Shown: positions 1-64,000 of the stretch, in pieces
How positions within the stretch are numbered: position 1 is the first letter of the stretch
Layout of the letters: every line of letters starts with the position of its first letter
IMG/VR virus record: IMGVR_UViG_3300045391_004297
Coordinates: 13,037-77,036 of that record
Direction: 5' to 3' (one strand)
DNA from: a virus
Length of the DNA stretch: 64,000 nucleotides
Made by a program: the position numbers and the translations under genes
Notes under the pieces: generated by a model
What the model was told of the DNA's origin: nothing
What the model saw: the letters and a program-made list of their open reading frames with translations, nothing else
Database searches by the model: none

Positions 1-239
1 CCCTTGCGCTCTTTGATCTTGCCTCCTTCCTTTCAAGACCAACTTTACTCCCCCCTTGGGAGTCGGACTTTTCCGTAATGTCCGGATTTATCCTCTTTTA
101 GTAGGGCAAAATTTGTCCCCCTAAATGGCCCTATGTCCGGATAAAGGGGGGTAAAATAGGACATTCTGGGCAGGCTGGGGTTGGCACAAGATCGGGACTA
201 TGGGGTACATCCCCCTATACGGGCCTATATCGGACATAT

Positions 240-306
240 GGTATATGTGGTGTATAGGGTATATAGGGCATATATGGTACATATGTGGACATAGGGTATA
301 TGTGGT
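240..306. repeat. degenerate 9-bp tandem repeat GGY-RTATRK
   Basis: GGT/GGC at 240,249,258,267,276 separated by ATATGT,GTATAG,ATATAG,ATATAT, then phase slips; AT-rich non-coding end region. Confidence 0.75.
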
Positions 307-324
307 ATGTATGCACATACATAG

Positions 325-380
325 TATGTATGCACATATGTACTACATATGTGCATACATAGTACATATGCGCGCATATG
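325..380. repeat. perfect palindromes (18-bp arms with 1-nt centre; 16-bp palindrome)
   Basis: TATGTATGCACATATGTA-C-TACATATGTGCATACATA at 325-361; CATATGCGCGCATATG at 365-380. Confidence 0.9.
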
Positions 381-524
381 GTACAAAATCGCATAAATCC
401 CCCATATGGGGGTATAGCGGGACAAATCGGACATAGGGGGTATAGGGGGAAGAACTATATTATGTCCGGATTTAGTTGATTTGTTCCACGACGTCTCTGA
501 CTCACATTTGGGTGAAATTGAAGG

Positions 525-647
525 TGTCGATTTTCGTCACTCAAGAAAAGCAAAATATCAGATGTCGATTTTCGTCATAATGAGATCGCCCCGTGAGCGG
601 TGACGAGAGTCGTCAGGCTTGACAAAGATTGTGTGCTTCGCTATGGG
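525..647 (+). promoter_or_regulatory. 15-bp direct repeat pair plus possible promoter upstream of small terminase
   Basis: TGTCGATTTTCGTCA at 525-539 and 563-577; TTGACA at 619-624 with weak -10 (TATGGG) 17 nt downstream. Confidence 0.4.
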
Positions 648-678
648 GCATTAGGATGGTGTCGAGGAGGTGCATCTC

Positions 679-1011
679 ATGCCATCTGAGGAAGAGTGGG
701 AAGCGTGGGTTCCGCGTAAGGCGATCGAGGAGTTGACCGTTCGTCGAGCGCTTGCCGATATTGAAGACCCGGTGCGCATTGCCAATCAGTTGCTCAAGGA
801 AACGTTGCCGATCGCGGTAATGGGCATGACGCACATGGCGATTCATGAACCCAACGCTGCGCTGCGTTTTCAAGCGCAGAAGTACGTTATTGACCGTTCG
901 ATGGGCACCACGAATAATCCGACTGCCCGGCCTACCGATGACCGCCCGGCTTGGGAGAAAATTTTCGACAGCGTTGCTGTGGCGGCCGATGAGGTCGCTG
1001 AACACGAGTAG
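679..1011 (+). CDS. probable terminase small subunit
   Basis: GAGGAGG RBS before ATG 679; helical protein with R.QA.KY.IDR..G segment typical of TerS; first gene of packaging region. Confidence 0.55.
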   Translation: MPSEEEWEAWVPRKAIEELTVRRALADIEDPVRIANQLLKETLPIAVMGMTHMAIHEPNAALRFQAQKYVIDRSMGTTNNPTARPTDDRPAWEKIFDSVAVAADEVAEHE

Positions 1012-1170
1012 CCCGCTGTAGCTCATGCGAGCCCGCTGTGGGTTCCCCGAAGGGGAGGGTGGACATTCCCGACAGGGTGTCGTGTTTTTGGTGCTGAGCT
1101 GGTAGGATGTCGATATTCGACACTCTGCCACATCCTGGTCAATATTGCATGGTGGAGAGGACGTGAAAAA

Positions 1171-1686
1171 ATGCCCAATAGTCGCAATGCTCGGCGTCAG
1201 GACACGGTGATTTACCGCAATGCCGTTGGCCAGACATTCGCGTTGCCGGTTTTGCAAGACACCAAGGCTGCTTCAACTGCGCCTGCCACAAGTACTTCCA
1301 CGACTGGTGGTACGTTGGCGGCTGGTACGTATTCGTACCGGATTGCTTGGTTGTACGGTACGTTGGTTTCTGCGCCAAGTCCGGCAAAAACACAAGTGAC
1401 CACTGGTGCTACGTCGACTGTGACGGTTGATGTGACTGGTCTTGCTCCAGCGGGTGCTACGCAGTGGCGAGTTTATGGTCGTACGTCGGGTTCTGAGTTG
1501 TTGATGGGTACCCAAAACCTTCCTGGTACGTTGACTTTTGTTGATGATGGTTCAGGTACACCAAGCGGGGCGCTGCCGACAGATACCGGGAATGTGAATT
1601 TGAACGGTTTTTCCGCGCCGAATCTGACCAATGTGGCCCGTCTGACGACAATGCGGGGCACCACACCGGGCTATTTTAACCGGTAA
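1171..1686 (+). CDS. virion accessory protein with FN3/Ig-like domain
   Basis: GGTLAAGTYSYR...TGATSTVTV...ATQWRVYGRT resembles the N-terminal domain of the tail tube (14118). Confidence 0.65.
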   Translation: MPNSRNARRQDTVIYRNAVGQTFALPVLQDTKAASTAPATSTSTTGGTLAAGTYSYRIAWLYGTLVSAPSPAKTQVTTGATSTVTVDVTGLAPAGATQWRVYGRTSGSELLMGTQNLPGTLTFVDDGSGTPSGALPTDTGNVNLNGFSAPNLTNVARLTTMRGTTPGYFNR

Positions 1687-1692
1687 AACTCC

Positions 1693-2130
1693 TGACTCTC
1701 CTAAACGTCCCGCCTTTTTGACTTTCCTGTCCGATTACTGGTCTACCGCTACGTCTGACTATGCTCCCCACAACGACGCCCGACGTACCTCCACCTGACA
1801 CAACCTGACTTTCCAAACCGCACCATCCGATTTCTGACTGGAGCCAACCTACACCTTCCAAATTACTGACCGAGCAAACCGCGACATGACGCGTCGTGGC
1901 TGACTTGCCATGTTCTCACCAGAACCCACCGTCACCGACGACCCACCCGAACTTCACTGGCCTTACAAACTGACCATCCTGTACGACTTCCAAACCAAAA
2001 ACCGACGGACCCGTACACCGCCACACTTTTCCGACATGACCACGAAACCCTAGACAAGGCGTGTCATGACGCACCTCCCGCCCCTCTCACGTTCGACAAA
2101 GCTCCCCACGCCACACACTCACCATCTCAG
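1693..2130 (+). repeat. periodic non-coding array 1 (GAC-anchored units, C every 5th nt)
   Basis: C at every 5th base 1759-1824 (14 in a row), 1870-1900 (7), 2006-2031 (6), 2050-2075 (6); recurrent TGAC; G-poor + strand. Confidence 0.8.
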
Positions 2131-2211
2131 GTGACAAGTGCTTGCGGCGCCGAGGCGTAAAGTCCAAGATCATTTCCTTCCCACCAACCACAATTTCCCA
2201 AAGGATGTGAC

Positions 2212-2493
2212 ATGCTCCCGGTGTGGGACTTGCGAAATAGGTTCACCCTGCATCAGACGAGTGCCGAAAATGCGCAAAAGCGGGAATTGATTCGTAGTAT
2301 TGCGCATTCTTACGCTACAGTGATCAATGAGACTGTCCCGGATTGTCGGGAAAAGAACCTCGCGATCACGAAGTTGGAGGAAGTGGTGTTCTGGGCGAAC
2401 GCCGCACTTGCTCGGTACGACGCCGCGAAAAACGAAGATCAAGCCTGGCAGCATAAAGAAGAGCCGAAGCCAACGCAGAACAGGACGATGTGA
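2212..2493 (+). CDS. Acb2/Tad1-family anti-defence sponge protein
   Basis: RFTLH...IR..A...I....P.CREKNLAITKLEEVVFWANAALAR matches the Acb2/Tad1-type signature as recalled. Confidence 0.75.
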   Translation: MLPVWDLRNRFTLHQTSAENAQKRELIRSIAHSYATVINETVPDCREKNLAITKLEEVVFWANAALARYDAAKNEDQAWQHKEEPKPTQNRTM

Positions 2494-2587
2494 TGAAGAT
2501 GAAGACGGTGCTAACTTTCCTAACTTTCATTTGCCAAGAGTGTGCGGATAAGCGGCATGACATGTGTCGGGGCGAAACGTGGTGTGA

Positions 2588-3301
2588 TTGTCAGCATGTC
2601 ACGAAGGGAACGAAGTAGTGGCAACTGATTTGAAGTATGGTCGCATCGAGTTTCCAGATGCGCCATGGTCTACGATCGAGGCGGATGAGCCGGTTTTTGT
2701 GTTTCGGGCTCGGGATAATCTGACCCCGGAAGTGATCAAGTTTTATCGGATGTTGTGCGTGCAGAGTAAGTCTCCGCAGCACCATTTGGATTTGATTGAT
2801 CGTGGGTTGCGGCAGGTGAAGGCTTGGCAGCAGTCGCATGAGGTCAAAGATCCGACGTCCAATGATTGGTTGGCGGCGCAAACGTCAGACCCGGTACATA
2901 ATCCCAATACGGAACCGTTGCAAACCACGAACGACGCCGTGATTACTGATGTTCCGTCGTCAGAGCAACGTGATCGGCTTGATCCGACGCATGAGTGGTA
3001 TCTGACGGAGACAAACCAAGACCAGGCTACGAACGCGGAAACATCCACAAATGAAGAAACGTCAGACGAAGAGGAAAGTTACCTTCCGGGTTCCGACGCG
3101 GCCCATTATGTTCCGCCGAATCCGAACAATCCGCAGTCTATTGATTTCTACGAAGAAGACGAGTCAGCGACAAAGATCCGAAACGATTTTGAAACCGGTG
3201 TGCAAGGCAAGACGCAACGAATCGCACCAGGAGATGCTACCGAAAATCCAACCAACCCAACCTACGTTCAAGATCCACTTGATGGTCTTGAGTCACGATG
3301 A
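2588..3301 (+). CDS. hypothetical protein (DEPVF..RA.D N-terminal domain, acidic disordered tail)
   Basis: 237-aa ORF; start may be the GTG before ATDLKYG. Confidence 0.65.
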   Translation: MSACHEGNEVVATDLKYGRIEFPDAPWSTIEADEPVFVFRARDNLTPEVIKFYRMLCVQSKSPQHHLDLIDRGLRQVKAWQQSHEVKDPTSNDWLAAQTSDPVHNPNTEPLQTTNDAVITDVPSSEQRDRLDPTHEWYLTETNQDQATNAETSTNEETSDEEESYLPGSDAAHYVPPNPNNPQSIDFYEEDESATKIRNDFETGVQGKTQRIAPGDATENPTNPTYVQDPLDGLESR

Positions 3302-3519
3302 GCGTTTATAATCCGACTGGTTCAGGCAATGTCCATATGGACGCATCGATTTCAGGAGGTAAGAAGGTGGCTGCGAAAAAGGCTGCGGTGAAGAAGGCTT
3401 CCGGCAACACCGCGAAGGCGGTCAAGTCCGCCACGAAGACCACGAAGGGTAATGCGGCGAAGTCCACGGCTTCGAAGATGGCGCCGGGGATGAAGACGCA
3501 CGGCGGACCGAACTGCTGA
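3298..3519 (+). CDS. small Lys/Ala-rich protein with capsid-like N-terminus
   Basis: AAKKAAVKKA histone-like tract; MSVYNPTGSGNVHMD resembles MCP start. Confidence 0.7.
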   Translation: MSVYNPTGSGNVHMDASISGGKKVAAKKAAVKKASGNTAKAVKSATKTTKGNAAKSTASKMAPGMKTHGGPNC

Positions 3520-3536
3520 AGAGCGGCATGTACTAA

Positions 3537-3728
3537 ATGTCTGCTTACCGAAAGCGACAAGTCAAAGTCCAAATAGCCTGTGAAAACTGCGAGTTTCCTT
3601 GGATGTGGCAAGAGTTAATATATCAAAATACTCTTGGAAATCCAGGGTGGGTCGAGGGTTTGCGAGATTGTCCACGATGCCGAGGCGTCATTGGATGGAG
3701 TGCTGAAGGAGTGGACATTGGCAAATGA
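3537..3728 (+). CDS. small Zn-ribbon protein
   Basis: CENC and CPRC pairs. Confidence 0.6.
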   Translation: MSAYRKRQVKVQIACENCEFPWMWQELIYQNTLGNPGWVEGLRDCPRCRGVIGWSAEGVDIGK

Positions 3729-4068
3729 CTATTCTGGGTGTCTGCGGGTTATTGCGACATCCGGTACGAACGCGGCGAATAACCTGTCGACTTCCGGCGC
3801 TTTGGCCAAGCCCGCGAAGTTGCGAATGGTGACAGTGGCATATTCGGGTACCGCGACTGGTTCGGTGACGGTAACCCTGACCTCTGGAGCTGGCGCAGGC
3901 TACAGTGTGGTGCTCAATACCATCACGTTGGCCAATAACCAGGGGGTGTACATTCCTGCCACACCTATACCGATCAACGCGGATGACTCGATTTTGGTGG
4001 CGGCTCCGGCTGTCGCTAGCGTCACATCTTCGGTGGCCATTTACCTAGACCGTTCCGTGATGGACTAG
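3718..4068 (+). CDS. putative virion beta-strand protein
   Basis: in-frame TTG after AAGGAG; Thr/Ala/Gly-rich. Confidence 0.55.
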   Translation: MANDYSGCLRVIATSGTNAANNLSTSGALAKPAKLRMVTVAYSGTATGSVTVTLTSGAGAGYSVVLNTITLANNQGVYIPATPIPINADDSILVAAPAVASVTSSVAIYLDRSVMD

Positions 4069-4069
4069 G

Positions 4070-4336
4070 GTGTCGACCGCCCGGAAGCTCAAGGTTTTCA
4101 ACTTCTGGGCGACAATTGTTTGGTTAGTGCTGTGCCTGCCAAGTATGTTGTGGTGGAAGAACTCAATTGCTTGGGTCATTCTGATCTCGTTGTGGGCCAA
4201 CGTGATTGGGCATTTCACCGCGTATATTGCGGCCAGAGGCGAGGAATCACAGCAAAAAGGGCACAATCTCACAGAAGCAGATAGGGCTTGGATTAGCGCC
4301 CAATTAGCGCTGACAAGACCAATTACTGATGATTAA
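4070..4336 (+). CDS. membrane protein
   Basis: two hydrophobic helices. Confidence 0.6.
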   Translation: MSTARKLKVFNFWATIVWLVLCLPSMLWWKNSIAWVILISLWANVIGHFTAYIAARGEESQQKGHNLTEADRAWISAQLALTRPITDD

Positions 4337-4386
4337 CCTCCACATTCCACGATAACCTTCAAGTTCTTCTCGAAAGAGGATTCATC

Positions 4387-4635
4387 ATGGCGTTGTATTG
4401 GGAAGTAAGCTTCCGGGTTTCTGCTGGGCAGGATCGATTGACCCGGTACGGTGAGGTCAAGCAGGCCCATCCGGTCCCGCAAGAATGTGTTGATGATGAG
4501 GCTCAGGCACATCAACAAATTGAAGACCAGATCGCTACCGATGGTGAGCCGACCAAGCCATACGCGATTTACACCCAAGGCTGGCGCGATGGGGTAGCTT
4601 TCGGATTCAATGCTCGTATCGATCCCAACGCCTGA
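4387..4635 (+). CDS. hypothetical protein
   Basis: GAGGA RBS, 82 aa. Confidence 0.55.
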   Translation: MALYWEVSFRVSAGQDRLTRYGEVKQAHPVPQECVDDEAQAHQQIEDQIATDGEPTKPYAIYTQGWRDGVAFGFNARIDPNA

Positions 4636-4850
4636 CTGTCCTGCACTGCTGTTCCCTCGATCCAAACTGCCCGATCCTTGCGACTATCCTCCCCAATTTC
4701 CGTCCTCACTGACTAAACTCCGCCACCCGTCCCACTTCGATTGACTATCCTTGGCATACCCTTCCACATCAACAACTTGACTATCCTTCGCAGTCCCGCC
4801 CACCGCGACTATACTTTTCCCCCCGCATCTTTCCAACCCAACACGACACG
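4634..4850 (+). repeat. periodic non-coding array 2
   Basis: units start GACT at 4634,4682,4711,4743,4779,4807; 5-nt C runs 4713-4738, 4745-4770, 4781-4806, 4809-4849. Confidence 0.85.
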
Positions 4851-4868
4851 TTCACCAGGGAGGAAAAT

Positions 4869-6395
4869 ATGGCCGCGCATCAACCCACACCGGGCGATGA
4901 AGAAGACAGCGAGCCGGAAGGTACGCCCACCCCAGAGGGTATGGAGACGCAGGCTGTTCGGGCCAAAAAACTGGAGCGGTTGTACAACATTGACAAGTTT
5001 CGGTACTTTGACCTGATTGGTTATAAGCCGCACCCGAAGCAGTTGTTGTTTCACCGGTCCACGGCGCGCTTCAAGATCCCGATTTGTGGGCGTCGATTCG
5101 GCAAATCCCAGATGGCGGCCAAAGAGTACGAGCCGTTGCTGCTGATTCCGAATCGACGATATTGGATTGTCGGGCCGACCTATGACCTGGGCGAAAAAGA
5201 GTTCCGGATTATCTGGAACGACATGATCATCAAGCTTGGCCTTGGCAAGGAAAAAGATGTCAAGCGGTCATATGCTAAGAAGCAGGGCGATCTATCCATC
5301 GAGTTTCCCTGGCGTACTCGTATTGAGGTTCGTTCGGCAGATCGACCGGAGAATCTGGTCGGCGAGGGTCTTCATGGCGTCATCATGTCCGAGGCCGCTA
5401 AGCACACCCAGGACACTTGGGATCGCTTTATCCGGCCATCCCTCACTGACTACCGTGGTTCGGCGATTTTCCCAACGACACCGGAAGGCCAGAACTGGAT
5501 CTACAACCTGTGGAAGATGGGTCGTGATCCGCAAGAGCCGGAGTTTGAGTCCTGGCAGTTCCCGAGTTGGGAAAACCCGTACGTCTACCCCAAGGGAAAG
5601 CTCGACCCGGAAATCCTGCTGACCATGCGCACCACTCCGAAAGAAGAGTTCCTTCAGGAGTATGCGGCGGACTTCACCTCATTTGCCGGTAAGGTGTATG
5701 GCGAGTGGGACGAAGCGGTGCACGTGCAAGAGGTCAAGTACAATCCGCTGCTGCCCAACTACATCGCTTTTGACTGGGGTTGGGCTGCCCCGATGGCCGC
5801 TGTGGAGTTTCAAATTGACAGCTTTGGTCGGTGCCGGGTGTGGCGGGAGCACTACAAAACACACACGCGGTTGAAGGACTTTCTCAACGAATTGAAAAGC
5901 CGGCCACAGCCGCCGGATTACCATTTGAATTTGACCTTTGGCGACGCTGCCGATCCTGAGGCTGTCGTTTCTGTCTCGGAAGACTTCGCGCCCTGTGTGG
6001 GCGACCCTCGCTCCAAGACCGGCACCCAGGGTGGGTCGTTGGAGTCTGGTAAGCGCGAAGGTATCGAGCTGGTCAAGGGTCTGCTAATGTTGCAGCAGGT
6101 CGATGAGGATGAGTTCGGCACGCCGATCGAGATGCCCTGGTTGACCGTGGATCATTCGTGTTACAACCTAATCCGGGAGTTCAATAATTACCGCAACCAA
6201 GACCCGGTGCGTGGGCAAGACCCACGAGAGCAAACCTTCAAAAAGGATGATCACGCCCTGGATGCGCTGCGTTACGGGTTGATGCATGTGCTGAAGCTCG
6301 GCGCCACCATGAGTTTAGGTGATGTGATGGATCTTTCGGATATGCATGACACGCCAGCTTCTGGCTACTTCACCACGAACAAGACCTTTGCTTGA
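4869..6395 (+). CDS. terL: terminase large subunit
   Basis: CGRRFGKS Walker A, GVIMSE Walker B-like, RuvC-like nuclease with FDWG and KKDDHALDALRY. Confidence 0.95.
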   Translation: MAAHQPTPGDEEDSEPEGTPTPEGMETQAVRAKKLERLYNIDKFRYFDLIGYKPHPKQLLFHRSTARFKIPICGRRFGKSQMAAKEYEPLLLIPNRRYWIVGPTYDLGEKEFRIIWNDMIIKLGLGKEKDVKRSYAKKQGDLSIEFPWRTRIEVRSADRPENLVGEGLHGVIMSEAAKHTQDTWDRFIRPSLTDYRGSAIFPTTPEGQNWIYNLWKMGRDPQEPEFESWQFPSWENPYVYPKGKLDPEILLTMRTTPKEEFLQEYAADFTSFAGKVYGEWDEAVHVQEVKYNPLLPNYIAFDWGWAAPMAAVEFQIDSFGRCRVWREHYKTHTRLKDFLNELKSRPQPPDYHLNLTFGDAADPEAVVSVSEDFAPCVGDPRSKTGTQGGSLESGKREGIELVKGLLMLQQVDEDEFGTPIEMPWLTVDHSCYNLIREFNNYRNQDPVRGQDPREQTFKKDDHALDALRYGLMHVLKLGATMSLGDVMDLSDMHDTPASGYFTTNKTFA

Positions 6396-6580
6396 CTACC
6401 CCCTACACAACAACACCTTGCTTGACTATCCCACGCACGCCAGGACTGACTTCTCTGACTATCCGCGTCCCGCTCGCCCAGTTTCGCCGCTACTCTGCCG
6501 ACACACCTAGCCCACTGCATAACACACCAAAGCAACCGACTGCCCGCCTCCCTAGCCTCCCTAGCCTCCCTCGCCGTAAG
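6394..6580 (+). repeat. periodic non-coding array 3
   Basis: CTTGACTA at 6391 and 6421; C every 5th base 6396-6446 (11 in a row); GCCTCCCTA x~3 at the end. Confidence 0.8.
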
Positions 6581-6588
6581 GGAAAATA

Positions 6589-6771
6589 TTGACCAGCCGT
6601 GCCGAACATCTGGCAGCCGCGTGTGGGGTCCTGTTCACCACAGCGGTGCTGGCGTATGTCACGAAAAAGTATCTACTCGATGTGCACCCATTACCCAGCA
6701 AACTTGTGTATTTGGCAAAATCGTGCAGACACTGGGTTGACTTAGGGGGTGTCGAGTATGACGACGATTGA
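6589..6771 (+). CDS. small membrane protein
   Basis: TTG start after AAGGGA, one hydrophobic helix; overlaps portal start. Confidence 0.4.
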   Translation: MTSRAEHLAAACGVLFTTAVLAYVTKKYLLDVHPLPSKLVYLAKSCRHWVDLGGVEYDDD

Positions 6772-8446
6772 GACCAGCGACGGGAAAATTGCTGATCTTG
6801 AGGCGTATGCGGCGCAGCGGCAGATGTCGCTGCAAGAGGCAGTTTCGGGCAAGTACCAGATTGTGGCGGCCAACCACGATCCGGCCAACGGTTCGTACGT
6901 CATCTTGGCCGACCAGTCGCAGAACATTGAGCCCGGGTTTGCCACTCGGGAGCTTGGTTATTCTTCGCCGAGTCCGTGGACGGCTTGGACCCGTGATGAG
7001 CGGGTGCCGGAGCTTCGGGACAAGATTGGCTTGCGCACCTACTACGACATGAAGCGGGCCGATGGCACGATTCGTGGGGCGTTGCGCTTGCTCAAAACGC
7101 CGATTCAGGCGGCTCGGTGGTTTGTTGAGCCCTACGATGACACCGCGCTGAACAAGTCCATCGCCGAGTTTGTCGAAGAGAACCTGTTTTTGTACCTGTC
7201 TACGCCATGGTCGCAGGTGGTCGAAGACGCGCTGTTGATGTGCGACTACGGGTACATGGCCTTTGAGAAGGTGTGGACCGAGCCTGGCTCAGATGCCGAT
7301 AAGGTCAAAGACGGCAAGCTTCGGTTGGGTAAGTTGGCTGCTCGCCACCCGATGGACATTCGGGAGTGGGTGTGGGACGAAAACGGTGGCCCGGATGGGT
7401 TCATCATGGAAAATATTTCCATCCAAGGTACCGGGAACATGCCCGGTCCGGCGTTGTCGAGCTTCGGCATCCCGAACGCAGCGGTCACCGGCAACTACAA
7501 CCAGTTCAACAACCCGACGTTTGACCCCAAAACGGTGACGATTCCGATCACCAAGGCGATCGTGTTCACCTTGGAGAAGGAAGCCGGGGATCTGCGCGGG
7601 GTGTCGATTTTGCGCAGTGCCTACAAGCACTACTACTACAAAGACACCATGTACAAAATCGACGCGATCCAAAAAGAGCGCCACGGTATTGGCGTGCCGA
7701 TCATTAAGATGCCGTTGGGTTTTTCCACCGATGATCGGGCACTGGCCGAGAACTTGGGGCGTAACCTGCGCACCAACGAACGGGCGCACATTGTCGTGCC
7801 GATGAACTGGGAAGTGGCCTTTGCCAAGTTGGAAGGTCAGCCGGTGGATTGTTTGAAATCCATCGAACACCACGACATGAAGATCAAGTCCAACATTCTG
7901 GCCCCGTTCATGGATGAGTCCAACGTGAACCCGGATTCCCTGGACGTGTACTACAAGGCGACCCGCTACATTGCTAACACGTTGTGCGACACCGTCAACA
8001 AGTACCTGATTCCGCAGTTGGTCGGGATGAACTTCGCTCGGGGCAAAAACCCGTGTCTTCGGGTGCGTCGCATTGGTGAAGAAGAGTCGTTGCGCACGTT
8101 GTCGTTTGCTTTCCGCAACTTTGTTGGTGCCGGGGCTATTCGTCCGGATGACCCGTTGGAGAAGTTCCTGCGTTCTGAGCTGGACTTGCCGCCTGCTGAC
8201 CCGGACACGGCTCGGATGCCACTTCCACCCGGTGGTGGGCAAGACCCGAACGCCATGCCTGCCGATGGTGGGGACAGTCAGCACCAGCAAAATACCCAAA
8301 CCAAAAAGAAGCCCGAACCGCAAGTCGTTGTCGATGGCGTGCCACATGCTCCACAGCCGTCTCGGGTTGGTCCGCCTCGACAGGCGAATACGCCACCGGT
8401 ACACACCGGCAAGAGCAACTCAAGCCGCGATAACTCCGGAGGTTAA
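6749..8446 (+). CDS. portal protein (DUF935/Mu gp29-like)
   Basis: follows TerL; GYMAFEKVW, G.SILRSAY.HYYYK, ERHGIGVP motifs. Confidence 0.9.
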   Translation: MSSMTTIETSDGKIADLEAYAAQRQMSLQEAVSGKYQIVAANHDPANGSYVILADQSQNIEPGFATRELGYSSPSPWTAWTRDERVPELRDKIGLRTYYDMKRADGTIRGALRLLKTPIQAARWFVEPYDDTALNKSIAEFVEENLFLYLSTPWSQVVEDALLMCDYGYMAFEKVWTEPGSDADKVKDGKLRLGKLAARHPMDIREWVWDENGGPDGFIMENISIQGTGNMPGPALSSFGIPNAAVTGNYNQFNNPTFDPKTVTIPITKAIVFTLEKEAGDLRGVSILRSAYKHYYYKDTMYKIDAIQKERHGIGVPIIKMPLGFSTDDRALAENLGRNLRTNERAHIVVPMNWEVAFAKLEGQPVDCLKSIEHHDMKIKSNILAPFMDESNVNPDSLDVYYKATRYIANTLCDTVNKYLIPQLVGMNFARGKNPCLRVRRIGEEESLRTLSFAFRNFVGAGAIRPDDPLEKFLRSELDLPPADPDTARMPLPPGGGQDPNAMPADGGDSQHQQNTQTKKKPEPQVVVDGVPHAPQPSRVGPPRQANTPPVHTGKSNSSRDNSGG

Positions 8447-8447
8447 G

Positions 8448-8687
8448 ATGGCAGAGGATCGGCCCCGCAAACCGTATCGTAAAGAGCGGGTTGTTTCGAT
8501 TCGGTTCAGCGAAGACGAACTACGCGGTTTGCGGGAACGGGCCGACAAAGCCCATATGAGCCTGTCGGATTACATCCGAACCCGAATGAACTACGATCCG
8601 TTGATGTACCGTACTTTTGTGCCCGCCCAATCCAACACCTACACGATTGGCACTTCTTCGGTTACCTCAACGTTCATTTACCAATGA
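8448..8687 (+). CDS. ribbon-helix-helix (MobC-like) DNA-binding protein
   Basis: VSIRFSEDEL..LRERA.KAHMSLSDYIR. Confidence 0.75.
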   Translation: MAEDRPRKPYRKERVVSIRFSEDELRGLRERADKAHMSLSDYIRTRMNYDPLMYRTFVPAQSNTYTIGTSSVTSTFIYQ

Positions 8688-8860
8688 CGTGGCTACCCGC
8701 CCAATGGCACATCCCGAGCTGACTACCCGCCGTACGCCATCCCCAGCGAGCTGACATGCCCCGGCCAAACACGAGCATCCCAAGGCACGCTTACTGACTT
8801 AACACGGCACCACTACCCACCTCTTGTCCACAGACCCCCGCATAAAGCCCAACGCTAGAC
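8686..8860 (+). repeat. periodic non-coding array 4
   Basis: TGAC-anchored units with GAC at 8686,8721,8753,8796; C every 5th base 8798-8828 (7); internal repeats CTACCCGCC and CGAGCTGAC. Confidence 0.7.
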
Positions 8861-8973
8861 CCCAAAAAATTTTTGCCTAAATCCGGAAACGTGTCCTTTT
8901 GGCACTTTCCGGATTTTGCATAGCAAGATCATCGATGTCATACATGACGCCCGCCCGACTGGAGGTTTTGTCG

Positions 8974-9318
8974 ATGTCCGACAGAACTCGCAGCATCGTC
9001 TCTGTTCGCCAACGCCGTGACGAAGCAAATCGCCAGGCGAGGATTGACAACGGCCATGATGTTGCTACCCTGCGCTCTATCGCATATTATGGCTCTCGTC
9101 AAGACCCTGTTTCTTTGGCTGAACTGACCACGAGGGCCAGGAAGGCACTGCCGAAGGGGACGTTCGCAATTCCGGAAACGCGCAGCTACCCGATTCCGGA
9201 TGAAGCCCATGCCCGCAATGCCTTGGCCCGTGTGGCCCAGCACGGCACGCCCGAGGAAAAGGCCCGAGTCCGGGCCGCAGTGAAGCGCAAGTTCCCGAAC
9301 ATCAAGACCACTGAGTAG
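8974..9318 (+). CDS. head-associated hypothetical protein (DUF6582-like)
   Basis: GGAGG RBS; LP...FA.P..R.YPI.D.AHARNAL.R motif. Confidence 0.6.
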   Translation: MSDRTRSIVSVRQRRDEANRQARIDNGHDVATLRSIAYYGSRQDPVSLAELTTRARKALPKGTFAIPETRSYPIPDEAHARNALARVAQHGTPEEKARVRAAVKRKFPNIKTTE

Positions 9319-9334
9319 TCCGGAGGGAGGAAGC

Positions 9335-10543
9335 ATGGACAAAGGCGTTCTGTACGTTGTCGACCTGAACACCGTCACGCTGGATGAAAGTACCGATCAG
9401 ACAGCATCGTGGGTACACGCTTTGCCGCTTGGCGAGTACACCCACCCGGTGTTTGGCAAGATGAAGTACACCGCAGACAAGATCCGCGCATTTGCCGACA
9501 GCGTGAACGCTCGGATTCGCGGGATTGACCCCAGCATTAACATCATGCACGGCGCAAACGGCGGTGATGGTGAGGCTGCTGGTTGGGTCAAGAAAGCTGA
9601 CGCCCGCCCGGACGGCCTGTGGGTCTTTGTGGAGTGGACGAAGGCTGCGGCTGAGAAGATCAAGGAAAAGGCTTGGCGGTATTTCTCGGCCGAGTATCAG
9701 GACTCTTGGACAGATGCTACTGGCAAGAAGCACGACAACGTGTTTTTTGGTGGCGCGCTGACCAACCGTCCATACATGAAGAATTTGCTGCCGATCAACC
9801 TTTCCGAGGGTTCCATCGATGCGATGGTGGGAATGGCCGAACTGGTCGTTTCCCAGCGCCAGTTGTTCACCGAAGGTTCTGGCGGCAATCAGCACAACGA
9901 CAATACCTCGGAGGAGGTTGATGTGGATCTGAAGAAGTTGGTCGAGGCTCTTGGCCTCCCGGCGGAAACAACCGAGACCGAGCTTATTGCCAAGCTGTCT
10001 GAGTTGAAGCCGCCGACGACTACCCCTGTGGACAAGCCGAAGCCGCAAGTGCCTACGGTTCAGCTTTCGGAAGAGCTCAAGCAGCTCGCCGACAGCAACC
10101 CGATGGTCAAGGCCCTGCTTGACACGGTGGAAGCCCAGCACAAGTCCATTGCCGAGCACAACTTCGCCCTTCGCGAGGCAGACGTTGAGCGGCGCCTTTC
10201 GGAGTTTGACCGCTCCAAGATTGTGCTGACTCCGGTTGCCAAGGATCTGGTCCACGACTTTGCCATGGACCTGCCGATCGGGCTGACTGAGCGGTTCTGG
10301 CAGATTTTGGAAAACATGCGCTCTTCGACCGCCATGATGGTGGAGTTGGGTGAGCGGGCCGGTACCTCGGTTCGTTACGGTCGGGCCAAAGACCCGGTGA
10401 GCATGTTCATGGACGAGGCCAACAAGGTTGCTGCCGAGTCGGGTGGCAAGGTTTCGCTGGCCGAGGCGATGGAGCAGGTCGCGGCAAACGACCCGAAGCT
10501 CTACGAGCAGTACCGTGTGGCTAACTACTCGTTCCGCGACTAA
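9335..10543 (+). CDS. capsid maturation protease/scaffold (Mu gpI-like)
   Basis: AAGWV...DGLWVFVEWT, YFSAEY, GGALTNRPY; coiled-coil C-terminal scaffold. Confidence 0.85.
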   Translation: MDKGVLYVVDLNTVTLDESTDQTASWVHALPLGEYTHPVFGKMKYTADKIRAFADSVNARIRGIDPSINIMHGANGGDGEAAGWVKKADARPDGLWVFVEWTKAAAEKIKEKAWRYFSAEYQDSWTDATGKKHDNVFFGGALTNRPYMKNLLPINLSEGSIDAMVGMAELVVSQRQLFTEGSGGNQHNDNTSEEVDVDLKKLVEALGLPAETTETELIAKLSELKPPTTTPVDKPKPQVPTVQLSEELKQLADSNPMVKALLDTVEAQHKSIAEHNFALREADVERRLSEFDRSKIVLTPVAKDLVHDFAMDLPIGLTERFWQILENMRSSTAMMVELGERAGTSVRYGRAKDPVSMFMDEANKVAAESGGKVSLAEAMEQVAANDPKLYEQYRVANYSFRD

Positions 10544-10560
10544 TTTGCAGGAGGTGAATT

Positions 10561-11001
10561 ATGGCTGGTTCTAACTACGTCCTCGATAAGGGCGTTCCGG
10601 TTCTTTCCACGTACAACAGCTCTGCCACCACTGGTGTGCAGGCGTTCCGGTGCGTGAAGATTACCACTGCTGGATTGATGGACATTCAGCTTGCGTCGAC
10701 CGCCGGTAACATTGCCTTTGTCGTACAGGAAAACATCGACGCCGCCAAGGTTGCCACCGGCAAAGCCATCGCGGATGTTCGTTTCATGGGCATCACCAAG
10801 GTCCGTGTGGGTGTCGCCACTGGTGTGACGATCGGCTCGCGGGTCATGCCCAACGGCACCGATGGTTCGGTTATCACTGCTACTGGTGCGACTGCCCAAG
10901 TTCTGGGCATTGTGGTGGGTACTGACCCATCGGCTGGTACGGTCGCCACCGGCGATCTTATCGACGTTCTCCTTACTCCCGGCACTCAGTTCGGCGCGTA
11001 A
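10561..11001 (+). CDS. capsid decoration/cement protein (DUF2190-like)
   Basis: between protease and MCP; small beta-rich, DLIDVLL C-terminus. Confidence 0.75.
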   Translation: MAGSNYVLDKGVPVLSTYNSSATTGVQAFRCVKITTAGLMDIQLASTAGNIAFVVQENIDAAKVATGKAIADVRFMGITKVRVGVATGVTIGSRVMPNGTDGSVITATGATAQVLGIVVGTDPSAGTVATGDLIDVLLTPGTQFGA

Positions 11002-11022
11002 GCGAAGGGAGGGAAACCTTAA

Positions 11023-11997
11023 ATGGCAGTTTACAATGTGACTGGTTCCGGTAACGTCCACATTGACCAGGTTCTGACCAACATTTCGGTTGGTTGGCCG
11101 ACCCAGGGTCTTGCTGGCGCGGCGCTGTTCCCGGCCGTGAGCGTGCGGAAGCAGTCTGACAAGTACTACATCTTCGGCCGTGAAGGTTGGCTCCCTGAGC
11201 ACGACCTTCGGGCTCCGGGTACTGAGGCCAACGAAATCAGCGGTGCCGCTGTTTCGCTGGACACGTACTACGCCCAGGAGCACGCGCTCCAGATTGCGGT
11301 TACTGACGAGGAGCGGGAAAACGCGGATTCTCCGCTTTCTCCGGACCGCGACGGTACGCTGCTGGTGACCTCGAAGATCCTGCTCGGTCGGGAACGTGCG
11401 TTCCAGACCATTTCCACCACAGCGGCCAACTACGCCTCCGGTAACACGGTGACGCTTTCTGGTACTTCGCAGTGGAATGACTACGCCAACTCCGACCCGA
11501 TCTCGGATCTGCGTTCGGCGAAGATCGCGATTAACGGCCGTATCTTCCAGGACCCGAACGTTGCGGTCATTCCTTACCAGGTCATGGTGAAGCTGGAAGA
11601 CCACCCGGACTTCCTGGAGCGGATCAAGTACTCCGAGCGGGCGATTTTCTCGCCTGAGTTGCTTGCTTCGGTTCTCGGGTTCGAGCGGGTTATCGTGCCC
11701 GGTGTGGGGATCAACAGCGCCCACCTTGGCGCGACTGCTTCGCTTGGTTACCTGTGGGGCAAGGATGTCGTGGTTGCCTACGTGCCGGGTGGTCCCGGTT
11801 TGAAGGTTCCGGCCTACGGGTACGAGTTCGTCTGGAACAACCAGACTGTCGACCGCTGGCGCGAGGACAAGCGGAAGTCGGACGTTATCCGGGTTTCGCG
11901 GTACTACGACGTGAAGCTTGTTGCTCAGGGTGATGCGGGTACATCCGACGCCGGTAAGTCGATCGCTGGTTACCTCATCAAGTCGGCGGTTGCGTAA
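11023..11997 (+). CDS. major capsid protein
   Basis: position, 324 aa, ID.VLTNISVG, FP.V.V.KQS, SDPI.DL motifs. Confidence 0.9.
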   Translation: MAVYNVTGSGNVHIDQVLTNISVGWPTQGLAGAALFPAVSVRKQSDKYYIFGREGWLPEHDLRAPGTEANEISGAAVSLDTYYAQEHALQIAVTDEERENADSPLSPDRDGTLLVTSKILLGRERAFQTISTTAANYASGNTVTLSGTSQWNDYANSDPISDLRSAKIAINGRIFQDPNVAVIPYQVMVKLEDHPDFLERIKYSERAIFSPELLASVLGFERVIVPGVGINSAHLGATASLGYLWGKDVVVAYVPGGPGLKVPAYGYEFVWNNQTVDRWREDKRKSDVIRVSRYYDVKLVAQGDAGTSDAGKSIAGYLIKSAVA

Positions 11998-12027
11998 CAA
12001 CTCAACTGCTCAACCAAAGGAGGAAAC

Positions 12028-12372
12028 ATGGCGAAGAAGCTTATCGCAGTGACCGCAATCCGGCACAACGGCGAAGACATGCCTGCCAACGAGCCGGTGG
12101 ACACGTCCAAGTTCACCAAGGAAGAGCTCAAGGCGCTCTACGACGCTGGTTCTGTGCGTGTTGAGGATGACGGCAACAATGGCCCGGACACTTCGGTCAA
12201 CGCAGAAGCTGCGTCTCCGGAGAACCCGACCGGTCAAGACGCGCAGCAGGTTGGCGATGTCTCGGCGGCGGCAAAGGGTGAGACCACGCCCCAGGCAATG
12301 GCGGCCACTCCGCAGGGCACTGCGGCACAGGCCACCGACACGTCGAGCAAGACGACAAACACCAAGAAGTAA
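12028..12372 (+). CDS. hypothetical virion protein
   Basis: AGGAGG RBS; follows MCP; low-complexity tail. Confidence 0.65.
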   Translation: MAKKLIAVTAIRHNGEDMPANEPVDTSKFTKEELKALYDAGSVRVEDDGNNGPDTSVNAEAASPENPTGQDAQQVGDVSAAAKGETTPQAMAATPQGTAAQATDTSSKTTNTKK

Positions 12373-12375
12373 TTC

Positions 12376-12825
12376 ATGACGGTCATCACGGTCCAGGAAG
12401 TCAAGGGATGGGTAGAAACCACCAAACTGCCCATCACTGCCCTTGACTTGAACTTTCTGCCCCAACTTGAGGCAGAAGTGTTCGCCCGCCTTGGCACCGT
12501 GTATGACACCACCGTCTGGCTCGACCCGGATACGACACCCGCCATTGTGCGGGTGTGCATTACCAAACTTTATGCAGCCTGGATTTACGATCGTGCCTAC
12601 AGCGAAAACCAGGGAGTAACAAACGACTACGCCGCGATGCTGCGCGGTAACGCGGAAATGTTAATCACTGGTCTTATTGATGGAACCATCGAAATTCCAG
12701 GAGTCATCCCGATCTCAAGCCCTAATCCGGCGTTCTATCCAAATGACGCATCGAGTGCGCTGGACCCAACGGTGGATGATTCCTCGTTGGGTCCGGCCAG
12801 GTTCAGCATGGGCAAGGTCTTCTAA
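12376..12825 (+). CDS. head-tail adaptor (Mu gp36/DUF1320-like)
   Basis: position; helical, ends RFSMGKVF. Confidence 0.65.
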   Translation: MTVITVQEVKGWVETTKLPITALDLNFLPQLEAEVFARLGTVYDTTVWLDPDTTPAIVRVCITKLYAAWIYDRAYSENQGVTNDYAAMLRGNAEMLITGLIDGTIEIPGVIPISSPNPAFYPNDASSALDPTVDDSSLGPARFSMGKVF

Positions 12826-12850
12826 TTCGATTCCTTAGGAAAAGAACGTT

Positions 12851-13366
12851 ATGACCATGCCTGTTCGGTTACCGAAGATTGAATTGAGTGATTCATTCTT
12901 CCGGCAACTCACGGTGTTGGAAACCAAGATCGATCTGTTGGAATTCAAACTGTCCGATTTCAAGGAACCGCTGGAAGTAGCGCTGCACGATGTGGTGATC
13001 CCTTCGGTAGCGGCGAACTTCGAACATGGTGGCCGACCGAAATGGGCACCGCTAGCCCCCGGAACCGTCAGAAACCGGAATAACCACACCGGACCGATTC
13101 TTTACCGGTCCGGTAAACTCTATGATGCCGCGACAGATCCGAGTAGCTGGACTGTCACCAAGGACATGTTGGCGCTTACCAGCATTTCCGGCCGAGTAAA
13201 GTACGCAGGATTCCACCAGATGGGGGCTCCTCGGGCAAACATTCCAGCTCGCCCTTACGTGGAGTATCAGCCGCAAGACATCGACGCCATCATGGAGTTG
13301 TTTGGGCTGTGGGTTGACGATATCATCGACACGGTGTGGGGCACTGGTGAGGAGGGTCCGTCATGA
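12851..13366 (+). CDS. virion morphogenesis/tail completion protein (Mu gpG-like)
   Basis: KWAPLAP, ILYRSGKL, KYAGFHQMG, IPARPY motifs. Confidence 0.8.
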   Translation: MTMPVRLPKIELSDSFFRQLTVLETKIDLLEFKLSDFKEPLEVALHDVVIPSVAANFEHGGRPKWAPLAPGTVRNRNNHTGPILYRSGKLYDAATDPSSWTVTKDMLALTSISGRVKYAGFHQMGAPRANIPARPYVEYQPQDIDAIMELFGLWVDDIIDTVWGTGEEGPS

Positions 13367-13827
13367 CCAGCCCTATCTCGCCGCATACTGACCTCACCTC
13401 AGTCGTTGGTCAATATTTGTATAACAAACTTCTAAACAATAAATATGATCTCGGCCTAAATGATGTTTTCTACGGGAACCACAACAACGTACCGCAGGAC
13501 GCCATTGCAGTGGTGATTCCCGGACCAAAAATTCGGACCTTGGCCGGAGTGAGCGCGCCGGGGGGTCGTGTTCAAAACGAGCTCAATGTCTACATCGACA
13601 TCATGACCCAGAAAGTGCTGATCGGGGAAAGTGCTGGCCGACTAGCGACCGATCAACTGGCCGAAACCGTCGAACATTACATCCATCAGGACACAACCCT
13701 GGGTGGCAATATCATCCACGGATTCGTAAACCGGTGGGATCCGGGCCAGGATTTCATCCTACAATCAGAATTTCGGGTTGTCCGGATGACCTTTACCGGA
13801 ATCTCGAAGACATACCTCTCGGTCTAG
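13363..13827 (+). CDS. tail terminator
   Basis: position before tail tube; size and beta pattern. Confidence 0.6.
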   Translation: MTSPISPHTDLTSVVGQYLYNKLLNNKYDLGLNDVFYGNHNNVPQDAIAVVIPGPKIRTLAGVSAPGGRVQNELNVYIDIMTQKVLIGESAGRLATDQLAETVEHYIHQDTTLGGNIIHGFVNRWDPGQDFILQSEFRVVRMTFTGISKTYLSV

Positions 13828-13839
13828 TTAAGGAGAGCT

Positions 13840-14118
13840 ATGAAGGTTTATTTGAAATCCGAGGTCGAATGCACTGTTGACGGGGTTGGCCTCCTTGAGC
13901 CGGGTAAAGAGGTAGCGGTTGATGTCCCTACCTTTGAGCTGTTTCACAAGGTAACACCGGCCCAGGCGAATTTCCCGAAGTCCGTCACAGTCATCTACGA
14001 CACGGCCGACGACGAACCCGCTGTGGAGCCTGTGGATAACCAGGAACCGCCAGCGACAAATATTGGTTCGGGTAACGATGAGGAAACTCATCAAGAGACT
14101 CAGGAGGTGACTGAATAA
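13840..14118 (+). CDS. hypothetical protein
   Basis: AGGAG RBS, coupled to tail tube. Confidence 0.6.
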   Translation: MKVYLKSEVECTVDGVGLLEPGKEVAVDVPTFELFHKVTPAQANFPKSVTVIYDTADDEPAVEPVDNQEPPATNIGSGNDEETHQETQEVTE

Positions 14119-15383
14119 TGGCTCCTCCTGGCATTGGTGCAGCCGGTATTCTGGGCATTGCGCGCGAAGTGTTGCTTCCGCCTGTTCAGTCCGCATTGGC
14201 GACTGCGACAACTGGTGGCACGATCACCGCTGGTACCTACCGGTATGTGGTCACCGCGATTAACGCCAGTGGGGAAACCACAGCGTCCAACGAGCAGACC
14301 ATTACCACCACGGGTGCCACCTCCACCGTGACGGTGACCTGGGTTGCGGTCACTGGTGCCACTGGCTACAAGCTGTACAAGACTGCTGCTGGTGGTGGTA
14401 CTGGTACGGAGCTTTTGTACAAGACCGTTGGTTTGGTCACTACCGACGTTGACACCACACCAGGTACCCCAACTGGTGCGTTTCCGAGTACCAACACAGC
14501 GTCGAACTCCGGGGTCTACGTGGCCCCGACCAAGTTCATCCCGTTTATGTCCGAGTCGTTGACTTCGACGCAGGCTACCATTTGGCGTCGTCCGATTCGT
14601 CAAAGCGCGGACATTATTGGTGCGGTGCCCGGTAACTTCAACGTCGCCGGGGACATCTCGATTGAGGGCATGGAAGACTGCGTCGTCTACTTCCTGTTCG
14701 GTTCGCGGATGTCCATTGCCAAGACCGGCACTACCAACTACACCTACACCTGCACACCAACGGCCAACGCGATTCCGAACAACACACTGTCGATCACGGT
14801 AGTGCGTAACGGTACGGTCTTTGGCTTTACCGGCTGTGTGGTGACCAGCCAGACGTTTACCCAAAACGATGGCATCTTCATGTACAACTTGTCGATCATT
14901 GGCCGTGATGAAGCGGCGCAGACGCTGCCGACACCGACCTGGCCGACAACAGTGCCGTTTGGTGCTGGCCAGTGGAGCATTGAAATTCCCACTGGTACGC
15001 CGGTTTTTGACACGGACACCTTTGAGTTCACCATTGACGACGGTGCCGACCCGCAGTTCCGGCTGAAGAGCACCACCCGTGGCGCGGACTTCATCAAGTA
15101 TGGTGAGCGTGCGCTGACCATGACGATGGAACGCGACTTCTTGGACCGCACCGACTTCGATGCGTTCAAGGCATTGACCTCGCAGACCATTACCATCACT
15201 GCGTCCAAGGGTGCGAACAACTCCATCTCGCTCAACGCCCCGGCGGCAATCAAGGATACCTATGAGGTGACCAACTCTGGGCAGGGTGACCTGGTTCGGG
15301 CTTCGTTGGCCTACAATGGCGTGATCGATGGTACCGGTAAGTCTTACCAGATTACCCTGAAGACGCAAGAGAACGTGCTGTAG
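14118..15383 (+). CDS. major tail tube protein with N-terminal FN3/Ig-like insertion
   Basis: FIPFMSESL...R.IRQSADI.G.VPG.....GDI tube motifs; precedes chaperone and TMP. Confidence 0.85.
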   Translation: MAPPGIGAAGILGIAREVLLPPVQSALATATTGGTITAGTYRYVVTAINASGETTASNEQTITTTGATSTVTVTWVAVTGATGYKLYKTAAGGGTGTELLYKTVGLVTTDVDTTPGTPTGAFPSTNTASNSGVYVAPTKFIPFMSESLTSTQATIWRRPIRQSADIIGAVPGNFNVAGDISIEGMEDCVVYFLFGSRMSIAKTGTTNYTYTCTPTANAIPNNTLSITVVRNGTVFGFTGCVVTSQTFTQNDGIFMYNLSIIGRDEAAQTLPTPTWPTTVPFGAGQWSIEIPTGTPVFDTDTFEFTIDDGADPQFRLKSTTRGADFIKYGERALTMTMERDFLDRTDFDAFKALTSQTITITASKGANNSISLNAPAAIKDTYEVTNSGQGDLVRASLAYNGVIDGTGKSYQITLKTQENVL

Positions 15384-15482
15384 TATCGGAGCCGCCATGT
15401 GCAAACCTTTATCCTGCACACAATTTTCTGGATAGTTCTCATTATCCTGATCGATCTAGCCATTCAAAGTGGAAGGAACCCA

Positions 15483-15848
15483 ATGCCTCGTGCAACCGTG
15501 GCCGTAGACAGTCAGACCTTTAAGCTGGAAACCTGCCCCGATGGTTGGGTCAAGATCCGCCGGATGACATACGGCGAGAAGCTGTCTCGGCAAGACGACA
15601 TGATGAACATGCAGACCTCGACCAAAGACGACATGATGAACATCCGGATTCAGGCCAAGAAGATGGCGTTGGTGGATTTTGCCAACCTCATCATTGAGCA
15701 CAACCTGACCGATGAGAATGATCTGCCGTTGAACTTCAAGAATGCTGCGGATGTGGCCAAGCTTGACCCACGGATTGGCGATGAGATTGGCAAGTACATC
15801 GATAGCATTAACAGCTTTGAAGACGAGGCCAGCACAAAAAACTTCTAA
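15483..15848 (+). CDS. tail assembly chaperone (gpG-like)
   Basis: AAGGA RBS; position before TMP; slippery site at 3' end. Confidence 0.8.
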   Translation: MPRATVAVDSQTFKLETCPDGWVKIRRMTYGEKLSRQDDMMNMQTSTKDDMMNIRIQAKKMALVDFANLIIEHNLTDENDLPLNFKNAADVAKLDPRIGDEIGKYIDSINSFEDEASTKNF

Positions 15849-16081
15849 ACGAGATTCGCCTAGCGATTCTCGTACCCACTAGAACCTGTAAGGACATCCA
15901 GGCACAGATGTTCTTGGAAGTCTGGAATTTGAGCTTGCTCACGAAGACGCTGCCGAAGTCGGGAGGACTGCTCGATCAGGATAGTTTCTACGTGTATTTG
16001 GCCAAGTACGCATTTCAGTACAAACACGACCGTGAAGCTGCTGACATGCGCAAAGCACAGAGCCAACTGCCGAAACGCTAG
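15836..16081 (+). CDS. -1 frameshift extension of tail chaperone (gpGT-like)
   Basis: A AAA AAC heptamer 15836-15842; -1 frame open to TAG 16079-16081 and contains LPKSGGLLDQD. Confidence 0.8.
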   Translation, partial: KKLLNEIRLAILVPTRTCKDIQAQMFLEVWNLSLLTKTLPKSGGLLDQDSFYVYLAKYAFQYKHDREAADMRKAQSQLPKR

Positions 16082-16104
16082 CCGGATCTCTAGGGAGGGG
16101 CAAC

Positions 16105-19100
16105 ATGCCACTTAACTCTAGAGATCTTTGGCTAGTCCTGAAAGCGCAAGACCAGACCAACCGAGCACTTTCTTCGTTCGGTCGCAACGTGCGCAACGCT
16201 GGCGCGCAAGCTCGGCTTGCCCAACTTGAATTGCAACGGGCCCAGTCGCAGGCCACGATCACCACGGCCAAGCAGAATGCCGAGATTCTGAAGTCTGAGG
16301 CTGCCCAACTTGCTGCGCAGCGTGCCGCAATCAAGTACACCGCTTCGCAAATGGCCGCCAATGGGGCAACCCAACAGCAGCTCAAGCCATTGCACGATCA
16401 GGCCAATGCGATCGATGCCCAAATCATTGCCCGAAACAACCAGGCTGCCGCATTGCGCAACGTGGCCGCCAATGAGGCCGTACATCTGGAAACGGTCAAG
16501 GAGCAAATCTCCCAAACCAAAACCTACAACAGCGCAATTCAGGATAACGAAAAGAACCTGGCCCACCTTTCCGGGCGGTTCCAATCAGTGGCGCAGACTG
16601 CCACGGCTGCGGGTTTTGCTATTTCCGCTGCTGGCGTACTGACCCTGATTGGGATCAAAAAGGCGATCGACGTCTCGGTGGAGTACGAACGCCAAGTCCG
16701 AGCAACCGCAACACAGGTTGATGGGTTCTCCGGAAACCTGCAACAACTGGGTGACATTGGTCGGCGTGTTGCCAAAGACATCGCCGTACCATTTGAGCAG
16801 ATCCAACCGGCGCTGTTCGACGTGTTCTCGTCGATGGATGTCACCGTTGGTGAAGCTGAGAAACTGCTACGCTCATTCTCCAAGGCCGCAGTTGCCGGTC
16901 AAACCGACATTCAATCGGTGTCCCGGGCCACCATTGGTATCCTCAACGCCTTCCACTTGCCAGCCTCTGATGTCAATAAGATCTTGGACATCCAGTTCAA
17001 GCTGGTGCAAAAGGGTATTGGTACCTATGAAGAGTGGAACCAGCGCATTGGTCTGGTGACGCCGTCGGCTGTGCGTGCTGGGCAGTCTATTGAACAAATG
17101 ACCGCTGCCTTGGCGGCCTCTACTCGTATGGGTATTTCAGCGGCCCGATCCTCGGCTGCGGTATCGCGGGCATTTGACGCGTTGTCCAACCCGGCTGCGG
17201 TCAAAGCGCTCAAGGCGTTGGGTGTTTCGGCCCAAGATGCGCAAGGGCACTTCCGGCCATTCAACGAAGTGCTGCGCGATTTTCGCACTGTGCTGCTGAA
17301 GATGCCGGAGAAGGATCGACTCAAGACGATCTTGGACGTGTTCAAGGGTGCCGGTGGCACCATCGAAGCTCGGCGATTCTTGCAGAACATCCTGCTTGGC
17401 GCCGGAAACCTGGAGATGTTCGACAGTATCCTCAAGGATACCCAAAACAGTGCCGGGGCGATGGAAAACGCCTACGGCATCATGTCCGATTCAGTGGCCG
17501 CCAAAACCCAGTTGCTCAAAAACCAGTGGAAGCTGCTCGAAGAAACCGTCGGCCGGGCACTCATTCCAGCGTTCACCACCCTGGTCGGTTGGTTTGTCAA
17601 GCTGGCCCAGTGGTTTAACAACCTGCCGGAATCGACCAAAAAGACCGTTGCCATGGCAGTCTTGCTGGCCGGTGTTTTCGGGGCTATAGCTGGACCGATC
17701 CTGCTCATTGTGGGCGCACTCGGGTCGTTTATCGCCGCTATCACTGTGGCTGGTACTGCCATGTTGGTGACGGTTGCTGCCCTGGCCTCGTTTGTGACCA
17801 TCAGCGCAGCCTTCGTCGCGGGCATTGTGCTGATGTACAAGCACAGTGAGAACTTCCGCAACGGGCTGAAGATGTTCGCTATTCAGTTCCAGCGGGTCAA
17901 GGAAGCAGCGATGGACTTCGCGGTTTCCGTGTCAAGTGCGTACAAAAACCACTTGCAGGTTCCGCTGCACAACTTGGCTAACGTCATTGAGTCGAAGCTC
18001 ATGCCCGCATTCTTGCAGTTCGAGCAGATGTTCTTTAACAAGATGCTGCCGAAGATGCGCGAAGCTGGGCGGATCATCGCTGACGTTCTCGGCCAGGCGT
18101 TCAAGTTCATCGGCTGGGTCATCGAAAACATCGTCATTCCGGCAATCAACAAAGCATCCGAGTGGTGGGAAAAGAACCACAAAACGCTGGAACCGTTCCT
18201 GGGTATCCTCGCTCAGGTGGCCAAGTGGCTAGCTATCGTCGCGGCCATCATCATTGGTGTGCTCGTCGTTGCGCTGGTCGGCCCGCTGATCGCAGCCATT
18301 CTGGCCGTGGTTGCAGTGGTCGCTGGCTTCATTGCCGCAATCACGTACATCACGAAGATTGTCGAAGCTGTTTGGGGCGGACTGAAGGCTTTCTGGGGTT
18401 GGCTGTCCTCGGCCTTTGTTACCGTCTGGAACGCAGTCAGCTCCGCTGTGGTGACCGCGTGGAACGCCATAGCCAGCTTCTTTGTCAGTATTTGGAACAG
18501 CATTGCTAGCTTCTTCGTAGGCATTTGGAATGCCATTACCGGGGCGCTGAGTTCCGCGCTGAACTTCATTGGCGGGTTGTGGACCAACTTCTGGAATGGT
18601 CCGATCAGTAAGGTCATGATCGCGGCTTGGGGTTTGATCGTCGATACCGTCAAGCTCGGCATTGCCGCCGTGCAATTCGTTTTGGAATGGGCACTGAAGG
18701 GCATCCAGGCATTCTGGAGCTGGGTGTGGGGTGGGCTTTCCAGCGAACTGTCGGCCATCTGGAGCGGCATCGCGTCGTTTGCAAGCTGGGTGTGGAACGG
18801 CATTCTTGGTGCGTTGAGCATGATCTGGAATGCTATTAAGAGCTTCGCCACCTGGGTGTTCAACGGAATTGCCGGAGCAATCTCTTCGGCCTGGAATGCC
18901 GTGTCCTCGTACGTGCGCTGGGTGTGGAATGGCATTACCGGCTTCTTGTCCAGCGCTTGGAACACCATTAAATCCATCGCCTCCGGCGTGTGGATGGCCG
19001 TGAAGAACGTCATCGGCGACCGGCTCAACGAAGCCTACAACACCGTCAAGGGCTGGGTCGGCCGAGTTCAGAGCTTCTTTTCCGGAGCCGCTGGCTGGCT

Positions 19101-19518
19101 CAAAGACGCCGGACACAAAATTGTCCAGGGTCTGATTGACGGCATCATGGAAATGATTGGCAAGTTGGACGCGGCGGTGAAGAAGCTGACGGGTATCATC
19201 AGCAGTCACCTGCCCGGCTCGCCGGTCAAAACTGGCCCACTAAAAATCCTCAACCGGGGCTATGCTGGCAAGCAGATCACCCGAATGATCGCCGATGGCA
19301 TGGAAGCTGGCGTGCCGTACCTGATGGACCGCTCCGGTCGCGTGATGAGCAGCATTAACACCGGCTTCGATATGCAGGGTCAGCAGTTGTACGCCGGAAG
19401 CAACGCCGCTGGTGGACCACAAAAAGTGTTCAACATCCAACAAACCATTAACACTCGGGAGATCAGTCCGGTCCGGCAAGCAGCCGCATTGGGCTGGGAA
19501 GTGCAGACGAGGCTGTAA
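16105..19518 (+). CDS. tape measure protein
   Basis: 1137 aa, Ala-rich helical, hydrophobic central segment, ~11-aa Trp repeats. Confidence 0.95.
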   Translation: MPLNSRDLWLVLKAQDQTNRALSSFGRNVRNAGAQARLAQLELQRAQSQATITTAKQNAEILKSEAAQLAAQRAAIKYTASQMAANGATQQQLKPLHDQANAIDAQIIARNNQAAALRNVAANEAVHLETVKEQISQTKTYNSAIQDNEKNLAHLSGRFQSVAQTATAAGFAISAAGVLTLIGIKKAIDVSVEYERQVRATATQVDGFSGNLQQLGDIGRRVAKDIAVPFEQIQPALFDVFSSMDVTVGEAEKLLRSFSKAAVAGQTDIQSVSRATIGILNAFHLPASDVNKILDIQFKLVQKGIGTYEEWNQRIGLVTPSAVRAGQSIEQMTAALAASTRMGISAARSSAAVSRAFDALSNPAAVKALKALGVSAQDAQGHFRPFNEVLRDFRTVLLKMPEKDRLKTILDVFKGAGGTIEARRFLQNILLGAGNLEMFDSILKDTQNSAGAMENAYGIMSDSVAAKTQLLKNQWKLLEETVGRALIPAFTTLVGWFVKLAQWFNNLPESTKKTVAMAVLLAGVFGAIAGPILLIVGALGSFIAAITVAGTAMLVTVAALASFVTISAAFVAGIVLMYKHSENFRNGLKMFAIQFQRVKEAAMDFAVSVSSAYKNHLQVPLHNLANVIESKLMPAFLQFEQMFFNKMLPKMREAGRIIADVLGQAFKFIGWVIENIVIPAINKASEWWEKNHKTLEPFLGILAQVAKWLAIVAAIIIGVLVVALVGPLIAAILAVVAVVAGFIAAITYITKIVEAVWGGLKAFWGWLSSAFVTVWNAVSSAVVTAWNAIASFFVSIWNSIASFFVGIWNAITGALSSALNFIGGLWTNFWNGPISKVMIAAWGLIVDTVKLGIAAVQFVLEWALKGIQAFWSWVWGGLSSELSAIWSGIASFASWVWNGILGALSMIWNAIKSFATWVFNGIAGAISSAWNAVSSYVRWVWNGITGFLSSAWNTIKSIASGVWMAVKNVIGDRLNEAYNTVKGWVGRVQSFFSGAAGWLKDAGHKIVQGLIDGIMEMIGKLDAAVKKLTGIISSHLPGSPVKTGPLKILNRGYAGKQITRMIADGMEAGVPYLMDRSGRVMSSINTGFDMQGQQLYAGSNAAGGPQKVFNIQQTINTREISPVRQAAALGWEVQTRL

Positions 19519-20387
19519 TGGTCCTAGTAAATGACTTGACCTTCGTGCTCAATGACACCGGTGTGGTGCTCAACGATAGCTCCACCCTGCCCTTCGTCGA
19601 TATCACTTCGGTGAAGGGTCTGAATTCTGCACCCTTTCGCACCACACAGCGTGACCATGAAGGTGACGATGGTGGGTACATGGATGCGGAATTTGAGAAA
19701 GGTCGAGACATTGTCCTGGAAGGGACCATTTATGCGGATACTTCCACGATCGAATCTTACCTGGATTCACTGAAGGGAAACTGGGCACCCAGCACTTCGT
19801 TGGTGCCGTTCTATTTCAAAGCTCCCGGTGTTGCCGAACGGTTGTTGTTTGTCAAACCGTTGGGTGTCAATTACGACTGGGACGTGTCTCGGCGACTTGG
19901 TATTTGTGATGTTCAGTTTTCCTGCTTTGCGGAAGATCCACGAATCTACACCAGTCAGTTGTTGACGACCTCAGCGGTGCACCTTGGGGCTACCGTCTTT
20001 GTTGGCTTCGCGTTTAGCTTTGGCTTCCCGTTGAGCTTTGGTGGTATTTCCACCACGACAGACCAGGTCACGATTGACGTAGACGGTAACCGCCCAACGC
20101 CGCCCGTGTTCACGATCACTGGTCCAGTGGATAATCCTCGAATCTTGAACGACACGACCAGCAGCGAAATGATTTTCTCCGGTATTTCGCTGTCGAACAC
20201 AGACACGCTGACGGTAGATACGAAGAACAAAACCGTCGTGCTCAATGGTACGGCAAACCGGCGCAATACCCTGCAAGCTCCGACCTGGTTTTATTTGCAG
20301 CCAGGCACGAACAGTTTGCGTTTCCGGGCAACATCGTCTGACCCAACCGCCACGTTGGTGGCCCAGTATCGCGCAGCGTGGAGGTAA
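19518..20387 (+). CDS. distal tail protein (Dit-like)
   Basis: directly after TMP; actinophage minor tail motifs. Confidence 0.8.
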   Translation: MVLVNDLTFVLNDTGVVLNDSSTLPFVDITSVKGLNSAPFRTTQRDHEGDDGGYMDAEFEKGRDIVLEGTIYADTSTIESYLDSLKGNWAPSTSLVPFYFKAPGVAERLLFVKPLGVNYDWDVSRRLGICDVQFSCFAEDPRIYTSQLLTTSAVHLGATVFVGFAFSFGFPLSFGGISTTTDQVTIDVDGNRPTPPVFTITGPVDNPRILNDTTSSEMIFSGISLSNTDTLTVDTKNKTVVLNGTANRRNTLQAPTWFYLQPGTNSLRFRATSSDPTATLVAQYRAAWR

Positions 20388-20390
20388 TCA

Positions 20391-21476
20391 ATGACTGAAG
20401 TGAACCCGCCAATTGGGTTGCAAAACGCTGGGTCAACCCACACGGCGGAAATGTTGCGCAACGCCTTGATCACCTTGTCAAGTGGTCCAGGTACGGCTTC
20501 CTCGTTGATCCCTCGGGGCGGGGTCAACTTGCTGTTCGGTGGCGGATTCAACGTCACGCAGAACGGCTCACCGAACATGTCGGTAAACGTGGCCAGCGGA
20601 TTGGCACTTGTTCCGGGCTCAGAAGGAGCTAAGCAGGCTGGGTACTGGGTGCTCAATGATGCGACGAAGAACATCGCCATTGCCACCTCTAACCCGACCA
20701 ACCCACGCATCGACGTGATCGCGCTGAAGGTGCAAGACACCTTCTACTCCGGCGTGACCGATGCCTGGTCAATTGTGGCGATTACTGGTACTGCTGCTGC
20801 GTCTCCGTCGCCGCCATCGTTGCCAAACAACGCCTTGAAGATTGCCCAAGTTGCCGTTGCCGCAAATGCCACATCCATCGTTACCGGTAATATCTCAGAC
20901 TTTCGGCCAACGCTCACTGCCACTGGTGGCATCATGCGCGCGTTCGGTACCACCGAACGTGATGCACTTCCGGTGTATGGTGGCCTCGCTGTGTGGCGCA
21001 CTGATGTCGCCGGTGGGTTGCTCCAAATTCACAACGGCACATCCTACGTGGATTACACACCGGCGTTTAGTGCCTTCGTTGGTGAGTCGCGTAACAACTC
21101 CACCAACACCACCTCGACCGGTACCGAAGCCATTGGTAGTACGGTCACCTGGACCGCAGTCACAAATGCTCGATACAAGGTGACCTGGCAAGGTTCGGTC
21201 CAGTCTACAGTCAGCGGTGACATTGGCCGTATTCGGATTCGTCACCAGTTGGGTTCTTCGCTGACCACTGCGGGTACGCAGGATGCCATTCGCACCTACG
21301 TCTCGACGTCCGGTGAAGGTAAGTCGAACGTCATGTTCGCCACGATCTCTGGCCTTACCGGCGGAAGCCAATACACCGCTGGTGGCACTATTCAGCGAAT
21401 TACCGGTACTGGCACTAACCAAATCAACGGAAACGCTACTGACGAACAGTATACGCTCGTTGAGCGAATCGCTTAA
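20391..21476 (+). CDS. minor tail protein
   Basis: V.QNGSPNMSVNVASG, NPRIDVI, P.LP.NAL.IA.VAV motifs. Confidence 0.8.
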   Translation: MTEVNPPIGLQNAGSTHTAEMLRNALITLSSGPGTASSLIPRGGVNLLFGGGFNVTQNGSPNMSVNVASGLALVPGSEGAKQAGYWVLNDATKNIAIATSNPTNPRIDVIALKVQDTFYSGVTDAWSIVAITGTAAASPSPPSLPNNALKIAQVAVAANATSIVTGNISDFRPTLTATGGIMRAFGTTERDALPVYGGLAVWRTDVAGGLLQIHNGTSYVDYTPAFSAFVGESRNNSTNTTSTGTEAIGSTVTWTAVTNARYKVTWQGSVQSTVSGDIGRIRIRHQLGSSLTTAGTQDAIRTYVSTSGEGKSNVMFATISGLTGGSQYTAGGTIQRITGTGTNQINGNATDEQYTLVERIA

Positions 21477-21491
21477 AGTTAGGCTCACTAG

Positions 21492-22580
21492 ATGGCCGTG
21501 ACCCGTTACCTTTTTGGTGACCTTGCGACAAATGATGTTATCGCGGAAATTCCCCTGCAGAGCGTATCTTTCGATCGACAGCTCAATGACTGGGGCAACT
21601 TTCGGGGTACTCTTTATCTGAGTCAATCTGGACTACCGGACGATTTGGTGGTCCAAGCCACCACACCGGGCAAGAGTTTCGTCGTCGTCGAGCTTGATGA
21701 TGTGCCGGTGTGGGACGGCATTGTGTGGACTCGGGTGTATGACAGTCAAGCTAAAGACATGAACTTGACCGCCCGAACCTACGAAGGATATATCGAAAAG
21801 CAATTCGTGGGAGACTTTACCCGAGTTGGCATCGAACAGCAACAGATCGTTGCCGATCTGCTCAATGATATGCAGGGAAACAGTTCCCGAGATATCGGTT
21901 TGGTCGTCCCGTCTACCTTCGGTACCACCGTCTCGCGGGATATCACCGTCCTGACCAACGATTTTAAAAATTATTTGGAAGTCATTGGCAGCATCGCTGA
22001 TGGCGTCGATGGCTTTGATTGGACTATTGACACTGCGCGTGATCCGGTCTCGCAAGAGTATGTGCGTACTGTTCGGTTCGGTAATCCAGATCTGGGTATT
22101 ACTGATGGAGCCCCGCTTTCCTTCGACTATCCGGGTAACGTAACAAACTATTGGCGAACCGACGGCATGACCAATGCGGCGACGAATTTGTTCCTGCTTG
22201 GCTCTGGCGAAGGTTCGGATATGCTGGTGGGTACCGCCACTCAGGATGACCTTATTACCAACGGTTTTAAACGTTACGACGTCTCGGTTTCGCGCAAGGA
22301 CATCAATAACCAGGGACTACTGAATTCCATGGCGACACAGCTAGGCCAACAGCGTCGCCCGCCGTATACTACGATCAAGTTCAACGTCAAGGCTGACCTC
22401 GACCCTATCTTCGGCAGTTACGGGCTCGGCGACACCTGCACCATCGCGATTGTCGATCCTCGACACTCCGGTGGCTTCAGCAAGACCGCCCGGATCGTTG
22501 CCTGGTCTTACAGTCCAGAGTCGGATGATACGGTAGCCGAAGCTGAAATCGTTTTTGAAGGTGACGACCTCAATGAGTAA
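21492..22580 (+). CDS. minor tail/baseplate hub protein
   Basis: FDRQLNDWG, VWDGIVWTR, YGLGD motifs. Confidence 0.8.
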   Translation: MAVTRYLFGDLATNDVIAEIPLQSVSFDRQLNDWGNFRGTLYLSQSGLPDDLVVQATTPGKSFVVVELDDVPVWDGIVWTRVYDSQAKDMNLTARTYEGYIEKQFVGDFTRVGIEQQQIVADLLNDMQGNSSRDIGLVVPSTFGTTVSRDITVLTNDFKNYLEVIGSIADGVDGFDWTIDTARDPVSQEYVRTVRFGNPDLGITDGAPLSFDYPGNVTNYWRTDGMTNAATNLFLLGSGEGSDMLVGTATQDDLITNGFKRYDVSVSRKDINNQGLLNSMATQLGQQRRPPYTTIKFNVKADLDPIFGSYGLGDTCTIAIVDPRHSGGFSKTARIVAWSYSPESDDTVAEAEIVFEGDDLNE

Positions 22581-23322
22581 AGGAGTTGGCCGAGGCCGCT
22601 ACAATACCGGCCCGGACGATCTATCAAAAATTATTGCCGATTACGAACGACGGCTACGAAACTTGGAAGCCGGTGGCCGTGCCGGAAACACCGCAATCGA
22701 CTCAGGAACATTCTCGGTACGAAACGGCACCTTCCAGGTTGGTACCGGGTCAGTCCCAAACGTGTACTTCGGTCCGATCGACGGCTCGTCTGGTTGGCAA
22801 TTCAAAAAAGATGATGGCACGCCGGTCTTCGGCTTGCAGGGCACACCAGGAAATCAGTACTGGGCGTTCTGGGATGATCAGGGCAACCCGATTTTCTCCG
22901 ACGATACGGTTTCTGGGTTTGGTCTTGCCCATCCCTATCTGCCTGTTCCTTGCTACCCACACTACAACGGCACTGGGCCAAACCCATACATGACCACCAC
23001 ATCCGGCACCTTCACCGGTGCTTGGATTACTCGGCTGAAAGTCCAGCAACCATACGTGCAGTTCGTTTTGTTGTGTAAGTGCACCAACGATGGTACCACC
23101 ACCGGAGAAATAACGCTTCGTGACAATAACAACGGCATTTCCTTGGATGCGGCGACGACGTTGGGAGTGAACTTCTTCGGGCGGGTAACCCTTGGTCCAT
23201 ACGCACTTGCCGGTAACTTCGTTATGCTAGACGAAGCAGAGTTCGAAGTTCAAATTCGCCGAACTGCGGGCACAGGCACAATTAGCGCGCTCATGCTGAA
23301 CGCTTATCAGCACCAAAGCTAG
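22573..23322 (+). CDS. minor tail protein
   Basis: short coiled coil (RRLRNLE) followed by beta-rich domain. Confidence 0.7.
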   Translation: MSKGVGRGRYNTGPDDLSKIIADYERRLRNLEAGGRAGNTAIDSGTFSVRNGTFQVGTGSVPNVYFGPIDGSSGWQFKKDDGTPVFGLQGTPGNQYWAFWDDQGNPIFSDDTVSGFGLAHPYLPVPCYPHYNGTGPNPYMTTTSGTFTGAWITRLKVQQPYVQFVLLCKCTNDGTTTGEITLRDNNNGISLDAATTLGVNFFGRVTLGPYALAGNFVMLDEAEFEVQIRRTAGTGTISALMLNAYQHQS

Positions 23323-23330
23323 GAGGAGCT

Positions 23331-24338
23331 ATGGCTACTTCATCGCCTCCGGATCTGTTGAACTTCCGTAGCAGGTTTATGACCGAGACTGGATTGACCG
23401 ATCCGGTAGAGGTCGGTATCGTTGGCGACCAGGCGCACGAAGAGCGTGGTGGCTACCATATTTCTGGTGACGGCATCAATGCAGCCGGGCGATTCTCAAC
23501 TGATTACTCCACGAAACGTTCCCGCGATCACTTCCTGCCAAATCCCTACGCTTCTGCGCTTGACCTCGGTGACGATTGGCCCCGAGGTGGGCGAGATGCC
23601 TGGTTACGCTTCAATAACAATGTGCTCTGGGAAATCATGCACACCAGTAACATGCCGTCAATTCGAGCCATTAACGTCAGTACGAACGGCACCAACAAGA
23701 AGCGCTACGACCGGGCCAACGCTGACCAGGGTCTGATCAATTCTACGGATACTGTAACTATCCACACCCACCTTGAATTTTGGCGAGATACCGAAGGCAC
23801 TGCGCAACGAGCAAATGACCTGAACCGTTTGATCGCGCACGTCAAAGTTGCTCGTGATGGTATTTCCATGGAAGAAGCACTCGGCAATCCACCCCCACCA
23901 CCCGAACAGTTGATTGGAGACACAGACGTGATTTTCACAGTGACCGGTGTTCCAGCCGGAACCCAAGACATTACTGGCACCACAATTCCGGAGAACGGCC
24001 AATGCCTGGCTACTCCGGGCGGTGCGTTTAACCTGAATGGTAGTGAGTTCTTCTCACTTCCGGCCAGTGCGCAAGCGGTTCGCATCACAATGTCGTGGAC
24101 CCGATTCTCCAAGCTTTGCTACGGCATGACCCAAGTTGCCCAGGTCAACCCACAGGTCATTGTTGATGCAGTGGTCAACGCGGTCCAGGCGTTGAACGTT
24201 GATTTGACTCCGGAAGACCTGACGGCAATTGCCAATGCGGCTGCTGGTGCTGTGCAAGCATCCACTGTCTCAGCTTTGCAAAGTGCCCCTGGTCAGGCAG
24301 CTCTTGTCCAGGCTGCGAACACGGCGGAGGACAGCTAA
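23331..24338 (+). CDS. putative endolysin (Zn-peptidase-like, HxH)
   Basis: GIVGD.AH..RGGYH, ALDL, HTHLE; lies before holin-like genes. Confidence 0.6.
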   Translation: MATSSPPDLLNFRSRFMTETGLTDPVEVGIVGDQAHEERGGYHISGDGINAAGRFSTDYSTKRSRDHFLPNPYASALDLGDDWPRGGRDAWLRFNNNVLWEIMHTSNMPSIRAINVSTNGTNKKRYDRANADQGLINSTDTVTIHTHLEFWRDTEGTAQRANDLNRLIAHVKVARDGISMEEALGNPPPPPEQLIGDTDVIFTVTGVPAGTQDITGTTIPENGQCLATPGGAFNLNGSEFFSLPASAQAVRITMSWTRFSKLCYGMTQVAQVNPQVIVDAVVNAVQALNVDLTPEDLTAIANAAAGAVQASTVSALQSAPGQAALVQAANTAEDS

Positions 24339-24365
24339 TTGGACTAAGGAGGGACTCGGTGAGCC

Positions 24366-24596
24366 ATGTTCCGTACCGTTGTCGCCTGTGGGTACATGCT
24401 CGTGTGGGGGATCGCGACAGTTGTCATTCTCATTAAAAACGGTACGGTCCCGCCAGAATATTGGACGCTCCCAGCAGTTGGTCTCGGTGGCCTCCTCGCA
24501 GCCTTGAACTCATTGAATAATCGAAAAAGCAAAAAATCTGAAGAAGACGAGGATGAACCGCCAGCTAAAGAGGGAGCTATAAAGGAGCCCGCATGA
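24366..24596 (+). CDS. membrane protein (lysis cassette)
   Basis: two TM helices, charged tail. Confidence 0.65.
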   Translation: MFRTVVACGYMLVWGIATVVILIKNGTVPPEYWTLPAVGLGGLLAALNSLNNRKSKKSEEDEDEPPAKEGAIKEPA

Positions 24597-24691
24597 CGTA
24601 CATGGTGCAGACAATGTCGAACATGGTCGTCGGAGTTCTCCTTGGATACTTCTTGTGGCTAAGGTTGGAGGAGGCAGATGGTGCCGTATAG
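24593..24691 (+). CDS. tiny membrane protein
   Basis: AAGGAG RBS, 32 aa, one TM, overlapping both neighbours. Confidence 0.45.
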   Translation: MTYMVQTMSNMVVGVLLGYFLWLRLEEADGAV

Positions 24692-25079
24692 GAGAATTAT
24701 TTCCTTTGCGAATAATCACGCGGTGCAAAACGCCGTTGGGCTGCTCCTCACTGCAATCGCTATCGTTTCGCTGATCATGTCCTGGTCCGCTTCGATCCAA
24801 GAGCACAAGCAAAGTGTTCGGGTACAAAGCTATGTGCAGTGTCAAGCAGACTGGACCAATTTTTTGTACCAATCGATCCAAGCCAATCGAGGCGCCGCCA
24901 CCGATGCAAACAAAGCCTTGGACGAATTGATCAACACTATCTCAACTTCCACTTCTAGGGCTCAATCCGCCGCTGCGTTGGAGAAGTACAAGCAAGCCCG
25001 GGCACAGCAGGTCAAGTCACAGAATGACAATCCGCTACCCCCGGCGCCCAAAACAGTTTGTCAGTTGGAGGATTCATGA
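24678..25079 (+). CDS. membrane protein (TM + coiled coil)
   Basis: GGAGG RBS; N-terminal TM. Confidence 0.65.
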   Translation: MVPYRRIISFANNHAVQNAVGLLLTAIAIVSLIMSWSASIQEHKQSVRVQSYVQCQADWTNFLYQSIQANRGAATDANKALDELINTISTSTSRAQSAAALEKYKQARAQQVKSQNDNPLPPAPKTVCQLEDS

Positions 25080-25453
25080 AACTCTTCGGACGTGACCCTG
25101 CTTTGTGGTTGGCGCTAGCAGCGTCACTCATCAGTGCTATTGGTGCATTTTGGGTGCACTTGAGTGTGGACCAGGAAGGCGCGCTCAATGGCGTTGTTGC
25201 CGCAGTTGTCGGCATCGCCGTGTGGGCTGCGACTCGTGATGGTGGTCCGGCACTCATTCTCGGTCTTGGTAAGGCATTGCTGGTGATGCTGGCAGCCTTC
25301 CACTTCAATCTTCCTACCGATAAGCAGGCAATCCTGATGACGTTGCTCAGTGCGGTTGTTGCTGCATTTGTGCGTACTCAGGTTGGCGCGCCGGTCCCGC
25401 CTCCGGCCGATACTGCTTCACCAGTTGTGGTTGTTGATAAGGCCACGACCTAA
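25076..25453 (+). CDS. holin
   Basis: MKLFGRDPAL start and 4 TM helices typical of actinophage holins. Confidence 0.75.
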   Translation: MKLFGRDPALWLALAASLISAIGAFWVHLSVDQEGALNGVVAAVVGIAVWAATRDGGPALILGLGKALLVMLAAFHFNLPTDKQAILMTLLSAVVAAFVRTQVGAPVPPPADTASPVVVVDKATT

Positions 25454-25463
25454 GGAGTAATCT

Positions 25464-25829
25464 GTGTCGACCGTTGTATCGCACACAGTTTCCAAAGCTG
25501 CGGAGGTTGACCTCATCATCCAACGCGGCGATGACTTGGCGCACATCATCGCGGTAGTAGACAGTACGGGGGTGCTCTTCCCAGTGACTGGCTACACCGC
25601 AACGTTTCAGGTTTATTCCAACTCTGACTTTGATGGAGTTGCGTTACTAACCCTGGACACCTCAGGTGGTGGCGTCACTGTGAATGGTGCAGCGGGACAA
25701 TTTACGCTGGTCATGACAGACACTGCGACAAATGCCCTGGGTTGGTCAAACGGATATTACAAGTTCACCATGACCAGCCCAGGCGCAGTTTCCACCCGCA
25801 TCATGCAAGGCGAGATTTCGGTCCTCTAG
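25464..25829 (+). CDS. tail/baseplate protein (BppU-like)
   Basis: I.RGDD, LTGYTATFQV, RI.QG.I.V pattern. Confidence 0.65.
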   Translation: MSTVVSHTVSKAAEVDLIIQRGDDLAHIIAVVDSTGVLFPVTGYTATFQVYSNSDFDGVALLTLDTSGGGVTVNGAAGQFTLVMTDTATNALGWSNGYYKFTMTSPGAVSTRIMQGEISVL

Positions 25830-25847
25830 CCCACTAAGGGGGTTTAC

Positions 25848-26729
25848 ATGGTTAACGCACTGTACGAACTTGCACGCGAAAAATTCCTTGGTGGCGATTT
25901 GGACTGGGATGCGCAGACCTTTAAGGCTTCGCTGCTTCGGTTCACCGGTACCTCGGACACCGCGATTCGCCAGATCTCTAGCTCCACCAACGCTACGCCT
26001 ATTGTGGTCACCACAGCGGTAGCCCACGGTTTCGCTACTGGTGACACGGTGTACATTTCTGACCACACCACCAACACTGCGGCAAACGGGCTGTTCAAAA
26101 TTACCGCTGCCTCTGGTTCGGTGTTTTCGCTGACCCGTTACTACGACGGCACGAACGTGGTCGGCAACGGTGTGGGTGGTGCGACTGGCTACGCGGTCAA
26201 CCTTGGTCAGTCCGGCGGTACCGTTGGTGACTTCTACGATGACGTCGATGGTGGCGCCAATGCGGTTGGTCTGTCTGCTGCGTTTACCACCAAAACCAAA
26301 GCCGCCGGTGTGGCCGATGCTGATGACGTGACATTCACGTCAGTGACTGGTTCTGCGGTCGAAGGCGTCGTTATTGTTCGCGATACCGGTACTGCCTCAA
26401 CCTCGGAATTGGTGGCTTTGATCACCGGCAAGTTCCTCGGTGTGGTGGCTGCCGACGCTGCGTCTTCGGCGACCACGATCTGGGTGGATAAGCCACTTCC
26501 GGCTAACGTGGCATCGCAAACGGTGGTGTTCTCCAATGGAGTGTCGGCTTCTGCGGTAACCGGTACTGCCGGTCAGCGCAACCTTACTTGCACTGCCTTG
26601 GGTTCTGGTATTACTGCCGGAAACCAGGGGCTTATTGTGTTGTCTGGTTCTGGTCTTCCGGTGACGCCTAACGGCGGTAACATCGTGGTTGCTTTTGACT
26701 CGGGGCCGAACCGAATCTTCAAGTTGTAG
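25848..26729 (+). CDS. minor tail protein
   Basis: NALY..AREKFL.G, NATPIVVT..AHG..TGD, TPNGGNI motifs. Confidence 0.75.
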   Translation: MVNALYELAREKFLGGDLDWDAQTFKASLLRFTGTSDTAIRQISSSTNATPIVVTTAVAHGFATGDTVYISDHTTNTAANGLFKITAASGSVFSLTRYYDGTNVVGNGVGGATGYAVNLGQSGGTVGDFYDDVDGGANAVGLSAAFTTKTKAAGVADADDVTFTSVTGSAVEGVVIVRDTGTASTSELVALITGKFLGVVAADAASSATTIWVDKPLPANVASQTVVFSNGVSASAVTGTAGQRNLTCTALGSGITAGNQGLIVLSGSGLPVTPNGGNIVVAFDSGPNRIFKL

Positions 26730-26738
26730 GGGTGGGCC

Positions 26739-27296
26739 GTGGACCTTTATCTGGTTGAACCAGTTGGCCCATTTGCCATTGGTGCTAACGTTGCGTTTAG
26801 CAACTTCACCACCAAGCAGTCGGTCACACCTCTGCCTATCCCGTCGATTCCGGCGGGAAAGTTGCGTGCTGGCTCAATCGTCAAGATTGAGGCAGAAGGA
26901 GAATATTCCACCACTGGTACCCCAACCTTGGTGTGGGGTCTTTTCCTCGGCACGCATGATGGTACTCAAACAGCTCCAACAATCACCACGGACATCGCAC
27001 TGTCCTCGGCGATTACCACCCCTTCGGCGGCGGCGGCATTTGACTGGCGCTTGGAATGGCGCGGTCGAGTCACGAAGACCGGCTCGTCTGGCACGATCGT
27101 GGGAAATGGCACCTTGGAACAAGGGTTAACCCTTACTACCCGTAGCTCATTTCCGATCCCGATTACCCAAGCGCTGCGTACGGTCACGATTAACACCACG
27201 CAGGCCAATGCCATTGGCGTATCGGCAACGTGGGGTACTGCCTCTGTCTCCAACACGATTACCACATATGATATTTCGGTGCTTATTTTGAACTAG
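26739..27296 (+). CDS. minor tail protein
   Basis: beta-rich; probable true start GTG at 26748. Confidence 0.65.
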   Translation: MDLYLVEPVGPFAIGANVAFSNFTTKQSVTPLPIPSIPAGKLRAGSIVKIEAEGEYSTTGTPTLVWGLFLGTHDGTQTAPTITTDIALSSAITTPSAAAAFDWRLEWRGRVTKTGSSGTIVGNGTLEQGLTLTTRSSFPIPITQALRTVTINTTQANAIGVSATWGTASVSNTITTYDISVLILN

Positions 27297-27304
27297 GGGG
27301 CCAC

Positions 27305-27610
27305 ATGACCGCTGGATATCCGATTACCAAGGCAGACATGGATAATCGGATTGGAGCCCTGATCGTTGCATTGCGGGATGACTTCAATGCGATCATGCAG
27401 TTCAAGACTATGCTGCTTGACGACACCACAATTCTCCCTGACGCTACCCTCACGTCCATGGGTTACACCGCTGGCGAAATCACCCAAATCAGGTCGTCGT
27501 TTACCTCACTGAACAACTTGTACAACATCAGCAAGGCCAACGGAACACAGGCGACTAACAACGACTTCTGGTTTGATGCGAAGCACCTCGCTGGCTTGAA
27601 CTATCACTAA
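27305..27610 (+). CDS. hypothetical tail-region protein
   Basis: 101-aa ORF with RBS in tail operon. Confidence 0.6.
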   Translation: MTAGYPITKADMDNRIGALIVALRDDFNAIMQFKTMLLDDTTILPDATLTSMGYTAGEITQIRSSFTSLNNLYNISKANGTQATNNDFWFDAKHLAGLNYH

Positions 27611-27631
27611 GCGTTGAGGGGGAGGTAGTCA

Positions 27632-30600
27632 ATGGTTCTGGCAATTGACGCCTCCTCTCCGACCGTTGTCACCCAAGCCACTGGCACAATTACTACTCTT
27701 AGCACTGGATCATTTACTCCACCAGATAACTCCGACCTGCTGATTATGTGGTCGGGTAACACCGTCGATCCGAACAACCCGGCTACCCCAACGATTACTG
27801 ACAGCCTCGGGGTACCGCTGAGCTACACGCTCAAGCAGTGGATGAGTCACGCCGACTCACCAAACCCAAACGGTCAAACCGCGCTGTGGACGGCCCATGT
27901 GGTCACCGGCGCAGCTATGACCATTACCGTCACCTCCGGTGCAGCTTCGCCAAACCGGCACGCAGCACTAAAAGTCATCGTCTTTACTGGAGCTGACCAA
28001 GCAACCCCTTTTGGGGTAAGTGGCAAAGCTGGCTCGAAGTCTGCCGCATCTATTGCCCAAACCTACACGGCTACCCGTACCAACAGTTGGGGCTTTATTG
28101 CGGTAACTGACTGGACCGTCGTTGGGGTACCAACGGCTGGTTCGGGCATGACCCTGATCAACGCTGCTGGCGTTGGTGCCCCCGACATTGATTACGGTTT
28201 CTTCCGGCGCACCATTCAAGATGGTGTCAACGGTGGCACCACCACGCTCAACGTTTCGCTGCCCGGTACGAGCACCGACTTGACGTGGTGCTACATCGAG
28301 GTCTTGCCCGATCAGGGCCAAATTGCCCCAGCTCCACAACCGGCACCACTGCCGCCGTTTTTGCTGTACTACATTCTTGCGGCAAAGCAGCAAAAACTGC
28401 TGCTCGATAGCGCGAACGCGATCCCCGACCAAAACCTGACACTGTCTGGCATTGCCTCCGAAGAACGCTACGGCGAGGCGGTCCTCAACCCGGGCACAGT
28501 CAACGCACCAACTTTTGGTACCCAAACCGAAGAGCGCTTCGGTGCAGTTACGGTAACACCTGGTTCGGTCACCATTGCGGCCACCGGTATCGCCAGTGAA
28601 GAACGCGAAGGACAACCCAGCGTCTTTACTGCGGTGACTGTTTCAGCAACTGCAATTTCCTCCGCTGAAACAATCGGTGAGCCGCAAGCCCAGCCTGGCG
28701 CCGTTACTGTCTCGGCAACTGGTGTTGCAAGCGAACAGCTCCTGGGTGAGCCCAGTGTGGGATTCCCCTCCACTGGAGCGATCGCCTTTGACTCCAGTGG
28801 TTCTACCTCAATGACCGCTGGGGCAACTTCTTCGAGCATCAACATTTCCAGCGCTGCGGTCGGCGCGGACTGCTATGCCTGGATTGCCCTTGGTCCGGCA
28901 CCAAGTGGCACAGTCACCATTACCGGCTGGACCGATGTGGTCACCCAGGTTGATGATGGCACCTCAGTGCACTATGCCTTGTTGCACCGAACCAAACAAT
29001 CCGGTGACACGAGCTTTACCGTTTCTTGGACGAACTCGGCAAAAGGTACCTTGTCGTGGGCTTCGTGGACCGGCCTTGATACCACCACACCACACGAGGG
29101 TGCCAGCCTCACCACCAACGGCTCCACTTCACGCACAGCAGTGCCAACCCCATCAGCAACCCCGACAGCAGCAAATCGGTGGGCTGCTGGGTTCTTTAGT
29201 GCTCGAACTTCCACCCCGGCGAATAAACCGATTACCTGGACGCCGGACGCTGCGCTGACCGAGCGCATCGATGTCGACAACAACCTTGCTGGTTCAGCAC
29301 CCTGGATCGGCAACGAAATTGCCGACTCGAATACCGCAGTTACCCAGACCTCGCACAGTTACACCGGAACCCACAACGCGGCGGAAAGCCACGACGGTTC
29401 GGCAATTCTGTTCCTGATTCCTGGGGCAGGCGCAGCAACCCAAAACATCACTGCCAGCGGTATTCCTGGCGAAGAGCTTATTGGTGCTCCGGCGCTGAGC
29501 TCTTCGATTACAGTTACGCAGACTGGCATTGCCTCGGAAGAACGCACTGGTTCTGCGCAGGTCCAAAGCATCATCGCCGCCGCTGGTATTCAAAGCCAGG
29601 AGCGCGAAGGTGCGGCAACTGTAACCTCGGTTGCTACGATCCAGGGTACAGCAATTTCTTCGCAAGAGTCTTCTGGTCTTGCGAATGTTGCTGCTGGCGC
29701 TGTGACCGTACAAGCCACTGGTATCGCATCTGAAGAGCGTCATGGTCAAAGTTCGACAACGGTTGGCGCGGTTCAGATTTCGGCGACTGGGATCGCTTCG
29801 GGGCAAGCCGTAGGCGAACCAGCAGTTTCCAGTACCGCCACCATCCAAGCATCCGGAATCGCCAGCGCCGAAACTTCAGGGCTATCACAAACCTTCCTTA
29901 CCCAAACCATCTCGGCCGCAAGCATTAGTCCCTCGGAGTCGTTCGGAAGTGCTCGTCTAGATCTTCAGCTTCAGGCATCGGCAGTACCGTCCGAGGAACG
30001 GTTCGGACAACCCGTAACAACGTTGTTCGTTTCGGCTTCGGGTATTCAATCGGAGGAGCGCCTAGGCTCTCCGGTGGTGCTACTGGCCCAGACGATTTCT
30101 GCAACATCAATTCAGTCTCAAGAGCGCGTTGGCGCTGCAACCGCCACTCCAGGGCCAGCAACGATTGCAGCTTCCGGGATTGCTTCTGAACAGCAGCTTG
30201 GTTCCGCGCAATCATTCGGGTCTGTAGTTGTATCCGCAACCTCAATAACTTCATTCGAAACATTTGGCGAACCTTCAATCATTATCGCTCAGAGTATTGT
30301 CGCCACTGGTATCGGGTCAGAGTCCGCTTCCGGCGTTGCTCAGGCGATTCCTGGGCCAACAACCGTCCAAGCTTCCGGCGTATCTTCTGCCGACGCCGTA
30401 GGTTTCGCGTCAGCATCCACAGCGTCCATCGTATCCGCAAGTTCAATAGTAACTGGCGAAACATTTGGTGAGCCCACCCTTTCGGTGATCACCGCAATAA
30501 ACGCTTTTGGCATTCCTTCAGAAAACCAGCTCGGCGAACCGGCGATTGCAGCCATTGCAACAATCCAAGCTCGGGGTATAGTTTCTGAAACAGCGCTGGG

Positions 30601-30928
30601 GGCGGCGAACCTTGCACTACTGATTCGTGGTCATGGTATTCCGTCACAGGAGACATTTGGTAAACTCTCGATAACTGTTGGCGCTGTCACGATCAGCGCT
30701 TACGGGATTGTTTCCGGGGAGCGGCATGGCAGGATTACTGTCACCGCGATTCCGGTGGTTGCGCCGGAACCTGACACAAAGATTGAGCTGAAGCTTGGTC
30801 AGACCACGATCAAGGTGACCCTGGGCAATACCACGCTTCAGCTCAAGAATGCGTTGACGCGGATTCGGGTTGTTGGGGGTCAGTCGGTCATCGAGTTGAC
30901 CGCAGACGACGTTACGGTTTCGGATTGA
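27632..30928 (+). CDS. large repeat-containing tail fibre/receptor-binding protein
   Basis: 1098 aa; many ~20-aa I.A.GI.S.E..G.P.V repeats flanking globular beta domains. Confidence 0.8.
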   Translation: MVLAIDASSPTVVTQATGTITTLSTGSFTPPDNSDLLIMWSGNTVDPNNPATPTITDSLGVPLSYTLKQWMSHADSPNPNGQTALWTAHVVTGAAMTITVTSGAASPNRHAALKVIVFTGADQATPFGVSGKAGSKSAASIAQTYTATRTNSWGFIAVTDWTVVGVPTAGSGMTLINAAGVGAPDIDYGFFRRTIQDGVNGGTTTLNVSLPGTSTDLTWCYIEVLPDQGQIAPAPQPAPLPPFLLYYILAAKQQKLLLDSANAIPDQNLTLSGIASEERYGEAVLNPGTVNAPTFGTQTEERFGAVTVTPGSVTIAATGIASEEREGQPSVFTAVTVSATAISSAETIGEPQAQPGAVTVSATGVASEQLLGEPSVGFPSTGAIAFDSSGSTSMTAGATSSSINISSAAVGADCYAWIALGPAPSGTVTITGWTDVVTQVDDGTSVHYALLHRTKQSGDTSFTVSWTNSAKGTLSWASWTGLDTTTPHEGASLTTNGSTSRTAVPTPSATPTAANRWAAGFFSARTSTPANKPITWTPDAALTERIDVDNNLAGSAPWIGNEIADSNTAVTQTSHSYTGTHNAAESHDGSAILFLIPGAGAATQNITASGIPGEELIGAPALSSSITVTQTGIASEERTGSAQVQSIIAAAGIQSQEREGAATVTSVATIQGTAISSQESSGLANVAAGAVTVQATGIASEERHGQSSTTVGAVQISATGIASGQAVGEPAVSSTATIQASGIASAETSGLSQTFLTQTISAASISPSESFGSARLDLQLQASAVPSEERFGQPVTTLFVSASGIQSEERLGSPVVLLAQTISATSIQSQERVGAATATPGPATIAASGIASEQQLGSAQSFGSVVVSATSITSFETFGEPSIIIAQSIVATGIGSESASGVAQAIPGPTTVQASGVSSADAVGFASASTASIVSASSIVTGETFGEPTLSVITAINAFGIPSENQLGEPAIAAIATIQARGIVSETALGAANLALLIRGHGIPSQETFGKLSITVGAVTISAYGIVSGERHGRITVTAIPVVAPEPDTKIELKLGQTTIKVTLGNTTLQLKNALTRIRVVGGQSVIELTADDVTVSD

Positions 30929-31361
30929 TCTGGTTAACCAGGTCCATGAAGGCTGCGTTGTTCATGCCTTTGTGCCGTAGGCAAACCCGCAACGCATCCA
31001 TCCCGTGTGGGAGCCCGGGTTTATAAAGGCCCAACCTTTTGATCTTGTCGTTGGTCCAGAACGACTTGCAGTCGGCTGGTAAATATTTCCCAACGATGGG
31101 GATGCCCTTGGTTTCTGCCCACAGCTCGATGACGCCGATGACCTTCATGCTGTGCAGTTCGGCCTTCATCAGGTTTGGTCGGTGTTTGAAATCTTCGTAG
31201 ACAATTTCGCTGGGATAGGCTGATTCCAGCTCATCCCACACGGTTGACATTGATTGGGTGTTCGCCTGCCACGCTGTTGCCTGGTAGCTGACGTTCATTC
31301 GACAAAACCCGGTCGTTACTCCCGGATCGATCCCCAGTAGCATCTTCGTCCTCGTAAACAT
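30912..31361 (-). CDS. RuvC-like Holliday junction resolvase
   Basis: LLGIDPGVTTG, IVYEDF, H.MDA motifs. Confidence 0.8.
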   Translation of the reverse strand: MFTRTKMLLGIDPGVTTGFCRMNVSYQATAWQANTQSMSTVWDELESAYPSEIVYEDFKHRPNLMKAELHSMKVIGVIELWAETKGIPIVGKYLPADCKSFWTNDKIKRLGLYKPGLPHGMDALRVCLRHKGMNNAAFMDLVNQINPKP

Positions 31362-31587
31362 CGAAGGGTGCTTCGATTACGCGCTTTGCCCACCAAGCTG
31401 GCACCTTGATTGGTTGTTGCAAGTTCCACTGGTTGATCAGTCGTTCCAAGGCATTAGCGAGATAGGCGCGCGGATCTTGGGACATTTCAAGTTCTTGATC
31501 GGTGACTTGCATGGTGAGCACTTTTCTGCCTTCACGCAAAGCAATGATGTGTAGGTTTGGCTCTTCTCGCCACACGTCTACTCTCAT
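31231..31587 (-). CDS. hypothetical protein
   Basis: coupled to 31584 gene; C-terminal overlap with resolvase. Confidence 0.45.
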   Translation of the reverse strand: MRVDVWREEPNLHIIALREGRKVLTMQVTDQELEMSQDPRAYLANALERLINQWNLQQPIKVPAWWAKRVIEAPFDVYEDEDATGDRSGSNDRVLSNERQLPGNSVAGEHPINVNRVG

Positions 31588-31769
31588 TGTTGGTCCTTGT
31601 GCATGCGGTAGACCATGGTGTATTGGTACGACGCCACTTCGAGATCATCCTTGTTGTATACCAGGACAAGTGCGGTTGTTGTGCCAGGAAAGATTTGCGA
31701 TGAGATCCGATGTCCTTCGATGATGTCAGTTTTCGTACCGTCAGCATCGTAGGTAACGGTAAGAATCAT
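31584..31769 (-). CDS. hypothetical protein
   Basis: 61 aa, in operon. Confidence 0.55.
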   Translation of the reverse strand: MILTVTYDADGTKTDIIEGHRISSQIFPGTTTALVLVYNKDDLEVASYQYTMVYRMHKDQQ

Positions 31770-31772
31770 AGT

Positions 31773-31979
31773 TTACGCCTGACTTTCCAAGTATGAAATA
31801 CGACGCACCAAGTCATTTAGGGCATTGTGCCACTGAAGGTGTGCGTCTACATCTTCGGGTTGGCAAAGGCCCAGGCATTTTTCACAAAGCCACAGGGTGA
31901 GTTGCGGGTTTTCTGCATCTTCATATGTGTGGTTGCTGAGAAGGTTCTTTCGATCCAACCGAATTTGAACAAGTGGCAT
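31773..31979 (-). CDS. hypothetical protein
   Basis: CEKC...H..WH motif common in actinophage small genes. Confidence 0.55.
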   Translation of the reverse strand: MPLVQIRLDRKNLLSNHTYEDAENPQLTLWLCEKCLGLCQPEDVDAHLQWHNALNDLVRRISYLESQA

Positions 31980-31998
31980 TACAACCAACCCCTGGCAT

Positions 31999-34356
31999 CT
32001 AGAGTTCGCCCAACCGTGAGGCGATGGTGGCATCTACTTCGAAGGGTACGTAGGTAGTAAATTCTTCGGCCGCCCTAACCATCTCGGTTCGCATAAGATC
32101 AATCGTTTCTTCCACGTGACGCTGATGACACTCAACGACAATAGCGTCGTGGATGGTGAGCCGCACCGTCGCAAGGCCCGCAAGCATTGGCTGCAACCGG
32201 ATAAGTGCCGTAAGACAAATGTCCGAGGCAATGGACTGCGGCAGAAACGACAGAGCTTCGTTAAGTACATCGGCCTGATTCTTATCGGTGATCAGCCAGA
32301 ACGAGCGCTTGCGGCCATACGGCGTTTTCAGATCGTGACCAGAGAGCACCTGGTGCTTGATGGAAGCTTGCCACTTCTTCACGTCTGGAATCAAGTTGTT
32401 GAAGTTTCGCATCAGGGTGGCAGCCTCCTCAACAGTGATGTTCACTGGAGGATTTTGCAGTTGCAACTCACGGGCAATGGAGGCCGCACCACGACCATAC
32501 GCGTTACCATAGAAGATGGACTTCATGGCGACCCGGTTTTCCTTGCCCCAGTTGCCTACCCCGAAGATGTCGTTGCACAGTTCGGAGAAGAGGTCCCGGT
32601 TTGGGTCTGCAAAGATTTCTCGAAGATATTCGTCTCTTGCAAGAGTTGTAATAACTCGGCCTTCTGCTTGTTTGTAATCAAGCTGGATGAAACGATGGTC
32701 TTCACTGAGGACAACAAACTGGTTTCGAATGGGTTTGTTACGAACAACGTTTTGGAGATTGGGTTCTCGGGAAGCGAGACGCCCGGAGGTAGTTCCGTGG
32801 AGAAGATACGTTGTATAGACTTTGCCCTCTGTTGTAACTCGTTTAGCAAGGCCCTTAACATAGGTACCATACAACTTCGCCTCTCTACGGTGCTCCAAGA
32901 GCAAATCAGTGAAGGTCAAAACCTCACCGGACAGTTGTGCTCGCAGTTCCTTGAGCAGGTCAGCGTTGGTCGAAGGTAGGGTAATCGCGTGCCGAGCGTA
33001 GTAGTTGGTGACCTGCTGTGGAGACCTCGGGTTCAGGTCATACCCAATCAGGTCGGCGATGCGCGTTTCGATGTCACCGATTTTTACTTCGTACTCATGC
33101 GCAAGCTTTTCGTTGTACTCCAGGTCAAAACCGATCCCGGCAAGTTCGAGCTCAATAAGTGTATTTGCGGCGCTAACGGTAAAGTCGTGCTTACGACGGT
33201 CATCGTCAGAAAACTCGCCACTAAACAACTCGTATAGGGCCCACGTACAAACCACATCGTAAGCATTGTAGCGGTACAGTATTTGTCGGGGAATGTTTGC
33301 ATATGAACCGCCACGCGGAACATATTGTTTGATCTCGGATTCATAGTCAGGTGCGCCTAGTCGCTCAATTGAGAGAACCTTGAGGCCCATATGGCCAGGA
33401 CGTTCGTCAAGGGCGTAGGCGGCGAGCATGGTATCAAACCAAAGCTGTTGCTTACCCGCCACAGTGCGAAGTCCGGCAAGGTCAAATTTGCCATTGTGAG
33501 CAATGATGCGAGTTGATGAAAGAAGGTGCCGGAGCGCACTTCGAACTGATTCGTCGGCAAGTGCATTCTCCCCAATGACCACAGCGCGGTTGGGTGCAAA
33601 TGCGATTCCCACACAGAGCAGATCGTACTCACTTGGGTGGACGAAAGCTTCATCCTTTTCAACACCGCACTCAATGTCAATGACGATACGGTCAAATCGA
33701 GTGCGCAGTTCGTTGAGGACTCCGATGGCAGCACCAGGATCGTCAAATACTCGGTAGATCGGTTCATGCCAATCATGGATTTTTTCGTCCTTGATCTTGC
33801 CGAAGTCGAAGACGAGGTCCGGGAAGCTGTCCGGTGAGCGCAGCGAATAAGCCGGGTGCCACGTGGGTATCACCCGCACGTTTTTATTGCGTACGTACGG
33901 CTTGGGTGGGCCAACGCGCATGCGTCGCATCGAGCCCCGCTCGTCGAGCACGCTGTGGGCGGCCACCTTGCCAACGGCCACGATCGTGTCGGCATTCGAC
34001 GCGTCGATCTCCGCGTGCAGTCGTGGTGCGCAGGCGTCTCGGGCAGCTTTGGGTGGATCAGCATCGGCTTCTGGCCGACAAAGCACTGAGTTGGTGATCA
34101 TGATGTTGTCGCGAAACAACCCATGATGGTTGAGCACTTGGTTGAGCAAATCTCCGGATGGTCCGGTGAAGGGAATGCCCCGAACGGATTCGTAGGCACC
34201 AGGAGCTTCACCTAGAACGATAATGCCGGAGGACGGGTGTGGGTTGAGCGTGGGTACGAAGCCGCCTTCATTGCGGTATGGACACTCTTCGCACTTGGCC
34301 AATGGGTGCTTGCGCTTGAATACCTCGTCGCCGTTTTCACTGTCTGGCGCAGACAC
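31999..34356 (-). CDS. DNA polymerase A with N-terminal family-4 UDG-like domain
   Basis: CEECP, GEAPG, HPAY (UDG4); DIE, AHNGKFD (3'-5' exo); DYKQAE, RVAMKSIFYG, HDAIV (pol motifs A/B/C). Confidence 0.95.
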   Translation of the reverse strand: MSAPDSENGDEVFKRKHPLAKCEECPYRNEGGFVPTLNPHPSSGIIVLGEAPGAYESVRGIPFTGPSGDLLNQVLNHHGLFRDNIMITNSVLCRPEADADPPKAARDACAPRLHAEIDASNADTIVAVGKVAAHSVLDERGSMRRMRVGPPKPYVRNKNVRVIPTWHPAYSLRSPDSFPDLVFDFGKIKDEKIHDWHEPIYRVFDDPGAAIGVLNELRTRFDRIVIDIECGVEKDEAFVHPSEYDLLCVGIAFAPNRAVVIGENALADESVRSALRHLLSSTRIIAHNGKFDLAGLRTVAGKQQLWFDTMLAAYALDERPGHMGLKVLSIERLGAPDYESEIKQYVPRGGSYANIPRQILYRYNAYDVVCTWALYELFSGEFSDDDRRKHDFTVSAANTLIELELAGIGFDLEYNEKLAHEYEVKIGDIETRIADLIGYDLNPRSPQQVTNYYARHAITLPSTNADLLKELRAQLSGEVLTFTDLLLEHRREAKLYGTYVKGLAKRVTTEGKVYTTYLLHGTTSGRLASREPNLQNVVRNKPIRNQFVVLSEDHRFIQLDYKQAEGRVITTLARDEYLREIFADPNRDLFSELCNDIFGVGNWGKENRVAMKSIFYGNAYGRGAASIARELQLQNPPVNITVEEAATLMRNFNNLIPDVKKWQASIKHQVLSGHDLKTPYGRKRSFWLITDKNQADVLNEALSFLPQSIASDICLTALIRLQPMLAGLATVRLTIHDAIVVECHQRHVEETIDLMRTEMVRAAEEFTTYVPFEVDATIASRLGEL

Positions 34357-34365
34357 ATAATCCTC

Positions 34366-34560
34366 CTACATGCCAATAGCAGGACCACCAAATGTTATCC
34401 CAGCACGGTACTTTGGATCAGCAACGTGCCCATCGTTTTTACACATTTTGATGAGTTTGTTCTTGGCAATGTTTGGAGGAAAGCCCCGAGCGTCATGCTT
34501 AACAATGACAACTCGACCGCAGACCTGACAGGTTTGGGTTGGTTCGGTGCTCATGTGCAC
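34366..34560 (-). CDS. small Cys/His protein
   Basis: CQVC ... C...GH. Confidence 0.55.
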   Translation of the reverse strand: MHMSTEPTQTCQVCGRVVIVKHDARGFPPNIAKNKLIKMCKNDGHVADPKYRAGITFGGPAIGM

Positions 34561-34796
34561 CCCATCTTGCAGTTGTCGCGATGTTCGGCGATGGCCTCGC
34601 CAAGTTGGTAGAGTGTTGCTGATTCATAGAATTCATTGGACGCGCCGCATGGCCAGGTGATTTCCCACCCTTGCCAATATGTGAAGCTCGATATCGTGGC
34701 GGTGTAGATGTCATTGCTCCGACGCGCAGGACTCGCAGTCTTCGAGGTGTTCTCTGAGGGCATTGGCCAGGTCCTCCAATGTCGGGGGTTCTCCAC
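34551..34796 (-). CDS. hypothetical protein (start uncertain)
   Basis: protein-like C-terminal half; overlaps neighbour. Confidence 0.4.
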   Translation of the reverse strand: MENPRHWRTWPMPSENTSKTASPARRSNDIYTATISSFTYWQGWEITWPCGASNEFYESATLYQLGEAIAEHRDNCKMGCT

Positions 34797-34908
34797 CCGT
34801 ACGCCGCACGTGGAAGATGTTCACCCCCGGATCACCACACGGGAACTCTAGGATGATGATGTTCTTGAAGTTACCGCCGTACATTTTCGTGTGTTGAATT
34901 CTTTTCAT
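34711..34908 (-). CDS. hypothetical protein
   Basis: MKRIQ start after GAG; EHLEDCESC end. Confidence 0.5.
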   Translation of the reverse strand: MKRIQHTKMYGGNFKNIIILEFPCGDPGVNIFHVRRTGGEPPTLEDLANALREHLEDCESCASEQ

Positions 34909-35082
34909 CTCAGCTCTTCGGGGCAGGGACAACCTTGGCGTCCGGTACGACCATTTTGTCTGGATCTTGATTGATGCAACCAGTGCGGTGCACTGTTGGC
35001 GGTTTGCCATCGGGTCGAAATGCACCGCACACCGTACACTGATTGTCGGCGTGACCTTCGAATAACTCAGTCTTGCGTTTCA

Positions 35083-35292
35083 TCACGTCTCCGACGTTGA
35101 CTTAAACCCTGGCTTCTGTTCGACCCGAACCATGTTGTTGTTCAGGTAAAGAATCATCGCAACATTGGCAATGTCCGCCAACAGTTCGCTGGTACTTTTG
35201 GCTTCCCGAACCATCTCGATGGCGTGTTGCCAACGATCGACCCGAAGCTGTTCAAACTCTACAGTTAGAGCATTTAGGCCGTTGTCAACCAC
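35083..35292 (-). CDS. hypothetical protein
   Basis: ELLADIANVAMIL resembles a MazG-like helix; short. Confidence 0.5.
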   Translation of the reverse strand: MVDNGLNALTVEFEQLRVDRWQHAIEMVREAKSTSELLADIANVAMILYLNNNMVRVEQKPGFKSTSET

Positions 35293-35468
35293 AACCCACC
35301 CACCAACAACAACATCTTGCTGAACATCCCGAGCCGGTGATGACGACCATTGTAGGCGTAGCGCTTCAGCAGACTCGAAAGTAGCGGCTCGTCACCCAGA
35401 ACGACTTCCTCTGTGGCGTGCTGTTCGAGAAACGAGCAGCCGGTTGTTTCGGACAGGTTGTGCGTCAC
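35274..35468 (-). CDS. small membrane protein
   Basis: C-terminal hydrophobic stretch. Confidence 0.4.
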   Translation of the reverse strand: MTHNLSETTGCSFLEQHATEEVVLGDEPLLSSLLKRYAYNGRHHRLGMFSKMLLLVGGLWLTTA

Positions 35469-35473
35469 TTTCT

Positions 35474-35761
35474 TTACTCTCCCTCGTCTGGCACAAAAAT
35501 CTCGACGGTATGACCGTAGCTGCGTCCATTGGTGAACAGCACGTCAACGGTCACATACACAGCATCAGGATGATCCTGGTACGCTGCGGCGATCTTTTCT
35601 GCAAAGAATTGGGCCATGTGCTCTTCGGGTATATCCGTGGCCTTGACTTGATGGGACATGAATTCGATGAGTTCATCTGGTTCTGGGCTGATGTCCGGCC
35701 CATGGATTTTTGCTTGGACAACGTAGTCGCTGTCCTTAACGTTGGCCCCCCAGTACGACAT
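35474..35761 (-). CDS. hypothetical protein
   Basis: 95 aa coupled to primase. Confidence 0.55.
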   Translation of the reverse strand: MSYWGANVKDSDYVVQAKIHGPDISPEPDELIEFMSHQVKATDIPEEHMAQFFAEKIAAAYQDHPDAVYVTVDVLFTNGRSYGHTVEIFVPDEGE

Positions 35762-37990
35762 CTACGCTACACCCACTCGACGATATTTGCGTTGACCATG
35801 TACATCCATTTGATACACCATATTCCGTTGTGTCATTGTACCGAAGATGAGATCGGCACGCTTATAATCGAGTTGGAATACCCGCATAAGCTCAGCCCGT
35901 GGCACGCCGGAAAGATCATTGTTTCCGATGTAATCGTAGATCTTCATGATCAGTCGTTCGTCATAGGTTTTGCCGACGCCGTTAATGATTTCACTGGCGT
36001 ACTCGCGCCACTTACGGCAGTAGTAAATGGCGTGCAGAATATCCAACTCTTCCACGATGATGCCCTCTTCCCGTTGTCGGGACGCAGCAAGCAACAACGC
36101 TGCCTTGAGGGTGGAGACAGTCAACCGAACGTAGACTGGCATCAGAAAGCCAAGCCCGGTGCTCTCGGCGGTCTCCATCATTTGTCGTTCAAAAACGTTG
36201 TACCGAGCCCAAGCCTCGGGGGTCAGGCTAGCTTCGAATTCGGTGGCGACCGTGCCCACAGTCTGGCCACCTTTTTTGATTTCCGTTTTGTTGTGGTAAT
36301 GCAGGAACATGTCCATGAGTTCATTTTTCAACAGCTCTCTGGCGTCAAGGTTAATGTCTACAGATGGTGGTCGAGTAAGACGGATATCGTTGATGGTGGC
36401 GTCACCACTGATGAAGATGAACCGTGGCACGAAGCCACTCATCACATGCTCTTCAGTGAGCAACTGTTGAATTTTGTCTTTGATTCCGGCGGCGAAGATA
36501 ATGAACCTCGGATCGCGTACCTCGATAACTTCCTTCCTGAGCACTCGCCGAATACTATCCCCATCGTAGAGTTTGGTCAGTTGCTCTACGAATCCGGCCA
36601 TGTAGTCTTTGTGGGCAATAGCCTCCAACAGACCAGTGAACTCATCTTTAAGAAAGACTGAGGGCTCGCCCGGACGATCACTCAGGGCCGAAAGGATACC
36701 TTCCACCGAACCATCGGTGGCGAGATCAATTTCTGGGTTGATCTCGCGGGCCAGGTGCATCGCGGTACGCTGCGCAGTTGATTTTCGAGTCAACGTCGTG
36801 CCTGCTAGCAGCATGAACCACAAGTTCGGGAAGACCTTCTCGTGGGAGGTAGAGATGTACATGCTGCCTGCGAGTAACGACGATAGTATCACGAACGCCC
36901 CGGCTTGGTGGTACTGGGTAGGCGCGTCCGTCATTCCTTTAGCCCAGTTAATATAACGCTCTACGAATGTTTCCCGGCTTTGCACTTTGTGCACTTCTTG
37001 CTCAGAAAGCAACTCTGGTATCACGGTTTGGGTGCTGGCGATGAGTTGCATTTTTTCGATGTGCTTAACGAAAGCGCGGTTCACATCTTGCCACAGCGCC
37101 AGCTCATCTTTGCCGTCACGCTTGAACTTATTGCACGCCGAGGAATTCGCCACGACGAAGGTTTCTTCTTTGGTCAGGCCAGCCTCGATGCAGTACTGCA
37201 TGAGTGACCACAGCGAGCCCGACCATTTACTTTCCAACGCATCACTATCGTCGGGGGGCTCGACGTAGTAGACGTTGTAGAACTTGTCGGACAGCGACTC
37301 ACCATAGCGGTCAATAATTTCCTGGGCTGACTCACTTGGCAAGGTGTCCGGCAGTTCATTGGTGCGCTCCAAGAACTTCAGCGCTTTGACCGCTGGATAA
37401 ATCTTGAAGTCAGCCGGTCGGTACACCCCGGGGGCACTGGAGATAACCGTGACAACCGGTGATTCACTGGCCTGTCCGTACTTGTAGTTCGGGGTGTACG
37501 GAATGCGCATCAAGTGCCCGGCGTCGTGACACATGTCCGCGCCTTGTTCCTTGTGCGCGTAGGCAATGCGAGTGTTGATGTCCTCGGCGACCGTGGGGGA
37601 AATCGGATCTTGCATAACCCAGTACGCTTGAAACCGCCCAGGAGAAGTCTGGGTCAAGACCGAAGGTGGCAGCTTCAAGTACTTCGGATCGCACTCATCC
37701 AGATCCGCATGGGCGAAGTTTGAGGTGATGATGTTTGAGCGAAGTCGGCGGTTTGGTTCTTTGTACAACGCGGTACCGAACCAGAAGTGTGCTTGGCGCT
37801 GTTGACTTTGTTGCTCGATGACGTCGAGCATGCCGTCCAAGTCACTGGGGTACAGGTACCACGTGTGGTGCACCTGACTACCATCGATGACGTCTTTGAT
37901 GGCCATACAAAGAAAGCCTTCATTGACCCCAAACAGGTATTTGAAAAATGTTCGGCGCTGCTCCCGCGTCGTGGCGAGCAGATCGGTCAT
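35762..37990 (-). CDS. primase-helicase (RepB-like primase + DUF3987-like domain)
   Basis: HADLDE, QTSPGRFQAYW; AGTTLTRKST P-loop variant, GSVEGIL, DEF; annotated 38056 start lies inside a terminator so a downstream start is preferred. Confidence 0.85.
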   Translation of the reverse strand: MTDLLATTREQRRTFFKYLFGVNEGFLCMAIKDVIDGSQVHHTWYLYPSDLDGMLDVIEQQSQQRQAHFWFGTALYKEPNRRLRSNIITSNFAHADLDECDPKYLKLPPSVLTQTSPGRFQAYWVMQDPISPTVAEDINTRIAYAHKEQGADMCHDAGHLMRIPYTPNYKYGQASESPVVTVISSAPGVYRPADFKIYPAVKALKFLERTNELPDTLPSESAQEIIDRYGESLSDKFYNVYYVEPPDDSDALESKWSGSLWSLMQYCIEAGLTKEETFVVANSSACNKFKRDGKDELALWQDVNRAFVKHIEKMQLIASTQTVIPELLSEQEVHKVQSRETFVERYINWAKGMTDAPTQYHQAGAFVILSSLLAGSMYISTSHEKVFPNLWFMLLAGTTLTRKSTAQRTAMHLAREINPEIDLATDGSVEGILSALSDRPGEPSVFLKDEFTGLLEAIAHKDYMAGFVEQLTKLYDGDSIRRVLRKEVIEVRDPRFIIFAAGIKDKIQQLLTEEHVMSGFVPRFIFISGDATINDIRLTRPPSVDINLDARELLKNELMDMFLHYHNKTEIKKGGQTVGTVATEFEASLTPEAWARYNVFERQMMETAESTGLGFLMPVYVRLTVSTLKAALLLAASRQREEGIIVEELDILHAIYYCRKWREYASEIINGVGKTYDERLIMKIYDYIGNNDLSGVPRAELMRVFQLDYKRADLIFGTMTQRNMVYQMDVHGQRKYRRVGVA

Positions 37991-38030
37991 CGCCGAATTC
38001 GCCAAATCACACCCCCCTGTTTGAGCGAAC

Positions 38031-38090
38031 AAAAAACCCGACCCTGGACCTGTCAATTTGATCCGAAGATCGCCCAGGGGCGGGTTCTTT
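38031..38090 (-). terminator. intrinsic terminator after SSB
   Basis: AACCCG-CCCTGG...CCAGGG-CGGGTT stem followed by TTTT on minus strand. Confidence 0.7.
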
Positions 38091-38104
38091 GTTCTCCGTA
38101 AAAA

Positions 38105-38578
38105 TTACGGAAGCATGGAGTTCGAGCTGCTCTTCACGGTGGTGCCATCCGCCTTGCGGTAGCCGGTCACCTTGAATCGATCCGGAAGCTCACGCTTGGC
38201 CTTCGTGTCGTAGCCCGCCAGCAACTTACGACCAATAACCACGAGTGACTTGCCCAGCAGTTCCTCATCGTCGGGCAGCTCCATCTCACCAGGCGTCACT
38301 TCGTAGCCCAACGCCTTGAGCAGCATAGCCAACGAGGAAAGCGTACCTTCCTTATCGGTTTCGAAGAGCATCACATTGGAGAAGACACTGTTGCCAGCGT
38401 ACTTACCATCTTGCACCGTGAAGCGAAGATTCCAGAACGGCTTGCCCTCGTTCACGCCGCCCGGCTTCACCGTGGCGGTCTTCACATCGGTGATGTTACA
38501 CAGGTAGGAGCCACTCGGAATAATTTCCCGAGCAGTCGATTCCGCTTCACTTTGGGTGAAGTTAACCTTGAGACCCAT
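38105..38578 (-). CDS. ssDNA-binding protein (DUF669-like)
   Basis: IP.G.Y...ITDV, RFTV.DGKYAG..VF; adjacent to Sak4-like ATPase. Confidence 0.75.
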   Translation of the reverse strand: MGLKVNFTQSEAESTAREIIPSGSYLCNITDVKTATVKPGGVNEGKPFWNLRFTVQDGKYAGNSVFSNVMLFETDKEGTLSSLAMLLKALGYEVTPGEMELPDDEELLGKSLVVIGRKLLAGYDTKAKRELPDRFKVTGYRKADGTTVKSSSNSMLP

Positions 38579-39320
38579 GATTCTCCCTGTTCTTGGTTAG
38601 CTCATTCCAGATCTTTTCCATCGTTGGATCTTCCATGGTCTGTGGAAGATTGTTCGATCTGTCTTTCGCTACAGTATCCTCTGTTTGACTGCACAACAGA
38701 ACGCGTTTGTTCTCGCCGTCGATCTCCTTTGCGTAGAGGTAGACCACAATATCCAGGAAACCACTGACCTCATCGGCCAGCTTCCCCGAAAGGGAAGGCT
38801 TCCGTTTCATTGCGCCTGTACGCTGGTTTTTATCGGTTTTCACAAGGGCGGTGAATATCGTGTTCATTGGGAGGTCACGGAAGGCCCGGACGAATTTACG
38901 TGTTTGTTCGAGGTTAATGTTCCATTCACGCAAGCCTGGGACTTCAGCACTACGCTCTTCATATTCTTGAATGAGCTTGAGCATAATGCTGTCCATTGAC
39001 ATCTTTTGTACTTCAGTCAGAGAATCAACAATCAGGGTCGTAAAGTCATGTTTGCCATCAAAGAGGGCTTCGTAGACTTTTTGCATGTCTTGCCATGACT
39101 TGACCCGGACGGTCTCGACTTCCGGATAGATGTCCCGAAGGGTGAGCGTACCACCCTCCACGTCGATGAGCAAGGTGCGCCGCATCTGAGGTACGGCATC
39201 GGCTGAACCAGCTAGTCGAGTTTTACCAATCCCAGATTCGCCATAAACAAGCATGTTGACTCTGGGTTCAGCTTGACTTACCCGATAGATTGGAAGTTCA
39301 GCGATTTTGGGTAGACTCAT
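38562..39320 (-). CDS. Sak4-like (AAA_24) ATPase/recombinase
   Basis: YGESGIGKT, LIDVEGG, IVDSLTE. Confidence 0.85.
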   Translation of the reverse strand: MSLPKIAELPIYRVSQAEPRVNMLVYGESGIGKTRLAGSADAVPQMRRTLLIDVEGGTLTLRDIYPEVETVRVKSWQDMQKVYEALFDGKHDFTTLIVDSLTEVQKMSMDSIMLKLIQEYEERSAEVPGLREWNINLEQTRKFVRAFRDLPMNTIFTALVKTDKNQRTGAMKRKPSLSGKLADEVSGFLDIVVYLYAKEIDGENKRVLLCSQTEDTVAKDRSNNLPQTMEDPTMEKIWNELTKNRENHGSQG

Positions 39321-39374
39321 CTAGACTCCGAATTTATCAGGATTTCAAGGCACAATTATCCTAAGGTAATTTGG

Positions 39375-39403
39375 AGTCTACTCATACCGGAAGGCGCCGT
39401 CAA
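39375..39403 (-). promoter_or_regulatory. SigA/sigma70-type promoter for recombination-replication genes
   Basis: TTGACG-17 nt-TAGACT on minus strand. Confidence 0.75.
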
Positions 39404-39490
39404 GGTCAAGCCATGGCGACAATTCGGACATCAATCAGTGTTTATGTTCGCAGCCCAGTCGCTGATTCGACCACGCTGCGTGAGGCCAAT

Positions 39491-39943
39491 TCATCGAGCA
39501 CGTGACGGGCGAGTATCCCGTAGGCGCGCGATAGTTTGCTCATCACACTCTTGGCAAATTTTCAGCTCGACATCAGCAATTGCTGCCCACATGGTGGCCT
39601 GGTCAATATACCACCGGTTGTCTGCGACGTTGGCCTTGAACTGCAAGTCCTCCAGGCCCAACTTGTCGATGACCACTTGCGAGTTACTGTCCAGGACATT
39701 GCGTCGACCATTGAGAATTTCGCGAGTCACCCGTTCTCGGGTAGCGTCCCGAGCTGCATATGCCTTATCGCGGGACTGGTCCGCGAGGCGGGCATAATGG
39801 CGCATCCATCGAATGGCAGTGACTGCCTCAGAGGTCAGCTTCATCCTGGGTGAACTGCCGCAGATCGTACTCGCCCATCCAGTCACACAGGGCGATGAAG
39901 TTGTCCAGGTGCAGTCGCTTGGGCTCGATGCCTTCGACCTCAT
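39491..39943 (-). CDS. hypothetical protein (true start probably internal)
   Basis: helical C-terminal ~100 aa; N-terminus overlaps HTH gene. Confidence 0.5.
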   Translation of the reverse strand: MRSKASSPSDCTWTTSSPCVTGWASTICGSSPRMKLTSEAVTAIRWMRHYARLADQSRDKAYAARDATRERVTREILNGRRNVLDSNSQVVIDKLGLEDLQFKANVADNRWYIDQATMWAAIADVELKICQECDEQTIARLRDTRPSRAR

Positions 39944-40079
39944 AGGACCGAACCATGGTGGCCAGGCTCGACGGTGAGATGCCCGCGCGGGTAGCCACCT
40001 TGTTCCAGGTCAGCCGACGCTGGCGACGCACTGAGTCGAGCTTCTTGTAGAAAGCTGCAAAATCGATTATTCGTGCCAT
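39828..40079 (-). CDS. XRE-type HTH protein
   Basis: LTWNKVATRAGISPSSL. Confidence 0.75.
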   Translation of the reverse strand: MARIIDFAAFYKKLDSVRRQRRLTWNKVATRAGISPSSLATMVRSYEVEGIEPKRLHLDNFIALCDWMGEYDLRQFTQDEADL

Positions 40080-40080
40080 T

Positions 40081-40386
40081 TTAATCTTCCTCGATGATGT
40101 ACTTGGATATGTCAGTTTTGTTCATTGCGGTCATCAATCGGGCCAGCGTGTGGACGGTCACGTCATTGATCTTACCGCTGACCATTTTCGACATCGACGT
40201 CGGTGCCACGCCAATGCGGATACACGCCCGAAAGCGAGAAATCCGCCGACGCTTGCAATCGGCTACGAAGTCGGCGATGAGGGCTTCGGTGTCGAATCGG
40301 ATTTGTCGCTGGTGTCGTCCTTCGGCCGAATCACTTCGGACGCTTCGTTCAACACCAGAGCCATTGCTGAGCGCAGATCGTTCCAT
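40081..40386 (-). CDS. XRE-type HTH protein (start uncertain)
   Basis: ISRFRACIRIGVAPTSMSKM; resembles neighbour. Confidence 0.65.
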   Translation of the reverse strand: MERSALSNGSGVERSVRSDSAEGRHQRQIRFDTEALIADFVADCKRRRISRFRACIRIGVAPTSMSKMVSGKINDVTVHTLARLMTAMNKTDISKYIIEED

Positions 40387-40413
40387 GCCTTCTTCAGCTC
40401 CGCTTTTTCTTTG

Positions 40414-40686
40414 TCATCCAGCATCTTTATCTCCTGCAATTGGAAAGTGATTGGACATTGACCCGCTCGGTGGGACTTTGCCTGCTGAAGTACCGACGCC
40501 AATGAGCGTCAGGATATCGGTCAGCGTCATGTCCCGCTTACACATGGTGCACACCAGCTTTTCGGTACCATCGGCAAGGTTGCGCAACAGCGTATACATC
40601 GCGCCGACGCCGAGAACTTTGGTTTGTGGATCGTGAATTTTTGCATCGCAGATGTATTGGCGATAGGTGACTTCCCTAATGGCCAT
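40414..40686 (-). CDS. Zn-ribbon-like hypothetical protein
   Basis: YICD...CTMC. Confidence 0.5.
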   Translation of the reverse strand: MAIREVTYRQYICDAKIHDPQTKVLGVGAMYTLLRNLADGTEKLVCTMCKRDMTLTDILTLIGVGTSAGKVPPSGSMSNHFPIAGDKDAG

Positions 40687-40876
40687 ACGGTTCGGTCTCC
40701 CATTGGTAGACCCACAGCGTGTTTGCTGGGTTGAGTTGATAGGTTGGTGTCTCGTTGACGAGTTTGACCTTCTTGCCTTTGGCAAGTCGTTTGATGCCCC
40801 GTAGAATCTTCTCCTGCTCGTCTTCGCTGAGTTCGTTCCAGGGGCGCAGATGTCCGGCTTCAAGGATGTACATCAT
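40676..40876 (-). CDS. hypothetical protein
   Basis: coupled to exonuclease. Confidence 0.55.
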   Translation of the reverse strand: MMYILEAGHLRPWNELSEDEQEKILRGIKRLAKGKKVKLVNETPTYQLNPANTLWVYQWETEPYGH

Positions 40877-42103
40877 TTAATTCGCTGACTTTTCGGTAGA
40901 GGGTTGCTCGTCGTAGTAGTTTCGTTCCTTCTTTTCAAAGAGACTATCGAGTGTGTATTGGTAATCTTCCCCCTGATTCTTACCAATACAAGGCTGACGG
41001 TACAGACATGTTTGGCACGAAAAACGTCCAGGCTGCGGGTAGATCTTTGGTTGACCAATAATATCCGACGCTTCCAGAAAGATATTACGGCCCACTTCCG
41101 CACATTCGTGATCGTTCTTATGGATCTGGTGGCGTTGGTGGAATTTGGGTCCCTCGCGTTTGAGCCAACCGAGGTAGTCATCGTAGCAACCTTCAGCGTA
41201 GGCCAGGGCGTCATGTTCGGCGACGAAGCGTCGGTAGATTTCTGGGGTTGTCATCAGGGTTTTACTGGTGCTGAACCGTCGGCCTTTGTACAACCGGGTA
41301 AGCTCATCGGGTGTTGTAGGATATGCTTTCTTAATTTCAACGTAAACGAATCCGACCACAGGCATGCCAAGCAGTCGCAACGCCCAAACGTAGCTGGCAA
41401 TCTGGTCGTCAAGTGTAAGAAACGAAGACTCGGAATCCTCGTCCATGATGCGGCTGGTGGTTTTCCAGTCATAGATCCACAGCCTACCCAAATCATCCTG
41501 GGCCAACATGTCCAGCCGTCCACCGTAGGTAACCGGCAGACCACTCCACCCAACGTAACCACGTTGCCAATTTTTCGGTTCGCCTTTGGGATCGTGATGG
41601 CGCATCCATTTGCGCCAACACTCATCACACGTACAGCGCAGTACTTCACCAGTGTCCGGATTGGTGATCGGGATTTCGAAGGGGACCTCAACCTCAATGG
41701 GCGTGAAGCCCACATCGGTAATTGGGGAAACCTGTTCGGTGTAGTACCGAAGCATGTTCAACCCGAGCTTGATGCGGTCTCGGTATTCGTCGAGAATGAC
41801 GGTTTCTGGTTCGCCGTTGAGTTTGGTGTAGTTGCGTAGTTGCTCTTCGCAGACATTCTTGAACCGCACCAAGGCCAAACCCTGCTTGACAATATTGTCC
41901 TGGTGCCAAGTCCGTGGATCGTAGTAGTACTCCATGGCAGCGTGAAATGCTACCCCGAATTCTAGCGGTGCTGGGGTTACTCGCGGGTAGTACTTGTCGA
42001 TGTAGGCCCAGTGCCAACGTCGACGACAGGAGCGGAACGATTTACGAACGGAGGTGTGCAAACTATGGACAAGTTTCGCGTCGATGTACTCTTGGATATC
42101 CAC
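40877..42103 (-). CDS. Cas4/RecB-like PD-(D/E)xK exonuclease
   Basis: SCRRRW, G.AFHAA.E, GRLD...IYDWKT, Q..SY, CQTCLYRQPC. Confidence 0.9.
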   Translation of the reverse strand: MDIQEYIDAKLVHSLHTSVRKSFRSCRRRWHWAYIDKYYPRVTPAPLEFGVAFHAAMEYYYDPRTWHQDNIVKQGLALVRFKNVCEEQLRNYTKLNGEPETVILDEYRDRIKLGLNMLRYYTEQVSPITDVGFTPIEVEVPFEIPITNPDTGEVLRCTCDECWRKWMRHHDPKGEPKNWQRGYVGWSGLPVTYGGRLDMLAQDDLGRLWIYDWKTTSRIMDEDSESSFLTLDDQIASYVWALRLLGMPVVGFVYVEIKKAYPTTPDELTRLYKGRRFSTSKTLMTTPEIYRRFVAEHDALAYAEGCYDDYLGWLKREGPKFHQRHQIHKNDHECAEVGRNIFLEASDIIGQPKIYPQPGRFSCQTCLYRQPCIGKNQGEDYQYTLDSLFEKKERNYYDEQPSTEKSAN

Positions 42104-42143
42104 AGTATTCTGTCCACCCCAACAATCAGGAAGAAGTCGGCCA

Positions 42144-42344
42144 TTAATTTACCTCAAGCATAGCTGTTAACTTCTGATCGAGGTAGTCATAATATCGATT
42201 CTCAAGTTCTTCGTGATCTACGGAGTTTTCGTACTCTTCTTCCTGGACAAGCATTGCTTGGTACTTATTCGCTTCGATGTCGAGTACGATGAGCTTGACA
42301 TCTTTCGAGGACAGCGTCGTGAGTCGGTACCTCTTGCGCGTCAT
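42144..42344 (-). CDS. hypothetical protein
   Basis: GAGGA RBS, coupled. Confidence 0.6.
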   Translation of the reverse strand: MTRKRYRLTTLSSKDVKLIVLDIEANKYQAMLVQEEEYENSVDHEELENRYYDYLDQKLTAMLEVN

Positions 42345-42562
42345 CAGTCCTCTTCCAGGTACCCCTGGTCGATCATCTTCCAGTATAACGCATAAACCTC
42401 GTCGCGGTTGAACCGCGCATGCCCACCCTCAGTCGAGGTCACATTCACGCCGTGCCGAGCGAACTTGTCATCTTTGACCCATCGCTCAATGGTGCGTTGA
42501 TTCACCCGAAAGATCTCAGCAACCCGCTCAGTAGTGAGCACCGTGTCATCAGACTGGGACAT
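42344..42562 (-). CDS. MerR/Xis-like HTH protein
   Basis: LTTERVAEIFRVNQRTIERW...T.GGHARF. Confidence 0.85.
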   Translation of the reverse strand: MSQSDDTVLTTERVAEIFRVNQRTIERWVKDDKFARHGVNVTSTEGGHARFNRDEVYALYWKMIDQGYLEED

Positions 42563-42764
42563 CGATGATCTCCCAAGTGGCGGTTTTGGTCGGGAGATTG
42601 TAACAAAGCTCCCCGAGTGAGATCTTATCAGCTTCGTAATCCGCCTTATCGACTTCGAGTGCAGCTTCGATAGTGGTGACGTTATTTGCTGCATAGCAGT
42701 TCTCGGCATAATCCGGTTCGTAATCGTAGACGATCGTCTCGACCACCCGAATCCGTTTGGGCAT
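42549..42764 (-). CDS. hypothetical protein
   Basis: GGGGAG RBS. Confidence 0.6.
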   Translation of the reverse strand: MPKRIRVVETIVYDYEPDYAENCYAANNVTTIEAALEVDKADYEADKISLGELCYNLPTKTATWEIIDVPV

Positions 42765-42912
42765 CTAGTCTCCCCTTGGTCATTGAGGTACCTTCCAAAT
42801 TCCGGTTTTCCACTTTTCGTCAAGTTTGGCAGATTTGCTGGCGAGCTGACAGCCAATATGGTTACGCAAGATAGGAATGAATCGGGTGAAATGTAGGAGT
42901 GCGCAGAGCAGA

Positions 42913-43182
42913 CTAAGGCTCCAGACGATGAACTTCTTCAGGAACATCTCGCAGCTCCTTGAATGTTTCAAAGATTACTTGGACAGTTTCGCACATACCG
43001 ACCTTGCCACATCCGCGACAGTACGAACTAAACGTACCCTTATCGTTTGGTACCAAGGTAAAGGAGTGTAGTCGCAGTACCGCCGTGAGTACTTTCTCGA
43101 ATTTACACTTCGGCGCAGCCTGGCGAAGACGGTAATCTTCATACAGCTCACGCGCCCATTCCGGAAACTCAGAGTTCGTCAC
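42913..43182 (-). CDS. hypothetical protein
   Basis: VLRLH...CRGC....CETV actinophage motif. Confidence 0.55.
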   Translation of the reverse strand: MTNSEFPEWARELYEDYRLRQAAPKCKFEKVLTAVLRLHSFTLVPNDKGTFSSYCRGCGKVGMCETVQVIFETFKELRDVPEEVHRLEP

Positions 43183-43300
43183 AACTACATACCGGCTTCT
43201 TACACTGGGGATCGAAGCGACAACCAGGTGCCTTTAGACCAAAGCACACCTGACAATAATCCCCGGGCACGTGTTCGTGTTTTTGAGTGTCAGTATTCAT
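43169..43300 (-). CDS. small Cys-rich protein
   Basis: CQVC, C, C, CSC; overlaps helicase stop. Confidence 0.4.
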   Translation of the reverse strand: MNTDTQKHEHVPGDYCQVCFGLKAPGCRFDPQCKKPVCSCDEL

Positions 43301-44834
43301 TCCAGTCTTCATCGTCATAGTCGTAGTTGACTTCTTCAGTACCATCTTCGATGTCCACATCGTCACCGATTAACTTCCTGATCCACGACCACTTCAGGTT
43401 GATTTTTTGGATTCGCTTTGCGTCGATGGTTCCTCGGGAAATGATGTCGATGATGTGGACCGCATTCTTCTGCCCGATCCGGTGGCATCGGTCCTCGGCT
43501 TGCTCATTGAGCGAAGCAGACCACGATCGATCAATGAAGACCACAGTGCTCGACGCCGTGAGGGTGATGCCGACGCCACCTGCCGCAATAGTACCAGCAA
43601 AGACTTGTAATCCGCCGCCTTGGAATTGCTCGATGATTCGGGCTCGTTCGTCCGGCGGTGTCGCCCCGATGAAGATGCCACTTGGAATCCCCTCTCTTTC
43701 CAAGCGCTTGGCCAACAACTTGATTACCTGTGAGAACTGGCTAAAGACGACAATCTGCTGCGGTGTGGAGCGTATGATCTCCATGACCGCATCGAGCTTG
43801 CTCGATGGTTCAGTCAGTCGGACTTCCAGGTATTCAACTTCTTTGAAGAAGAACTCGGGGTATTCTCCGTTTTCGTCGGCCTTGAGGTGTCCTGCTTGAA
43901 TCGCCTCGTACATGTTCTCCGAGGTGACCTTGATCTTCTTGCGCTTGCGGATCATTTCGGCTTCGCCGTAGGAGTCCGAGAACTGTTGCAAGCGGGTGAG
44001 CTGAGCAACAATCGCCGGGGCTGGCACGGCTTCGTCTTCATGCTCGCCAATGTAGGCCAGCATGTCTTTTTTCATTTGGTCGTAGATGCGCTTTTGCTTG
44101 GGGTCGAGATCGACAACTCTCTCCGAACGATACTTCTCTGGAAGATCCTGAAGGACATCTTCCTTACGCCGCCGGATGTAGAAGCCGCGCATCTCATCTT
44201 GGAGTTTCTCAACATTACGAACTCCACAGACCACCCGGTAACCGTCTTCATCCACGTACATGACGTGTTCGTTGTAGTACTTCCAGTAAGATTGCCAGTA
44301 TGTCGGATATAGCCAGTTAAGGATTGACCAAAGATCATCCGGTTTATCGAACGCGGGGGTACCAGATAGCCCCGTCTTATAAAAAGTATCGAGTTGTTTG
44401 AAGGCTTCAGTCTGCTTCGCCTTACGGTTCTGCAACGCATGACATTCATCTCCAATGATATGATACCACTGGATGTCGCGCAACTCCGGCATAAGCCGGA
44501 CTGCTTGCCAGTGCATCACGAACACGTCGGCTTCATCAGCGTACATGTCGTAGATGAAGTGCTTGCGATTTTTTGGGTTCAGGGTAGTGACCCGCAGGTC
44601 GGTTTGCCGCTTGAACTCTTTTTCCCAGGAGGAGAAAATTCCAAGATACGTAACGACGAGTGTTTTTGGATTTTTCCGAATGTTCGGTTGCTTGATCCGA
44701 CGACGCCGATCCAGCTCGACGGCTTGCAGGGTTTTACCCAAACCCATTTGGTCGCCGAGCAAGACCGAGCGTTTGTCGATGAAGTAATCGACTGAATATT
44801 TCTGGAATTCAAAGAGTTCAAGCGGCTGGGTCAT
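43290..44834 (-). CDS. SNF2-family helicase
   Basis: GDQMGLGKT, IGDECH, LSGTP, VVFSQF, QAEDRCHRIGQ. Confidence 0.95.
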   Translation of the reverse strand: MTQPLELFEFQKYSVDYFIDKRSVLLGDQMGLGKTLQAVELDRRRRIKQPNIRKNPKTLVVTYLGIFSSWEKEFKRQTDLRVTTLNPKNRKHFIYDMYADEADVFVMHWQAVRLMPELRDIQWYHIIGDECHALQNRKAKQTEAFKQLDTFYKTGLSGTPAFDKPDDLWSILNWLYPTYWQSYWKYYNEHVMYVDEDGYRVVCGVRNVEKLQDEMRGFYIRRRKEDVLQDLPEKYRSERVVDLDPKQKRIYDQMKKDMLAYIGEHEDEAVPAPAIVAQLTRLQQFSDSYGEAEMIRKRKKIKVTSENMYEAIQAGHLKADENGEYPEFFFKEVEYLEVRLTEPSSKLDAVMEIIRSTPQQIVVFSQFSQVIKLLAKRLEREGIPSGIFIGATPPDERARIIEQFQGGGLQVFAGTIAAGGVGITLTASSTVVFIDRSWSASLNEQAEDRCHRIGQKNAVHIIDIISRGTIDAKRIQKINLKWSWIRKLIGDDVDIEDGTEEVNYDYDDEDWNEY

Positions 44835-44837
44835 AGG

Positions 44838-45152
44838 CTATGCCCCGAGCTTCATCTTAGCGATGATCTCCGGATCGTCTTTGCGATGCCGCGGAGCGTC
44901 TGGATCACCATCACCGTGATTACGTCGCCACACTTGCCAATCGCTAGCAAGATCTCGAATATCGGCCACATATTCGGGGTCCATACCAAGTCGCTCGGCT
45001 TCATCTGCATAGGCGTTCAATGCAACTGGAGCCGCAGGATCAGCCGCACCCATCACGAGATAAGGCCAATCTGGTACAGTGCCGTCACGGCGCAACACCA
45101 AATATTTGCCACCTTCGAATCCTGGGGTCTTACTGAACAATCGTGACATCAT
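44838..45152 (-). CDS. conserved hypothetical protein
   Basis: GKYLVLRRDG..P...V.GA.DP.AP.AL.AYA. Confidence 0.65.
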   Translation of the reverse strand: MMSRLFSKTPGFEGGKYLVLRRDGTVPDWPYLVMGAADPAAPVALNAYADEAERLGMDPEYVADIRDLASDWQVWRRNHGDGDPDAPRHRKDDPEIIAKMKLGA

Positions 45153-45433
45153 CGCCCCCGTTGCATCGAACGGGCCACATCGGCGTCAATCGCAGCGCGT
45201 ACTTCCTCAGTACGGTCAGCAATCGGGCGGTACTGCTTGCGGTGTGGGCGAACCTCGGGAAGTGTGCCGTCCGGGTTCACGTCGAACACCCACTCCGTGC
45301 TAAACCACGGGCAGCGTTCGTTTTCGCAGCGGGCCGAATATGACTTACCGTCACGTCGAGCTTCTACGAGCTTGACGCTTCCGAGTTGTTCGCACTTGGG
45401 GCAGCGTCGTCTTGTATCGAAGCTGGTGTCCAA
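45149..45433 (-). CDS. Zn-ribbon protein
   Basis: CPKC ... C.NERC. Confidence 0.65.
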   Translation of the reverse strand: MDTSFDTRRRCPKCEQLGSVKLVEARRDGKSYSARCENERCPWFSTEWVFDVNPDGTLPEVRPHRKQYRPIADRTEEVRAAIDADVARSMQRGR

Positions 45434-45711
45434 ACCTCATCACCCTCACGGTAGGCACATACGTGGAGGATTCGCCCACCGAAGGCGACAGTATCCACGT
45501 ATTCAAAGTGATACGGAATCGTTTCGCCGGGTTCATAGGTTCGGATGATGTGCACGGTTTCAGGCACGTTTTCGTCATGATGCGCGAATAACAGGATGCT
45601 GACGTCGAAGTTGGTTGAGTACGCGAGTGCCTTCAGGATCGGACCGCGCAGATGAACGATGGTCTCTTCGTCGTCCTGGTTAATCACGACGTGTCGAATT
45701 GCTCTGCCCAC
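45364..45711 (-). CDS. hypothetical protein (DUF7352-like)
   Basis: GPIL...G..IP....YVDTV......HV. Confidence 0.55.
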   Translation of the reverse strand: MGRAIRHVVINQDDEETIVHLRGPILKALAYSTNFDVSILLFAHHDENVPETVHIIRTYEPGETIPYHFEYVDTVAFGGRILHVCAYREGDEVWTPASIQDDAAPSANNSEASSS

Positions 45712-46132
45712 GTTCTAGCATCTCCACTCGATGTTTGAGTTTTTCTACTTCGCGAACCAACCGATTGATCCGGTCATTTTCGCGTTGTGCTTTGGTGATC
45801 GGAACCATCCGACCGGTGATGAAGTTACGCTCATGCTGCTGCTGCCACAACTCTTCGTCGGGTGCACCACTGAGCAGATAGACCGAATGATTATGTCGAC
45901 TGCCCCGCATCAGCAGGGTGAGGCAGTCCATGGTAATGAGATGACCAATTTCGGCATGGACGGTACCGATGGAAAGTTCCAGGGCTTGGGCAATGTCGAT
46001 CAGCCGTCCGCGCCAGATATCGATGGTAACTGGTGGATGTCCAGGGCCAAGGTATTCGTGTGCCCAAACCTTCTCGTGGCCCTTGTCCATGAATGCATAG
46101 ATGGCGCTGATTCGCTGGAAGCGATCAATCAT
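45680..46132 (-). CDS. winged-HTH-like protein
   Basis: LIDIAQALELSIGTV..EIGHL. Confidence 0.6.
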   Translation of the reverse strand: MIDRFQRISAIYAFMDKGHEKVWAHEYLGPGHPPVTIDIWRGRLIDIAQALELSIGTVHAEIGHLITMDCLTLLMRGSRHNHSVYLLSGAPDEELWQQQHERNFITGRMVPITKAQRENDRINRLVREVEKLKHRVEMLERGQSNSTRRD

Positions 46133-46325
46133 TTGGCTTCTTTACGCTTCTACCCCATACGATGTAGTACAAGGTAGTTCGTGGGATACCGGTAAGCTCG
46201 GCTAACTCCACCATTGTTCGCTGTTTCTTCAGCAGTGGAATAAGCTCTCGAAGCGTGGCTTTTGCTGACTCATAGTCACGCCATTTTTCCCCGGCCTGGC
46301 GAAGTGCCACCTCCCGATCGTCCAT
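46125..46325 (-). CDS. small HTH protein
   Basis: TMVELAELTGIPRTTLY. Confidence 0.7.
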   Translation of the reverse strand: MDDREVALRQAGEKWRDYESAKATLRELIPLLKKQRTMVELAELTGIPRTTLYYIVWGRSVKKPND

Positions 46326-46380
46326 TGGGTCTCCTCGTGGCTGTCGATATCCGACAGTCTAGCAGGAGCAAGACCCGCGA

Positions 46381-46824
46381 TCAAGAGCGAGGATCAGCGT
46401 CGTAGTAATCGTCGGTGTAAGCGACGCCATACAGTTGGTTACCCGTTGTGGTTTCATCAATGGGTTCACCACACGCGCATACGGTCTTGCCGAAATTCTC
46501 ACCGATGCGATTGTGCACATGCGAAGGTTTGTGTTGGTGAAGTTCTTCCTTGCGTTGCGGACGGACGCGCTTGACCAAGGTTTCCGGGTGTTCCATCGCA
46601 TGTTGGATACGCTCTTGTACTTCCGGCGGTATTGCAGGTGGTGCCTTTTCGCCGTAGTAACACGGAAAGCAGGTCGCGGCCTGGATCTTGTTGTCTTCGT
46701 CCCAGTGCAAATGCATACCACGTTGCTCGGCCGAATCGAGGTGGTCTTGGTAGGACCAGCCACACTGGGAGCACCGAAGCATTCGTATTGCCTGTTCCAG
46801 CTCTTCGTCAGTTGCCATGATCAA
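46381..46824 (-). CDS. hypothetical Cys/His protein
   Basis: CSQC, CFPC, C.CG. Confidence 0.55.
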   Translation of the reverse strand: MIMATDEELEQAIRMLRCSQCGWSYQDHLDSAEQRGMHLHWDEDNKIQAATCFPCYYGEKAPPAIPPEVQERIQHAMEHPETLVKRVRPQRKEELHQHKPSHVHNRIGENFGKTVCACGEPIDETTTGNQLYGVAYTDDYYDADPRS

Positions 46825-46850
46825 CTCACTTTCCGTTACTTGAGACGAGC

Positions 46851-46881
46851 TTACCCCGGAAGCCAGTAACTTCCGGGGTAA
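46851..46881 (-). terminator. 12-bp perfect hairpin
   Basis: TTACCCCGGAAG-CCAGTAA-CTTCCGGGGTAA just after the 46888 stop. Confidence 0.7.
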
Positions 46882-46887
46882 ACATCG

Positions 46888-48171
46888 CTATTCCGTGGCG
46901 CTGAAGCTCACCGGAGGAACGACAAACGACGCCTCATCGTCGTCGTCTTCCGGCTGGGGCGGCGTGACGTCATCCACCGGAATCTGGAAAGACGGCAGGT
47001 CTTCGTTCTTACGCAACGAAAGCTGCTTGACTTCCTGACCCGTGATGTACTTGTTCCACGCCTTGATGAACAGGCCCAAGTGGTGCCAGGCCGTCCGGTT
47101 TTGCGTACCGGGCTTATTGGTGTGCGTACGCAGCACCTGCCGAGCATCGGTTTCCGGAAGGTTCGCCCCAACGATGATGCCTTCGATGAAATCGACCACA
47201 GCGGGGTCGTCCTCACCGATCAGATCGTAGAGCTTGTACACGCCAGCCGCCGCCGCAGAGGCATTGAGCCGACACGCCCGCCACATGAGCTGAGCCTTGG
47301 CGCTCGCCAATTGCAGCACATCGCCGGTAAGGCGATCCGCGTCAAAAGGCTTCATGATGTAGCTGTCAATCTCGGCATTGGAAACCTTGGAGGTCAATGC
47401 ACGACGCGGGTATTCGTCATAAATGAGCACCAGACGCGCGGCAGTACCAACCCGATTGCGGTTACCAAACCCTCGACGGGACACCACATCGCCAAACGTG
47501 CGACGCAGCCCATTGTCGATCGCCGAGAAGTTCTCCGGCGGCATGCCGACGCTGACCTGCATCTCACATGGAATTCCAGAAGTGACAATCGCGGTGAGTC
47601 GGTGCTGGCCATCCTGAAGGATAGCTTCAGTATCCAACGCGATACCCTGGTGGGTGTAGTGCCAGTTACCCGACTCGATGGTGTTGACCCAACGCTGCAC
47701 TTCCGGCTGACGAATCGGCCGGTTGTTCTTGTTGAGGTCAAGCAGTGCGCTTGCCCATTCCGGCGTGATCAGTACCCGTTCGAATGTCTTCGGCACCGGG
47801 TACGGACTGACCAGTTGCTGCAACGTGACCCGAGCCTGACCAGAAGCCTTGGCCAACGAATCGGCGTACTTCTGAGCCTTGTCCAGGTCCTGCTGGTTTT
47901 TCTCGCGAACCACCTTGAGGCGCGATTGGCGGTCCTCTTCCTTCAGACGAGCCCACTCCTGCTCAGCCTCGGAAAACCCGATCTCATCGAGCTTCTGCAT
48001 CACCCGCTTGGCAGCGTTGACGTCCGAAGGTGTCAGGTGAATCGCCACGCCCTTTTCCGGACGGGTCGGATTCCAGATGGTCGGCTCCCCATTACGGGTG
48101 AACGTCACCGACCAGCCCATGGCACGGGCTCGTTTCGTGATTTCACTGGCAAAGGTTTGACGAGTTGCCAT
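46888..48171 (-). CDS. HicA-like N-terminal domain fused to ParB-like DGQHR domain
   Basis: GW.V..T.NG......P.....IHLTPSD; ITPEWA..LL..N..NR, DGQHRL.AI. Confidence 0.7.
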   Translation of the reverse strand: MATRQTFASEITKRARAMGWSVTFTRNGEPTIWNPTRPEKGVAIHLTPSDVNAAKRVMQKLDEIGFSEAEQEWARLKEEDRQSRLKVVREKNQQDLDKAQKYADSLAKASGQARVTLQQLVSPYPVPKTFERVLITPEWASALLDLNKNNRPIRQPEVQRWVNTIESGNWHYTHQGIALDTEAILQDGQHRLTAIVTSGIPCEMQVSVGMPPENFSAIDNGLRRTFGDVVSRRGFGNRNRVGTAARLVLIYDEYPRRALTSKVSNAEIDSYIMKPFDADRLTGDVLQLASAKAQLMWRACRLNASAAAAGVYKLYDLIGEDDPAVVDFIEGIIVGANLPETDARQVLRTHTNKPGTQNRTAWHHLGLFIKAWNKYITGQEVKQLSLRKNEDLPSFQIPVDDVTPPQPEDDDDEASFVVPPVSFSATE

Positions 48172-48203
48172 GGTTTCTCCATTTTGGGTGGAGACTTATC
48201 GCC

Positions 48204-48380
48204 TTACTGGTTGACGATTTCGCCCCCGAACTTGACGACCCTGGACATCCATGCCAGAGCCTCCTCCTCGCAGTACTCCCGCTGCTCGTCTTCGTTCATC
48301 TCTTCCCAATCTGCGGGCGTTTCGATGAACTTTTCCTTCGCAGCCACCGGATTGATAAACAACCGGATCTTGGGCATCAT
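48204..48380 (-). CDS. small acidic protein
   Basis: AAAGGAAG RBS. Confidence 0.55.
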   Translation of the reverse strand: MMPKIRLFINPVAAKEKFIETPADWEEMNEDEQREYCEEEALAWMSRVVKFGGEIVNQ

Positions 48381-48408
48381 CTTCCTTTCGGCCGAAATTA
48401 GTGATGCG

Positions 48409-48499
48409 TGCCCCGACCTGGAATCGAACCAGGAACACCTACGCCTAAAGGCCAACGGGATTGGTTACCCGCCGTGCTCTGCCATTGAGCTATCGGGGC
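48409..48499 (-). ncRNA. aberrant tRNA-like RNA
   Basis: GCCCCGA/TCGGGGC acceptor, GCTC-AATGGCA-GAGC D arm, CCTGG-TTCGATT-CCAGG T arm; 7-bp anticodon stem, 8-nt loop, extra hairpin. Confidence 0.75.
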
Positions 48500-48506
48500 G
48501 ACCTTG

Positions 48507-49394
48507 CTAAACGGCTTTCCAGTCGGTGACTTCGTACTTGCCGTAACCCTGCGAGCGCGAAGCGCCGATACCCTGCTGCTCCCCGGTGAGCCACAGCAGG
48601 GCCCACTCTTTGTCGGAGAAGTCGTAGTCGGTGGTCACGTGGAATTCCAGCACCGCGTTTTCCACGTACTCTTCGTACTGGATGCCAGAACCCCGGAAGG
48701 TGTGCACGAAGCGCTGGTTGATCCCAGTGGGCTCACCCTTGACCGGCTCGTTGAGGTAGATGCGCGTCTCGGGCACGAACACGTGCTCAGCGAAGAACGA
48801 CAATGTGCCCTTGCGGGTCGGACCCCAACGCTCCTTGGGCCAACGCACATTCGCCGCTTCCTTGATGGCGGCCTTGGCCTGGCGACCCTCGATGTACAGG
48901 CCGTTTTTGGGATCACGCTTGAACCCGTTGAGGTGCTTGTTCATGTTGACGATCTTGGTGGCTTCGTTGATGTCCACGCCCTTGTCGAGCATGACCTCAG
49001 CGACCATTTCGCGGATGACGTCTTCCTTGTCCACGCCAAGCTTGGTCTTGAGCCAACCTTCGGCAACCTTCGGGTCAGACGGGGTACCACCGGCGATGAC
49101 CGGGACCGTCAACTGGATGCGGAAGTTGTACGGGTACGCGGTCGGGCGGTACTGTTCGAAGACAGATGCCACAGTGGGCTGTCCTTTCTGGATACGGTCA
49201 ATCAGTTCTTGGTTTGGTGCTGGTGGATTTGGATCGACCCGATTGAACCAAACCTCCTCAACAACAGGTTTCGTCGTTGTTTTGCGTTTTGGCTTCGGCT
49301 TTTCCTCGATCTCAGGTTCCACTGTTTCGAGTTCGGGATCGACAGCTCGGCTGGACCGATTGCTGCGCGTCCTGGCGGTGACGAATTCCACCAT
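48507..49394 (-). CDS. stand-alone Cas7/RAMP-like protein
   Basis: LYIEGRQAKAAIKEAA (RAMP IPG..KG..R equivalent), thumb-like GINQRFVHTFRGSGIQYEE, C-terminal Gly loop GIGASRSQGYGKYEV. Confidence 0.8.
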   Translation of the reverse strand: MVEFVTARTRSNRSSRAVDPELETVEPEIEEKPKPKRKTTTKPVVEEVWFNRVDPNPPAPNQELIDRIQKGQPTVASVFEQYRPTAYPYNFRIQLTVPVIAGGTPSDPKVAEGWLKTKLGVDKEDVIREMVAEVMLDKGVDINEATKIVNMNKHLNGFKRDPKNGLYIEGRQAKAAIKEAANVRWPKERWGPTRKGTLSFFAEHVFVPETRIYLNEPVKGEPTGINQRFVHTFRGSGIQYEEYVENAVLEFHVTTDYDFSDKEWALLWLTGEQQGIGASRSQGYGKYEVTDWKAV

Positions 49395-49408
49395 GTGGTG
49401 GCGCCTTT

Positions 49409-50077
49409 CTATTGGTTTGTCAGACGTTCATCCGGCTCGGGAAAAGCGTGGTGCCGGTCGTCTTGGCGGACCCGAGCTGAACGAGTTTTGGGCGATGTGC
49501 GCTTCGCCTCTTTTGTTTCCTTTGCCAGCGAAGCATCCGAGATTGACATCCACATCTGGGCAAGACGCTGCTCATCGTAAATGTCAGCAACCGTCTTGGT
49601 CGGATCGTCGTCCAACCGTCGGGCCAGCACATTCAAAAACGCCGCTTGCATGGCGTTTTGATCGGCTCGCTTCTGGTAGGAATCTGCCACAAAGTGCAGA
49701 TCTTTCGCGGTCATTTGAGACAGTCGCTTGCGCAGCCCGTCAGCGGTCACGTGCACCATAGCGAAGAATCCGCCGAGTGCTTCGTTGTCGCCTTCGCTGA
49801 ACTTTTTGGCTGCCTCGTTGAAAGCCATCCGATTTGCGTTGCGCCGCACATGCGTGCGCAGTGAGGCGTCTCGGCGATTGATCGCTGTTCGCACAACTTC
49901 TTTGGCTTGGAACAAAAGCCAACCGATGAGCAGGTCTTTGTCAGTTTCTGTCAGTTTGCGCACGATTTCAGCGGCGATGTTGGCTGAGTTGTAAGCACCT
50001 TCAGCCGTGTATTCATCGATCATTCGCCGCATTTCGAGGGCGTAGTTGCGATAGTAGATAGGTTCGTCTGCGGCCAT
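49409..50077 (-). CDS. helical hypothetical protein upstream of Cas7-like gene
   Basis: 222 aa, AAAGG RBS; 14-nt gap to next gene. Confidence 0.7.
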   Translation of the reverse strand: MAADEPIYYRNYALEMRRMIDEYTAEGAYNSANIAAEIVRKLTETDKDLLIGWLLFQAKEVVRTAINRRDASLRTHVRRNANRMAFNEAAKKFSEGDNEALGGFFAMVHVTADGLRKRLSQMTAKDLHFVADSYQKRADQNAMQAAFLNVLARRLDDDPTKTVADIYDEQRLAQMWMSISDASLAKETKEAKRTSPKTRSARVRQDDRHHAFPEPDERLTNQ

Positions 50078-50102
50078 GTTGCAGAGCCTTTCGTGGACAA
50101 TA

Positions 50103-50129
50103 TTACCCAGGCAAGCCCAACCAGACCGG
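50103..50129 (-). repeat. GGY-NN pentamer run in operon leader
   Basis: minus strand CC GGT CT GGT TG GGC TT GCC TG GGT AA. Confidence 0.6.
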
Positions 50130-50174
50130 TGTGGGACATGTGACCATATGGTCTACATCGATGATGTTCGATAA

Positions 50175-50735
50175 TTACAGGAGACTCAGGCCACAGCAAT
50201 TGCAGTCACAGCGGCACTCCAGCACGATGGTCCGCGCAGATCGGCGCTGCTGATATGCTATGTCATCAGCGTCCCAGTGCACAAGACCATGGGAACAAAC
50301 CCGCAGAAGGTGTCCGTTTTGCCACCTTAACGGTGCGTTTACTAGGGGATGTGTGGAAGGATGGTGGATTACACATCCACGACCCCCACATTCGGTCGGA
50401 TAGTGCACGTTGTTGAGGACTTGACCCTCGACATTAATCAGGAACCGATTATCACCCAAGTACACCGGATACTTGTCGACTCGAACCCAGGTCTTGCCAT
50501 TGTAGCGTTCGTGGTATCGTCCGCTTGGTTCAACCTGGAGACGAACTTGCCAACGTTCTGGTTGCTTTGGTGTCTCGTACTTCTCAATGAGCTGGCGAAA
50601 GTCGTCGGTGAGTTGCACCAACAGACTTCCCCGGGTTTCCTGGAGCTGCGTTGGGGTCGGATCGTTGTAAAGTCTTTGTAGCCTTTCCTGATGATCCTTC
50701 TTGTTGTGGGTTGACAAATGGGTCCGCTTTGGCAT
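50175..50735 (-). CDS. hypothetical protein with Cys/His C-terminal domain
   Basis: AAGGA RBS; C.GRGCVIHHPS.H...RVCSHG actinophage motif. Confidence 0.6.
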   Translation of the reverse strand: MPKRTHLSTHNKKDHQERLQRLYNDPTPTQLQETRGSLLVQLTDDFRQLIEKYETPKQPERWQVRLQVEPSGRYHERYNGKTWVRVDKYPVYLGDNRFLINVEGQVLNNVHYPTECGGRGCVIHHPSTHPLVNAPLRWQNGHLLRVCSHGLVHWDADDIAYQQRRSARTIVLECRCDCNCCGLSLL

Positions 50736-50919
50736 GGAGGATTGTTCCTTCGGGATGTCGATGCCAGCGGCCTTCACAGTAAGGGCACATCCAGTAGAGG
50801 ATATGCGGTAGGACCGGCCGGATTCGAACTGGAACGGCAGTGTTGTATTTGTGGTTGCGGTGTGTAAAGACAAGCGAACGGTAGCACCAAGGACAAGTTT
50901 CCCGGAGGGTATTGTCCAT
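50584..50919 (-). CDS. Zn-ribbon protein
   Basis: GAGGAG RBS; CPWC...YWMCPYC.GRWHR; long overlap with next ORF. Confidence 0.5.
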   Translation of the reverse strand: MDNTLRETCPWCYRSLVFTHRNHKYNTAVPVRIRPVLPHILYWMCPYCEGRWHRHPEGTILHAKADPFVNPQQEGSSGKATKTLQRSDPNAAPGNPGKSVGATHRRLSPAH

Positions 50920-51195
50920 TTCAACTGAACTCCTCAAAGCTTAAAGCCATGGCCTTACTCCTCCACATTTCCCGACGCGCTTTTCGGTACTCAGATTCGG
51001 CTAACCCACCACTACCATCGGGGTACGTCTCCCCCCGCCTGGGGCCATGGACATTTAGAAAGGGGCCGGGGCGCTGACACCCGGATCTTCCGCGTACTTA
51101 GCTCGGCGCCAAGCCATTCCGGAAACGGTGCTCTATTTCATCGGGGAGTTAACCGCATTTGGCAACGTCCGAATCAGCTTTTGAGCTACTCCCAG

Positions 51196-51267
51196 TGACC
51201 CGCCTGGGACTCGAACCCAGAACACGCGGATTAAAAGTCCACAGCTCTGCCATTGAGCTAGCGGGTC
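51196..51267 (-). tRNA. tRNA-Lys(UUU)
   Basis: full cloverleaf, loop CTTTTAA. Confidence 0.92.
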
Positions 51268-51441
51268 ATGTTGCAATCATGACAAATGCGATGAACAACG
51301 TGAGTGCGGCCAGAAAGATCCCAGCAATGGCTATGAGCATCGGTTCCACTTTGGACGGTCGGCGATGCGACCGAATCATGTGTGGCCGGTAATTGTCATG
51401 ACTCACGACTTGTCCGCCTCACTTACGTGCTTGGTAGTACC

Positions 51442-51954
51442 TCAACCAACCTTTTTCCAAGTTCCGCACCGCTTCGTCTCAAAATCCTGACCCCTCTTCA
51501 GGGTCACTCGCAGATTCCCGCCACCAAAGTGGTTGTTGACAATCGATCCCAGATCCTGATTGGTACCTGACTTGTAGATTGCCCAATAACAGTTACTCGC
51601 AGCGCCAATGGTTTGATAGTTGCCGACCGGGAAGTCTTCGCCAACCGTCCACGTTCCATCGACAATGGTTGGTGGCGGCGGCGGTGGTGGTGGGGGAGGC
51701 GAGATGCTTTTTGTCGGAGACGGTGAAGGTGAAGGACTCGGTGATTGCGTTTGTAGTGGCGCCGCTGCCGCATGGGTAGCAGTAGGAGTCGGTGTTGGCT
51801 TGGCACTTGGTGCCATAAGGGCAACAACTGAGACAATGCCACAAAGTACCAGTAGTCCAACAGCAGCAATAATAACTAGAACCAACCACATGGGGAGCTT
51901 CTTCTTGGGTGCTGGCATACCTCCAAGATGTTGGTTGTCATATGAATAACTCAT
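51442..51954 (-). CDS. membrane-anchored Pro-rich protein
   Basis: TM, PT/PS linker, DGTW.VGED...G.Y..CYW domain. Confidence 0.75.
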   Translation of the reverse strand: MSYSYDNQHLGGMPAPKKKLPMWLVLVIIAAVGLLVLCGIVSVVALMAPSAKPTPTPTATHAAAAPLQTQSPSPSPSPSPTKSISPPPPPPPPPPTIVDGTWTVGEDFPVGNYQTIGAASNCYWAIYKSGTNQDLGSIVNNHFGGGNLRVTLKRGQDFETKRCGTWKKVG

Positions 51955-51965
51955 CGTATTGTCTT

Positions 51966-52226
51966 TCAGGTAGTTGGGTCAGTGTAGATTACCCAGTCCT
52001 TGGCAAGGATGTCCCACTGATTTGGAATCCACGGGAATGTTACATCTGGGCTGACGAGGTAAAGATAGGGTACTGTTAGCGGACCTTGCGGGTTGGCCAA
52101 ACCAATTCGGCAACCCCGCTTTGTCCAACTTTCATGGTCGACGTTTCGGCGAACGAGGTGACCGTTGCGCATTTGCTGCAACGCCCACCCAAAGTCTCCG
52201 CCCGTAGTTACTGGTTGATTATCCAC
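51966..52226 (-). CDS. DUF2829/Tad2-like anti-defence protein
   Basis: FGWAL..MRNG..VRR..W, PW.PNQ.DILA.DW. Confidence 0.8.
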   Translation of the reverse strand: MDNQPVTTGGDFGWALQQMRNGHLVRRNVDHESWTKRGCRIGLANPQGPLTVPYLYLVSPDVTFPWIPNQWDILAKDWVIYTDPTT

Positions 52227-52227
52227 G

Positions 52228-52300
52228 AGCCTCGCGTAGGACTTGAACCCACAACCGCCGCATTACAAGTGCGGTGCTCTACCAATTGAGCTAGCAAGGC
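52228..52300 (-). tRNA. tRNA-Thr(UGU)
   Basis: full cloverleaf, loop CTTGTAA. Confidence 0.92.
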
Positions 52301-52303
52301 AAA

Positions 52304-52375
52304 CCTACCCAATAGCCGAATAGCGGTTCAGGCAGCTTCCCCACGGAGGTTAGGGAAATCCGGCTATTGGGTAGG
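52304..52375. repeat. 15-bp inverted repeat
   Basis: CCTACCCAATAGCCG ... CGGCTATTGGGTAGG. Confidence 0.85.
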
Positions 52376-52383
52376 AGCATTTC

Positions 52384-53451
52384 TTACGCCTCGAACTTCA
52401 CCCGGCGACGACGCAACACCATGACCAGGGCAATACCCAACCCAAGGGCGATTGCACCAGCACCAGCGTAGTAACCAGTGTTCGGGCCGGTCACCGGCAG
52501 GCCACCAGGCGTCGAGTGCGACACCGTAGGCACCGGAACAGACGTCGATGTGCTCGGCGAAGGCGAGGTGCAGTTCTTCGGCGCCGCCCACACGTGGTCA
52601 ATCACATGCTTGATCAGCGTGCGCTTCGGGCCTTCCGTGGTGTAGTACGTGACCGTGGTCTTGCCCGATTCAGGCTTGACAGTCACGTCCACCGTGGAAT
52701 TGGCGTCAACGACAACCTTACCGCCGTTGGCCTCAACCCCCGAAACGACGTATACCGCCTTGGCGCCGTAGGCATCGTTGGCCAGGCTGACCACTGTGGA
52801 ACCGTCACACTTGTCAGTGAACACCGGCGGTTTCGGGCAAGCCTGCCGCGATGAGCCAGTGATGTCACCCTTGTTGCCGCCATGAGCGCGATCGGCGTTG
52901 AGCCAGTACTCGTTGCACAGCTTGTAGATCCAAGCCCATTCGAACTTCAGCTCGCCAACGGTGGAAGTTTCCCCGTTTTTGAACAGTGCCTTGATCCAGT
53001 TGGTTGTGTCAAGCTGGTTGGTGTTGGTCGGAGCAGTCCAACCCTGCCAGTTTGCCGGGGCCTCGAACACGCCATTGACCGAAAGTCCGGTCTTGACGTC
53101 CAGCGCACCGCTGAAGTTGCCCTTCATGCCATCGAGCATGACATGACCCATCGGCGAAGTTGTGCCAGTTGTCACGAAGTGCCCGTTGTCCCACAACTTG
53201 ATGCTGTAGAGCCAGCCGGGAACGATGACGTCTTTCTTCGGACCACTGTCCACGAGGTGACACACTTCGTACTTGCGGGTGAAGGTGTCTTTCGCCCAGT
53301 TTCCGGCAGTGCCAGAATCGACCCGATCTGTGATCGTGACCGATCCGGTCTTGCAATCCGGCAGTTCTTGCGCGTTAGCGGTACCAATCAGTGACAGAGC
53401 ACCAATTGTTCCGAGGACCGCCGCGCTGATTGCTGCGAGGGTACGCTTCAC
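52384..53451 (-). CDS. secreted LPXTG sortase-anchored surface protein
   Basis: signal peptide ending ANA; LPVTG + TM + RRRR tail. Confidence 0.85.
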   Translation of the reverse strand: MKRTLAAISAAVLGTIGALSLIGTANAQELPDCKTGSVTITDRVDSGTAGNWAKDTFTRKYEVCHLVDSGPKKDVIVPGWLYSIKLWDNGHFVTTGTTSPMGHVMLDGMKGNFSGALDVKTGLSVNGVFEAPANWQGWTAPTNTNQLDTTNWIKALFKNGETSTVGELKFEWAWIYKLCNEYWLNADRAHGGNKGDITGSSRQACPKPPVFTDKCDGSTVVSLANDAYGAKAVYVVSGVEANGGKVVVDANSTVDVTVKPESGKTTVTYYTTEGPKRTLIKHVIDHVWAAPKNCTSPSPSTSTSVPVPTVSHSTPGGLPVTGPNTGYYAGAGAIALGLGIALVMVLRRRRVKFEA

Positions 53452-53484
53452 TTGGCTTCCTTTACGGAAAATGGATGAAATTAT

Positions 53485-53694
53485 TTAGTTGTTAATCGTG
53501 GTCAGGAAGTTCTTCCAGTCTTGCCGCGTGAACGACAACATCGGACCCTGACGGTCTTTGGTGTCCCGAACGTAAACGGTGTCGTCAGCCTTGACCTCGA
53601 CGCAGTTCATCGGTGAACGAGTGGACTTGCGCCAGTGGTACTTGACTTCCACGCATTCTCCTTCACCCATGCTGCGAGAACTCTTACGCCACAT
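53485..53694 (-). CDS. DUF397 (BldB-like) protein
   Basis: WRKSSRS...CVEV twice, VRDTKD..GP.L.F...W..F. Confidence 0.85.
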   Translation of the reverse strand: MWRKSSRSMGEGECVEVKYHWRKSTRSPMNCVEVKADDTVYVRDTKDRQGPMLSFTRQDWKNFLTTINN

Positions 53695-53992
53695 CGGTGG
53701 GCACCTCCTTGATGAAATCGGTATAATCCGGTGGCGGTTTGGGACCAATATAGAACAAGCATGAACAGTTGCTGTACGGGGTATGGCTATGTTCGCGAAA
53801 GTACTGTACCGTGCACTTACCCGTGCCCCCGTCCTTATGAGACGAGAACAAATGGTCGCAGTCACAGGTGTATTTCACCCGCTCGTCCGGTTTGGCCAAG
53901 CGTTTGCCCTGCCACATGCCGTATCGAACGAAGCCGAAACCTACCACTGTACCCGCGATAAGACCGAGATAGAACATGGTTGGTTGACTCAT
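53684..53992 (-). CDS. membrane protein with Cys/His motif
   Basis: N-terminal TM; C.CDH...H...GKC...C.C. Confidence 0.6.
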   Translation of the reverse strand: MSQPTMFYLGLIAGTVVGFGFVRYGMWQGKRLAKPDERVKYTCDCDHLFSSHKDGGTGKCTVQYFREHSHTPYSNCSCLFYIGPKPPPDYTDFIKEVPTDVA

Positions 53993-54171
53993 TTCTCAGT
54001 TTCATTTTGTGTTTTGGCTATCATGTGGTTCAGCCAACGTTTCTCGGCGTCGAGCTGACTGAAGCACTTACCCGAGTCATACCGGCCGCACGAGCAACGC
54101 GCTCTGTAGATGGGGGAAACATCGCCCACGTAGTCGAATTCATCCAGTAGGAGTTCGTGCGTCGTGGCCAT
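53989..54171 (-). CDS. small CxCG protein
   Basis: RARCSCG...H. Confidence 0.55.
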   Translation of the reverse strand: MATTHELLLDEFDYVGDVSPIYRARCSCGRYDSGKCFSQLDAEKRWLNHMIAKTQNETEK

Positions 54172-54526
54172 ATTGGGTGACCAATCGAAGATGGTATTCG
54201 CGTTCCTCGGTAGCACGTGCCTGGGAGGTTAGCGGGTCACTGAGCCAACCGCAAGCGCAGAGCTGGAAGTAATAGTAGCCAACCTTGAAACGCTTCATGA
54301 CGTGGACGCGCAGGTGCTCGTGCCTGATAGTCCACATTTGCACCAGGTGCTCACGAAGATCATACGCCGCGTCGATCTTGCGCTCATGTTCGACACCTTG
54401 CCATGGGCACATGCATTCGGCGTAGTACGGTCCGTCTTCCTCGCCCCAGATTTCGTAGAGGTAATGCTCACGCTTGGACTCTTTGAGCAACCAGTAGTGG
54501 TCCAGGAGCTTTCCCTTATTTGGCAT
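54140..54526 (-). CDS. tandem CxCGW protein (paralog of 54516)
   Basis: starts MPNKGKLLDH; two CxC..H units. Confidence 0.65.
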   Translation of the reverse strand: MPNKGKLLDHYWLLKESKREHYLYEIWGEEDGPYYAECMCPWQGVEHERKIDAAYDLREHLVQMWTIRHEHLRVHVMKRFKVGYYYFQLCACGWLSDPLTSQARATEEREYHLRLVTQYGHDARTPTG

Positions 54527-54899
54527 CTCGAACCGCCTTACTCTGGGCTCGATACGCCGCATCGGCATGTTCCCTGAATCGGTCGTGTGCGTGCTCAGTC
54601 TTGGACGAGATTGTGCACCAACCACATTCGCAAATGATCGCGAACTTGGTAGCGGTATCGTCCCAATCGCCGGACCAGGCATGGTGGTACTTGCCATGGA
54701 GTTTCCAAGCAAGCCCCATGTGGTACGCCATCATGCTGACCACTCCGGTGAAGGTCGGCTCTATGGCTTCCATCTTGCATCGGCAAATGGCCCGGTATCT
54801 CCCTTTGTCATGGAGAATTTGCTTTAAGTAGTGCGATTCACCATCTATGACAAGCCGGGTTTCGTTATGGTGATCCAGAAGTTTTCCCTTGTTGGGCAT
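54516..54899 (-). CDS. tandem CxCGW protein
   Basis: starts MPNKGKLLDH; two CxC..H units. Confidence 0.65.
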   Translation of the reverse strand: MPNKGKLLDHHNETRLVIDGESHYLKQILHDKGRYRAICRCKMEAIEPTFTGVVSMMAYHMGLAWKLHGKYHHAWSGDWDDTATKFAIICECGWCTISSKTEHAHDRFREHADAAYRAQSKAVRDAK

Positions 54900-54929
54900 C
54901 GTTGGCTCGTTTCATGGGTTGTCATTATT

Positions 54930-54956
54930 GAGGGGTTCACCCGAAGGTGAACCCCT
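54930..54956 (-). terminator. GC-rich hairpin after tRNA cluster
   Basis: AGGGGTTCACC-TTCG-GGTGAACCCCT. Confidence 0.7.
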
Positions 54957-55007
54957 GTTTTTAGTGTCCGTCACAAGAGATTCTTCGGGATCTCGTGAGC
55001 CACACCG

Positions 55008-55080
55008 TTGGCGAAGCAGGACTCGAACCTGCAACACCGGCCGTGTGAAAGCCGTGCTCTACCACTTGAGCTATTCGCCA
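55008..55080 (-). tRNA. tRNA-Val(CAC)
   Basis: cloverleaf, loop TTCACAC. Confidence 0.88.
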
Positions 55081-55139
55081 TGGGGCGGAAGGATACGATC
55101 TTCCGCCTTTTATCTGTTGGTGACGTGGAGGCGTCTCCG

Positions 55140-55212
55140 CTGACCAGACAGGACTCGAACCTGTAGCCATCCGGTTAACGGCCGGAAGCTCTGCCAATTG
55201 AGCTACTGGTCA
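55140..55212 (-). tRNA. tRNA-Asn(GUU)
   Basis: cloverleaf, loop CCGTTAA (C33). Confidence 0.88.
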
Positions 55213-55220
55213 ATTTCAGG

Positions 55221-55293
55221 TGAGCGAAGTGGGACTTGAACCCACGACCGAGGAATTATGAGTTCCCTGCTCTACCTGCTGAGCTATTCGCCC
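55221..55293 (-). tRNA. tRNA-Met/Ile2(CAU)
   Basis: cloverleaf, loop CTCATAA. Confidence 0.9.
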
Positions 55294-55434
55294 TATCTTG
55301 TTTGCACTATATCTGGGTCACTGCAACCACAATCACCCAAATCTGCGCCGAAATCAAGGATAATAATGGCGGCGAGAATGACGGTGATGACGCGTTGCCA
55401 CCAGTTCATGCGCTGGAATGTTTGACCAATCACG

Positions 55435-55506
55435 TGACCCACCTCGGACTCGAACCGAGAACTCCCGACTTAAGAGGACGGTACTCTACCATTGAGTTAG
55501 CGGGTC
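55435..55506 (-). tRNA. tRNA-Lys(CUU)
   Basis: cloverleaf, loop CTCTTAA, T.T mismatch in anticodon stem. Confidence 0.88.
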
Positions 55507-55765
55507 GAAGCCGGTAGTCCCGAAAGGGAAATGGCTACGGGGGGAGCCCATCAGCTCCGGGACTACCGGGGTAACACGGCGACTGTCGCTGCTGATTCAT
55601 GAGCGGAGCAACGAGAAAACTGCGCCTGCCGTAGATCTCCAAGGAAGTTCGATAGAACAACAAACGGCAACACAACACGACAATCGCCAGCTTACCCCAA
55701 CAGTAGGACACCCCTGGAAGAGAACGAAACGTCGGCATCGTGCTCAAATGCCTACTGTTGGGTAG

Positions 55766-55839
55766 TACCCAAGGTGGGAGTCGAACCCACAAACACCAGA
55801 TTTTGAATCTAGCGGCTTTGCCAGTTTGCCTACTCGGGT
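55766..55839 (-). tRNA. tRNA-Leu(CAA), short variable region
   Basis: loop TTCAAAA; Leu-type D arm; variable region TGTTT. Confidence 0.85.
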
Positions 55840-55993
55840 AGGGCGGTACTGAGCATCGGCAAGGGAATGGGACGCAGGACCGTATTAACCGACCAATCGA
55901 ACTGAACGACCGAATTCTGCTGCGACTCACATTCGATCAAGTTCGCTCAATTGTTTGCTCAGTACCTCTGGGCGTTCCTAGAATTGCCCATTG

Positions 55994-56065
55994 TGCCCTC
56001 GGGAGGAATCGAACCTCCATCTCAGATTCCGTAGATCTGCGTCGTGTCCATTGGACCACGAAGGC
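55994..56065 (-). tRNA. tRNA-Arg(ACG)
   Basis: cloverleaf, loop CTACGGA. Confidence 0.9.
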
Positions 56066-56184
56066 TTGGCGGGAGCCGGGCCGTATCCTGACCCGGCCCC
56101 CTGTAGGTGAAGTAAGCAAAATCGGTGTTCAAGACCGATGCTGTATTTGCAGTACAGCTGCTTCAGCCCACCCCATGAGAAAAA

Positions 56185-56335
56185 TTTGAGATCTACACCA
56201 GCGGCGTTTAACCAACATGCTCAATCATAATACCTGGCGGATTTCCGCTATCCCACCCCGCCATGAAGAGGCGAGGGCCAGATTTGAACTGGCGTTTCCA
56301 GAGTGTGTGGCTGTTGGACTCGACCTGGTGCTGGG
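56185..56335 (-). ncRNA. YrlA-like circularly permuted tRNA mimic, copy B (ends approximate)
   Basis: order T arm, 3' acceptor CCTCGCC, loop TCTTCAT, 5' acceptor GGCGGGG, D arm GGAT/ATCC; CCAGG/TCTGG closing stem. Confidence 0.75.
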
Positions 56336-56369
56336 GCTTTTTGTGGGATTCAGTCTCGGGCAAGAGTCT

Positions 56370-56505
56370 GAGACTGAGTGGGATGCCTAGCTGCAAGCCA
56401 CTGCACCCCGGCATGAAGAGCCGGGGGGAAGAGTCGAACTTCCGACGGCTAGGATAATGGTCCCAGTTGACGATGATTTCGGGTGAACCCCTACTTTACT
56501 CAGTT
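56370..56505 (-). ncRNA. YrlA-like circularly permuted tRNA mimic, copy A (ends approximate)
   Basis: T arm GGAAG/CTTCC, CCCCGGC-TCTTCAT-GCCGGGG, D arm GCAG/TTGC, GCTAGG/CCTAGC closing stem. Confidence 0.75.
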
Positions 56506-56710
56506 TGAGTTTGTGCCCTCTCCCGAGGGAGTTTAGGTGGTGGGTGAGGTAGTACAAATCAGTCTACCATTGGTCTCTTACGAGACGGCCTCAGTTACCC
56601 CTGGCGACAAATCCAGGCCCACCCAAGTTTGTGGCGGCAGTGCTACCAGCTCAACACTCTATCTTGTACACCGGTTCGGCACTTTTATCTAGTGTTAGGC
56701 CACCAAAAAA

Positions 56711-57445
56711 CTACTCGCCGAGCAAGTAGTCGAAGATCGCCTTGCCGACCGGAACCTCGACCACATCGGTCTGGTTGGCCTGCTCCCGAGCGTACTTCAC
56801 GGCCTTGCCCAGCTTCTCCACCTTCTCGCGAAGCCGGTTGATGCGCTGCTGCGACACCGCGCCGGAGTACTTCACCGTGGACCAGGTACCGACGATCACG
56901 TCCTCGAAGTACATCTCCACCTGCGCCGGATGCCGATCGGTTGCCTCGGCCTTGACGTGGTTTCGCGGAACCTTCTTGGTTCGGGTGGTCTTGATCGGAT
57001 CGGTGGCGTACGCGGCGGTTGTCTCGTCGTAGTGCCAGTCCTCGGTCGGGTCAAGCACCGGAATGGCCTTGATGATCGCGGCCAAGTCGTTGATCTGCTT
57101 TTCCAGGAACAGCAGGTACGTGACCGGCGCATTCTTGACCAGTGTGGTGCCGTCAACCACCACATCGGCAAGTGCCCGAGTGTTGGTGGCGTCCTTGGCG
57201 AAGGTCACATCGAAGAGCTTGACCATTTCGTTACGGACGTCGTTGAGCACGTCTTCGGCGCGAACCTGCAACTTCGTGGATTCGGCCGGGAGCTGATCGC
57301 CGTCGTCATCCTTGGGCGTGTAGTTGCGCGAGATGCCCGCAAGAGGCTCCTTCTTCTGGAGCGTCTTGTAGAACTTGTTGGTCTCGGTGTAGGTGGACGT
57401 CTTGACGCCCTTCTCTACGGCCAAGATCTGGTTGAGCTTTGGCAT
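56711..57445 (-). CDS. conserved hypothetical protein (KLNQI.AVEKG family)
   Basis: recognisable widespread bacterial family; HVKAEATDRHPAQVE motif. Confidence 0.85.
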   Translation of the reverse strand: MPKLNQILAVEKGVKTSTYTETNKFYKTLQKKEPLAGISRNYTPKDDDGDQLPAESTKLQVRAEDVLNDVRNEMVKLFDVTFAKDATNTRALADVVVDGTTLVKNAPVTYLLFLEKQINDLAAIIKAIPVLDPTEDWHYDETTAAYATDPIKTTRTKKVPRNHVKAEATDRHPAQVEMYFEDVIVGTWSTVKYSGAVSQQRINRLREKVEKLGKAVKYAREQANQTDVVEVPVGKAIFDYLLGE

Positions 57446-57549
57446 TTTGAGGTTTATCCCTTGTTAGTTTGAATGGTGCAAAGAGCATGGGCATGACGAT
57501 ACTATGGAGTTCCGTCGACTGACTTTTGCTTAAGTAGATCATGCCCAAG

Positions 57550-57621
57550 TGGCGGGGCTGGGAGTCGAACCCAGATCGTACGGCTTATGAGGCCGCCAGC
57601 ATACCATTAGCCCACCCCGCA
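57550..57621 (-). tRNA. tRNA-Met(CAU), fMet-like
   Basis: loop CTCATAA; unpaired 1:72 (T.C) but lacks three consecutive G-C pairs. Confidence 0.8.
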
Positions 57622-57757
57622 GTGAACCCTAATCCCGTGCACAAGACTAGGGTCAGAGGTAGCAGTTTTCTGGGTAACCCACTACATAAACCCTTCGGAC
57701 CAACTATCCCGCCTATTTCCGAGTACCCCGGATGCGTCATCAAGTTGGTCAGGAAGT

Positions 57758-58417
57758 CTAATACCGGATGTCTTTCCGGAGTTGGTCGTTCTCATAGATC
57801 AATTCAAGCATCAACTTGCGGGTGTTAATCCCGCGCTTGCGGTACCGGTTGCATGTCCTGCACAGGATCTGCACCTTGTGCATGTGCTTGCGGAAGTTTT
57901 TGTAGGTGTAGTCAAGCACGCTACGGGCTTCTTTGATCTCGGTGACGAAGTCTTCCTTCACCGACAAGTACATCTTATCGGTGTCGTCAAGTGGATTTGG
58001 TACGTGTCCACACCACTCGCACTTGCCACCTCGATCTTCCAACACTTCCGATTTGCGTTGCTGGCGGCGTAGGAAGTTCGCTTGCTTAGCATACTCTAAC
58101 CGACACGGCTGACACTGACCTTTGTAGTAGGGCAGTCGTTTGTTGCAATCGTAACAAAGTTTGACCGGCTCGTTGTTCATCAGCACGAAGGTGCCGTCTT
58201 CGTTTTCTACCCGAGGAAGACCAGTTGCGTCTGATTCGTTGCTCTTGAATTCGATGCGCCGCTTGTACCAGAACTTCTTGGGCTGTTCCTGCTTCGGCCG
58301 GTCTTCGATTTCTTGGAGCAATTCCAGCATCGCGTCGTAGTCTTCGCGAACTTCCGGGTGGTTGTGCATGGGATTGAAGTAAGGGGTGCCGTCCGCTTCG
58401 TTAACCACTTCAGGCAC
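57758..58417 (-). CDS. Zn-finger / degenerate HNH-like protein
   Basis: CYDC..CQPC, RGGKCEWCG...ILCRTCN. Confidence 0.6.
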   Translation of the reverse strand: MPEVVNEADGTPYFNPMHNHPEVREDYDAMLELLQEIEDRPKQEQPKKFWYKRRIEFKSNESDATGLPRVENEDGTFVLMNNEPVKLCYDCNKRLPYYKGQCQPCRLEYAKQANFLRRQQRKSEVLEDRGGKCEWCGHVPNPLDDTDKMYLSVKEDFVTEIKEARSVLDYTYKNFRKHMHKVQILCRTCNRYRKRGINTRKLMLELIYENDQLRKDIRY

Positions 58418-58726
58418 CCCCTACAACTATGCACAGCCTTCGGGTATTACTCCCGGCTCTGTGCGGCTAGCTTCGGCACAACGGTGAGGTCTCCTCTGTC
58501 AAGCTACCACCCGCTGTGCTATAGACACCAGCACCGAAGTGCTGACAGAACGGTGTCTCTGGTTCCACCCTTTCGGCGTGGTCAGGGGGACAAACCTAAC
58601 CACATTGCCGGGCGCAGGGGCAACCATGAAGCCCTACCCGCTTAAGTGGCCGTCTTCTCATGACACTCGCGACGGCCAGGCGAGCTGGTACCGTATGACC
58701 AAACCGGAAAAACGCCATACGAGTCA

Positions 58727-59086
58727 CTACCAGTAGTAGTATTTGGAACGGTTCCGAGCCTGGTAGTTAGCAATCTCCAAGTCGGTGTCACCGTTAGCAG
58801 TGTAGTCCTTGACAATCAACCGTCCACGATCACGCACCCTCACTCGTTCCGGGTTGTGCCAGGTGTGGTCGATGTACCATTTCGGTGGCGCCATTTCCCA
58901 GAAGTGTCGCTCATCGACAGCATGCCAGTAGCAGGAAGTAAATCGGCGACGGTAGTGGGCTTGTCCCTTGAACAGTTCACCGGGCAACGTGCAGGGCTTG
59001 CGCCCAACACTGCAACTCCAGTGATGGACTGGACGGTAGTTATCAGACCGCATCCAGTAGGGCAGGTCTTTGTCGGTTCTCGACAT
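58727..59086 (-). CDS. hypothetical protein
   Basis: GAGGA RBS; MSRT start, His/Cys/Trp-rich. Confidence 0.65.
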   Translation of the reverse strand: MSRTDKDLPYWMRSDNYRPVHHWSCSVGRKPCTLPGELFKGQAHYRRRFTSCYWHAVDERHFWEMAPPKWYIDHTWHNPERVRVRDRGRLIVKDYTANGDTDLEIANYQARNRSKYYYW

Positions 59087-59139
59087 GACGTAAGTTCCTC
59101 TCTCGGAAACCTATGTCATGGCAATCACCTCTTTCGTCA

Positions 59140-59465
59140 CGTCGGGTAAGGCGGGATTCGTGTCTCTGGCTGGGTCGGAAAGTCAAAAAGGCAGTCGCCG
59201 TTGTCCGCTTTTGTTCGACTGCAAAAGAGCCGTCATGGTTTTGGGACGACTCGAATAAATCAAGATTCAGTAAACCATTCAGTTCTCAAGAAACCGCGAC
59301 TTTCGGTAAGAGATGGTCCCTGCATCGCGCGGGGAGTCCCTGACCCGTCGTGCTAGTACCCACCCTAGCTCGGCTGACGAAGGTCGTCAACCCTGTTGAT
59401 CGAGTGGATCGATCGTGTCTGGTATGTCCGTTTTGTCTGAGTCATCGGGGGTGGGCACAGTCAAT
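59140..59465 (-). repeat. non-coding block related to periodic arrays (array 5)
   Basis: minus strand C-rich TGACT units; 16-nt GCCTTTTTGACTTTCC identical to 1712-1727; periodicity weaker. Confidence 0.55.
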
Positions 59466-59467
59466 AT

Positions 59468-59755
59468 TTACTTGCAGTGCTCGTCGTTAGGCACAACAAA
59501 TACCGATGACGATGTGGTCACGTCAGTGTTAGCACCACGCGATGTTACGTATACGCCATTGTGACCGTAACAGGTGAACTCCACGTTTCGGAATCCGTTT
59601 GACATCCGAATAACTTGCGTGCGGGTGCCATCCACGACACTAGAGCTGGTCGGCTCAGGTGCGTCTGTATGAGTCTGCCCGCATGCGGCGATTGACGCAA
59701 TTGCGCACAGCCCAACGATGGCCGCCGCAATGCGGCCCTTGTATTGATAAATCAT
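59468..59755 (-). CDS. lipoprotein
   Basis: signal peptide with IAAC lipobox. Confidence 0.75.
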   Translation of the reverse strand: MIYQYKGRIAAAIVGLCAIASIAACGQTHTDAPEPTSSSVVDGTRTQVIRMSNGFRNVEFTCYGHNGVYVTSRGANTDVTTSSSVFVVPNDEHCK

Positions 59756-59982
59756 GAGACATCTTCCTGCCAGGTTAAGTTTCCATCGACTCGTTTACAG
59801 ATGTATTTCACCTTGAACCCAAGTGCGCTCTTGGTGACTTTCTGGCCTTCGGTGGCGCACGGTTGTCCAGGTTCCACTCGTGGTTGATTCGGGTCACTTG
59901 GTGGTGGTGCTTCATCCTTTGCCGGATTTTTGCACCCAACCAAACTTAGCAGAAGTGCCATAACGGCCAGGAACCTGCGCAT
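59752..59982 (-). CDS. lipoprotein
   Basis: LVGC lipobox. Confidence 0.75.
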   Translation of the reverse strand: MRRFLAVMALLLSLVGCKNPAKDEAPPPSDPNQPRVEPGQPCATEGQKVTKSALGFKVKYICKRVDGNLTWQEDVS

Positions 59983-59991
59983 CGTCCATCC

Positions 59992-61038
59992 TTAGGACAC
60001 GAACACCAACAACTTGGTACCAGGCACCAGTCGGCGATTGACCGAGGTGGACTGCACGAACACATCGAAGTCAGGATTGTCGCTCGGCTTGACCCGAGTG
60101 TGCTCATCCCGAAGATTCAACATGTTGCGCGCTTCCGCACCAGCGTAGAACCGACCAGTCTTCTTGTTGCGAATGATGATTTCCTTCTGCGGCTGAATCT
60201 TCTCCGACTTGGAAAGCTGGTAGTAGGCACAACCCTGAACATAGTTGTAGCCCTTGGATTCCACGAAGTCGCGAATGGTCAAAAAGTCATTGTCCTTGAT
60301 CTCGAAGCGCTCGTACTCACCCCGAGGAATGACCTTCAGACCGGCCGCTTTGACCGTTTCCTTGTTGAGCACATCCGGCGCCGTGGAGAACAGGTTCTTC
60401 GTGCCACGCACCCCAGCAGCCCGCTGGTTGTAGTAGTGACTCACCGAAGCGGTGACCACATCTTGAGCCTTGGCCAGCCCTGCTTCGTTGGTCTCCCACA
60501 CGGTGATGTTTTCGGCTGGGAACCCGTAACTTTGCGCGAAGTTTCGGCCACGCTCATCTGGCACCATGACGCCGACGGTCCAGTTTTCCGGCAACGATTC
60601 GAGCTTGTCGCGCAACCTACTGGTGCTGACGTTGAAGCTGCGGTTTTCCTCGCCATCGGTGATGACGTAGAGCAAGAAGGCGTGGTCGCCGTACAGTTGG
60701 GCGGTCTTTTCCAGATCGACGACAGCCTGGTAGGTGGCATCCCGAAGTGCGGTGTTGCCATCGGCGAAATACACGTCTTTGAGCGACGGTAGACGCAACG
60801 CATCCTTGTCGTAGGTTACGTTTTTCACGAAGTCGTTGAACATGTACAGCGAGATGCGGGTTTCCTGGTCCTTCTCGGTGGAGAGTCTGGCCAGGAATGC
60901 CACCAGCTCATCGCCTACCTTGATCACTTGGTTGGTCAGGTGCCTCATGGAAAGCGATCCGTCTACCACGAAACCAACGTGGTTGATGTAGTTAGTTACC
61001 TTCTTCGGGGTCTTCGGTGTACTCAGGCTCGTGCTCAT
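59992..61038 (-). CDS. von Willebrand factor A domain protein
   Basis: MIDAS DGSLS, T.L.DA, VITDGEEN. Confidence 0.85.
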   Translation of the reverse strand: MSTSLSTPKTPKKVTNYINHVGFVVDGSLSMRHLTNQVIKVGDELVAFLARLSTEKDQETRISLYMFNDFVKNVTYDKDALRLPSLKDVYFADGNTALRDATYQAVVDLEKTAQLYGDHAFLLYVITDGEENRSFNVSTSRLRDKLESLPENWTVGVMVPDERGRNFAQSYGFPAENITVWETNEAGLAKAQDVVTASVSHYYNQRAAGVRGTKNLFSTAPDVLNKETVKAAGLKVIPRGEYERFEIKDNDFLTIRDFVESKGYNYVQGCAYYQLSKSEKIQPQKEIIIRNKKTGRFYAGAEARNMLNLRDEHTRVKPSDNPDFDVFVQSTSVNRRLVPGTKLLVFVS

Positions 61039-61279
61039 TTCCCAGGTCTCCGTCTTTGATTCGGCAGTTGGCCAGCAGTGCGTGCACTTCTGCCTGTCGT
61101 TGGTGAAAAAGCATGCTGTCTTGGTGATGCTCATAGATCATGTCAAGGCGCGGAGAGATATCATCCTCTTCGAGGAATGCCTCAACGCGCTCTTTTTGGG
61201 CTCTGTCTAACGTGAGCTTTTCGCGGTTTGCTCGAATCAGATGCAATTCTGCTCGGCGAAAGTGTTCTCTACGAAGCAT
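60992..61279 (-). CDS. hypothetical protein
   Basis: coupled start; QAEVHALLA motif. Confidence 0.45.
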   Translation of the reverse strand: MLRREHFRRAELHLIRANREKLTLDRAQKERVEAFLEEDDISPRLDMIYEHHQDSMLFHQRQAEVHALLANCRIKDGDLGNEHEPEYTEDPEEGN

Positions 61280-61493
61280 TGTCGTTCTTCTCCTTGGCTT
61301 CTTGCCAGGCCAAGTACATGCACTGCACAACAATCCATGGCCAAAGAACGACAATGTAGACAGCGTTGCGTTCGAGTCGTTCCTGACTGGCTACCGGCAG
61401 TTCACGCTTGAATCGATACCTTAAGGCAAAGAAACTCACGAGTCCATCGATTAAGTACATGGATAGCAAGACAAGAAAAGGGTTAGGATGCAT
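61269..61493 (-). CDS. membrane protein
   Basis: two TM helices, VVLWPW. Confidence 0.6.
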   Translation of the reverse strand: MHPNPFLVLLSMYLIDGLVSFFALRYRFKRELPVASQERLERNAVYIVVLWPWIVVQCMYLAWQEAKEKNDNAS

Positions 61494-62025
61494 GGGGTAC
61501 CAGTTTCAGGGTTCCGCTTTCGGGTGGATAACACAGTTCAGGGATGTCCCAGTCCAGTTCCTTCAGTCGATGCAATGCCCGGTCAACCGCAGCCCTACCT
61601 TGACCTGACGGGGGAATGTCGGTAAAGGCGTTGTTCATCGCCTCGGTGAAACCTTTGTCATTGCGAATGAACGGCATGGTGTGGTACAACACCACGGCCA
61701 TCGCCGCTCCAGTGATAGTCCAACGCGCCACAGGAGGCATGGTCTTTTTGTAGTCAGGGTTACCGGGCATTCCGACGTGAATGTGCTGTTCTGGGCAGTG
61801 AATGGTGCAGCCGCGCCGCATCCACTCTTCGATCTTTTTGCCTGGCTGAAGTTCCGGGGAAGTGCCGGTCATTCGGCCAAGCTCACGAATGACCTGGATC
61901 TGTTTGGTTTCTACGGCCAGCACCAACTGGGGAGTGGCCCGTTGCTTGTTTTTCTTGGTGATGATGACGCCCTTCATGTCCAGCACGCCAGCCATCCAGC
62001 CAAGTTGATGGATTGGGATACTCAT
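61483..62025 (-). CDS. degenerate LAGLIDADG-fold protein
   Basis: LGWMAGVLDMKG.I, later W.ITG..M..VL....P.I..K pattern. Confidence 0.6.
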   Translation of the reverse strand: MSIPIHQLGWMAGVLDMKGVIITKKNKQRATPQLVLAVETKQIQVIRELGRMTGTSPELQPGKKIEEWMRRGCTIHCPEQHIHVGMPGNPDYKKTMPPVARWTITGAAMAVVLYHTMPFIRNDKGFTEAMNNAFTDIPPSGQGRAAVDRALHRLKELDWDIPELCYPPESGTLKLVPHAS

Positions 62026-62264
62026 GATTCTTGCTCCGCGTCCTCAACAGTAATGTCTAAGATCGTCCAACTTGTGCCGTCTGGATAACCGTCACTGAGG
62101 TAAATGCCATTGCCTACTTCATCGTTCCAAGCAACTTGCGCCGCGTCCTCATCACTCATGAGAAGAACAACACGTTTCATAGTGGCGCTCCTCGCCATTT
62201 CTTTGGTTCTTTGTGAAACGTCTCGTAGTACCAAGTTCGATACAGTGCGTAGAAGACGCCGCAA
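62022..62264 (-). CDS. hypothetical protein
   Basis: in operon. Confidence 0.5.
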   Translation of the reverse strand: MRRLLRTVSNLVLRDVSQRTKEMARSATMKRVVLLMSDEDAAQVAWNDEVGNGIYLSDGYPDGTSWTILDITVEDAEQES

Positions 62265-62340
62265 CCCACGTGTCTACGGTAGTGATCGTAGGAATCCAGC
62301 GGCTTTTCGTACCATTTCATTTTTCGGTTTTGGTACTTGC

Positions 62341-62682
62341 TCATGCTGCCTTCACCACTGAATTGCGGTGATGGTGCATCATCTTGGTGCGAGCCGAATG
62401 AAAGTCATGCCCAGCGATGGCGAACGGCTTGTGATCTCCGCAGACGGACAGGCCGTTGATCACGTACTTGGCGTAGCCAACACCACCCGGCGCTGGGGGA
62501 TGCTCAGCACACAGAACGCAGTGCAATATTGCCGCTTCGAGCATTCGTGGCTCTTCTAGGTCTTCCTCAATGAGCTTGGCGAGGTAGGCAGAAAGACTCA
62601 TATGCTTTTGTCGAGCCACCTCTTCGGCTACTGCCCAGGTGGAAAGTTCGTCGTCTGGAATGTAGATGTTTTTAGCTGGCAT
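62341..62682 (-). CDS. ribbon-helix-helix + Zn-finger protein
   Basis: KNIYIPDDE..W..AEE.A...MSLSAYL; CVLC, CGDH. Confidence 0.7.
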   Translation of the reverse strand: MPAKNIYIPDDELSTWAVAEEVARQKHMSLSAYLAKLIEEDLEEPRMLEAAILHCVLCAEHPPAPGGVGYAKYVINGLSVCGDHKPFAIAGHDFHSARTKMMHHHRNSVVKAA

Positions 62683-62902
62683 GTCGTTGCCTCCATCGAC
62701 GCAGCATTTGTCCAATTCGAGCACGGGATACCTGGAAAACTTCTGCGGTGTCACTGTCTCGGCGGTGTACTGCCCGAACTTTAGCAACGACCTCGTCTCG
62801 GGCATTGGTGTAGTGAGTTACTTGGCTTTGGGCCCAGTAGATCCGTTTAGTGAGCATGTCATATTCGTTTCTGGCCTGCTCGAAGAACTCTTCGTCGCTC
62901 AT
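62672..62902 (-). CDS. small HTH protein
   Basis: DTAEVFQVSRARIGQM. Confidence 0.65.
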   Translation of the reverse strand: MSDEEFFEQARNEYDMLTKRIYWAQSQVTHYTNARDEVVAKVRAVHRRDSDTAEVFQVSRARIGQMLRRWRQRHAS

Positions 62903-63102
62903 GAAAGATCACCCGGCTTATGCTCAAAGCCGTACTCGGCCTCGTACTCCGATGCGAGCAATCGCATATACGTGGCATGCTCAGTGCAATAATGCACCTC
63001 ATCAAAAACTTCTGTCGCAGGATTGGCACAAGTGACCTTCGTTGGGTGACCAGCCATATGTTGATATTCGAAGTAATCACATTGCATCAAGGCCATCCTC
63101 AT
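62899..63102 (-). CDS. small Cys/His protein
   Basis: C...C.NPA...YC.EH. Confidence 0.55.
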   Translation of the reverse strand: MRMALMQCDYFEYQHMAGHPTKVTCANPATEVFDEVHYCTEHATYMRLLASEYEAEYGFEHKPGDLS

Positions 63103-63304
63103 CTAACGATTTGATGAGTTCGCCATAATGCTCACGGCAATATGCCCCGTACTCAGTGATGAGTATTCCGGGTTGGGGACAGAACAATTCTACGGTCTGA
63201 GTAAACCCGGATACGACAGTCATTTCACCAGTTGATGTCCAACAACATCGAGGTGGTAGAATGGTGCGTTGGTCGTGTCGCTTACCCTTATTGTATTTGG
63301 TCAT
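63077..63304 (-). CDS. small Cys/His protein
   Basis: C...C..PG...YC.EH, similar to neighbour. Confidence 0.55.
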   Translation of the reverse strand: MTKYNKGKRHDQRTILPPRCCWTSTGEMTVVSGFTQTVELFCPQPGILITEYGAYCREHYGELIKSLDEDGLDAM

Positions 63305-63470
63305 CTTGAATTTTCCGACATCTCTTGCAAACCTTACGACGAATCCAGCCCTTGCCGTTTTTCTGGGGCGGCGGTGTGGTAGCCACCGTATACCTGGTGC
63401 CCGGCTCGATGAGCTTCATGCACTTGGAACAGCGGTACCACACCTTCGCCCGATGCACCCGGTAGATCAT
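63288..63470 (-). CDS. small Zn-ribbon protein
   Basis: CSKC..I.PG.RY...C..C. Confidence 0.6.
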   Translation of the reverse strand: MIYRVHRAKVWYRCSKCMKLIEPGTRYTVATTPPPQKNGKGWIRRKVCKRCRKIQDDQIQ

Positions 63471-63595
63471 GAGAGTTTACTCAGCCAGTCCATGACGTAG
63501 CCGAAACCAACAATGGCGGCAACGATCAAGATCATTGCGACAAGTGCTCCGATGATCCCGATCACTTCCCGGAACATCTCTTTCAGCTCTTCCAT
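63467..63595 (-). CDS. tiny membrane protein
   Basis: 42 aa, single TM, coupled. Confidence 0.5.
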   Translation of the reverse strand: MEELKEMFREVIGIIGALVAMILIVAAIVGFGYVMDWLSKLS

Positions 63596-63596
63596 G

Positions 63597-63980
63597 TTAA
63601 TCCACCAACGCCTTGAGTTTCAGCGCGTAGTACAACTCGCGCCGCGACTTCGTGTCGGTCTTCTTGTACAACTTGTTGATCCGCGTCGCCATCGTCTCCG
63701 GGGTGACATCGAAGTAATGGGCCAACTCCAACCGCGAAGTCTTGTGCGACGTGGCCCACAGCCGAGCAAGTTCCAGCTCGTTATCGGTCAAGTCGAACTC
63801 ATGCAACTTCTCGTACTTGGCCATCTTCTCCAAGACCTCACGCATCAGTCGGCCAGCCTCCATACAGGCGACTACCCAATGCCGGTTGAGGTCTTGCAGC
63901 ACTTTTTGGGCCGTCAACGTTGGCATGCCGACCGGTTTGAAATTGGCCTCCATCCGCAACGCCTCGTCCATCCGACGCAC
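63597..63980 (-). CDS. LuxR-type HTH regulator (may extend beyond window)
   Basis: LTDNELE.A.L......ELA..F.VT..T...RINKLYKK. Confidence 0.75.
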   Translation of the reverse strand: MRRMDEALRMEANFKPVGMPTLTAQKVLQDLNRHWVVACMEAGRLMREVLEKMAKYEKLHEFDLTDNELELARLWATSHKTSRLELAHYFDVTPETMATRINKLYKKTDTKSRRELYYALKLKALVD

Positions 63981-64000
63981 CGCATCCCAAGCCCGGACAA

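What the first reader, a model, noticed from the sequence alone, without database searches (positions are those of the whole stretch)
1693..59465. Candidate CRISPR-independent RNA-guided system: lone Cas7-like RAMP plus dispersed 5-nt-periodic non-coding arrays
Seen: one Cas7/RAMP-like ORF (48507-49394) with no cas1/2/3/5/6 and no repeat-spacer array. Four intergenic blocks (plus a weaker fifth) consist of ~28-40 nt GAC-anchored units in which every 5th base is C and the four bases between vary. Known: Cas7 filaments hold crRNA with a fixed periodic kink (every 6th nt flipped in type I). I also recall reports of phage Cas7-like 'VIPR' systems with GGY/NN pentamer RNAs (from memory, unchecked). 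Inference: each unit is a guide whose invariant base is the per-subunit anchor and whose variable bases read a target. The anchor here is a single base (G on one strand, C on the other) rather than strict GGY, and the arrays are scattered through the head operon far from the gene, so this could be a new variant.
Basis: partly seen in the sequence, partly recalled or inferred. Interest (0 to 1): 0.95.

Follow-up and report, generated by a model that had tools for sequence, protein, structure and literature searches.

The report
Phage VIPR system with scattered guide arrays
This soil phage carries a VIPR system (a lone Cas7-like protein plus five-base-periodic guide-RNA arrays, a CRISPR relative first described in 2026), and it is unusual only in that its roughly 100 short guide units are scattered over a dozen gaps between genes rather than sitting beside the protein gene.

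Summary
ORF 48507-49394(-) folds as a Cas7/Csm3-like RAMP. Its five best AlphaFold-cluster matches are exactly the five founding Vipr proteins of the 2026 VIPR preprint. Blocks at 1.7, 4.6 and 6.4 kb beat dinucleotide shuffles for 5-nt C periodicity. The 8.7 kb block passes only an anchor-phased test, and the 59.1 kb block is weak.

The genome is complete (92,387 bp, terminal repeats) and holds seven more blocks outside the window. In total there are about 4.3 kb of arrays and 94 units, each built as [GNNNN]x3-7 plus GTCRG. Of 42 related loci, 39 keep such an array within 1.5 kb of vipr, usually wedged between a conserved 222-aa gene and vipr. Here that array is missing and the arrays are dispersed instead.

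This is a VIPR member with the single-base (NNNNG) repeat that the preprint already lists. It is not a new kind of system. This scan has already noted VIPR arrays in at least 142 other genomes.

Three things are unresolved: which strand is the RNA, the pairing rule and the targets. Every block has its C-periodic strand on the sense strand of neighbouring genes. Either the guides are antisense or the anchor here is C. No RNA data were available and no target was found.

The parts
48507..49394 (-). vipr: 295-aa Vipr-family RAMP. It has a core of about 217 aa and a disordered N-terminal extension of about 75 aa.
   Evidence: Foldseek against PDB: Csm3 and type VII Cas7, E about 2e-6. The top five AFDB clusters are the five founding Viprs. 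1560 homologues were found. The G-loop is invariant.
49409..50077 (-). Candidate vap: a 222-aa helical protein, 15 nt upstream of vipr.
   Evidence: A homologue lies upstream of vipr on the same strand in 25 related contigs (27 fetched loci). It matches phrog_4604, of unknown function. The model is mostly helical (one small beta-hairpin), pLDDT 86, with no convincing structural match.
1690..2135 (.). Array B1: C-periodic on the + strand, 22 YGAC anchors, 9 units with at least 3 pentamers.
4634..4850 (.). Array B2: directly upstream of terL, 6 units opening with GACTAT(C/A)C.
   Evidence: terL identified
6393..6580 (.). Array B3: between terL and portal. Its first TTGAC motif contains the terL stop codon.
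8686..8860 (.). Array B4: downstream of the portal gene (a short ORF, 8447-8687, lies between), 4 units.
   Evidence: anchored test only
59140..59465 (.). Block B5: weak and degenerate, G-periodic on the + strand, among minus-strand genes.
   Evidence: 22/48, p = 0.006; not significant
50103..50129 (-). Five G-first pentamers (GGTCT GGTTG GGCTT GCCTG GGTAA) in the leader of the vap-vipr pair. Doubtful.
   Evidence: not conserved in the closest relative L001

Best explanation
What it is. The window is part of a complete 92-kb soil siphovirus that carries a VIPR system. The system consists of a two-gene module (a 222-aa helical vap candidate plus the Vipr RAMP) and about 94 short guide units, spread over 12 intergenic blocks. 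Five blocks are in the window.

Unit structure. Read on the G-rich strand, each unit is 3-7 pentamers of the form GNNNN. One base is fixed and four are essentially free. The unit closes with a fixed motif, (GGNTW)GTCRG, that is locked in phase with the pentamers. Units often abut with a 1-nt register shift.

How it most likely works (by homology with the SUSP1 VIPR system). One Vipr protomer binds each pentamer. It holds the fixed base and presents the free bases, so a filament of 5-8 protomers reads a DNA target and silences it. The target is most likely a competing mobile element.

Pairing rule (inferred). Each unit has only 4-7 pentamers, so most or all four free bases per pentamer must be read for a target to be specified. 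The likeliest rule is four paired bases and one skipped.

Shown here: the fold and its link to the family; the periodic arrays; gene-array co-occurrence in relatives; the orientation rule; unit-scale insertions and deletions between strains.

Inferred: transcription, binding, the pairing rule and the targets. I rate the RNA strand as about even between the G strand and the C strand.
For: Protein:
- The fold is RAMP/Csm3-like.
- The five best AFDB cluster hits (E 2e-11 to 3e-7) are the five UniProt entries the VIPR preprint names as its founders.

Arrays:
- The periodicity exceeds shuffles and is phased to the anchor motif.
- In the pentamer logo, position 1 is G in 86-100% of cases (partly imposed by the parse) and positions 2-5 are near random. 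This matches the NNNNG repeats named in the preprint's Methods.
- The 1-nt register shift between units is compatible with the 'staggered arrays' of the preprint's Fig. S18 legend.

Relatives:
- 39 of 42 related loci carry an array of the same design within 1.5 kb of vipr. Its consensus is CCGACTACCC, which reads GGGTAGTCGG on the other strand.
- The other three are one locus with a short sub-threshold array and two cut at the contig edge.
- Strain X6, a diverged variant (most contigs 90-99% identical), differs by indels of about 10-20 nt in the arrays. One is a 20-nt insertion that carries a new CTGAC anchor.
Against: - No RNA run holds this phage, so expression and strand are untested.
- No target was found. 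In an 840-kb local database, nine pairing rules scored no better than shuffled guides. Two gapped scans of IMG/VR gave no hit.
- In a low-probability alignment (hhalign probability 0.39%), the base-contacting residues of SUSP1 Vipr are not conserved: D177 aligns with Ala, W178 with Ser, and E71/M72 with Arg/Gln. The mode of base recognition therefore cannot simply be carried over.
- There is no long structured 3' tail like the SUSP1 pseudoknot.
Confidence: 0.8

Rival explanations
1. The arrays are cis-acting elements of the phage's own transcripts. The C-rich, G-poor sense-strand RNA sits between cistrons, and Vipr (with the 222-aa protein) coats it to control termination, processing or translation of downstream genes. 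On this reading the arrays are not trans-acting guides.
For: - All 12 blocks have the C-periodic strand on the sense strand of their neighbours.
- Arrays run from the upstream stop codon to the downstream ribosome-binding site, here and in at least 20 related loci.
- From general knowledge: C-rich, G-poor untranslated RNA resembles a Rho loading site. This was not tested.
Against: - The four free positions per pentamer are near random and differ from unit to unit. A pure protein-loading platform would not need that.
- The published family acts through programmable guides.
- Typical relatives have a single array at the vipr locus, not arrays spread through their operons.
Confidence: 0.1
2. The repeated (T/A)GTCRG motif is a DNA site for a sequence-specific protein, comparable to the oriented stoperators of cluster A mycobacteriophages or to partition and iteron arrays. 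The link to Vipr would then be incidental.
For: - The motif is asymmetric, intergenic and oriented with transcription in every block.
- It loosely resembles the L5 stoperator core TGTCAAG. That resemblance is from my own memory and was not checked.
Against: - A DNA site does not explain a 5-nt phase locked to the motif over 20-35 nt.
- Motif-plus-periodic arrays track the vipr gene in unrelated phage backbones whose terL is not homologous.
- The density, up to 70 motifs in 1.6 kb, is unlike stoperators.
Confidence: 0.04
3. The dispersed blocks are decaying or selfish copies of the ancestral vap-array-vipr array. They spread by recombination and are no longer used.
For: - The array between vap and vipr is absent here (15-nt gap).
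- B5 and parts of B1 are degenerate.
- Many GTCR motifs have no phased pentamers: 38 of 169.
Against: - vipr and vap are intact. By a rough codon-usage score, vipr looks like the long genes of this genome (score 80).
- 94 units keep both phase and motif.
- About 4.3 kb of a 92-kb packaged genome is retained, always in one orientation.
- The strains show turnover of array segments of about 10-20 nt rather than erosion.
Confidence: 0.05

Closest known systems
VIPR systems (Vipr protein plus vrRNA), bioRxiv 10.64898/2026.04.26.720920. The closest sub-forms are the non-canonical NNNNG repeats and the 'staggered arrays'.
   Same: - A minimal stand-alone RAMP in a phage, whose nearest fold clusters are the founding Viprs.
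- Arrays with 5-nt periodicity.
- A two-gene locus with an accessory gene.
- A single fixed G per pentamer, as listed in the Methods.
- Units that abut with a 1-nt offset, as in the Fig. S18 legend.
   Different: - The arrays are not beside vipr. They lie in 12 intergenic blocks up to about 45 kb away, including the packaging-head operon and the genome termini.
- Units are short: 4-7 pentamers, against 9-16.
- There is only a motif of about 10 nt, not a structured 3' tail.
- The paper's figures and tables are not held, so I could not see which of its seven types this clade belongs to, or how it oriented these arrays.
Type II VIPR of Escherichia phage SUSP1 (KT454805), the experimentally characterised system
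   Same: - One protomer per pentamer is the expected architecture.
- On the G strand, the repeat tract is followed by GGGTAGT... in two SUSP1 vrRNAs. The units here end in GG(G/A)TAGTC.
   Different: - SUSP1 repeats are GGY/NN and lie G-periodic on the sense strand of vipr. Here the sense strand is C-periodic.
- The GGY-contacting residues D177, W178, E71 and M72 align with Ala, Ser, Arg and Gln (low-confidence alignment).
- SUSP1 has 4 vrRNAs. This phage has about 94 units.
Solo or orphan vrRNAs away from vipr (bioRxiv 10.64898/2026.10.15.759431) and non-canonical 5-mer VIPR arrays (bioRxiv 10.64898/2026.10.21.760802)
   Same: - vrRNAs can lie outside the vipr locus.
- Repeat motifs other than GGY exist next to Vipr-like folds.
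   Different: - The solo vrRNAs described there sit in elements that lack vipr. Here the gene and the scattered arrays share one genome.
- The non-canonical motifs listed there still fix three positions (for example GAC/NN and CAC/NN). Here only one position is fixed.
Cas7 backbone of class 1 CRISPR effectors (Csm3, Cmr4, type VII Cas7)
   Same: - RRM core, thumb and G-loop fold.
- A periodic kink in the bound RNA.
   Different: - No cas1 (tested), no other cas gene noticed, and no repeat-spacer array.
- The period is 5 nt, not 6.

Membership tests
VIPR | Vipr protein: a minimal RAMP (RRM core, thumb, glycine-rich loop) related to the founding Viprs | tested here: met
   PDB fold hits are Csm3/Cas7, E about 2e-6. 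AFDB cluster ranks 1-5 are A0A2D6XG06, X1U2U4, A0A1F4YLN4, A0A661D0E2 and A0A0F9A1L0, the five entries named in the paper's Methods. The G-loop is invariant. Model pLDDT is only 67, with the helical insert (residues 107-154) poorly predicted.
VIPR | Not part of a CRISPR-Cas locus: no cas operon and no CRISPR array | tested here: met
   The complete genome has no Cas1 and no other Pfam RAMP match. The window has no repeat-spacer array. Not every ORF was profiled.
VIPR | Tandem pentamer repeats with fixed and hypervariable positions (GGY/NN or a related consensus such as NNNNG) | tested here: met
   G1 is fixed and positions 2-5 are near random. The periodicity exceeds shuffles and is phased to the anchor.
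VIPR | Arrays flank or adjoin the vipr gene | tested here: not met
   The nearest clear array is about 40 kb away, and vap and vipr are separated by only 15 nt. The feature is met in 39 of 42 relatives. It is typical of the family rather than strictly defining, since solo vrRNAs are published.
VIPR | Accessory vap gene in an operon with vipr | tested here: inconclusive
   A 222-aa helical protein is conserved upstream of vipr in 25 related contigs. Whether it equals one of vap1-6 could not be checked. Its fold has no informative match.
VIPR | Invariant structured 3' tail after the repeat tract | tested here: inconclusive
   Only a conserved motif of about 10 nt, (GGNTW)GTCRG, follows the tract on the G strand. 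It resembles the first bases of two SUSP1 tails. No pseudoknot-sized element fits between units.
VIPR | vrRNAs are expressed, bound by Vipr, and guide DNA binding | not testable with these tools
   No RNA runs were listed. No targets were found.
CRISPR-Cas class 1 effector | Cas7 acting with Cas5, Cas6, a large subunit and a CRISPR array | tested here: not met

The most novel reading that the evidence does not exclude
In this actinophage-type Vipr clade the functional RNA is the sense, C-periodic strand. The guide arrays have no promoters of their own. They ride inside the phage's operon transcripts, from stop codon to ribosome-binding site, and are cut out of them.

The per-protomer anchor has switched from G to C. 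That would fit the replacement of the G-contacting residues of SUSP1 Vipr.

This phage takes the design furthest. It has moved its whole guide repertoire (about 94 units) into a dozen intercistronic gaps, so guide supply is tied to early and late gene expression.
Probability: 0.35. Interest if true: 0.7.

Novelty: new variant of a known kind. Interest (0 to 1): 0.45.

Why it matters
VIPR is a months-old class, and so far it has been examined in 20-kb windows centred on vipr. This genome shows that a phage can keep its guides far from the protein gene, and in large numbers: about 4.3 kb, or 4.7% of the genome. Locus-centred surveys may therefore undercount guide repertoires.

The strict orientation rule, together with the tight stop-codon-to-RBS packing across the clade, sets up a clean and testable question. 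Either the guides are antisense transcripts, or the anchor base and RNA polarity differ from the characterised GGY systems.

A one-base anchor with four free bases per protomer would also be a denser code than the published two-of-five code. That matters for engineering.

Tried and rejected
- Pfam and PHROGs on the Vipr protein: no hit.
- Profile search against PDB sequences: nothing.
- blastn of the locus against GenBank phages: no match.
- RNA evidence: no RNA run was listed in either search.
- Target search, local: 71 guides under nine pairing rules (2-4... specifically 3 or 4 paired bases per pentamer, 0-2 skipped) against the own genome plus 42 related loci (840 kb). The results were indistinguishable from shuffled guides, and every perfect hit was a self-hit inside an array.
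- Target search, IMG/VR: two exact gapped patterns (four paired, one skipped; six pentamers each) gave 0 hits.
- Whole-block lag-5 autocorrelation is a poor statistic here, because the register resets at every unit. I replaced it with run-length and anchor-phased tests.
- Complex prediction of Vipr core with the 222-aa protein: no verdict (score 0.31 against a mark of 0.32). This is evidence neither way.
- Fold search of the 222-aa protein: no match with E below 0.001 in PDB, and only weak similarity to uncharacterised and DUF222 entries in AFDB.
- The GGY-like run in the vap leader (50103-50129) is not conserved in the closest relative. I do not count it as a vrRNA.
- Promoter and terminator scans around the arrays were uninformative.
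- Fetching the rest of the closest relative's contig failed, because the record is not held.
Full report
**Context.** The window is genome positions 13037-77036 of a complete 92,387-bp virus record with direct terminal repeats. The sequence occurs in several soil metagenomes. The first 68 bases repeat at the end of the contig. A codon-usage gene model gives two divergent arms. Plus-strand packaging, head and tail genes run from genome 13.7 to 44 kb: terL 4869-6395, portal 6749-8446, protease, major head protein and tape measure. Everything else is on the minus strand, including DNA polymerase, primase, an SNF2 helicase and ten tRNAs.

**The protein.** ORF 48507-49394(-) encodes 295 aa with no Pfam or PHROG match. 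It has 1560 homologues in the 90%-clustered metagenome protein database (E <= 0.001) and 530 clusters at the 50% level. Most are about 217 aa long, so the first 75 or so residues here are a lineage-specific disordered extension. An AlphaFold model (pLDDT 67) matches Csm3, Cmr4 and type VII Cas7 in the PDB at E about 2e-6. In the AlphaFold cluster library, ranks 1-5 are A0A2D6XG06, X1U2U4, A0A1F4YLN4, A0A661D0E2 and A0A0F9A1L0. These are exactly the five entries that the VIPR discovery preprint names as its founding non-CRISPR RAMPs. I therefore file the protein as a Vipr. The genome has no Cas1 and no other RAMP, and the window has no repeat-spacer array.

**The arrays.** C recurs at every fifth base for 14, 11 and 13 consecutive steps in blocks B1, B2 and B3. 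Dinucleotide shuffles of each block reached those run lengths in 0, 11 and 3 of 2000 trials, and other periods gave nothing similar. The register resets at each YGAC anchor, so whole-block autocorrelation understates the signal.
- I therefore counted the fixed base at 5, 10, 15 and 20 nt from each anchor. The results were 59/88, 19/24, 18/24 and 10/12 for B1-B4, and 22/48 for the weak fifth block. Anchors outside the arrays give 0.27.
- On the G-rich strand, each unit reads as 3-7 pentamers GNNNN, closed by (GGNTW)GTCRG. Position 1 is G in 86-100% of cases, partly by construction of the parse. Positions 2-5 are close to random.
- The motif is rigidly phased with the tract on one side only. The next unit often begins at the last G of GTCRG, which gives a 1-nt overlap. 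This is compatible with the 'staggered arrays' of the preprint's Fig. S18 legend, but I could not see that figure.

**Beyond the window.** The same design fills seven more blocks, in genome coordinates: 61-1120, 3311-3880, 80951-81170, 84721-84990, 85381-85560, 87301-87460 and 91641-92380.
- The total is about 4.3 kb, with 169 anchors and 94 units of at least three phased pentamers.
- The terminal repeat of the genome lies inside an array.
- In all 12 blocks the C-periodic strand is the sense strand of the neighbouring genes.

**Relatives.** A pattern-plus-tblastn scan of IMG/VR returned 41 loci with 38-63% identical Viprs, and an exact-protein look-up gave one closer relative at 82%.
- By a strict detector, 39 of the 42 have a periodic, strongly skewed array within 1.5 kb of vipr. 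Of the three others, one has a short array below threshold and two are cut at the contig edge.
- The unit motif is the same: CCGACTACCC, which reads GGGTAGTCGG on the other strand.
- The usual layout is a homologue of the 222-aa protein, then an array of 0.3-2 kb, then vipr, all on one strand. The array often starts at the TGA stop of the first gene and runs to the vipr ribosome-binding site.
- Two relatives read nearly or wholly end to end have one main array at the locus, with 70 and 24 anchors, and little elsewhere.
- Their terL is not homologous to this phage's terL, so the module moves between phage backbones.
- In this phage the array between the two genes is missing (15-nt gap) and the arrays are dispersed instead. 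This is the real peculiarity.
- A diverged strain variant (most contigs 90-99% identical) differs by indels of about 10-20 nt in B1 and B3, including a 20-nt insertion with a new CTGAC anchor.

**Which strand is the RNA?** This is unresolved.
- For the G strand: every experimentally characterised vrRNA is G-anchored. In SUSP1 I confirmed that the GGY strand is the sense strand of vipr. On the G strand, tract and closing motif have the same polarity as in SUSP1, and two SUSP1 tails begin GGGTAGT, as do the unit ends here.
- For the C strand: in 34 of 42 loci, and in all 12 blocks here, the C strand is the sense strand. The arrays are packed between a stop codon and the next ribosome-binding site, which leaves no room for an antisense promoter.
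- In the three 'inverted' loci, the array in two (L041, L042) lies in the leader of a divergent minus-strand gene, so it is again C-sense there; for L040 this was not shown.
- In a weak profile alignment, the SUSP1 residues that hold G1, G2 and Y3 align with Ala, Ser, Arg and Gln.
- I rate the two strands as roughly even.

**Targets and rule.** With only 4-7 pentamers per unit, a two-of-five code would give 8-14 informative bases. That is too few to specify a site, so most free positions are probably read. This is an inference. Local searches under nine rules, and two exact IMG/VR scans, found nothing above controls.

**Literature and verdict.** The class, its non-canonical repeats (NNNGG, YNNNG, NNNNG), staggered arrays and solo vrRNAs are already in three 2026 preprints. 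This scan has already logged VIPR arrays in at least 142 genomes. The finding is therefore a real VIPR system and a new variant in its layout (scattered, transcription-oriented, many short units). It is not a new kind of system.

Noticed in passing
window 48408-48499 (-): A 92-nt tRNA-like gene lies directly downstream of vipr. ARAGORN calls it with a four-base anticodon (acca), and it scores 46 bits as tRNA in Rfam. It is one of ten minus-strand tRNA genes between 48.4 and 57.6 kb.
   Followed up: no
window 232-445: A cluster of 9- and 19-nt tandem repeats (GGACATATGGTATATG...) lies in the gap between the two divergent gene arms. It may be an origin or an operator region.
   Followed up: no
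window 50141-50152 (-): The palindrome GACCATATGGTC lies just upstream of the vap-vipr pair. Its CCATATGG core is kept at the same place in the closest relative (L001 9134-9141). It may be an operator.
   Followed up: partly
L045 535-2451 (-), i.e. genome 535-2451: A 638-aa ORF runs into array A2. Its last 170 or so residues are a P/S/D/Q/T-rich tail encoded by the C-rich strand of the array. The ORF is probably over-extended. Otherwise, array sequence is being translated.
   Followed up: no
window 56185-56505; L001 2854-4494: The close relative L001 encodes a Ro60/TROVE-vWA protein. This genome has no TROVE match. I did not examine them.
   Followed up: partly
genome 1-68 and 92320-92387: The direct terminal repeat of the genome lies inside the largest array (91.6 kb through 1.1 kb). 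The physical or assembly ends therefore fall within guide units.
   Followed up: no
unit-closing motif, all arrays: The closing pentamer TAGTC is also the fixed pentamer of an unexplained 8-nt-period array family (cluster #8,581) described in bioRxiv 10.64898/2026.10.21.760802. A possible link was not examined.
   Followed up: no
L041 about 9433 and L042 about 9385 (minus strand): In the most divergent Vipr loci, the array lies in the 5' leader of a divergently transcribed gene (N-terminus MPDIPILGNG...) rather than between the 222-aa gene and vipr. That gene's identity is unknown.
   Followed up: partly

Follow-up and report, generated by a model that had tools for sequence, protein, structure and literature searches.

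We analysed a window of 64,000 bp, bases 13037-77036 of the 92,387-bp IMG/VR phage record IMGVR_UViG_3300045391_004297. The phage is siphovirus-like and was detected in soil metagenomes of six studies or more, and its host is probably an actinobacterium; the public RNA runs checked for it gave no match. Near the left end of the window, two genes of the + strand are separated by a 525-nt spacer, referred to here as Array 1 (Table 1). This strand of the spacer is rich in C (0.38) and poor in G (0.17). A clear lattice of pentamers extends from about position 1694 to 2135, the remainder up to 2211 being degenerate, and the 3′ end of the array is the Shine-Dalgarno site of the downstream gene. Array 1 matched no Rfam family (E up to 5), a scan of the whole window returning tRNAs only, and neither an intrinsic terminator nor a promoter consensus accounts for the block. 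BLAST against cultured phages, with the window start and one high-GC array as queries, gave no match, and an exact-anchor scan with two TGACTATCC anchors gave matches at chance level only.

Other features were observed in the vicinity. Short repeats (CATATG/TATGTAC, GGGTATAG, TGTCCGGATTT) form a dense mosaic at positions 100-480, where the leftward and rightward gene arms diverge; this could be an origin, or a region for packaging or control. At the corresponding place (2850-3100), the closest relative (L002) carries a different mosaic of repeats (GACATAGC). Upstream of the first rightward genes, the operator-like motif TGTCGAT(T/A)TTCG(T/A)CAC is present three times (523-540, 561-578 and 1106-1124). 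Positions 3298-3519 encode a small histone-like protein of 73 aa, rich in lysine and alanine, which has a relative in L002.

Table 1. Genes, arrays and promoter-like sites discussed in the text (window coordinates)
Feature	Position	Strand	Description
Upstream flanking gene	1171..1686	+	171 aa; counterpart in closest relative L002 at 4538-5050
Array 1	1687..2211	C-rich on +	Intergenic pentamer array, 525 nt, 25 GAC anchors, 79 pentamers
Downstream flanking gene	2212..2493	+	93 aa; phrog_1454
Array 2	4634..4850	+	Directly upstream of terL; cleanest lattice, 86% C at fifth place
Promoter-like site	4836 to 4808	-	Right edge of Array 2
Array 3	6394..6580	+	Between terL and portal; 72% C at fifth place
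Array 4	8686..8860	+	After portal region; 69% C at fifth place
Promoter-like site	8941 to 8913	-	Right of Array 4
vipr	48507..49394	-	295-aa Cas7/Csm3-like RAMP (predicted fold); N-terminal extension of ~70 aa, poorly conserved
vap-like accessory gene	49409..50077	-	222 aa, helical, phrog_4604; directly upstream of vipr
GGYNN-like pentamers x5	50103..50129	-	Run within the vap-vipr leader, sense strand

A five-base lattice in Array 1 and its sister arrays

The original prediction had placed a C at every fifth position of Array 1 for 14 steps (1759-1824), followed by shorter runs of 7 (1870-1900), 6 (2006-2031) and 6 (2050-2075). All four runs were recovered at these coordinates, and in 1870-1900 each of the seven triplets whose last base is the periodic C reads RNC in the layout. 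In first-order Markov simulations of the block, runs of at least 14 C were rare, arising in 0.08% of cases when step 5 alone was considered and in 0.8% when all steps from 2 to 12 were allowed. A periodogram taken over the whole of Array 1 was flat at period 5, because the phase is reset at each GAC. With registers counted from GAC, C was found at 59% of fifth positions against 29-44% in the others, and this lattice is among the more degenerate of the genome. The reset does not amount to the shift of about 1 nt that had been suggested. Spacings between anchors fall on 3+5k and 4+5k, and GAC is therefore an insert of 3 or 4 nt (GAC or YGAC) in the pentamer lattice.

Sister arrays had been expected elsewhere in the genome, and we found 11 clear intergenic blocks and 1 weak block, which together amount to 5.3 kb, 5.7% of the 92-kb phage, and carry about 220 anchors. 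They are built of pentamers ending in C or CC with GAC punctuation. In every block, on both gene arms, the flanking genes have the C-rich, G-poor strand as their sense strand. Only the 3-5 nt anchor and every fifth base are common to the units. The weak block, at 59140-59465, had been taken for an array of flipped orientation; we counted it as the twelfth, with the proviso that its composition (C 0.30, G 0.24) and its share of pentamers ending in C (35%) set it apart as a poor example. Array 1 is the longest array in the window, as claimed, yet among the less regular, and a block of about 1.9 kb spanning the ends of the record exceeds it in the genome. The 'direct terminal repeat' of the record, 69 nt long, lies inside an array (G000 1-1160 and 91581-92387, outside the window) and is probably an assembly overlap; the two end blocks therefore probably form a single array, which at about 1.9 kb would be the largest of the genome. 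A 9-nt triplication closes Array 3. Just past Array 4 and beside the minus-strand promoter-like site, an inverted repeat (AAATCCGGAAA...TTTCCGGATTT) was observed at 8880-8918, and the word TCCGGATTT occurs additionally at 80-90 and 465-475.

The same periodicity was apparent when blocks were pooled. YGAC anchors inside the blocks of this genome are spaced with a mode of 29-30 nt, and the profile aligned on YGAC showed C peaks at +8 (0.83), +13 (0.72), +18 and +23. Compared with second-order Markov controls, the pooled C autocorrelation gave z values of 8.0 at lag 5, 6.1 at lag 10, 4.0 at lag 20 and 5.3 at lag 29, which were unchanged when the focal block was left out. The + strand of Array 1 folds no better than shuffles (-68 kcal/mol, z 0.08; complement -126 kcal/mol). 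Its description as G-poor and largely unstructured was thus accurate in composition and folding, but it presumes that the + strand is the RNA. The central proposal, a non-coding array of short anchor-headed units on a 5-nt lattice, is supported.

Five IMG/VR relatives share 64-80% TerL identity with this phage, and no comparable block was found in any of the relatives. In L002, both genes flanking Array 1 are present but stand only 193 nt apart with no array between them, and the orthologous spacer contains a (CCCAAT)5 microsatellite. The three-pentamer anchor pattern had 50 matches in this genome against 3 in the control, and 3 in a complete 81-kb relative. A strain from another soil study (X6), about 97-98% identical, carries in its Array 1 a 20-nt insertion after 1863, which adds a CTGAC-headed unit, and a 14-nt deletion at 1812; its Array 3 has a 9-nt deletion. 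Inter-strain changes numbered 6 in the 525 nt of Array 1 versus 12 in the neighbouring gene. Turnover of units in related phages, proposed as a check, was therefore seen between strains as the indels of X6, whereas the distant relatives do without both the arrays and the gene described below.

A Cas7-like gene associated with the arrays

We scanned IMG/VR by DNA pattern alone, using three successive degenerate units, in two scans that each returned at least 118 loci. Among the matches listed, 106 arrays in 85 other phage loci passed the tests of C>G skew, anchor density and lag-5 maximum. The array-bearing phages among these matches mostly have 61-70% GC, with an overall range of 30-72%. Across 2431 units taken from 104 arrays of other phages, the lattice of CC at 5-nt intervals persists beyond 50 nt on either side of the anchor, and it is in these arrays that the anchor spacings of 3+5k and 4+5k were measured.

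To find genes linked to this pattern, all ORFs of the phage were compared by tblastn with the pattern-fetched loci. The 295-aa ORF that we call vipr had homologs in at least 36 of them, at 29-62% identity and adjoining the array, and homologs of the 222-aa ORF were present in at least 16 of the array loci, alongside vipr homologs. Array orientation was scored relative to the vipr homolog: among the matches listed, the C-rich strand was co-oriented with it in 52 of 60 arrays within 1.5 kb. The array most often starts no more than 100 nt from the stop codon of the vipr homolog. In the reverse test, loci were fetched from bacterial genomes by protein only, and all 12 (11 actinobacterial, and one Burkholderiaceae MAG) had an adjacent, periodic and co-oriented array. 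The one cultured match was the Microcystis phage Mae-JY09 (L268, PP395641.1 37713-38900), in which a vipr homolog annotated as hypothetical precedes an array of about 400 nt that lacks annotation, with a strong hairpin after it.

The fold of Vipr was predicted with AF2 from 29 homologs (pLDDT 78). The top Foldseek matches of the model were type VII Cas7, Csm3, Cmr4 and Cas7-11 domains (E 1e-7; 158 matches at E≤0.001). A second aligner (VIA) gave Z up to 11.5, for Csm3, with CRISPR RAMPs filling about the top 38 rows, and PADLOC returned a weak Csm3 match. Vipr homologs share a conserved C-terminal loop, G.GA.RSQGYG. Taken together, two-way co-occurrence and fold support the proposed tie between the arrays and a lone Cas7-like gene. 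The vap-like protein had no fold match in the PDB and no family beyond phrog_4604. Neither gene was found in the array-less relatives (G001-G004), in which the neighbouring genes are conserved.

Searches of the 92-kb genome for Cas1 and for Pfam RAMP matches found neither. The phage has no repeat-spacer array, Cas5, Cas6 or Cas10, and the Rfam scan of the window was without a CRISPR family. Its vipr gene has no flanking arrays, the nearest one being at least 40 kb away. Directly after vipr, at 48408-48499, ARAGORN identified a 92-nt tRNA-like gene with a four-base anticodon (acca). Ten tRNA genes lie between 48.4 and 57.6 kb.

Relation to VIPR and candidate targets

The Viral Interference Programmable Repeat (VIPR) is a CRISPR-like, RNA-guided system, mostly phage-borne and aimed at competing phages, which consists of a minimal RAMP (Vipr) built from an RRM core, a thumb and a glycine-rich loop, an accessory gene (vap, published as vap1-6) and pentanucleotide vrRNAs (bioRxiv 10.64898/2026.04.26.720920). 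The vrRNAs contain 9-16 YNNGG pentamers, other types using NNNGG, YNNNG or NNNNG, so that every published type is G-based; they guide binding to dsDNA through the NN dinucleotides, one target base being skipped (bioRxiv 10.64898/2026.04.26.720920). VIPR arrays occupy long intergenic regions flanking vipr, and vrRNAs co-purify with Vipr (bioRxiv 10.64898/2026.04.26.720920). Seven types have been distinguished, 'staggered' arrays among them, and the mechanism was tested mainly in type II systems, from an E. coli phage and a Pseudomonas prophage (bioRxiv 10.64898/2026.04.26.720920).

What we found fits VIPR, which was described in a preprint of June 2026 (bioRxiv 10.64898/2026.04.26.720920), and the feature is real but of a published kind, not a new one. 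Pentamers NNNCC and NNNNC of the + strand read GGNNN and GNNNN on the minus strand, as in VIPR repeats; the fold model and C-terminal loop agree with a RAMP, and its context is not that of CRISPR. Arrays flank vipr in the clade but not in this phage. We conclude that Array 1 very probably belongs to a set of about eleven guide-RNA arrays in a VIPR system of this phage.

We inspected the type II VIPR locus of Escherichia phage SUSP1 as a reference (NC_028808.2, 27500-29510). As here, it is phage-borne and combines a small stand-alone RAMP with a G-loop and one accessory gene (here a putative vap), lacks cas genes and CRISPR repeats, and has non-coding tandem pentamers in which one or two bases are fixed and the rest hypervariable. 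The in-silico matches described below likewise obey the VIPR rule of NN plus a 1-nt skip. The helix motif and G-loop of Vipr aligned with the 195-aa SUSP1 protein in hhalign, but weakly (probability 2%). The two systems differ in several respects. In SUSP1, the GGYNN pentamers are on the sense strand of vipr, which is thus the G-rich strand; in this phage the sense strand is NNNCC and the G-rich strand is antisense to vipr. SUSP1 produces RNAs of about 100 nt, each with 9-16 repeats, a structured 3′ tail and its own promoter, whereas units here have 4-8 pentamers and are closed by GAC only, with no tail. The SUSP1 arrays flank vipr, while those of this phage are scattered over about 11 sites, none adjoining vipr, an arrangement absent from the VIPR paper. 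Finally, the vap-like gene precedes vipr here, and Vipr has a 70-aa N-terminal extension.

Vipr also shares its RAMP fold (Z up to 11.5) with the backbone of Class 1 CRISPR-Cas (Csm3, Cmr4, type VII Cas7), and would share with it the periodic grip on a guide RNA. The lattice here is of 5 nt rather than 6, however, and the repeat-spacer array and Cas1, Cas5, Cas6 and Cas10 are missing. Instead of the near-identical direct repeats of 24-40 nt with unique spacers that make up a CRISPR array, the units are degenerate.

In this reading, Vipr, the accessory protein and the pentanucleotide arrays would form one system. In the mechanism published for VIPR, Vipr holds an RNA of tandem pentamers (YNNGG or NNNGG), the protein keeping the two constant Gs, and the variable NN of successive pentamers pair with dsDNA, with one target base skipped between pairs; binding silences genes of competing phages (bioRxiv 10.64898/2026.04.26.720920). 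Here, each unit comprises 4-8 pentamers ahead of a closing GAC (GTC on the opposite strand); as the variable bases are not the same from unit to unit, every unit would have a target of its own. We infer that Vipr binds RNA transcribed from the arrays, and that relatives of the phage are its natural targets.

Targets were sought with units having at least 70% of their pentamers in phase. From each pentamer in turn, two of its three variable bases were taken and strung into words with 0-3 wildcards between pairs, and exact matches in four relatives (357 kb, both strands counted) were compared with 500 shuffles of pentamer order. For positions 1-2 with a skip of 1, five matches were obtained with six pentamers (K=6) where 0.64 were expected (sd 0.79; p<0.002), small counts from the four relatives, and 33 with five pentamers (K=5) against 19.5 (sd 3.7; p<0.002). 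This was the only one of 24 combinations of position and skip to stand out, the others being flat. A wider unit set and two other nulls concurred (10 versus 3.3, p 0.001). Overall, the excess in the genomes of relatives under the NN plus 1-nt skip rule has a p of about 0.001-0.008, and individual targets are candidates only.

The excess was confined in scope. In-phase units had no excess of matches in the phage's own genome, and unrelated phage loci totalling 4.7 Mb gave none either. Taken together, all fetched loci (5 Mb) showed no overall excess, and five of the nine matched words fell in relatives, which form 7% of this set. Nor did units of other phages exceed expectation in the fetched loci, where their targets are probably absent. 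Array 1 by itself, with 5 usable units, gave no excess (1 match versus 1.9 expected). The skipped base at matched sites was not consistently phased with the codon wobble position, unlike in the VIPR paper (bioRxiv 10.64898/2026.04.26.720920). A possible target cluster is seen in one relative (G003; L037-L041, about 29.6-30.2 kb), where three different units have 1-nt-skip matches within 500 bp of a single 1021-aa ORF.

Guide strand and alternative readings

The gene context fits the + strand as RNA, and the target test fits the G-rich minus strand. VIPR targets are double-stranded, and the target search therefore tests the code, not the RNA strand directly. Positions 1-2 of the C-rich strand correspond to the NN of GG-Y-NN read on the G-rich strand, whereas a C-strand guide of the same layout would use positions 2-3, which were flat in the target test. 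The excess at positions 1-2 and its absence at 2-3 is therefore the main argument for a guide from the G-rich strand. The minus-strand promoter-like sites bordering Arrays 2 and 4 on the right also point to a G-rich guide. On balance, we lean towards the G-rich (minus) strand as the guide, antisense to the neighbouring genes, over the C-rich strand. As the G-rich strand is antisense to vipr, either the guides are antisense to every neighbouring gene, or the repeat in this clade is C-based.

The latter possibility corresponds to VIPR arrays whose C-rich sense RNA is co-transcribed with the neighbours, Vipr holding CC and not GG. Such a guide would account for the co-orientation of arrays with vipr (52 of 60, and 12 of 12) and with every flanking gene of this phage, as well as for the order vipr, array, strong hairpin in Mae-JY09 and some IMG/VR loci. 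In locus L056, moreover, the next gene follows the array by about 60 nt, leaving little room for an antisense promoter. It is at odds, however, with the published vrRNA types, all of them G-based (bioRxiv 10.64898/2026.04.26.720920), with the target excess at positions 1-2 and not 2-3, and with the promoter-like sites facing Arrays 2 and 4 from the right. We therefore regard a C-rich guide as a serious possibility, though not the one we expect to hold. Slightly more tentative is a composite architecture for the actinophage clade, in which the arrays, spread in this phage over about eleven intergenic sites including the terL-portal junction, would be antisense within the operons of the phage itself or C-based, one strand supplying guides against related phages and the other, as the G-poor portion of the phage messengers, acting as an inert or Rho-sensitive spacer. 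Such a dual-strand, dispersed architecture would be new relative to the VIPR description.

Two further explanations dispense with guides. The arrays could be very long rut sites that load host Rho on the messenger strand, for control of polarity or timing, or as a Rho sponge. Their sense strand resembles rut sites in its C>G bias, lack of structure beyond that of shuffles, YC at 5/10-nt spacing and untranslated position, and in this genome the arrays are always co-oriented with the flanking genes. The structure-derived Rho ligand occupies 10 nt per protomer with the consensus AAACCCAAUC (bioRxiv 10.1101/2022.08.29.505764). This consensus equals two pentamers each ending in YC, matching an NNNYC lattice. 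Yet a rut site is a stretch of about 60-80 nt, whereas the blocks measure 0.2-1.9 kb, carry GAC punctuation and show genetic linkage to a RAMP gene, and Rho binding leaves the punctuation, the two-way linkage to the Cas7-like gene and the code-specific target excess unexplained. In the relatives, moreover, the corresponding gene junctions lack elements of this kind. We consider this explanation improbable, but an effect on Rho may exist as a side effect of array orientation or as a role of the sense strand in phage messengers. Neutral filler, generated by slippage of a pentanucleotide microsatellite followed by decay and now without function, would be in keeping with the (CCCAAT)5 repeat in the orthologous spacer of the closest relative, the terminal triplication of Array 3 and the indels between strains. 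Only one or two of five positions are fixed while the others vary, however; among the matches listed, about 85 unrelated phages, spanning 30-72% GC, share the design beside one protein family, and the substitution rate of the array between strains is not above that of the neighbouring gene. This makes neutral filler very unlikely indeed.

Other candidates were dropped. A RecT-type 5-nt footprint (PMC9772228) was set aside because the phage has a Sak4-type annealase, and primase sites, Chi-like sites, promoter arrays, iterons and ToxI-like antitoxin arrays because no feature supported them.

Reading the arrays as guide-RNA arrays of a VIPR system, these results provide an independent sighting of VIPR logic in soil phages, with relatives of Vipr mostly in actinobacterial genomes. 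The VIPR description is only months old (bioRxiv 10.64898/2026.04.26.720920), and this phage and its clade extend it. With about 220 anchors and 5.3 kb of arrays wedged between essential genes, the phage is an extreme case, and the array strand, opposite to that of vipr, poses a concrete puzzle. The target test hints, in silico and for the first time, that this clade follows the 1-nt skip rule and that the targets are close relatives without the system. Genome annotation should no longer treat blocks of this kind as junk spacers.

What the first reader, a model, noticed from the sequence alone, without database searches (positions are those of the whole stretch)
4634..4850. Array 2: cleanest unit structure, directly upstream of terL
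Six units start with GACT at 4634, 4682, 4711, 4743, 4779 and 4807 (lengths 48, 29, 32, 36, 28); GACTAT(C/A)C opens four of them. The last four units keep C in 5-nt phase from the anchor (6, 6, 6 and 9 steps). The constant-head plus periodic-variable-body design resembles a repeat-spacer array. Alternative: operator sites, since TTGACTATCC loosely resembles the reverse complement of mycobacteriophage L5 stoperators.
Basis: partly seen in the sequence, partly recalled or inferred. Interest (0 to 1): 0.85.

Follow-up and report, generated by a model that had tools for sequence, protein, structure and literature searches.

The report
Phage pentamer-phased array with Cas7-like partner
The 233-base gap before this phage's terminase gene is one of many non-coding tracts built from a GAC mark followed by a C at every fifth base; dozens of otherwise unrelated phages carry the same design, always with a lone Cas7-like protein, which points to a phage RNA-protein system I could not find described.

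Summary
Heads, unit lengths and the 5-nt C phase are all present (in-phase C 26/34 versus 0.20-0.43 at other offsets; shuffle P<2e-4).

It is not a local oddity. The 92-kb soil phage has about 11 C-rich, G-poor intergenic tracts, all on the sense strand, with the same grammar. That grammar is an NNNNC lattice punctuated by (Y)GAC, with a modal unit of 29 nt.

A pattern scan found the same grammar in at least 48 other IMG/VR loci. There, unit lengths are quantised at 23/28/33/38/43 nt.

Every array-bearing record of 36 kb or more (20/20) encodes one protein family, here at window 48507-49394(-). Four array-less terL relatives lack it. In 59 of 67 loci found through the protein, an array lies on its strand, usually 40-140 nt upstream.

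The AF2 model of this protein matches Csm3/Cas7 (Foldseek E 2e-6; VIA Z 10.1). A homotrimer prediction passes its controls.

It is not a CRISPR array and not L5 stoperators.

Best reading: a transcribed assembly track for a Cas7-like filament in a 5-nt register that controls the downstream gene, terL. Binding and function are inferred, not shown.

The scan had already noted this module on another genome (e1-5347686). I found no literature on it.

The parts
4387..4635 (+). Upstream 82-aa ORF of unknown function. Its TGA stop (4633-4635) is the first three bases of the first TGAC anchor.
   Evidence: no Pfam or PHROG hit
4633..4680 (+). Unit 1: TGAC plus body, 48 nt. Weakest unit: 5 of 8 pentamers end in C.
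4681..4709 (+). Unit 2: CGAC-TATCC head, 29 nt. 4 of 5 pentamers end in C.
4710..4741 (+). Unit 3: TGAC-TAAAC head, 32 nt. 5 of 5 pentamers end in C. A soil strain variant reads CGAC here (4710 T>C), which keeps the Y.
4742..4777 (+). Unit 4: TGAC-TATCC head, 36 nt. 5 of 6 pentamers end in C.
4778..4805 (+). Unit 5: TGAC-TATCC head, 28 nt. 4 of 4 pentamers end in C, and the phase runs into the C of the next anchor.
4806..4843 (+). Unit 6: CGAC-TATAC head, 38 nt. 6 of 6 pentamers end in C. Its CUUUUCCCCCC stretch is predicted to pair with the terL Shine-Dalgarno region.
4844..4868 (+). End of the lattice: a CGAC followed by the unphased ribosome-binding region (GGGAGG at about 4858) of terL.
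4869..6395 (+). terL-like gene (508 aa) led by array 2. Its TGA stop is part of the first anchor of array 3.
1687..2137 (+). Array 1, same grammar. It is the leader of an Acb2/Tad1-hairpin-domain ORF (2212-2493).
6393..6588 (+). Array 3, between terL and the portal gene. It ends in a GCCTCCCTA x3.3 tandem repeat.
8686..8910 (+). Array 4, after the portal and a NikA-like RHH ORF, ahead of a DUF6582 ORF and the Mu-like protease I gene.
48507..49394 (-). Family A: lone Cas7/Csm3-like RAMP protein. The conserved core is about 222 aa, encoded at 48507-49184. It is the candidate binder of the arrays.
49409..50077 (-). Family B: helical protein of about 170-220 aa with no known fold, encoded just upstream of A. 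Relatives occur in 9 other fetched genomes, where the gene touches an array.

Best explanation
Array 2 is one copy of a phage-borne, non-coding 'pentamer lattice'. It consists of runs of NNNNC pentamers on the sense strand, punctuated every 5-7 pentamers by (Y)GAC.

I propose the following. It is transcribed as the untranslated leader of terL. The RNA is unstructured, C-rich and G-poor. It acts as an assembly track for the phage's lone Cas7-like protein (family A, window 48507-49394, minus strand). One subunit binds per pentamer, with a pocket that reads the phased C. The GAC marks set the register and the length of each short filament, possibly with the helical partner B as a cap.

Coating would decide the fate of the transcript. 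A naked tract of this composition is an ideal Rho and RNase substrate, while a coated tract would read through, be stabilised, or have its ribosome site controlled. On this model the array-led genes depend on the level of A. In this phage those genes are an Acb2/Tad1-like ORF, terL, the portal gene and the protease. In most other phages they are A and B themselves.

Shown: the grammar, its strand rule, its non-coding nature, its spread, its linkage to A, and the Cas7-like fold of A.

Inferred: RNA binding in a 5-nt register.

Speculative: the regulatory output.
For: Grammar:
- Anchored C phase in array 2.
- Genome-wide, 155 YGAC anchors have C at +5, +10 and +15 in 84%, 73% and 59% of cases.
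- Pooled periodicity z = 11.5, with a Fourier peak at 4.9 nt.
- The strict pattern gives 66 hits in this genome against 13 for the reversed control.

Same grammar elsewhere:
- It occurs in 48 other viral loci.
- All 20 whole records tested score well above their controls.
- Unit lengths are quantised in 5-nt steps (28: 39, 33: 107, 38: 67).
- The lattice continues through the Y of the anchor, so GAC behaves as a 3-nt insertion.

RNA-level hints:
- Arrays have about zero coding overlap.
- About 50 of 58 arrays share the strand of their flanking genes.
- In loci found through the protein, strict units number 1116 on A's strand against 151 on the other.
- Array 2 RNA is unstructured (z = -0.33).

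Linkage to A:
- A is the only family shared by 13-14 of 14 fetched array genomes and absent from the array-less relative G003.
- Six further array-bearing records also encode A. The four array-less terL relatives do not.
- 59 of 67 protein-ascertained loci carry arrays (46 of 53 that are independent of the pattern scan), usually 40-140 nt upstream of A.
- 12 of 15 loci in genome contigs, most of them assigned to Actinomycetota, show the same arrangement.

The protein:
- AF2 pLDDT 76.8 and pTM 0.70.
- All top 50 Foldseek PDB matches are Csm3/Cas7 chains (E from 2e-6).
- VIA-align gives Z 10.1 for Csm3 and Z 7-10 for Cmr4, Cas7-11, type IV and type I Cas7.
- The helix motif EGRQxKAAxKEA and the glycine-rich loop GIGASRSQGYG are conserved.
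- The homotrimer prediction scores 0.48 against 0.00 for the best control, with a head-to-tail interface.

Selection:
- Between related prophages, in-phase C is 84% conserved, other C 68% and non-C positions 46%.
- Unit content turns over through indels.
Against: - No transcript, processing or binding data exist. No RNA run holds this phage.
- All solved Cas7 filaments use a 6-nt register and do not read base identity (established knowledge). A 5-nt, C-reading register would be unprecedented.
- In this phage, A's own operon has no array in its leader.
- At least one fragment (L082) and two arrays elsewhere lie antisense to their neighbouring genes.
- Gene direction may be confounded with replication direction, so the strand rule does not strictly prove an RNA-level role.
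- Sequence-level support for RAMP membership is only sub-threshold.
- Arrays of 0.6-5 kb are far longer than simple autoregulation would need.
Confidence: 0.5

Rival explanations
1. Guide-RNA array. The transcript is cut at the GAC marks into 28-38-nt RNAs. Each RNA is loaded with 5-7 copies of A. The phased C is flipped out, much as every sixth base is in Cascade and Csm. The variable bases guide the particle to complementary host or rival-phage RNA or DNA.
For: - Unit sizes are quantised in steps of one subunit footprint, as type III crRNAs are.
- Arrays sit next to the Cas7-like gene, as CRISPR arrays sit next to cas genes.
- Bodies are hypervariable between related phages while the frame is kept.
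- RAMP proteins include RNA-processing enzymes (established knowledge).
Against: - Bodies are G-depleted at non-phase positions (G 0.22 against C 0.32), which fits selection for unstructured RNA rather than arbitrary targets.
- There is no excess of complementary sites in 15 phage genomes: 4 against 7 in the control, apart from the two terminal-repeat copies of the arrays themselves.
- No nuclease or Cas10-like partner appeared among the families shared between array-bearing genomes.
- The Asp at the position of the Csm3 catalytic residue is not conserved.
- In this phage the arrays are embedded in mRNA leaders.
- Host genomes could not be searched.
Confidence: 0.2
2. Rho-dependent terminators or plain unstructured spacers, acting without A. 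The C-rich, G-poor untranslated RNA simply loads host Rho or keeps ribosome sites open. The periodicity would then reflect the pentanucleotide contacts of Rho's primary binding sites.
For: - The tracts are C>G, unstructured, untranslated, longer than 80 nt and on the sense strand.
- Each E. coli Rho subunit engages 5 nt, separated by 4-5-nt linkers (PMC12360218), so a 5-nt C lattice fits any register.
Against: - This does not explain the GAC punctuation, the 5-nt quantised unit lengths, or the strict co-occurrence and adjacency with family A.
- Close terL relatives manage without any such tract.
Confidence: 0.1
3. Decoy or sponge. The array RNA, with or without A, soaks up a host factor such as a host class 1 CRISPR backbone protein, Rho or an RNase. 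It would act as an anti-defence or takeover device rather than as a cis regulator.
For: - Some phages carry very large arrays. G005 has about 5.4 kb in a row, which is more than regulation should need.
- Array 1 here leads an Acb2/Tad1-like anti-defence ORF.
- RNA anti-CRISPRs that mimic repeats are known (my own knowledge).
Against: - The units do not resemble any CRISPR repeat.
- A is conserved together with the arrays, which suggests it is the cognate binder.
- No data bear on any host factor.
Confidence: 0.1
4. DNA-level operator or iteron array. GACTATCC-type heads are bound on double-stranded DNA by a phage repressor, for example the NikA-like RHH protein at 8448-8687, in the manner of stoperators. 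The bodies would be irrelevant.
For: - Heads are oriented with transcription, as stoperators are.
- An RHH protein is encoded between arrays 3 and 4.
- The local head is up to 10 nt long.
Against: - The L5 stoperator consensus is not enriched and is absent from array 2.
- Across phages only GAC is constant, while the phased C of the bodies is the best conserved feature.
- The conserved partner is a RAMP-fold protein, not a DNA-binding repressor.
Confidence: 0.07

Closest known systems
Class 1 CRISPR effector backbones (Csm3/Cmr4/Cas7 filaments on crRNA), including type IV-B Csf, which assembles on non-CRISPR RNA (PMC7937560)
   Same: - The partner protein has the Cas7/Csm3 fold with a glycine-rich loop.
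- It is predicted to chain head to tail.
- The nucleic-acid partner is periodic.
- Unit lengths vary in steps of one presumed subunit footprint.
- Arrays sit beside the gene.
   Different: - There are no repeats beyond a 3-4-nt mark.
- No cas1/2, Cas5/6/8/10/11 or nuclease was seen.
- The period is 5 nt rather than 6.
- The periodic position is sequence-specified (C).
- The arrays lie in phage mRNA leaders.
- Bodies are compositionally biased, and no targets were found.
TRAP-trp leader recognition (11 G/UAG triplets about 5 nt apart wrapped around a protein ring)
   Same: An oligomeric protein reads a short signal that recurs about every 5 nt in an unstructured mRNA leader and thereby controls downstream expression.
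   Different: - The fold is unrelated.
- TRAP reads triplets and forms a closed ring.
- TRAP sites are single and short, not kilobase arrays with punctuation.
Rho utilisation (rut) sites
   Same: C-rich, G-poor, unstructured, untranslated sense-strand RNA located between genes.
   Different: rut sites have no anchor motif, no strict lattice and no dedicated phage protein partner.
T4 gene 32 autoregulation (cooperative coating of an unstructured leader)
   Same: A cooperative single-strand binder whose own mRNA leader is an unstructured binding track. In most phages the array sits directly upstream of gene A.
   Different: gp32 binding is not sequence-phased, and no arrays are dispersed to other genes.
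Mycobacteriophage L5 stoperators
   Same: Asymmetric sites that are oriented with transcription, intergenic and present in many copies per genome.
   Different: Stoperators are 13-bp near-identical DNA sites for a repressor. That consensus is not enriched here.

Membership tests
CRISPR array | Near-identical direct repeats of about 21-48 nt | tested here: not met
   Only (Y)GAC is constant. The local head is at most about 10 nt. Tandem Repeats Finder does not report these units as repeats.
CRISPR array | Unique spacers that match foreign or target DNA | tested here: inconclusive
   Bodies are unique but G-depleted. There are no complementary matches in 15 phage genomes beyond the control level. 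Host genomes were not searchable.
CRISPR array | Associated adaptation and effector cas genes (cas1/2, Cas5/6/8/10/11, nuclease) | tested here: not met
   A is the only family common to the array-bearing genomes and absent from G003. Its partner B has no Cas-like fold. Pfam scans of 26 window proteins found no other Cas family. The whole genome was not scanned.
Cas7/RAMP superfamily (protein A) | RRM-like core with thumb hairpin, i.e. the Cas7 fold | tested here: met
   The AF2 model gives Foldseek E of 2e-6 to Csm3 and type VII Cas7, with 105 PDB hits below 1e-3. VIA-align gives Z 10.1.
Cas7/RAMP superfamily (protein A) | C-terminal glycine-rich loop and basic helix-1 motif | tested here: met
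   G205, G207, R210, S211, G213 and G215 are invariant, as are R101, K104 and K108, in 35 sequences.
Cas7/RAMP superfamily (protein A) | Significant match to curated RAMP/Cas7 sequence profiles | tested here: not met
   No Pfam or PHROG hit. PADLOC Csm3, Csm4 and Cas6 hits reach only E 0.003-0.03. The PDB profile search gives E >= 0.14.
Cas7/RAMP superfamily (protein A) | Binds single-stranded RNA as a helical filament | not testable with these tools
   Only a protein-only homotrimer prediction was possible. It scored 0.48 against 0.00 for the best control, with a head-to-tail interface.
Rho utilisation site | C>G, unstructured, untranslated RNA of at least 70-80 nt | tested here: met
   The gap has C 95 and G 31 of 233 nt, and the fold z-score is -0.33.
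Rho utilisation site | Rho-dependent termination downstream | not testable with these tools
   No RNA data are available.
L5-type stoperator | 13-bp consensus GGTGGMTGTCAAG in many oriented copies | tested here: not met
   44 matches at up to 3 mismatches against 36 +/- 6 expected. None lies in array 2.
Type III toxin-antitoxin RNA repeats (ToxI-like) | Near-identical tandem repeats of about 34-40 nt upstream of an endoribonuclease toxin gene | tested here: not met
   Units are diverged (mean identity 0.4-0.5). The downstream genes are terL, the portal gene and others.

The most novel reading that the evidence does not exclude
A CRISPR-independent phage RNP system. Genome-encoded lattice RNAs, made of (NNNNC)k units punctuated by GAC, program filaments of a lone Cas7-like protein in a sequence-read 5-nt register. 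This would yield either guide-like particles or a transcript-coating switch. Either way it would be an exaptation, or an ancestral relative, of the class 1 CRISPR backbone. It is widespread in phages and prophages, most of those with an assigned host being actinobacterial.
Probability: 0.45. Interest if true: 0.95.

Novelty: categorically new. Interest (0 to 1): 0.88.

Why it matters
If A really polymerises on these tracts, three things follow.
- It would be the first Cas7-type filament whose register is written in the RNA sequence (a C every fifth base), and the first to work outside any CRISPR locus.
- It would give a new handle on how class 1 backbones arose or were exapted.
- It would add a new layer of phage gene control, or RNA-guided action, in a large and uncharacterised protein family. 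That family has at least 1692 members, most of them in phages and prophages of soil Actinomycetota.

The grammar is simple enough to test directly with synthetic RNAs. It could also become a programmable RNA-scaffolding tool.

For annotation, it explains long 'empty' C-rich gaps in many phage genomes.

Tried and rejected
- **DNA similarity to known phages:** none.
- **Rfam:** only tRNAs in the window.
- **Exact head-pair scan (TGACTATCC..TGACTATCC) in IMG/VR:** 48 hits, all unrelated or chance, including coding tandem repeats.
- **terL relatives:** five loci at 64-80% amino-acid identity have no array upstream of terL. Conservation by synteny could therefore not be used.
- **Tandem promoters:** the TTGACT heads lack a -10 hexamer at 16-18 nt. 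Only one weak promoter-like site (4787-4815) was found.
- **Small-terminase pac/cos binding repeats:** rejected, because the same grammar occurs in about 11 intergenic regions on both arms.
- **Coding low-complexity sequence:** rejected for arrays 1-4, which show no 3-nt periodicity and no ORFs. However, part of the C-rich region at genome 535-1130 lies inside a 638-aa ORF and may encode a Pro/Ser/Asp/Gln-rich tail. That reading is my own and was not tested.
- **Protein B:** Foldseek PDB found nothing below E 0.3. The AFDB cluster search gave only weak matches, to uncharacterised and DUF222 proteins.
- **Second Atlas call for B:** failed on a missing argument.
- **Literature:** seven searches found no description of the arrays or of a lone phage Cas7.
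- **RNA evidence:** none of the seven sequencing runs that hold this phage's DNA is on record as RNA.
- **Self-targeting by unit bodies:** no signal.

Full report
**1. The observation**

The region 4636-4868 is a 233-bp gap between an 82-aa ORF (4387-4635) and a 508-aa ORF (4869-6395). The second ORF is terL-like, with 35-37% identity to annotated large terminases and a weak Terminase_3C hit.

GACTATCC occurs without mismatch at 4682, 4743 and 4779, and GACTATAC at 4807.

Written from the C of each (Y)GAC, the bodies fall into pentamers that end in C. In-phase C is 26 of 34, against 0.20-0.43 at the other four offsets, and none of 5000 body shuffles reached 26.

The gap is C-rich and G-poor (C 95, G 31; GC skew to -0.63). 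It has no 3-nt periodicity. As RNA it is no more structured than shuffles (z = -0.33). The one local feature is that the last unit can pair with the terL ribosome-binding site.

**2. It is not local**

The window lies in a 92,387-bp IMG/VR virus record with terminal repeats. About 11 long intergenic regions are C-rich on the strand of the local genes: the + strand in the structural arm, and the - strand in the two other arms.

In these regions YGAC occurs 155 times. Aligned on the anchor, C stands at +5, +10 and +15 in 84%, 73% and 59% of cases. Pooled C autocorrelation at lags 5, 10, 15 and 20 exceeds shuffles by z = 11.5. Array 2 alone gives z = 2.6. The Fourier peak is at 4.9 nt, and the modal anchor spacing is 29 nt, which equals YGAC plus five pentamers. 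The strict pattern YGAC(N4C)4 has 66 hits against 13 for the reversed control.

Arrays 1-4 lead four genes in turn: an Acb2/Tad1-hairpin ORF, terL, the portal gene, and a DUF6582 ORF followed by the Mu-like protease.

The phage is real. Near-identical contigs occur in soil metagenomes from at least six studies. One strain, at about 97-98% identity, differs in array 2 by only three substitutions, one of which changes CTGAC to CCGAC. In arrays 1 and 3 it differs by indels of 14, +20 and 9 nt. At least two of these add or remove an anchor with its pentamers.

**3. The same grammar in other phages**

Phages with 64-80% identical terL have no such tract, and their pattern counts are at chance level.

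Many of these are ordinary tandem repeats. However, 72 regions in 48 loci are C-rich and G-poor with diverged units of the same design.

All 20 whole records tested score far above their reversed controls and show strong strand asymmetry, for example 120:3 and 67:1.

I fetched 13 of those genomes. They span 50-153 kb and 46-68% GC. With this phage, that makes 14 array-bearing genomes holding 58 arrays. These arrays have about zero coding overlap, and about 50 of them share the strand of their flanking genes. Two are antisense to both neighbours. A fragment, L082, also has an antisense array between terL and the portal gene.

Unit lengths are quantised at 23-24, 28-29, 33-34, 38-39 and 43-44 nt. 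Residue 3 modulo 5 accounts for 245 of 649 spacings. The consensus shows the C lattice running through the first base of the anchor, so GAC behaves as a 3-nt insertion every 5-7 pentamers. This phage prefers a 4-nt mark (YGAC) and 29-nt units.

**4. The conserved partner**

All-against-all BLASTP of the 15 genomes gave one family present in 13 array-bearing genomes and absent from the array-less relative G003. tblastn found it in the fourteenth.

The only other family of comparable spread, which includes this phage's 1137-aa ORF at 16105-19518, also occurs in G003.

Six further array-bearing records encode A. The single exception is an 11.7-kb fragment. Four array-less terL relatives lack it.

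In 12 of 13 genomes, A lies 0-106 nt from an array on the same strand. Family B (here 49409-50077, minus strand) accompanies it in 9-10 genomes, in the order array-B-array-A.

As an independent test, I ascertained loci through the protein instead of the pattern. Among 67 IMG/VR loci that encode A, 59 carry at least 4 strict units on A's strand. That is 46 of the 53 not seen in the pattern scan. Totals are 1116 forward against 151 reverse, with controls of 232 and 153. The nearest anchor is typically 40-140 nt upstream of A.

In GTDB genome contigs, 15 loci encode A. Most come from Actinomycetota (Streptomyces, Nocardiopsis, Streptosporangium, Actinomadura and others). Three lie on contigs of 236-617 kb from isolates, which suggests integrated prophages, although I did not check their flanks. 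Twelve of the 15 have an array 56-146 nt upstream.

The only cultured-phage hit is Microcystis phage Mae-JY09 at 35% identity.

In this phage, unusually, the B-A operon has no array in its leader.

**5. What A is**

The family has at least 1692 members, all unnamed and without Pfam domains, with a typical length of about 222 aa.

The AF2 model from a 35-sequence alignment has pLDDT 76.8 and pTM 0.70. Foldseek against the PDB gives 105 matches below 1e-3, and the top 50 are all Csm3/Cas7 chains of type III-A, VII and III-B complexes (E from 2e-6). An exhaustive VIA-align search puts Csm3 first (Z 10.1). Cmr4, the Cas7-11 domains, type IV Csf2 and type I Cas7 follow at Z 7-10.

Invariant residues lie in the first strand (GGxP), the following basic helix (R101, K104, K108) and the C-terminal glycine-rich loop.

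Sequence profiles give only sub-threshold RAMP hits. Membership therefore rests on the predicted fold.

A homotrimer prediction passes its controls (0.48 against 0.00) with a head-to-tail interface. This supports chain formation but does not show it.

B is helical, with no recognisable fold.

**6. Evolution of the arrays**

Three related prophage and phage loci have 86-89% identical DNA further upstream of gene A. Their arrays align only in patches and contain many indels.

In six pairwise alignments, in-phase C is 84% conserved, other C 68%, non-C positions 46% and GAC 71%. One caveat applies: aligning C-rich sequence favours C-C matches.

Selection therefore appears to act on the frame and not on the body sequence.

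**7. Mechanism**

My best-supported reading is that the arrays act as RNA. On this reading they are tracks on which the Cas7-like protein assembles, one subunit per pentamer, with GAC setting the register and length. This makes array-led transcripts dependent on A. The reading rests on the following:
- the sense-strand rule;
- the unstructured composition;
- the RAMP fold of the partner;
- the step-wise unit lengths;
- the placement directly upstream of A in most phages.

I favour a coat that blocks Rho or RNases, or that controls the ribosome site. A naked tract of this composition is what Rho prefers, and E. coli Rho reads 5-nt segments (PMC12360218). These steps are inference.

The guide-RNA rival keeps real weight. 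It would explain the crRNA-like size steps and the body turnover. It is weakened by four points: G-depleted bodies, the absence of targets in the phage genomes, the lack of a nuclease partner, and a non-conserved Asp at the Csm3 catalytic position.

A DNA operator reading is weak. The L5 consensus is not enriched, and only GAC and the phased C are conserved across phages.

**8. Comparison and novelty**

Solved Cas7 filaments have a 6-nt register that does not read base identity, and they need repeat-derived handles (established knowledge). Type IV-B assembles on non-CRISPR RNA, but it has Cas5, Cas8 and Cas11 partners (PMC7937560).

Here the register would be 5 nt and written in the sequence. 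The marks are 3-4 nt long. The arrays sit in phage mRNA leaders.

Seven literature searches found no description of such arrays or of a lone phage Cas7 family. The scan itself had noted the same module on another genome (e1-5347686).

Noticed in passing
L006:2700-13036 and window:1-430 (mostly minus strand): A second genome-wide motif, CAAA[A/T/C]CGGACAT, has 54 copies. Most are in the left arm, and many lie about 10 nt upstream of the Shine-Dalgarno sequence and ATG of small genes. It may be a phage-specific promoter or a translational operator of the early region.
   Followed up: partly
window:194-364: An AT-rich block of interlocking CATATG/ACATATGT-type palindromes lies at the point where the two gene arms diverge. 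It is a candidate origin or regulatory switch.
   Followed up: no
window:2212-2493 (+): The ORF led by array 1 carries an Acb2/Tad1 hairpin domain (Pfam E 2e-14). It is therefore a likely sponge for cyclic-nucleotide defence signals.
   Followed up: partly
window:8448-8687 (+): A 79-aa NikA-like ribbon-helix-helix ORF (Pfam E 1e-8) lies between the portal gene and array 4. The simple ORF list hides it inside a longer TTG-started frame.
   Followed up: partly
window:4806-4872: The last unit of array 2 (CUAUACUUUUCCCCCC) is predicted to pair with the terL Shine-Dalgarno and start region (GGGAGGAAAAUAUGG). This is a possible translational lock.
   Followed up: partly
window:6546-6575: A GCCTCCCTA x3.3 perfect tandem repeat sits at the 3' end of array 3. 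It is the only part of the arrays that Tandem Repeats Finder reports.
   Followed up: no
window:50103-50129 (-): The leader of the B-A operon has a short run of pentamers that begin with G or GG (GGTCT GGTTG GGCTT GCCTG GG). This is the mirror image of the C lattice. Its significance was not tested.
   Followed up: no
window:48408-48499 (-): A 92-nt tRNA-like gene, for which ARAGORN reports a four-base anticodon (acca), lies 8 nt downstream of gene A. Nine ordinary tRNAs follow at 51.2-57.6 kb.
   Followed up: no
L082:5930-6195: In an 11.7-kb phage fragment, an array of the same grammar lies between terL and the portal gene but on the antisense strand. This is an exception to the sense-strand rule.
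   Followed up: partly
L220 (G005 145.5-151 kb): A 153-kb phage carries about 5.4 kb of almost contiguous arrays (more than 110 strict units) near one genome end. This is far more than cis-regulation would seem to need.
   Followed up: partly
L006:535-1130 (-): Part of the C-rich CCGAC/CAAGATC-rich tract overlaps the 3' end of a 638-aa ORF. It may encode a Pro/Ser/Asp/Gln-rich disordered tail rather than being an array.
   Followed up: no
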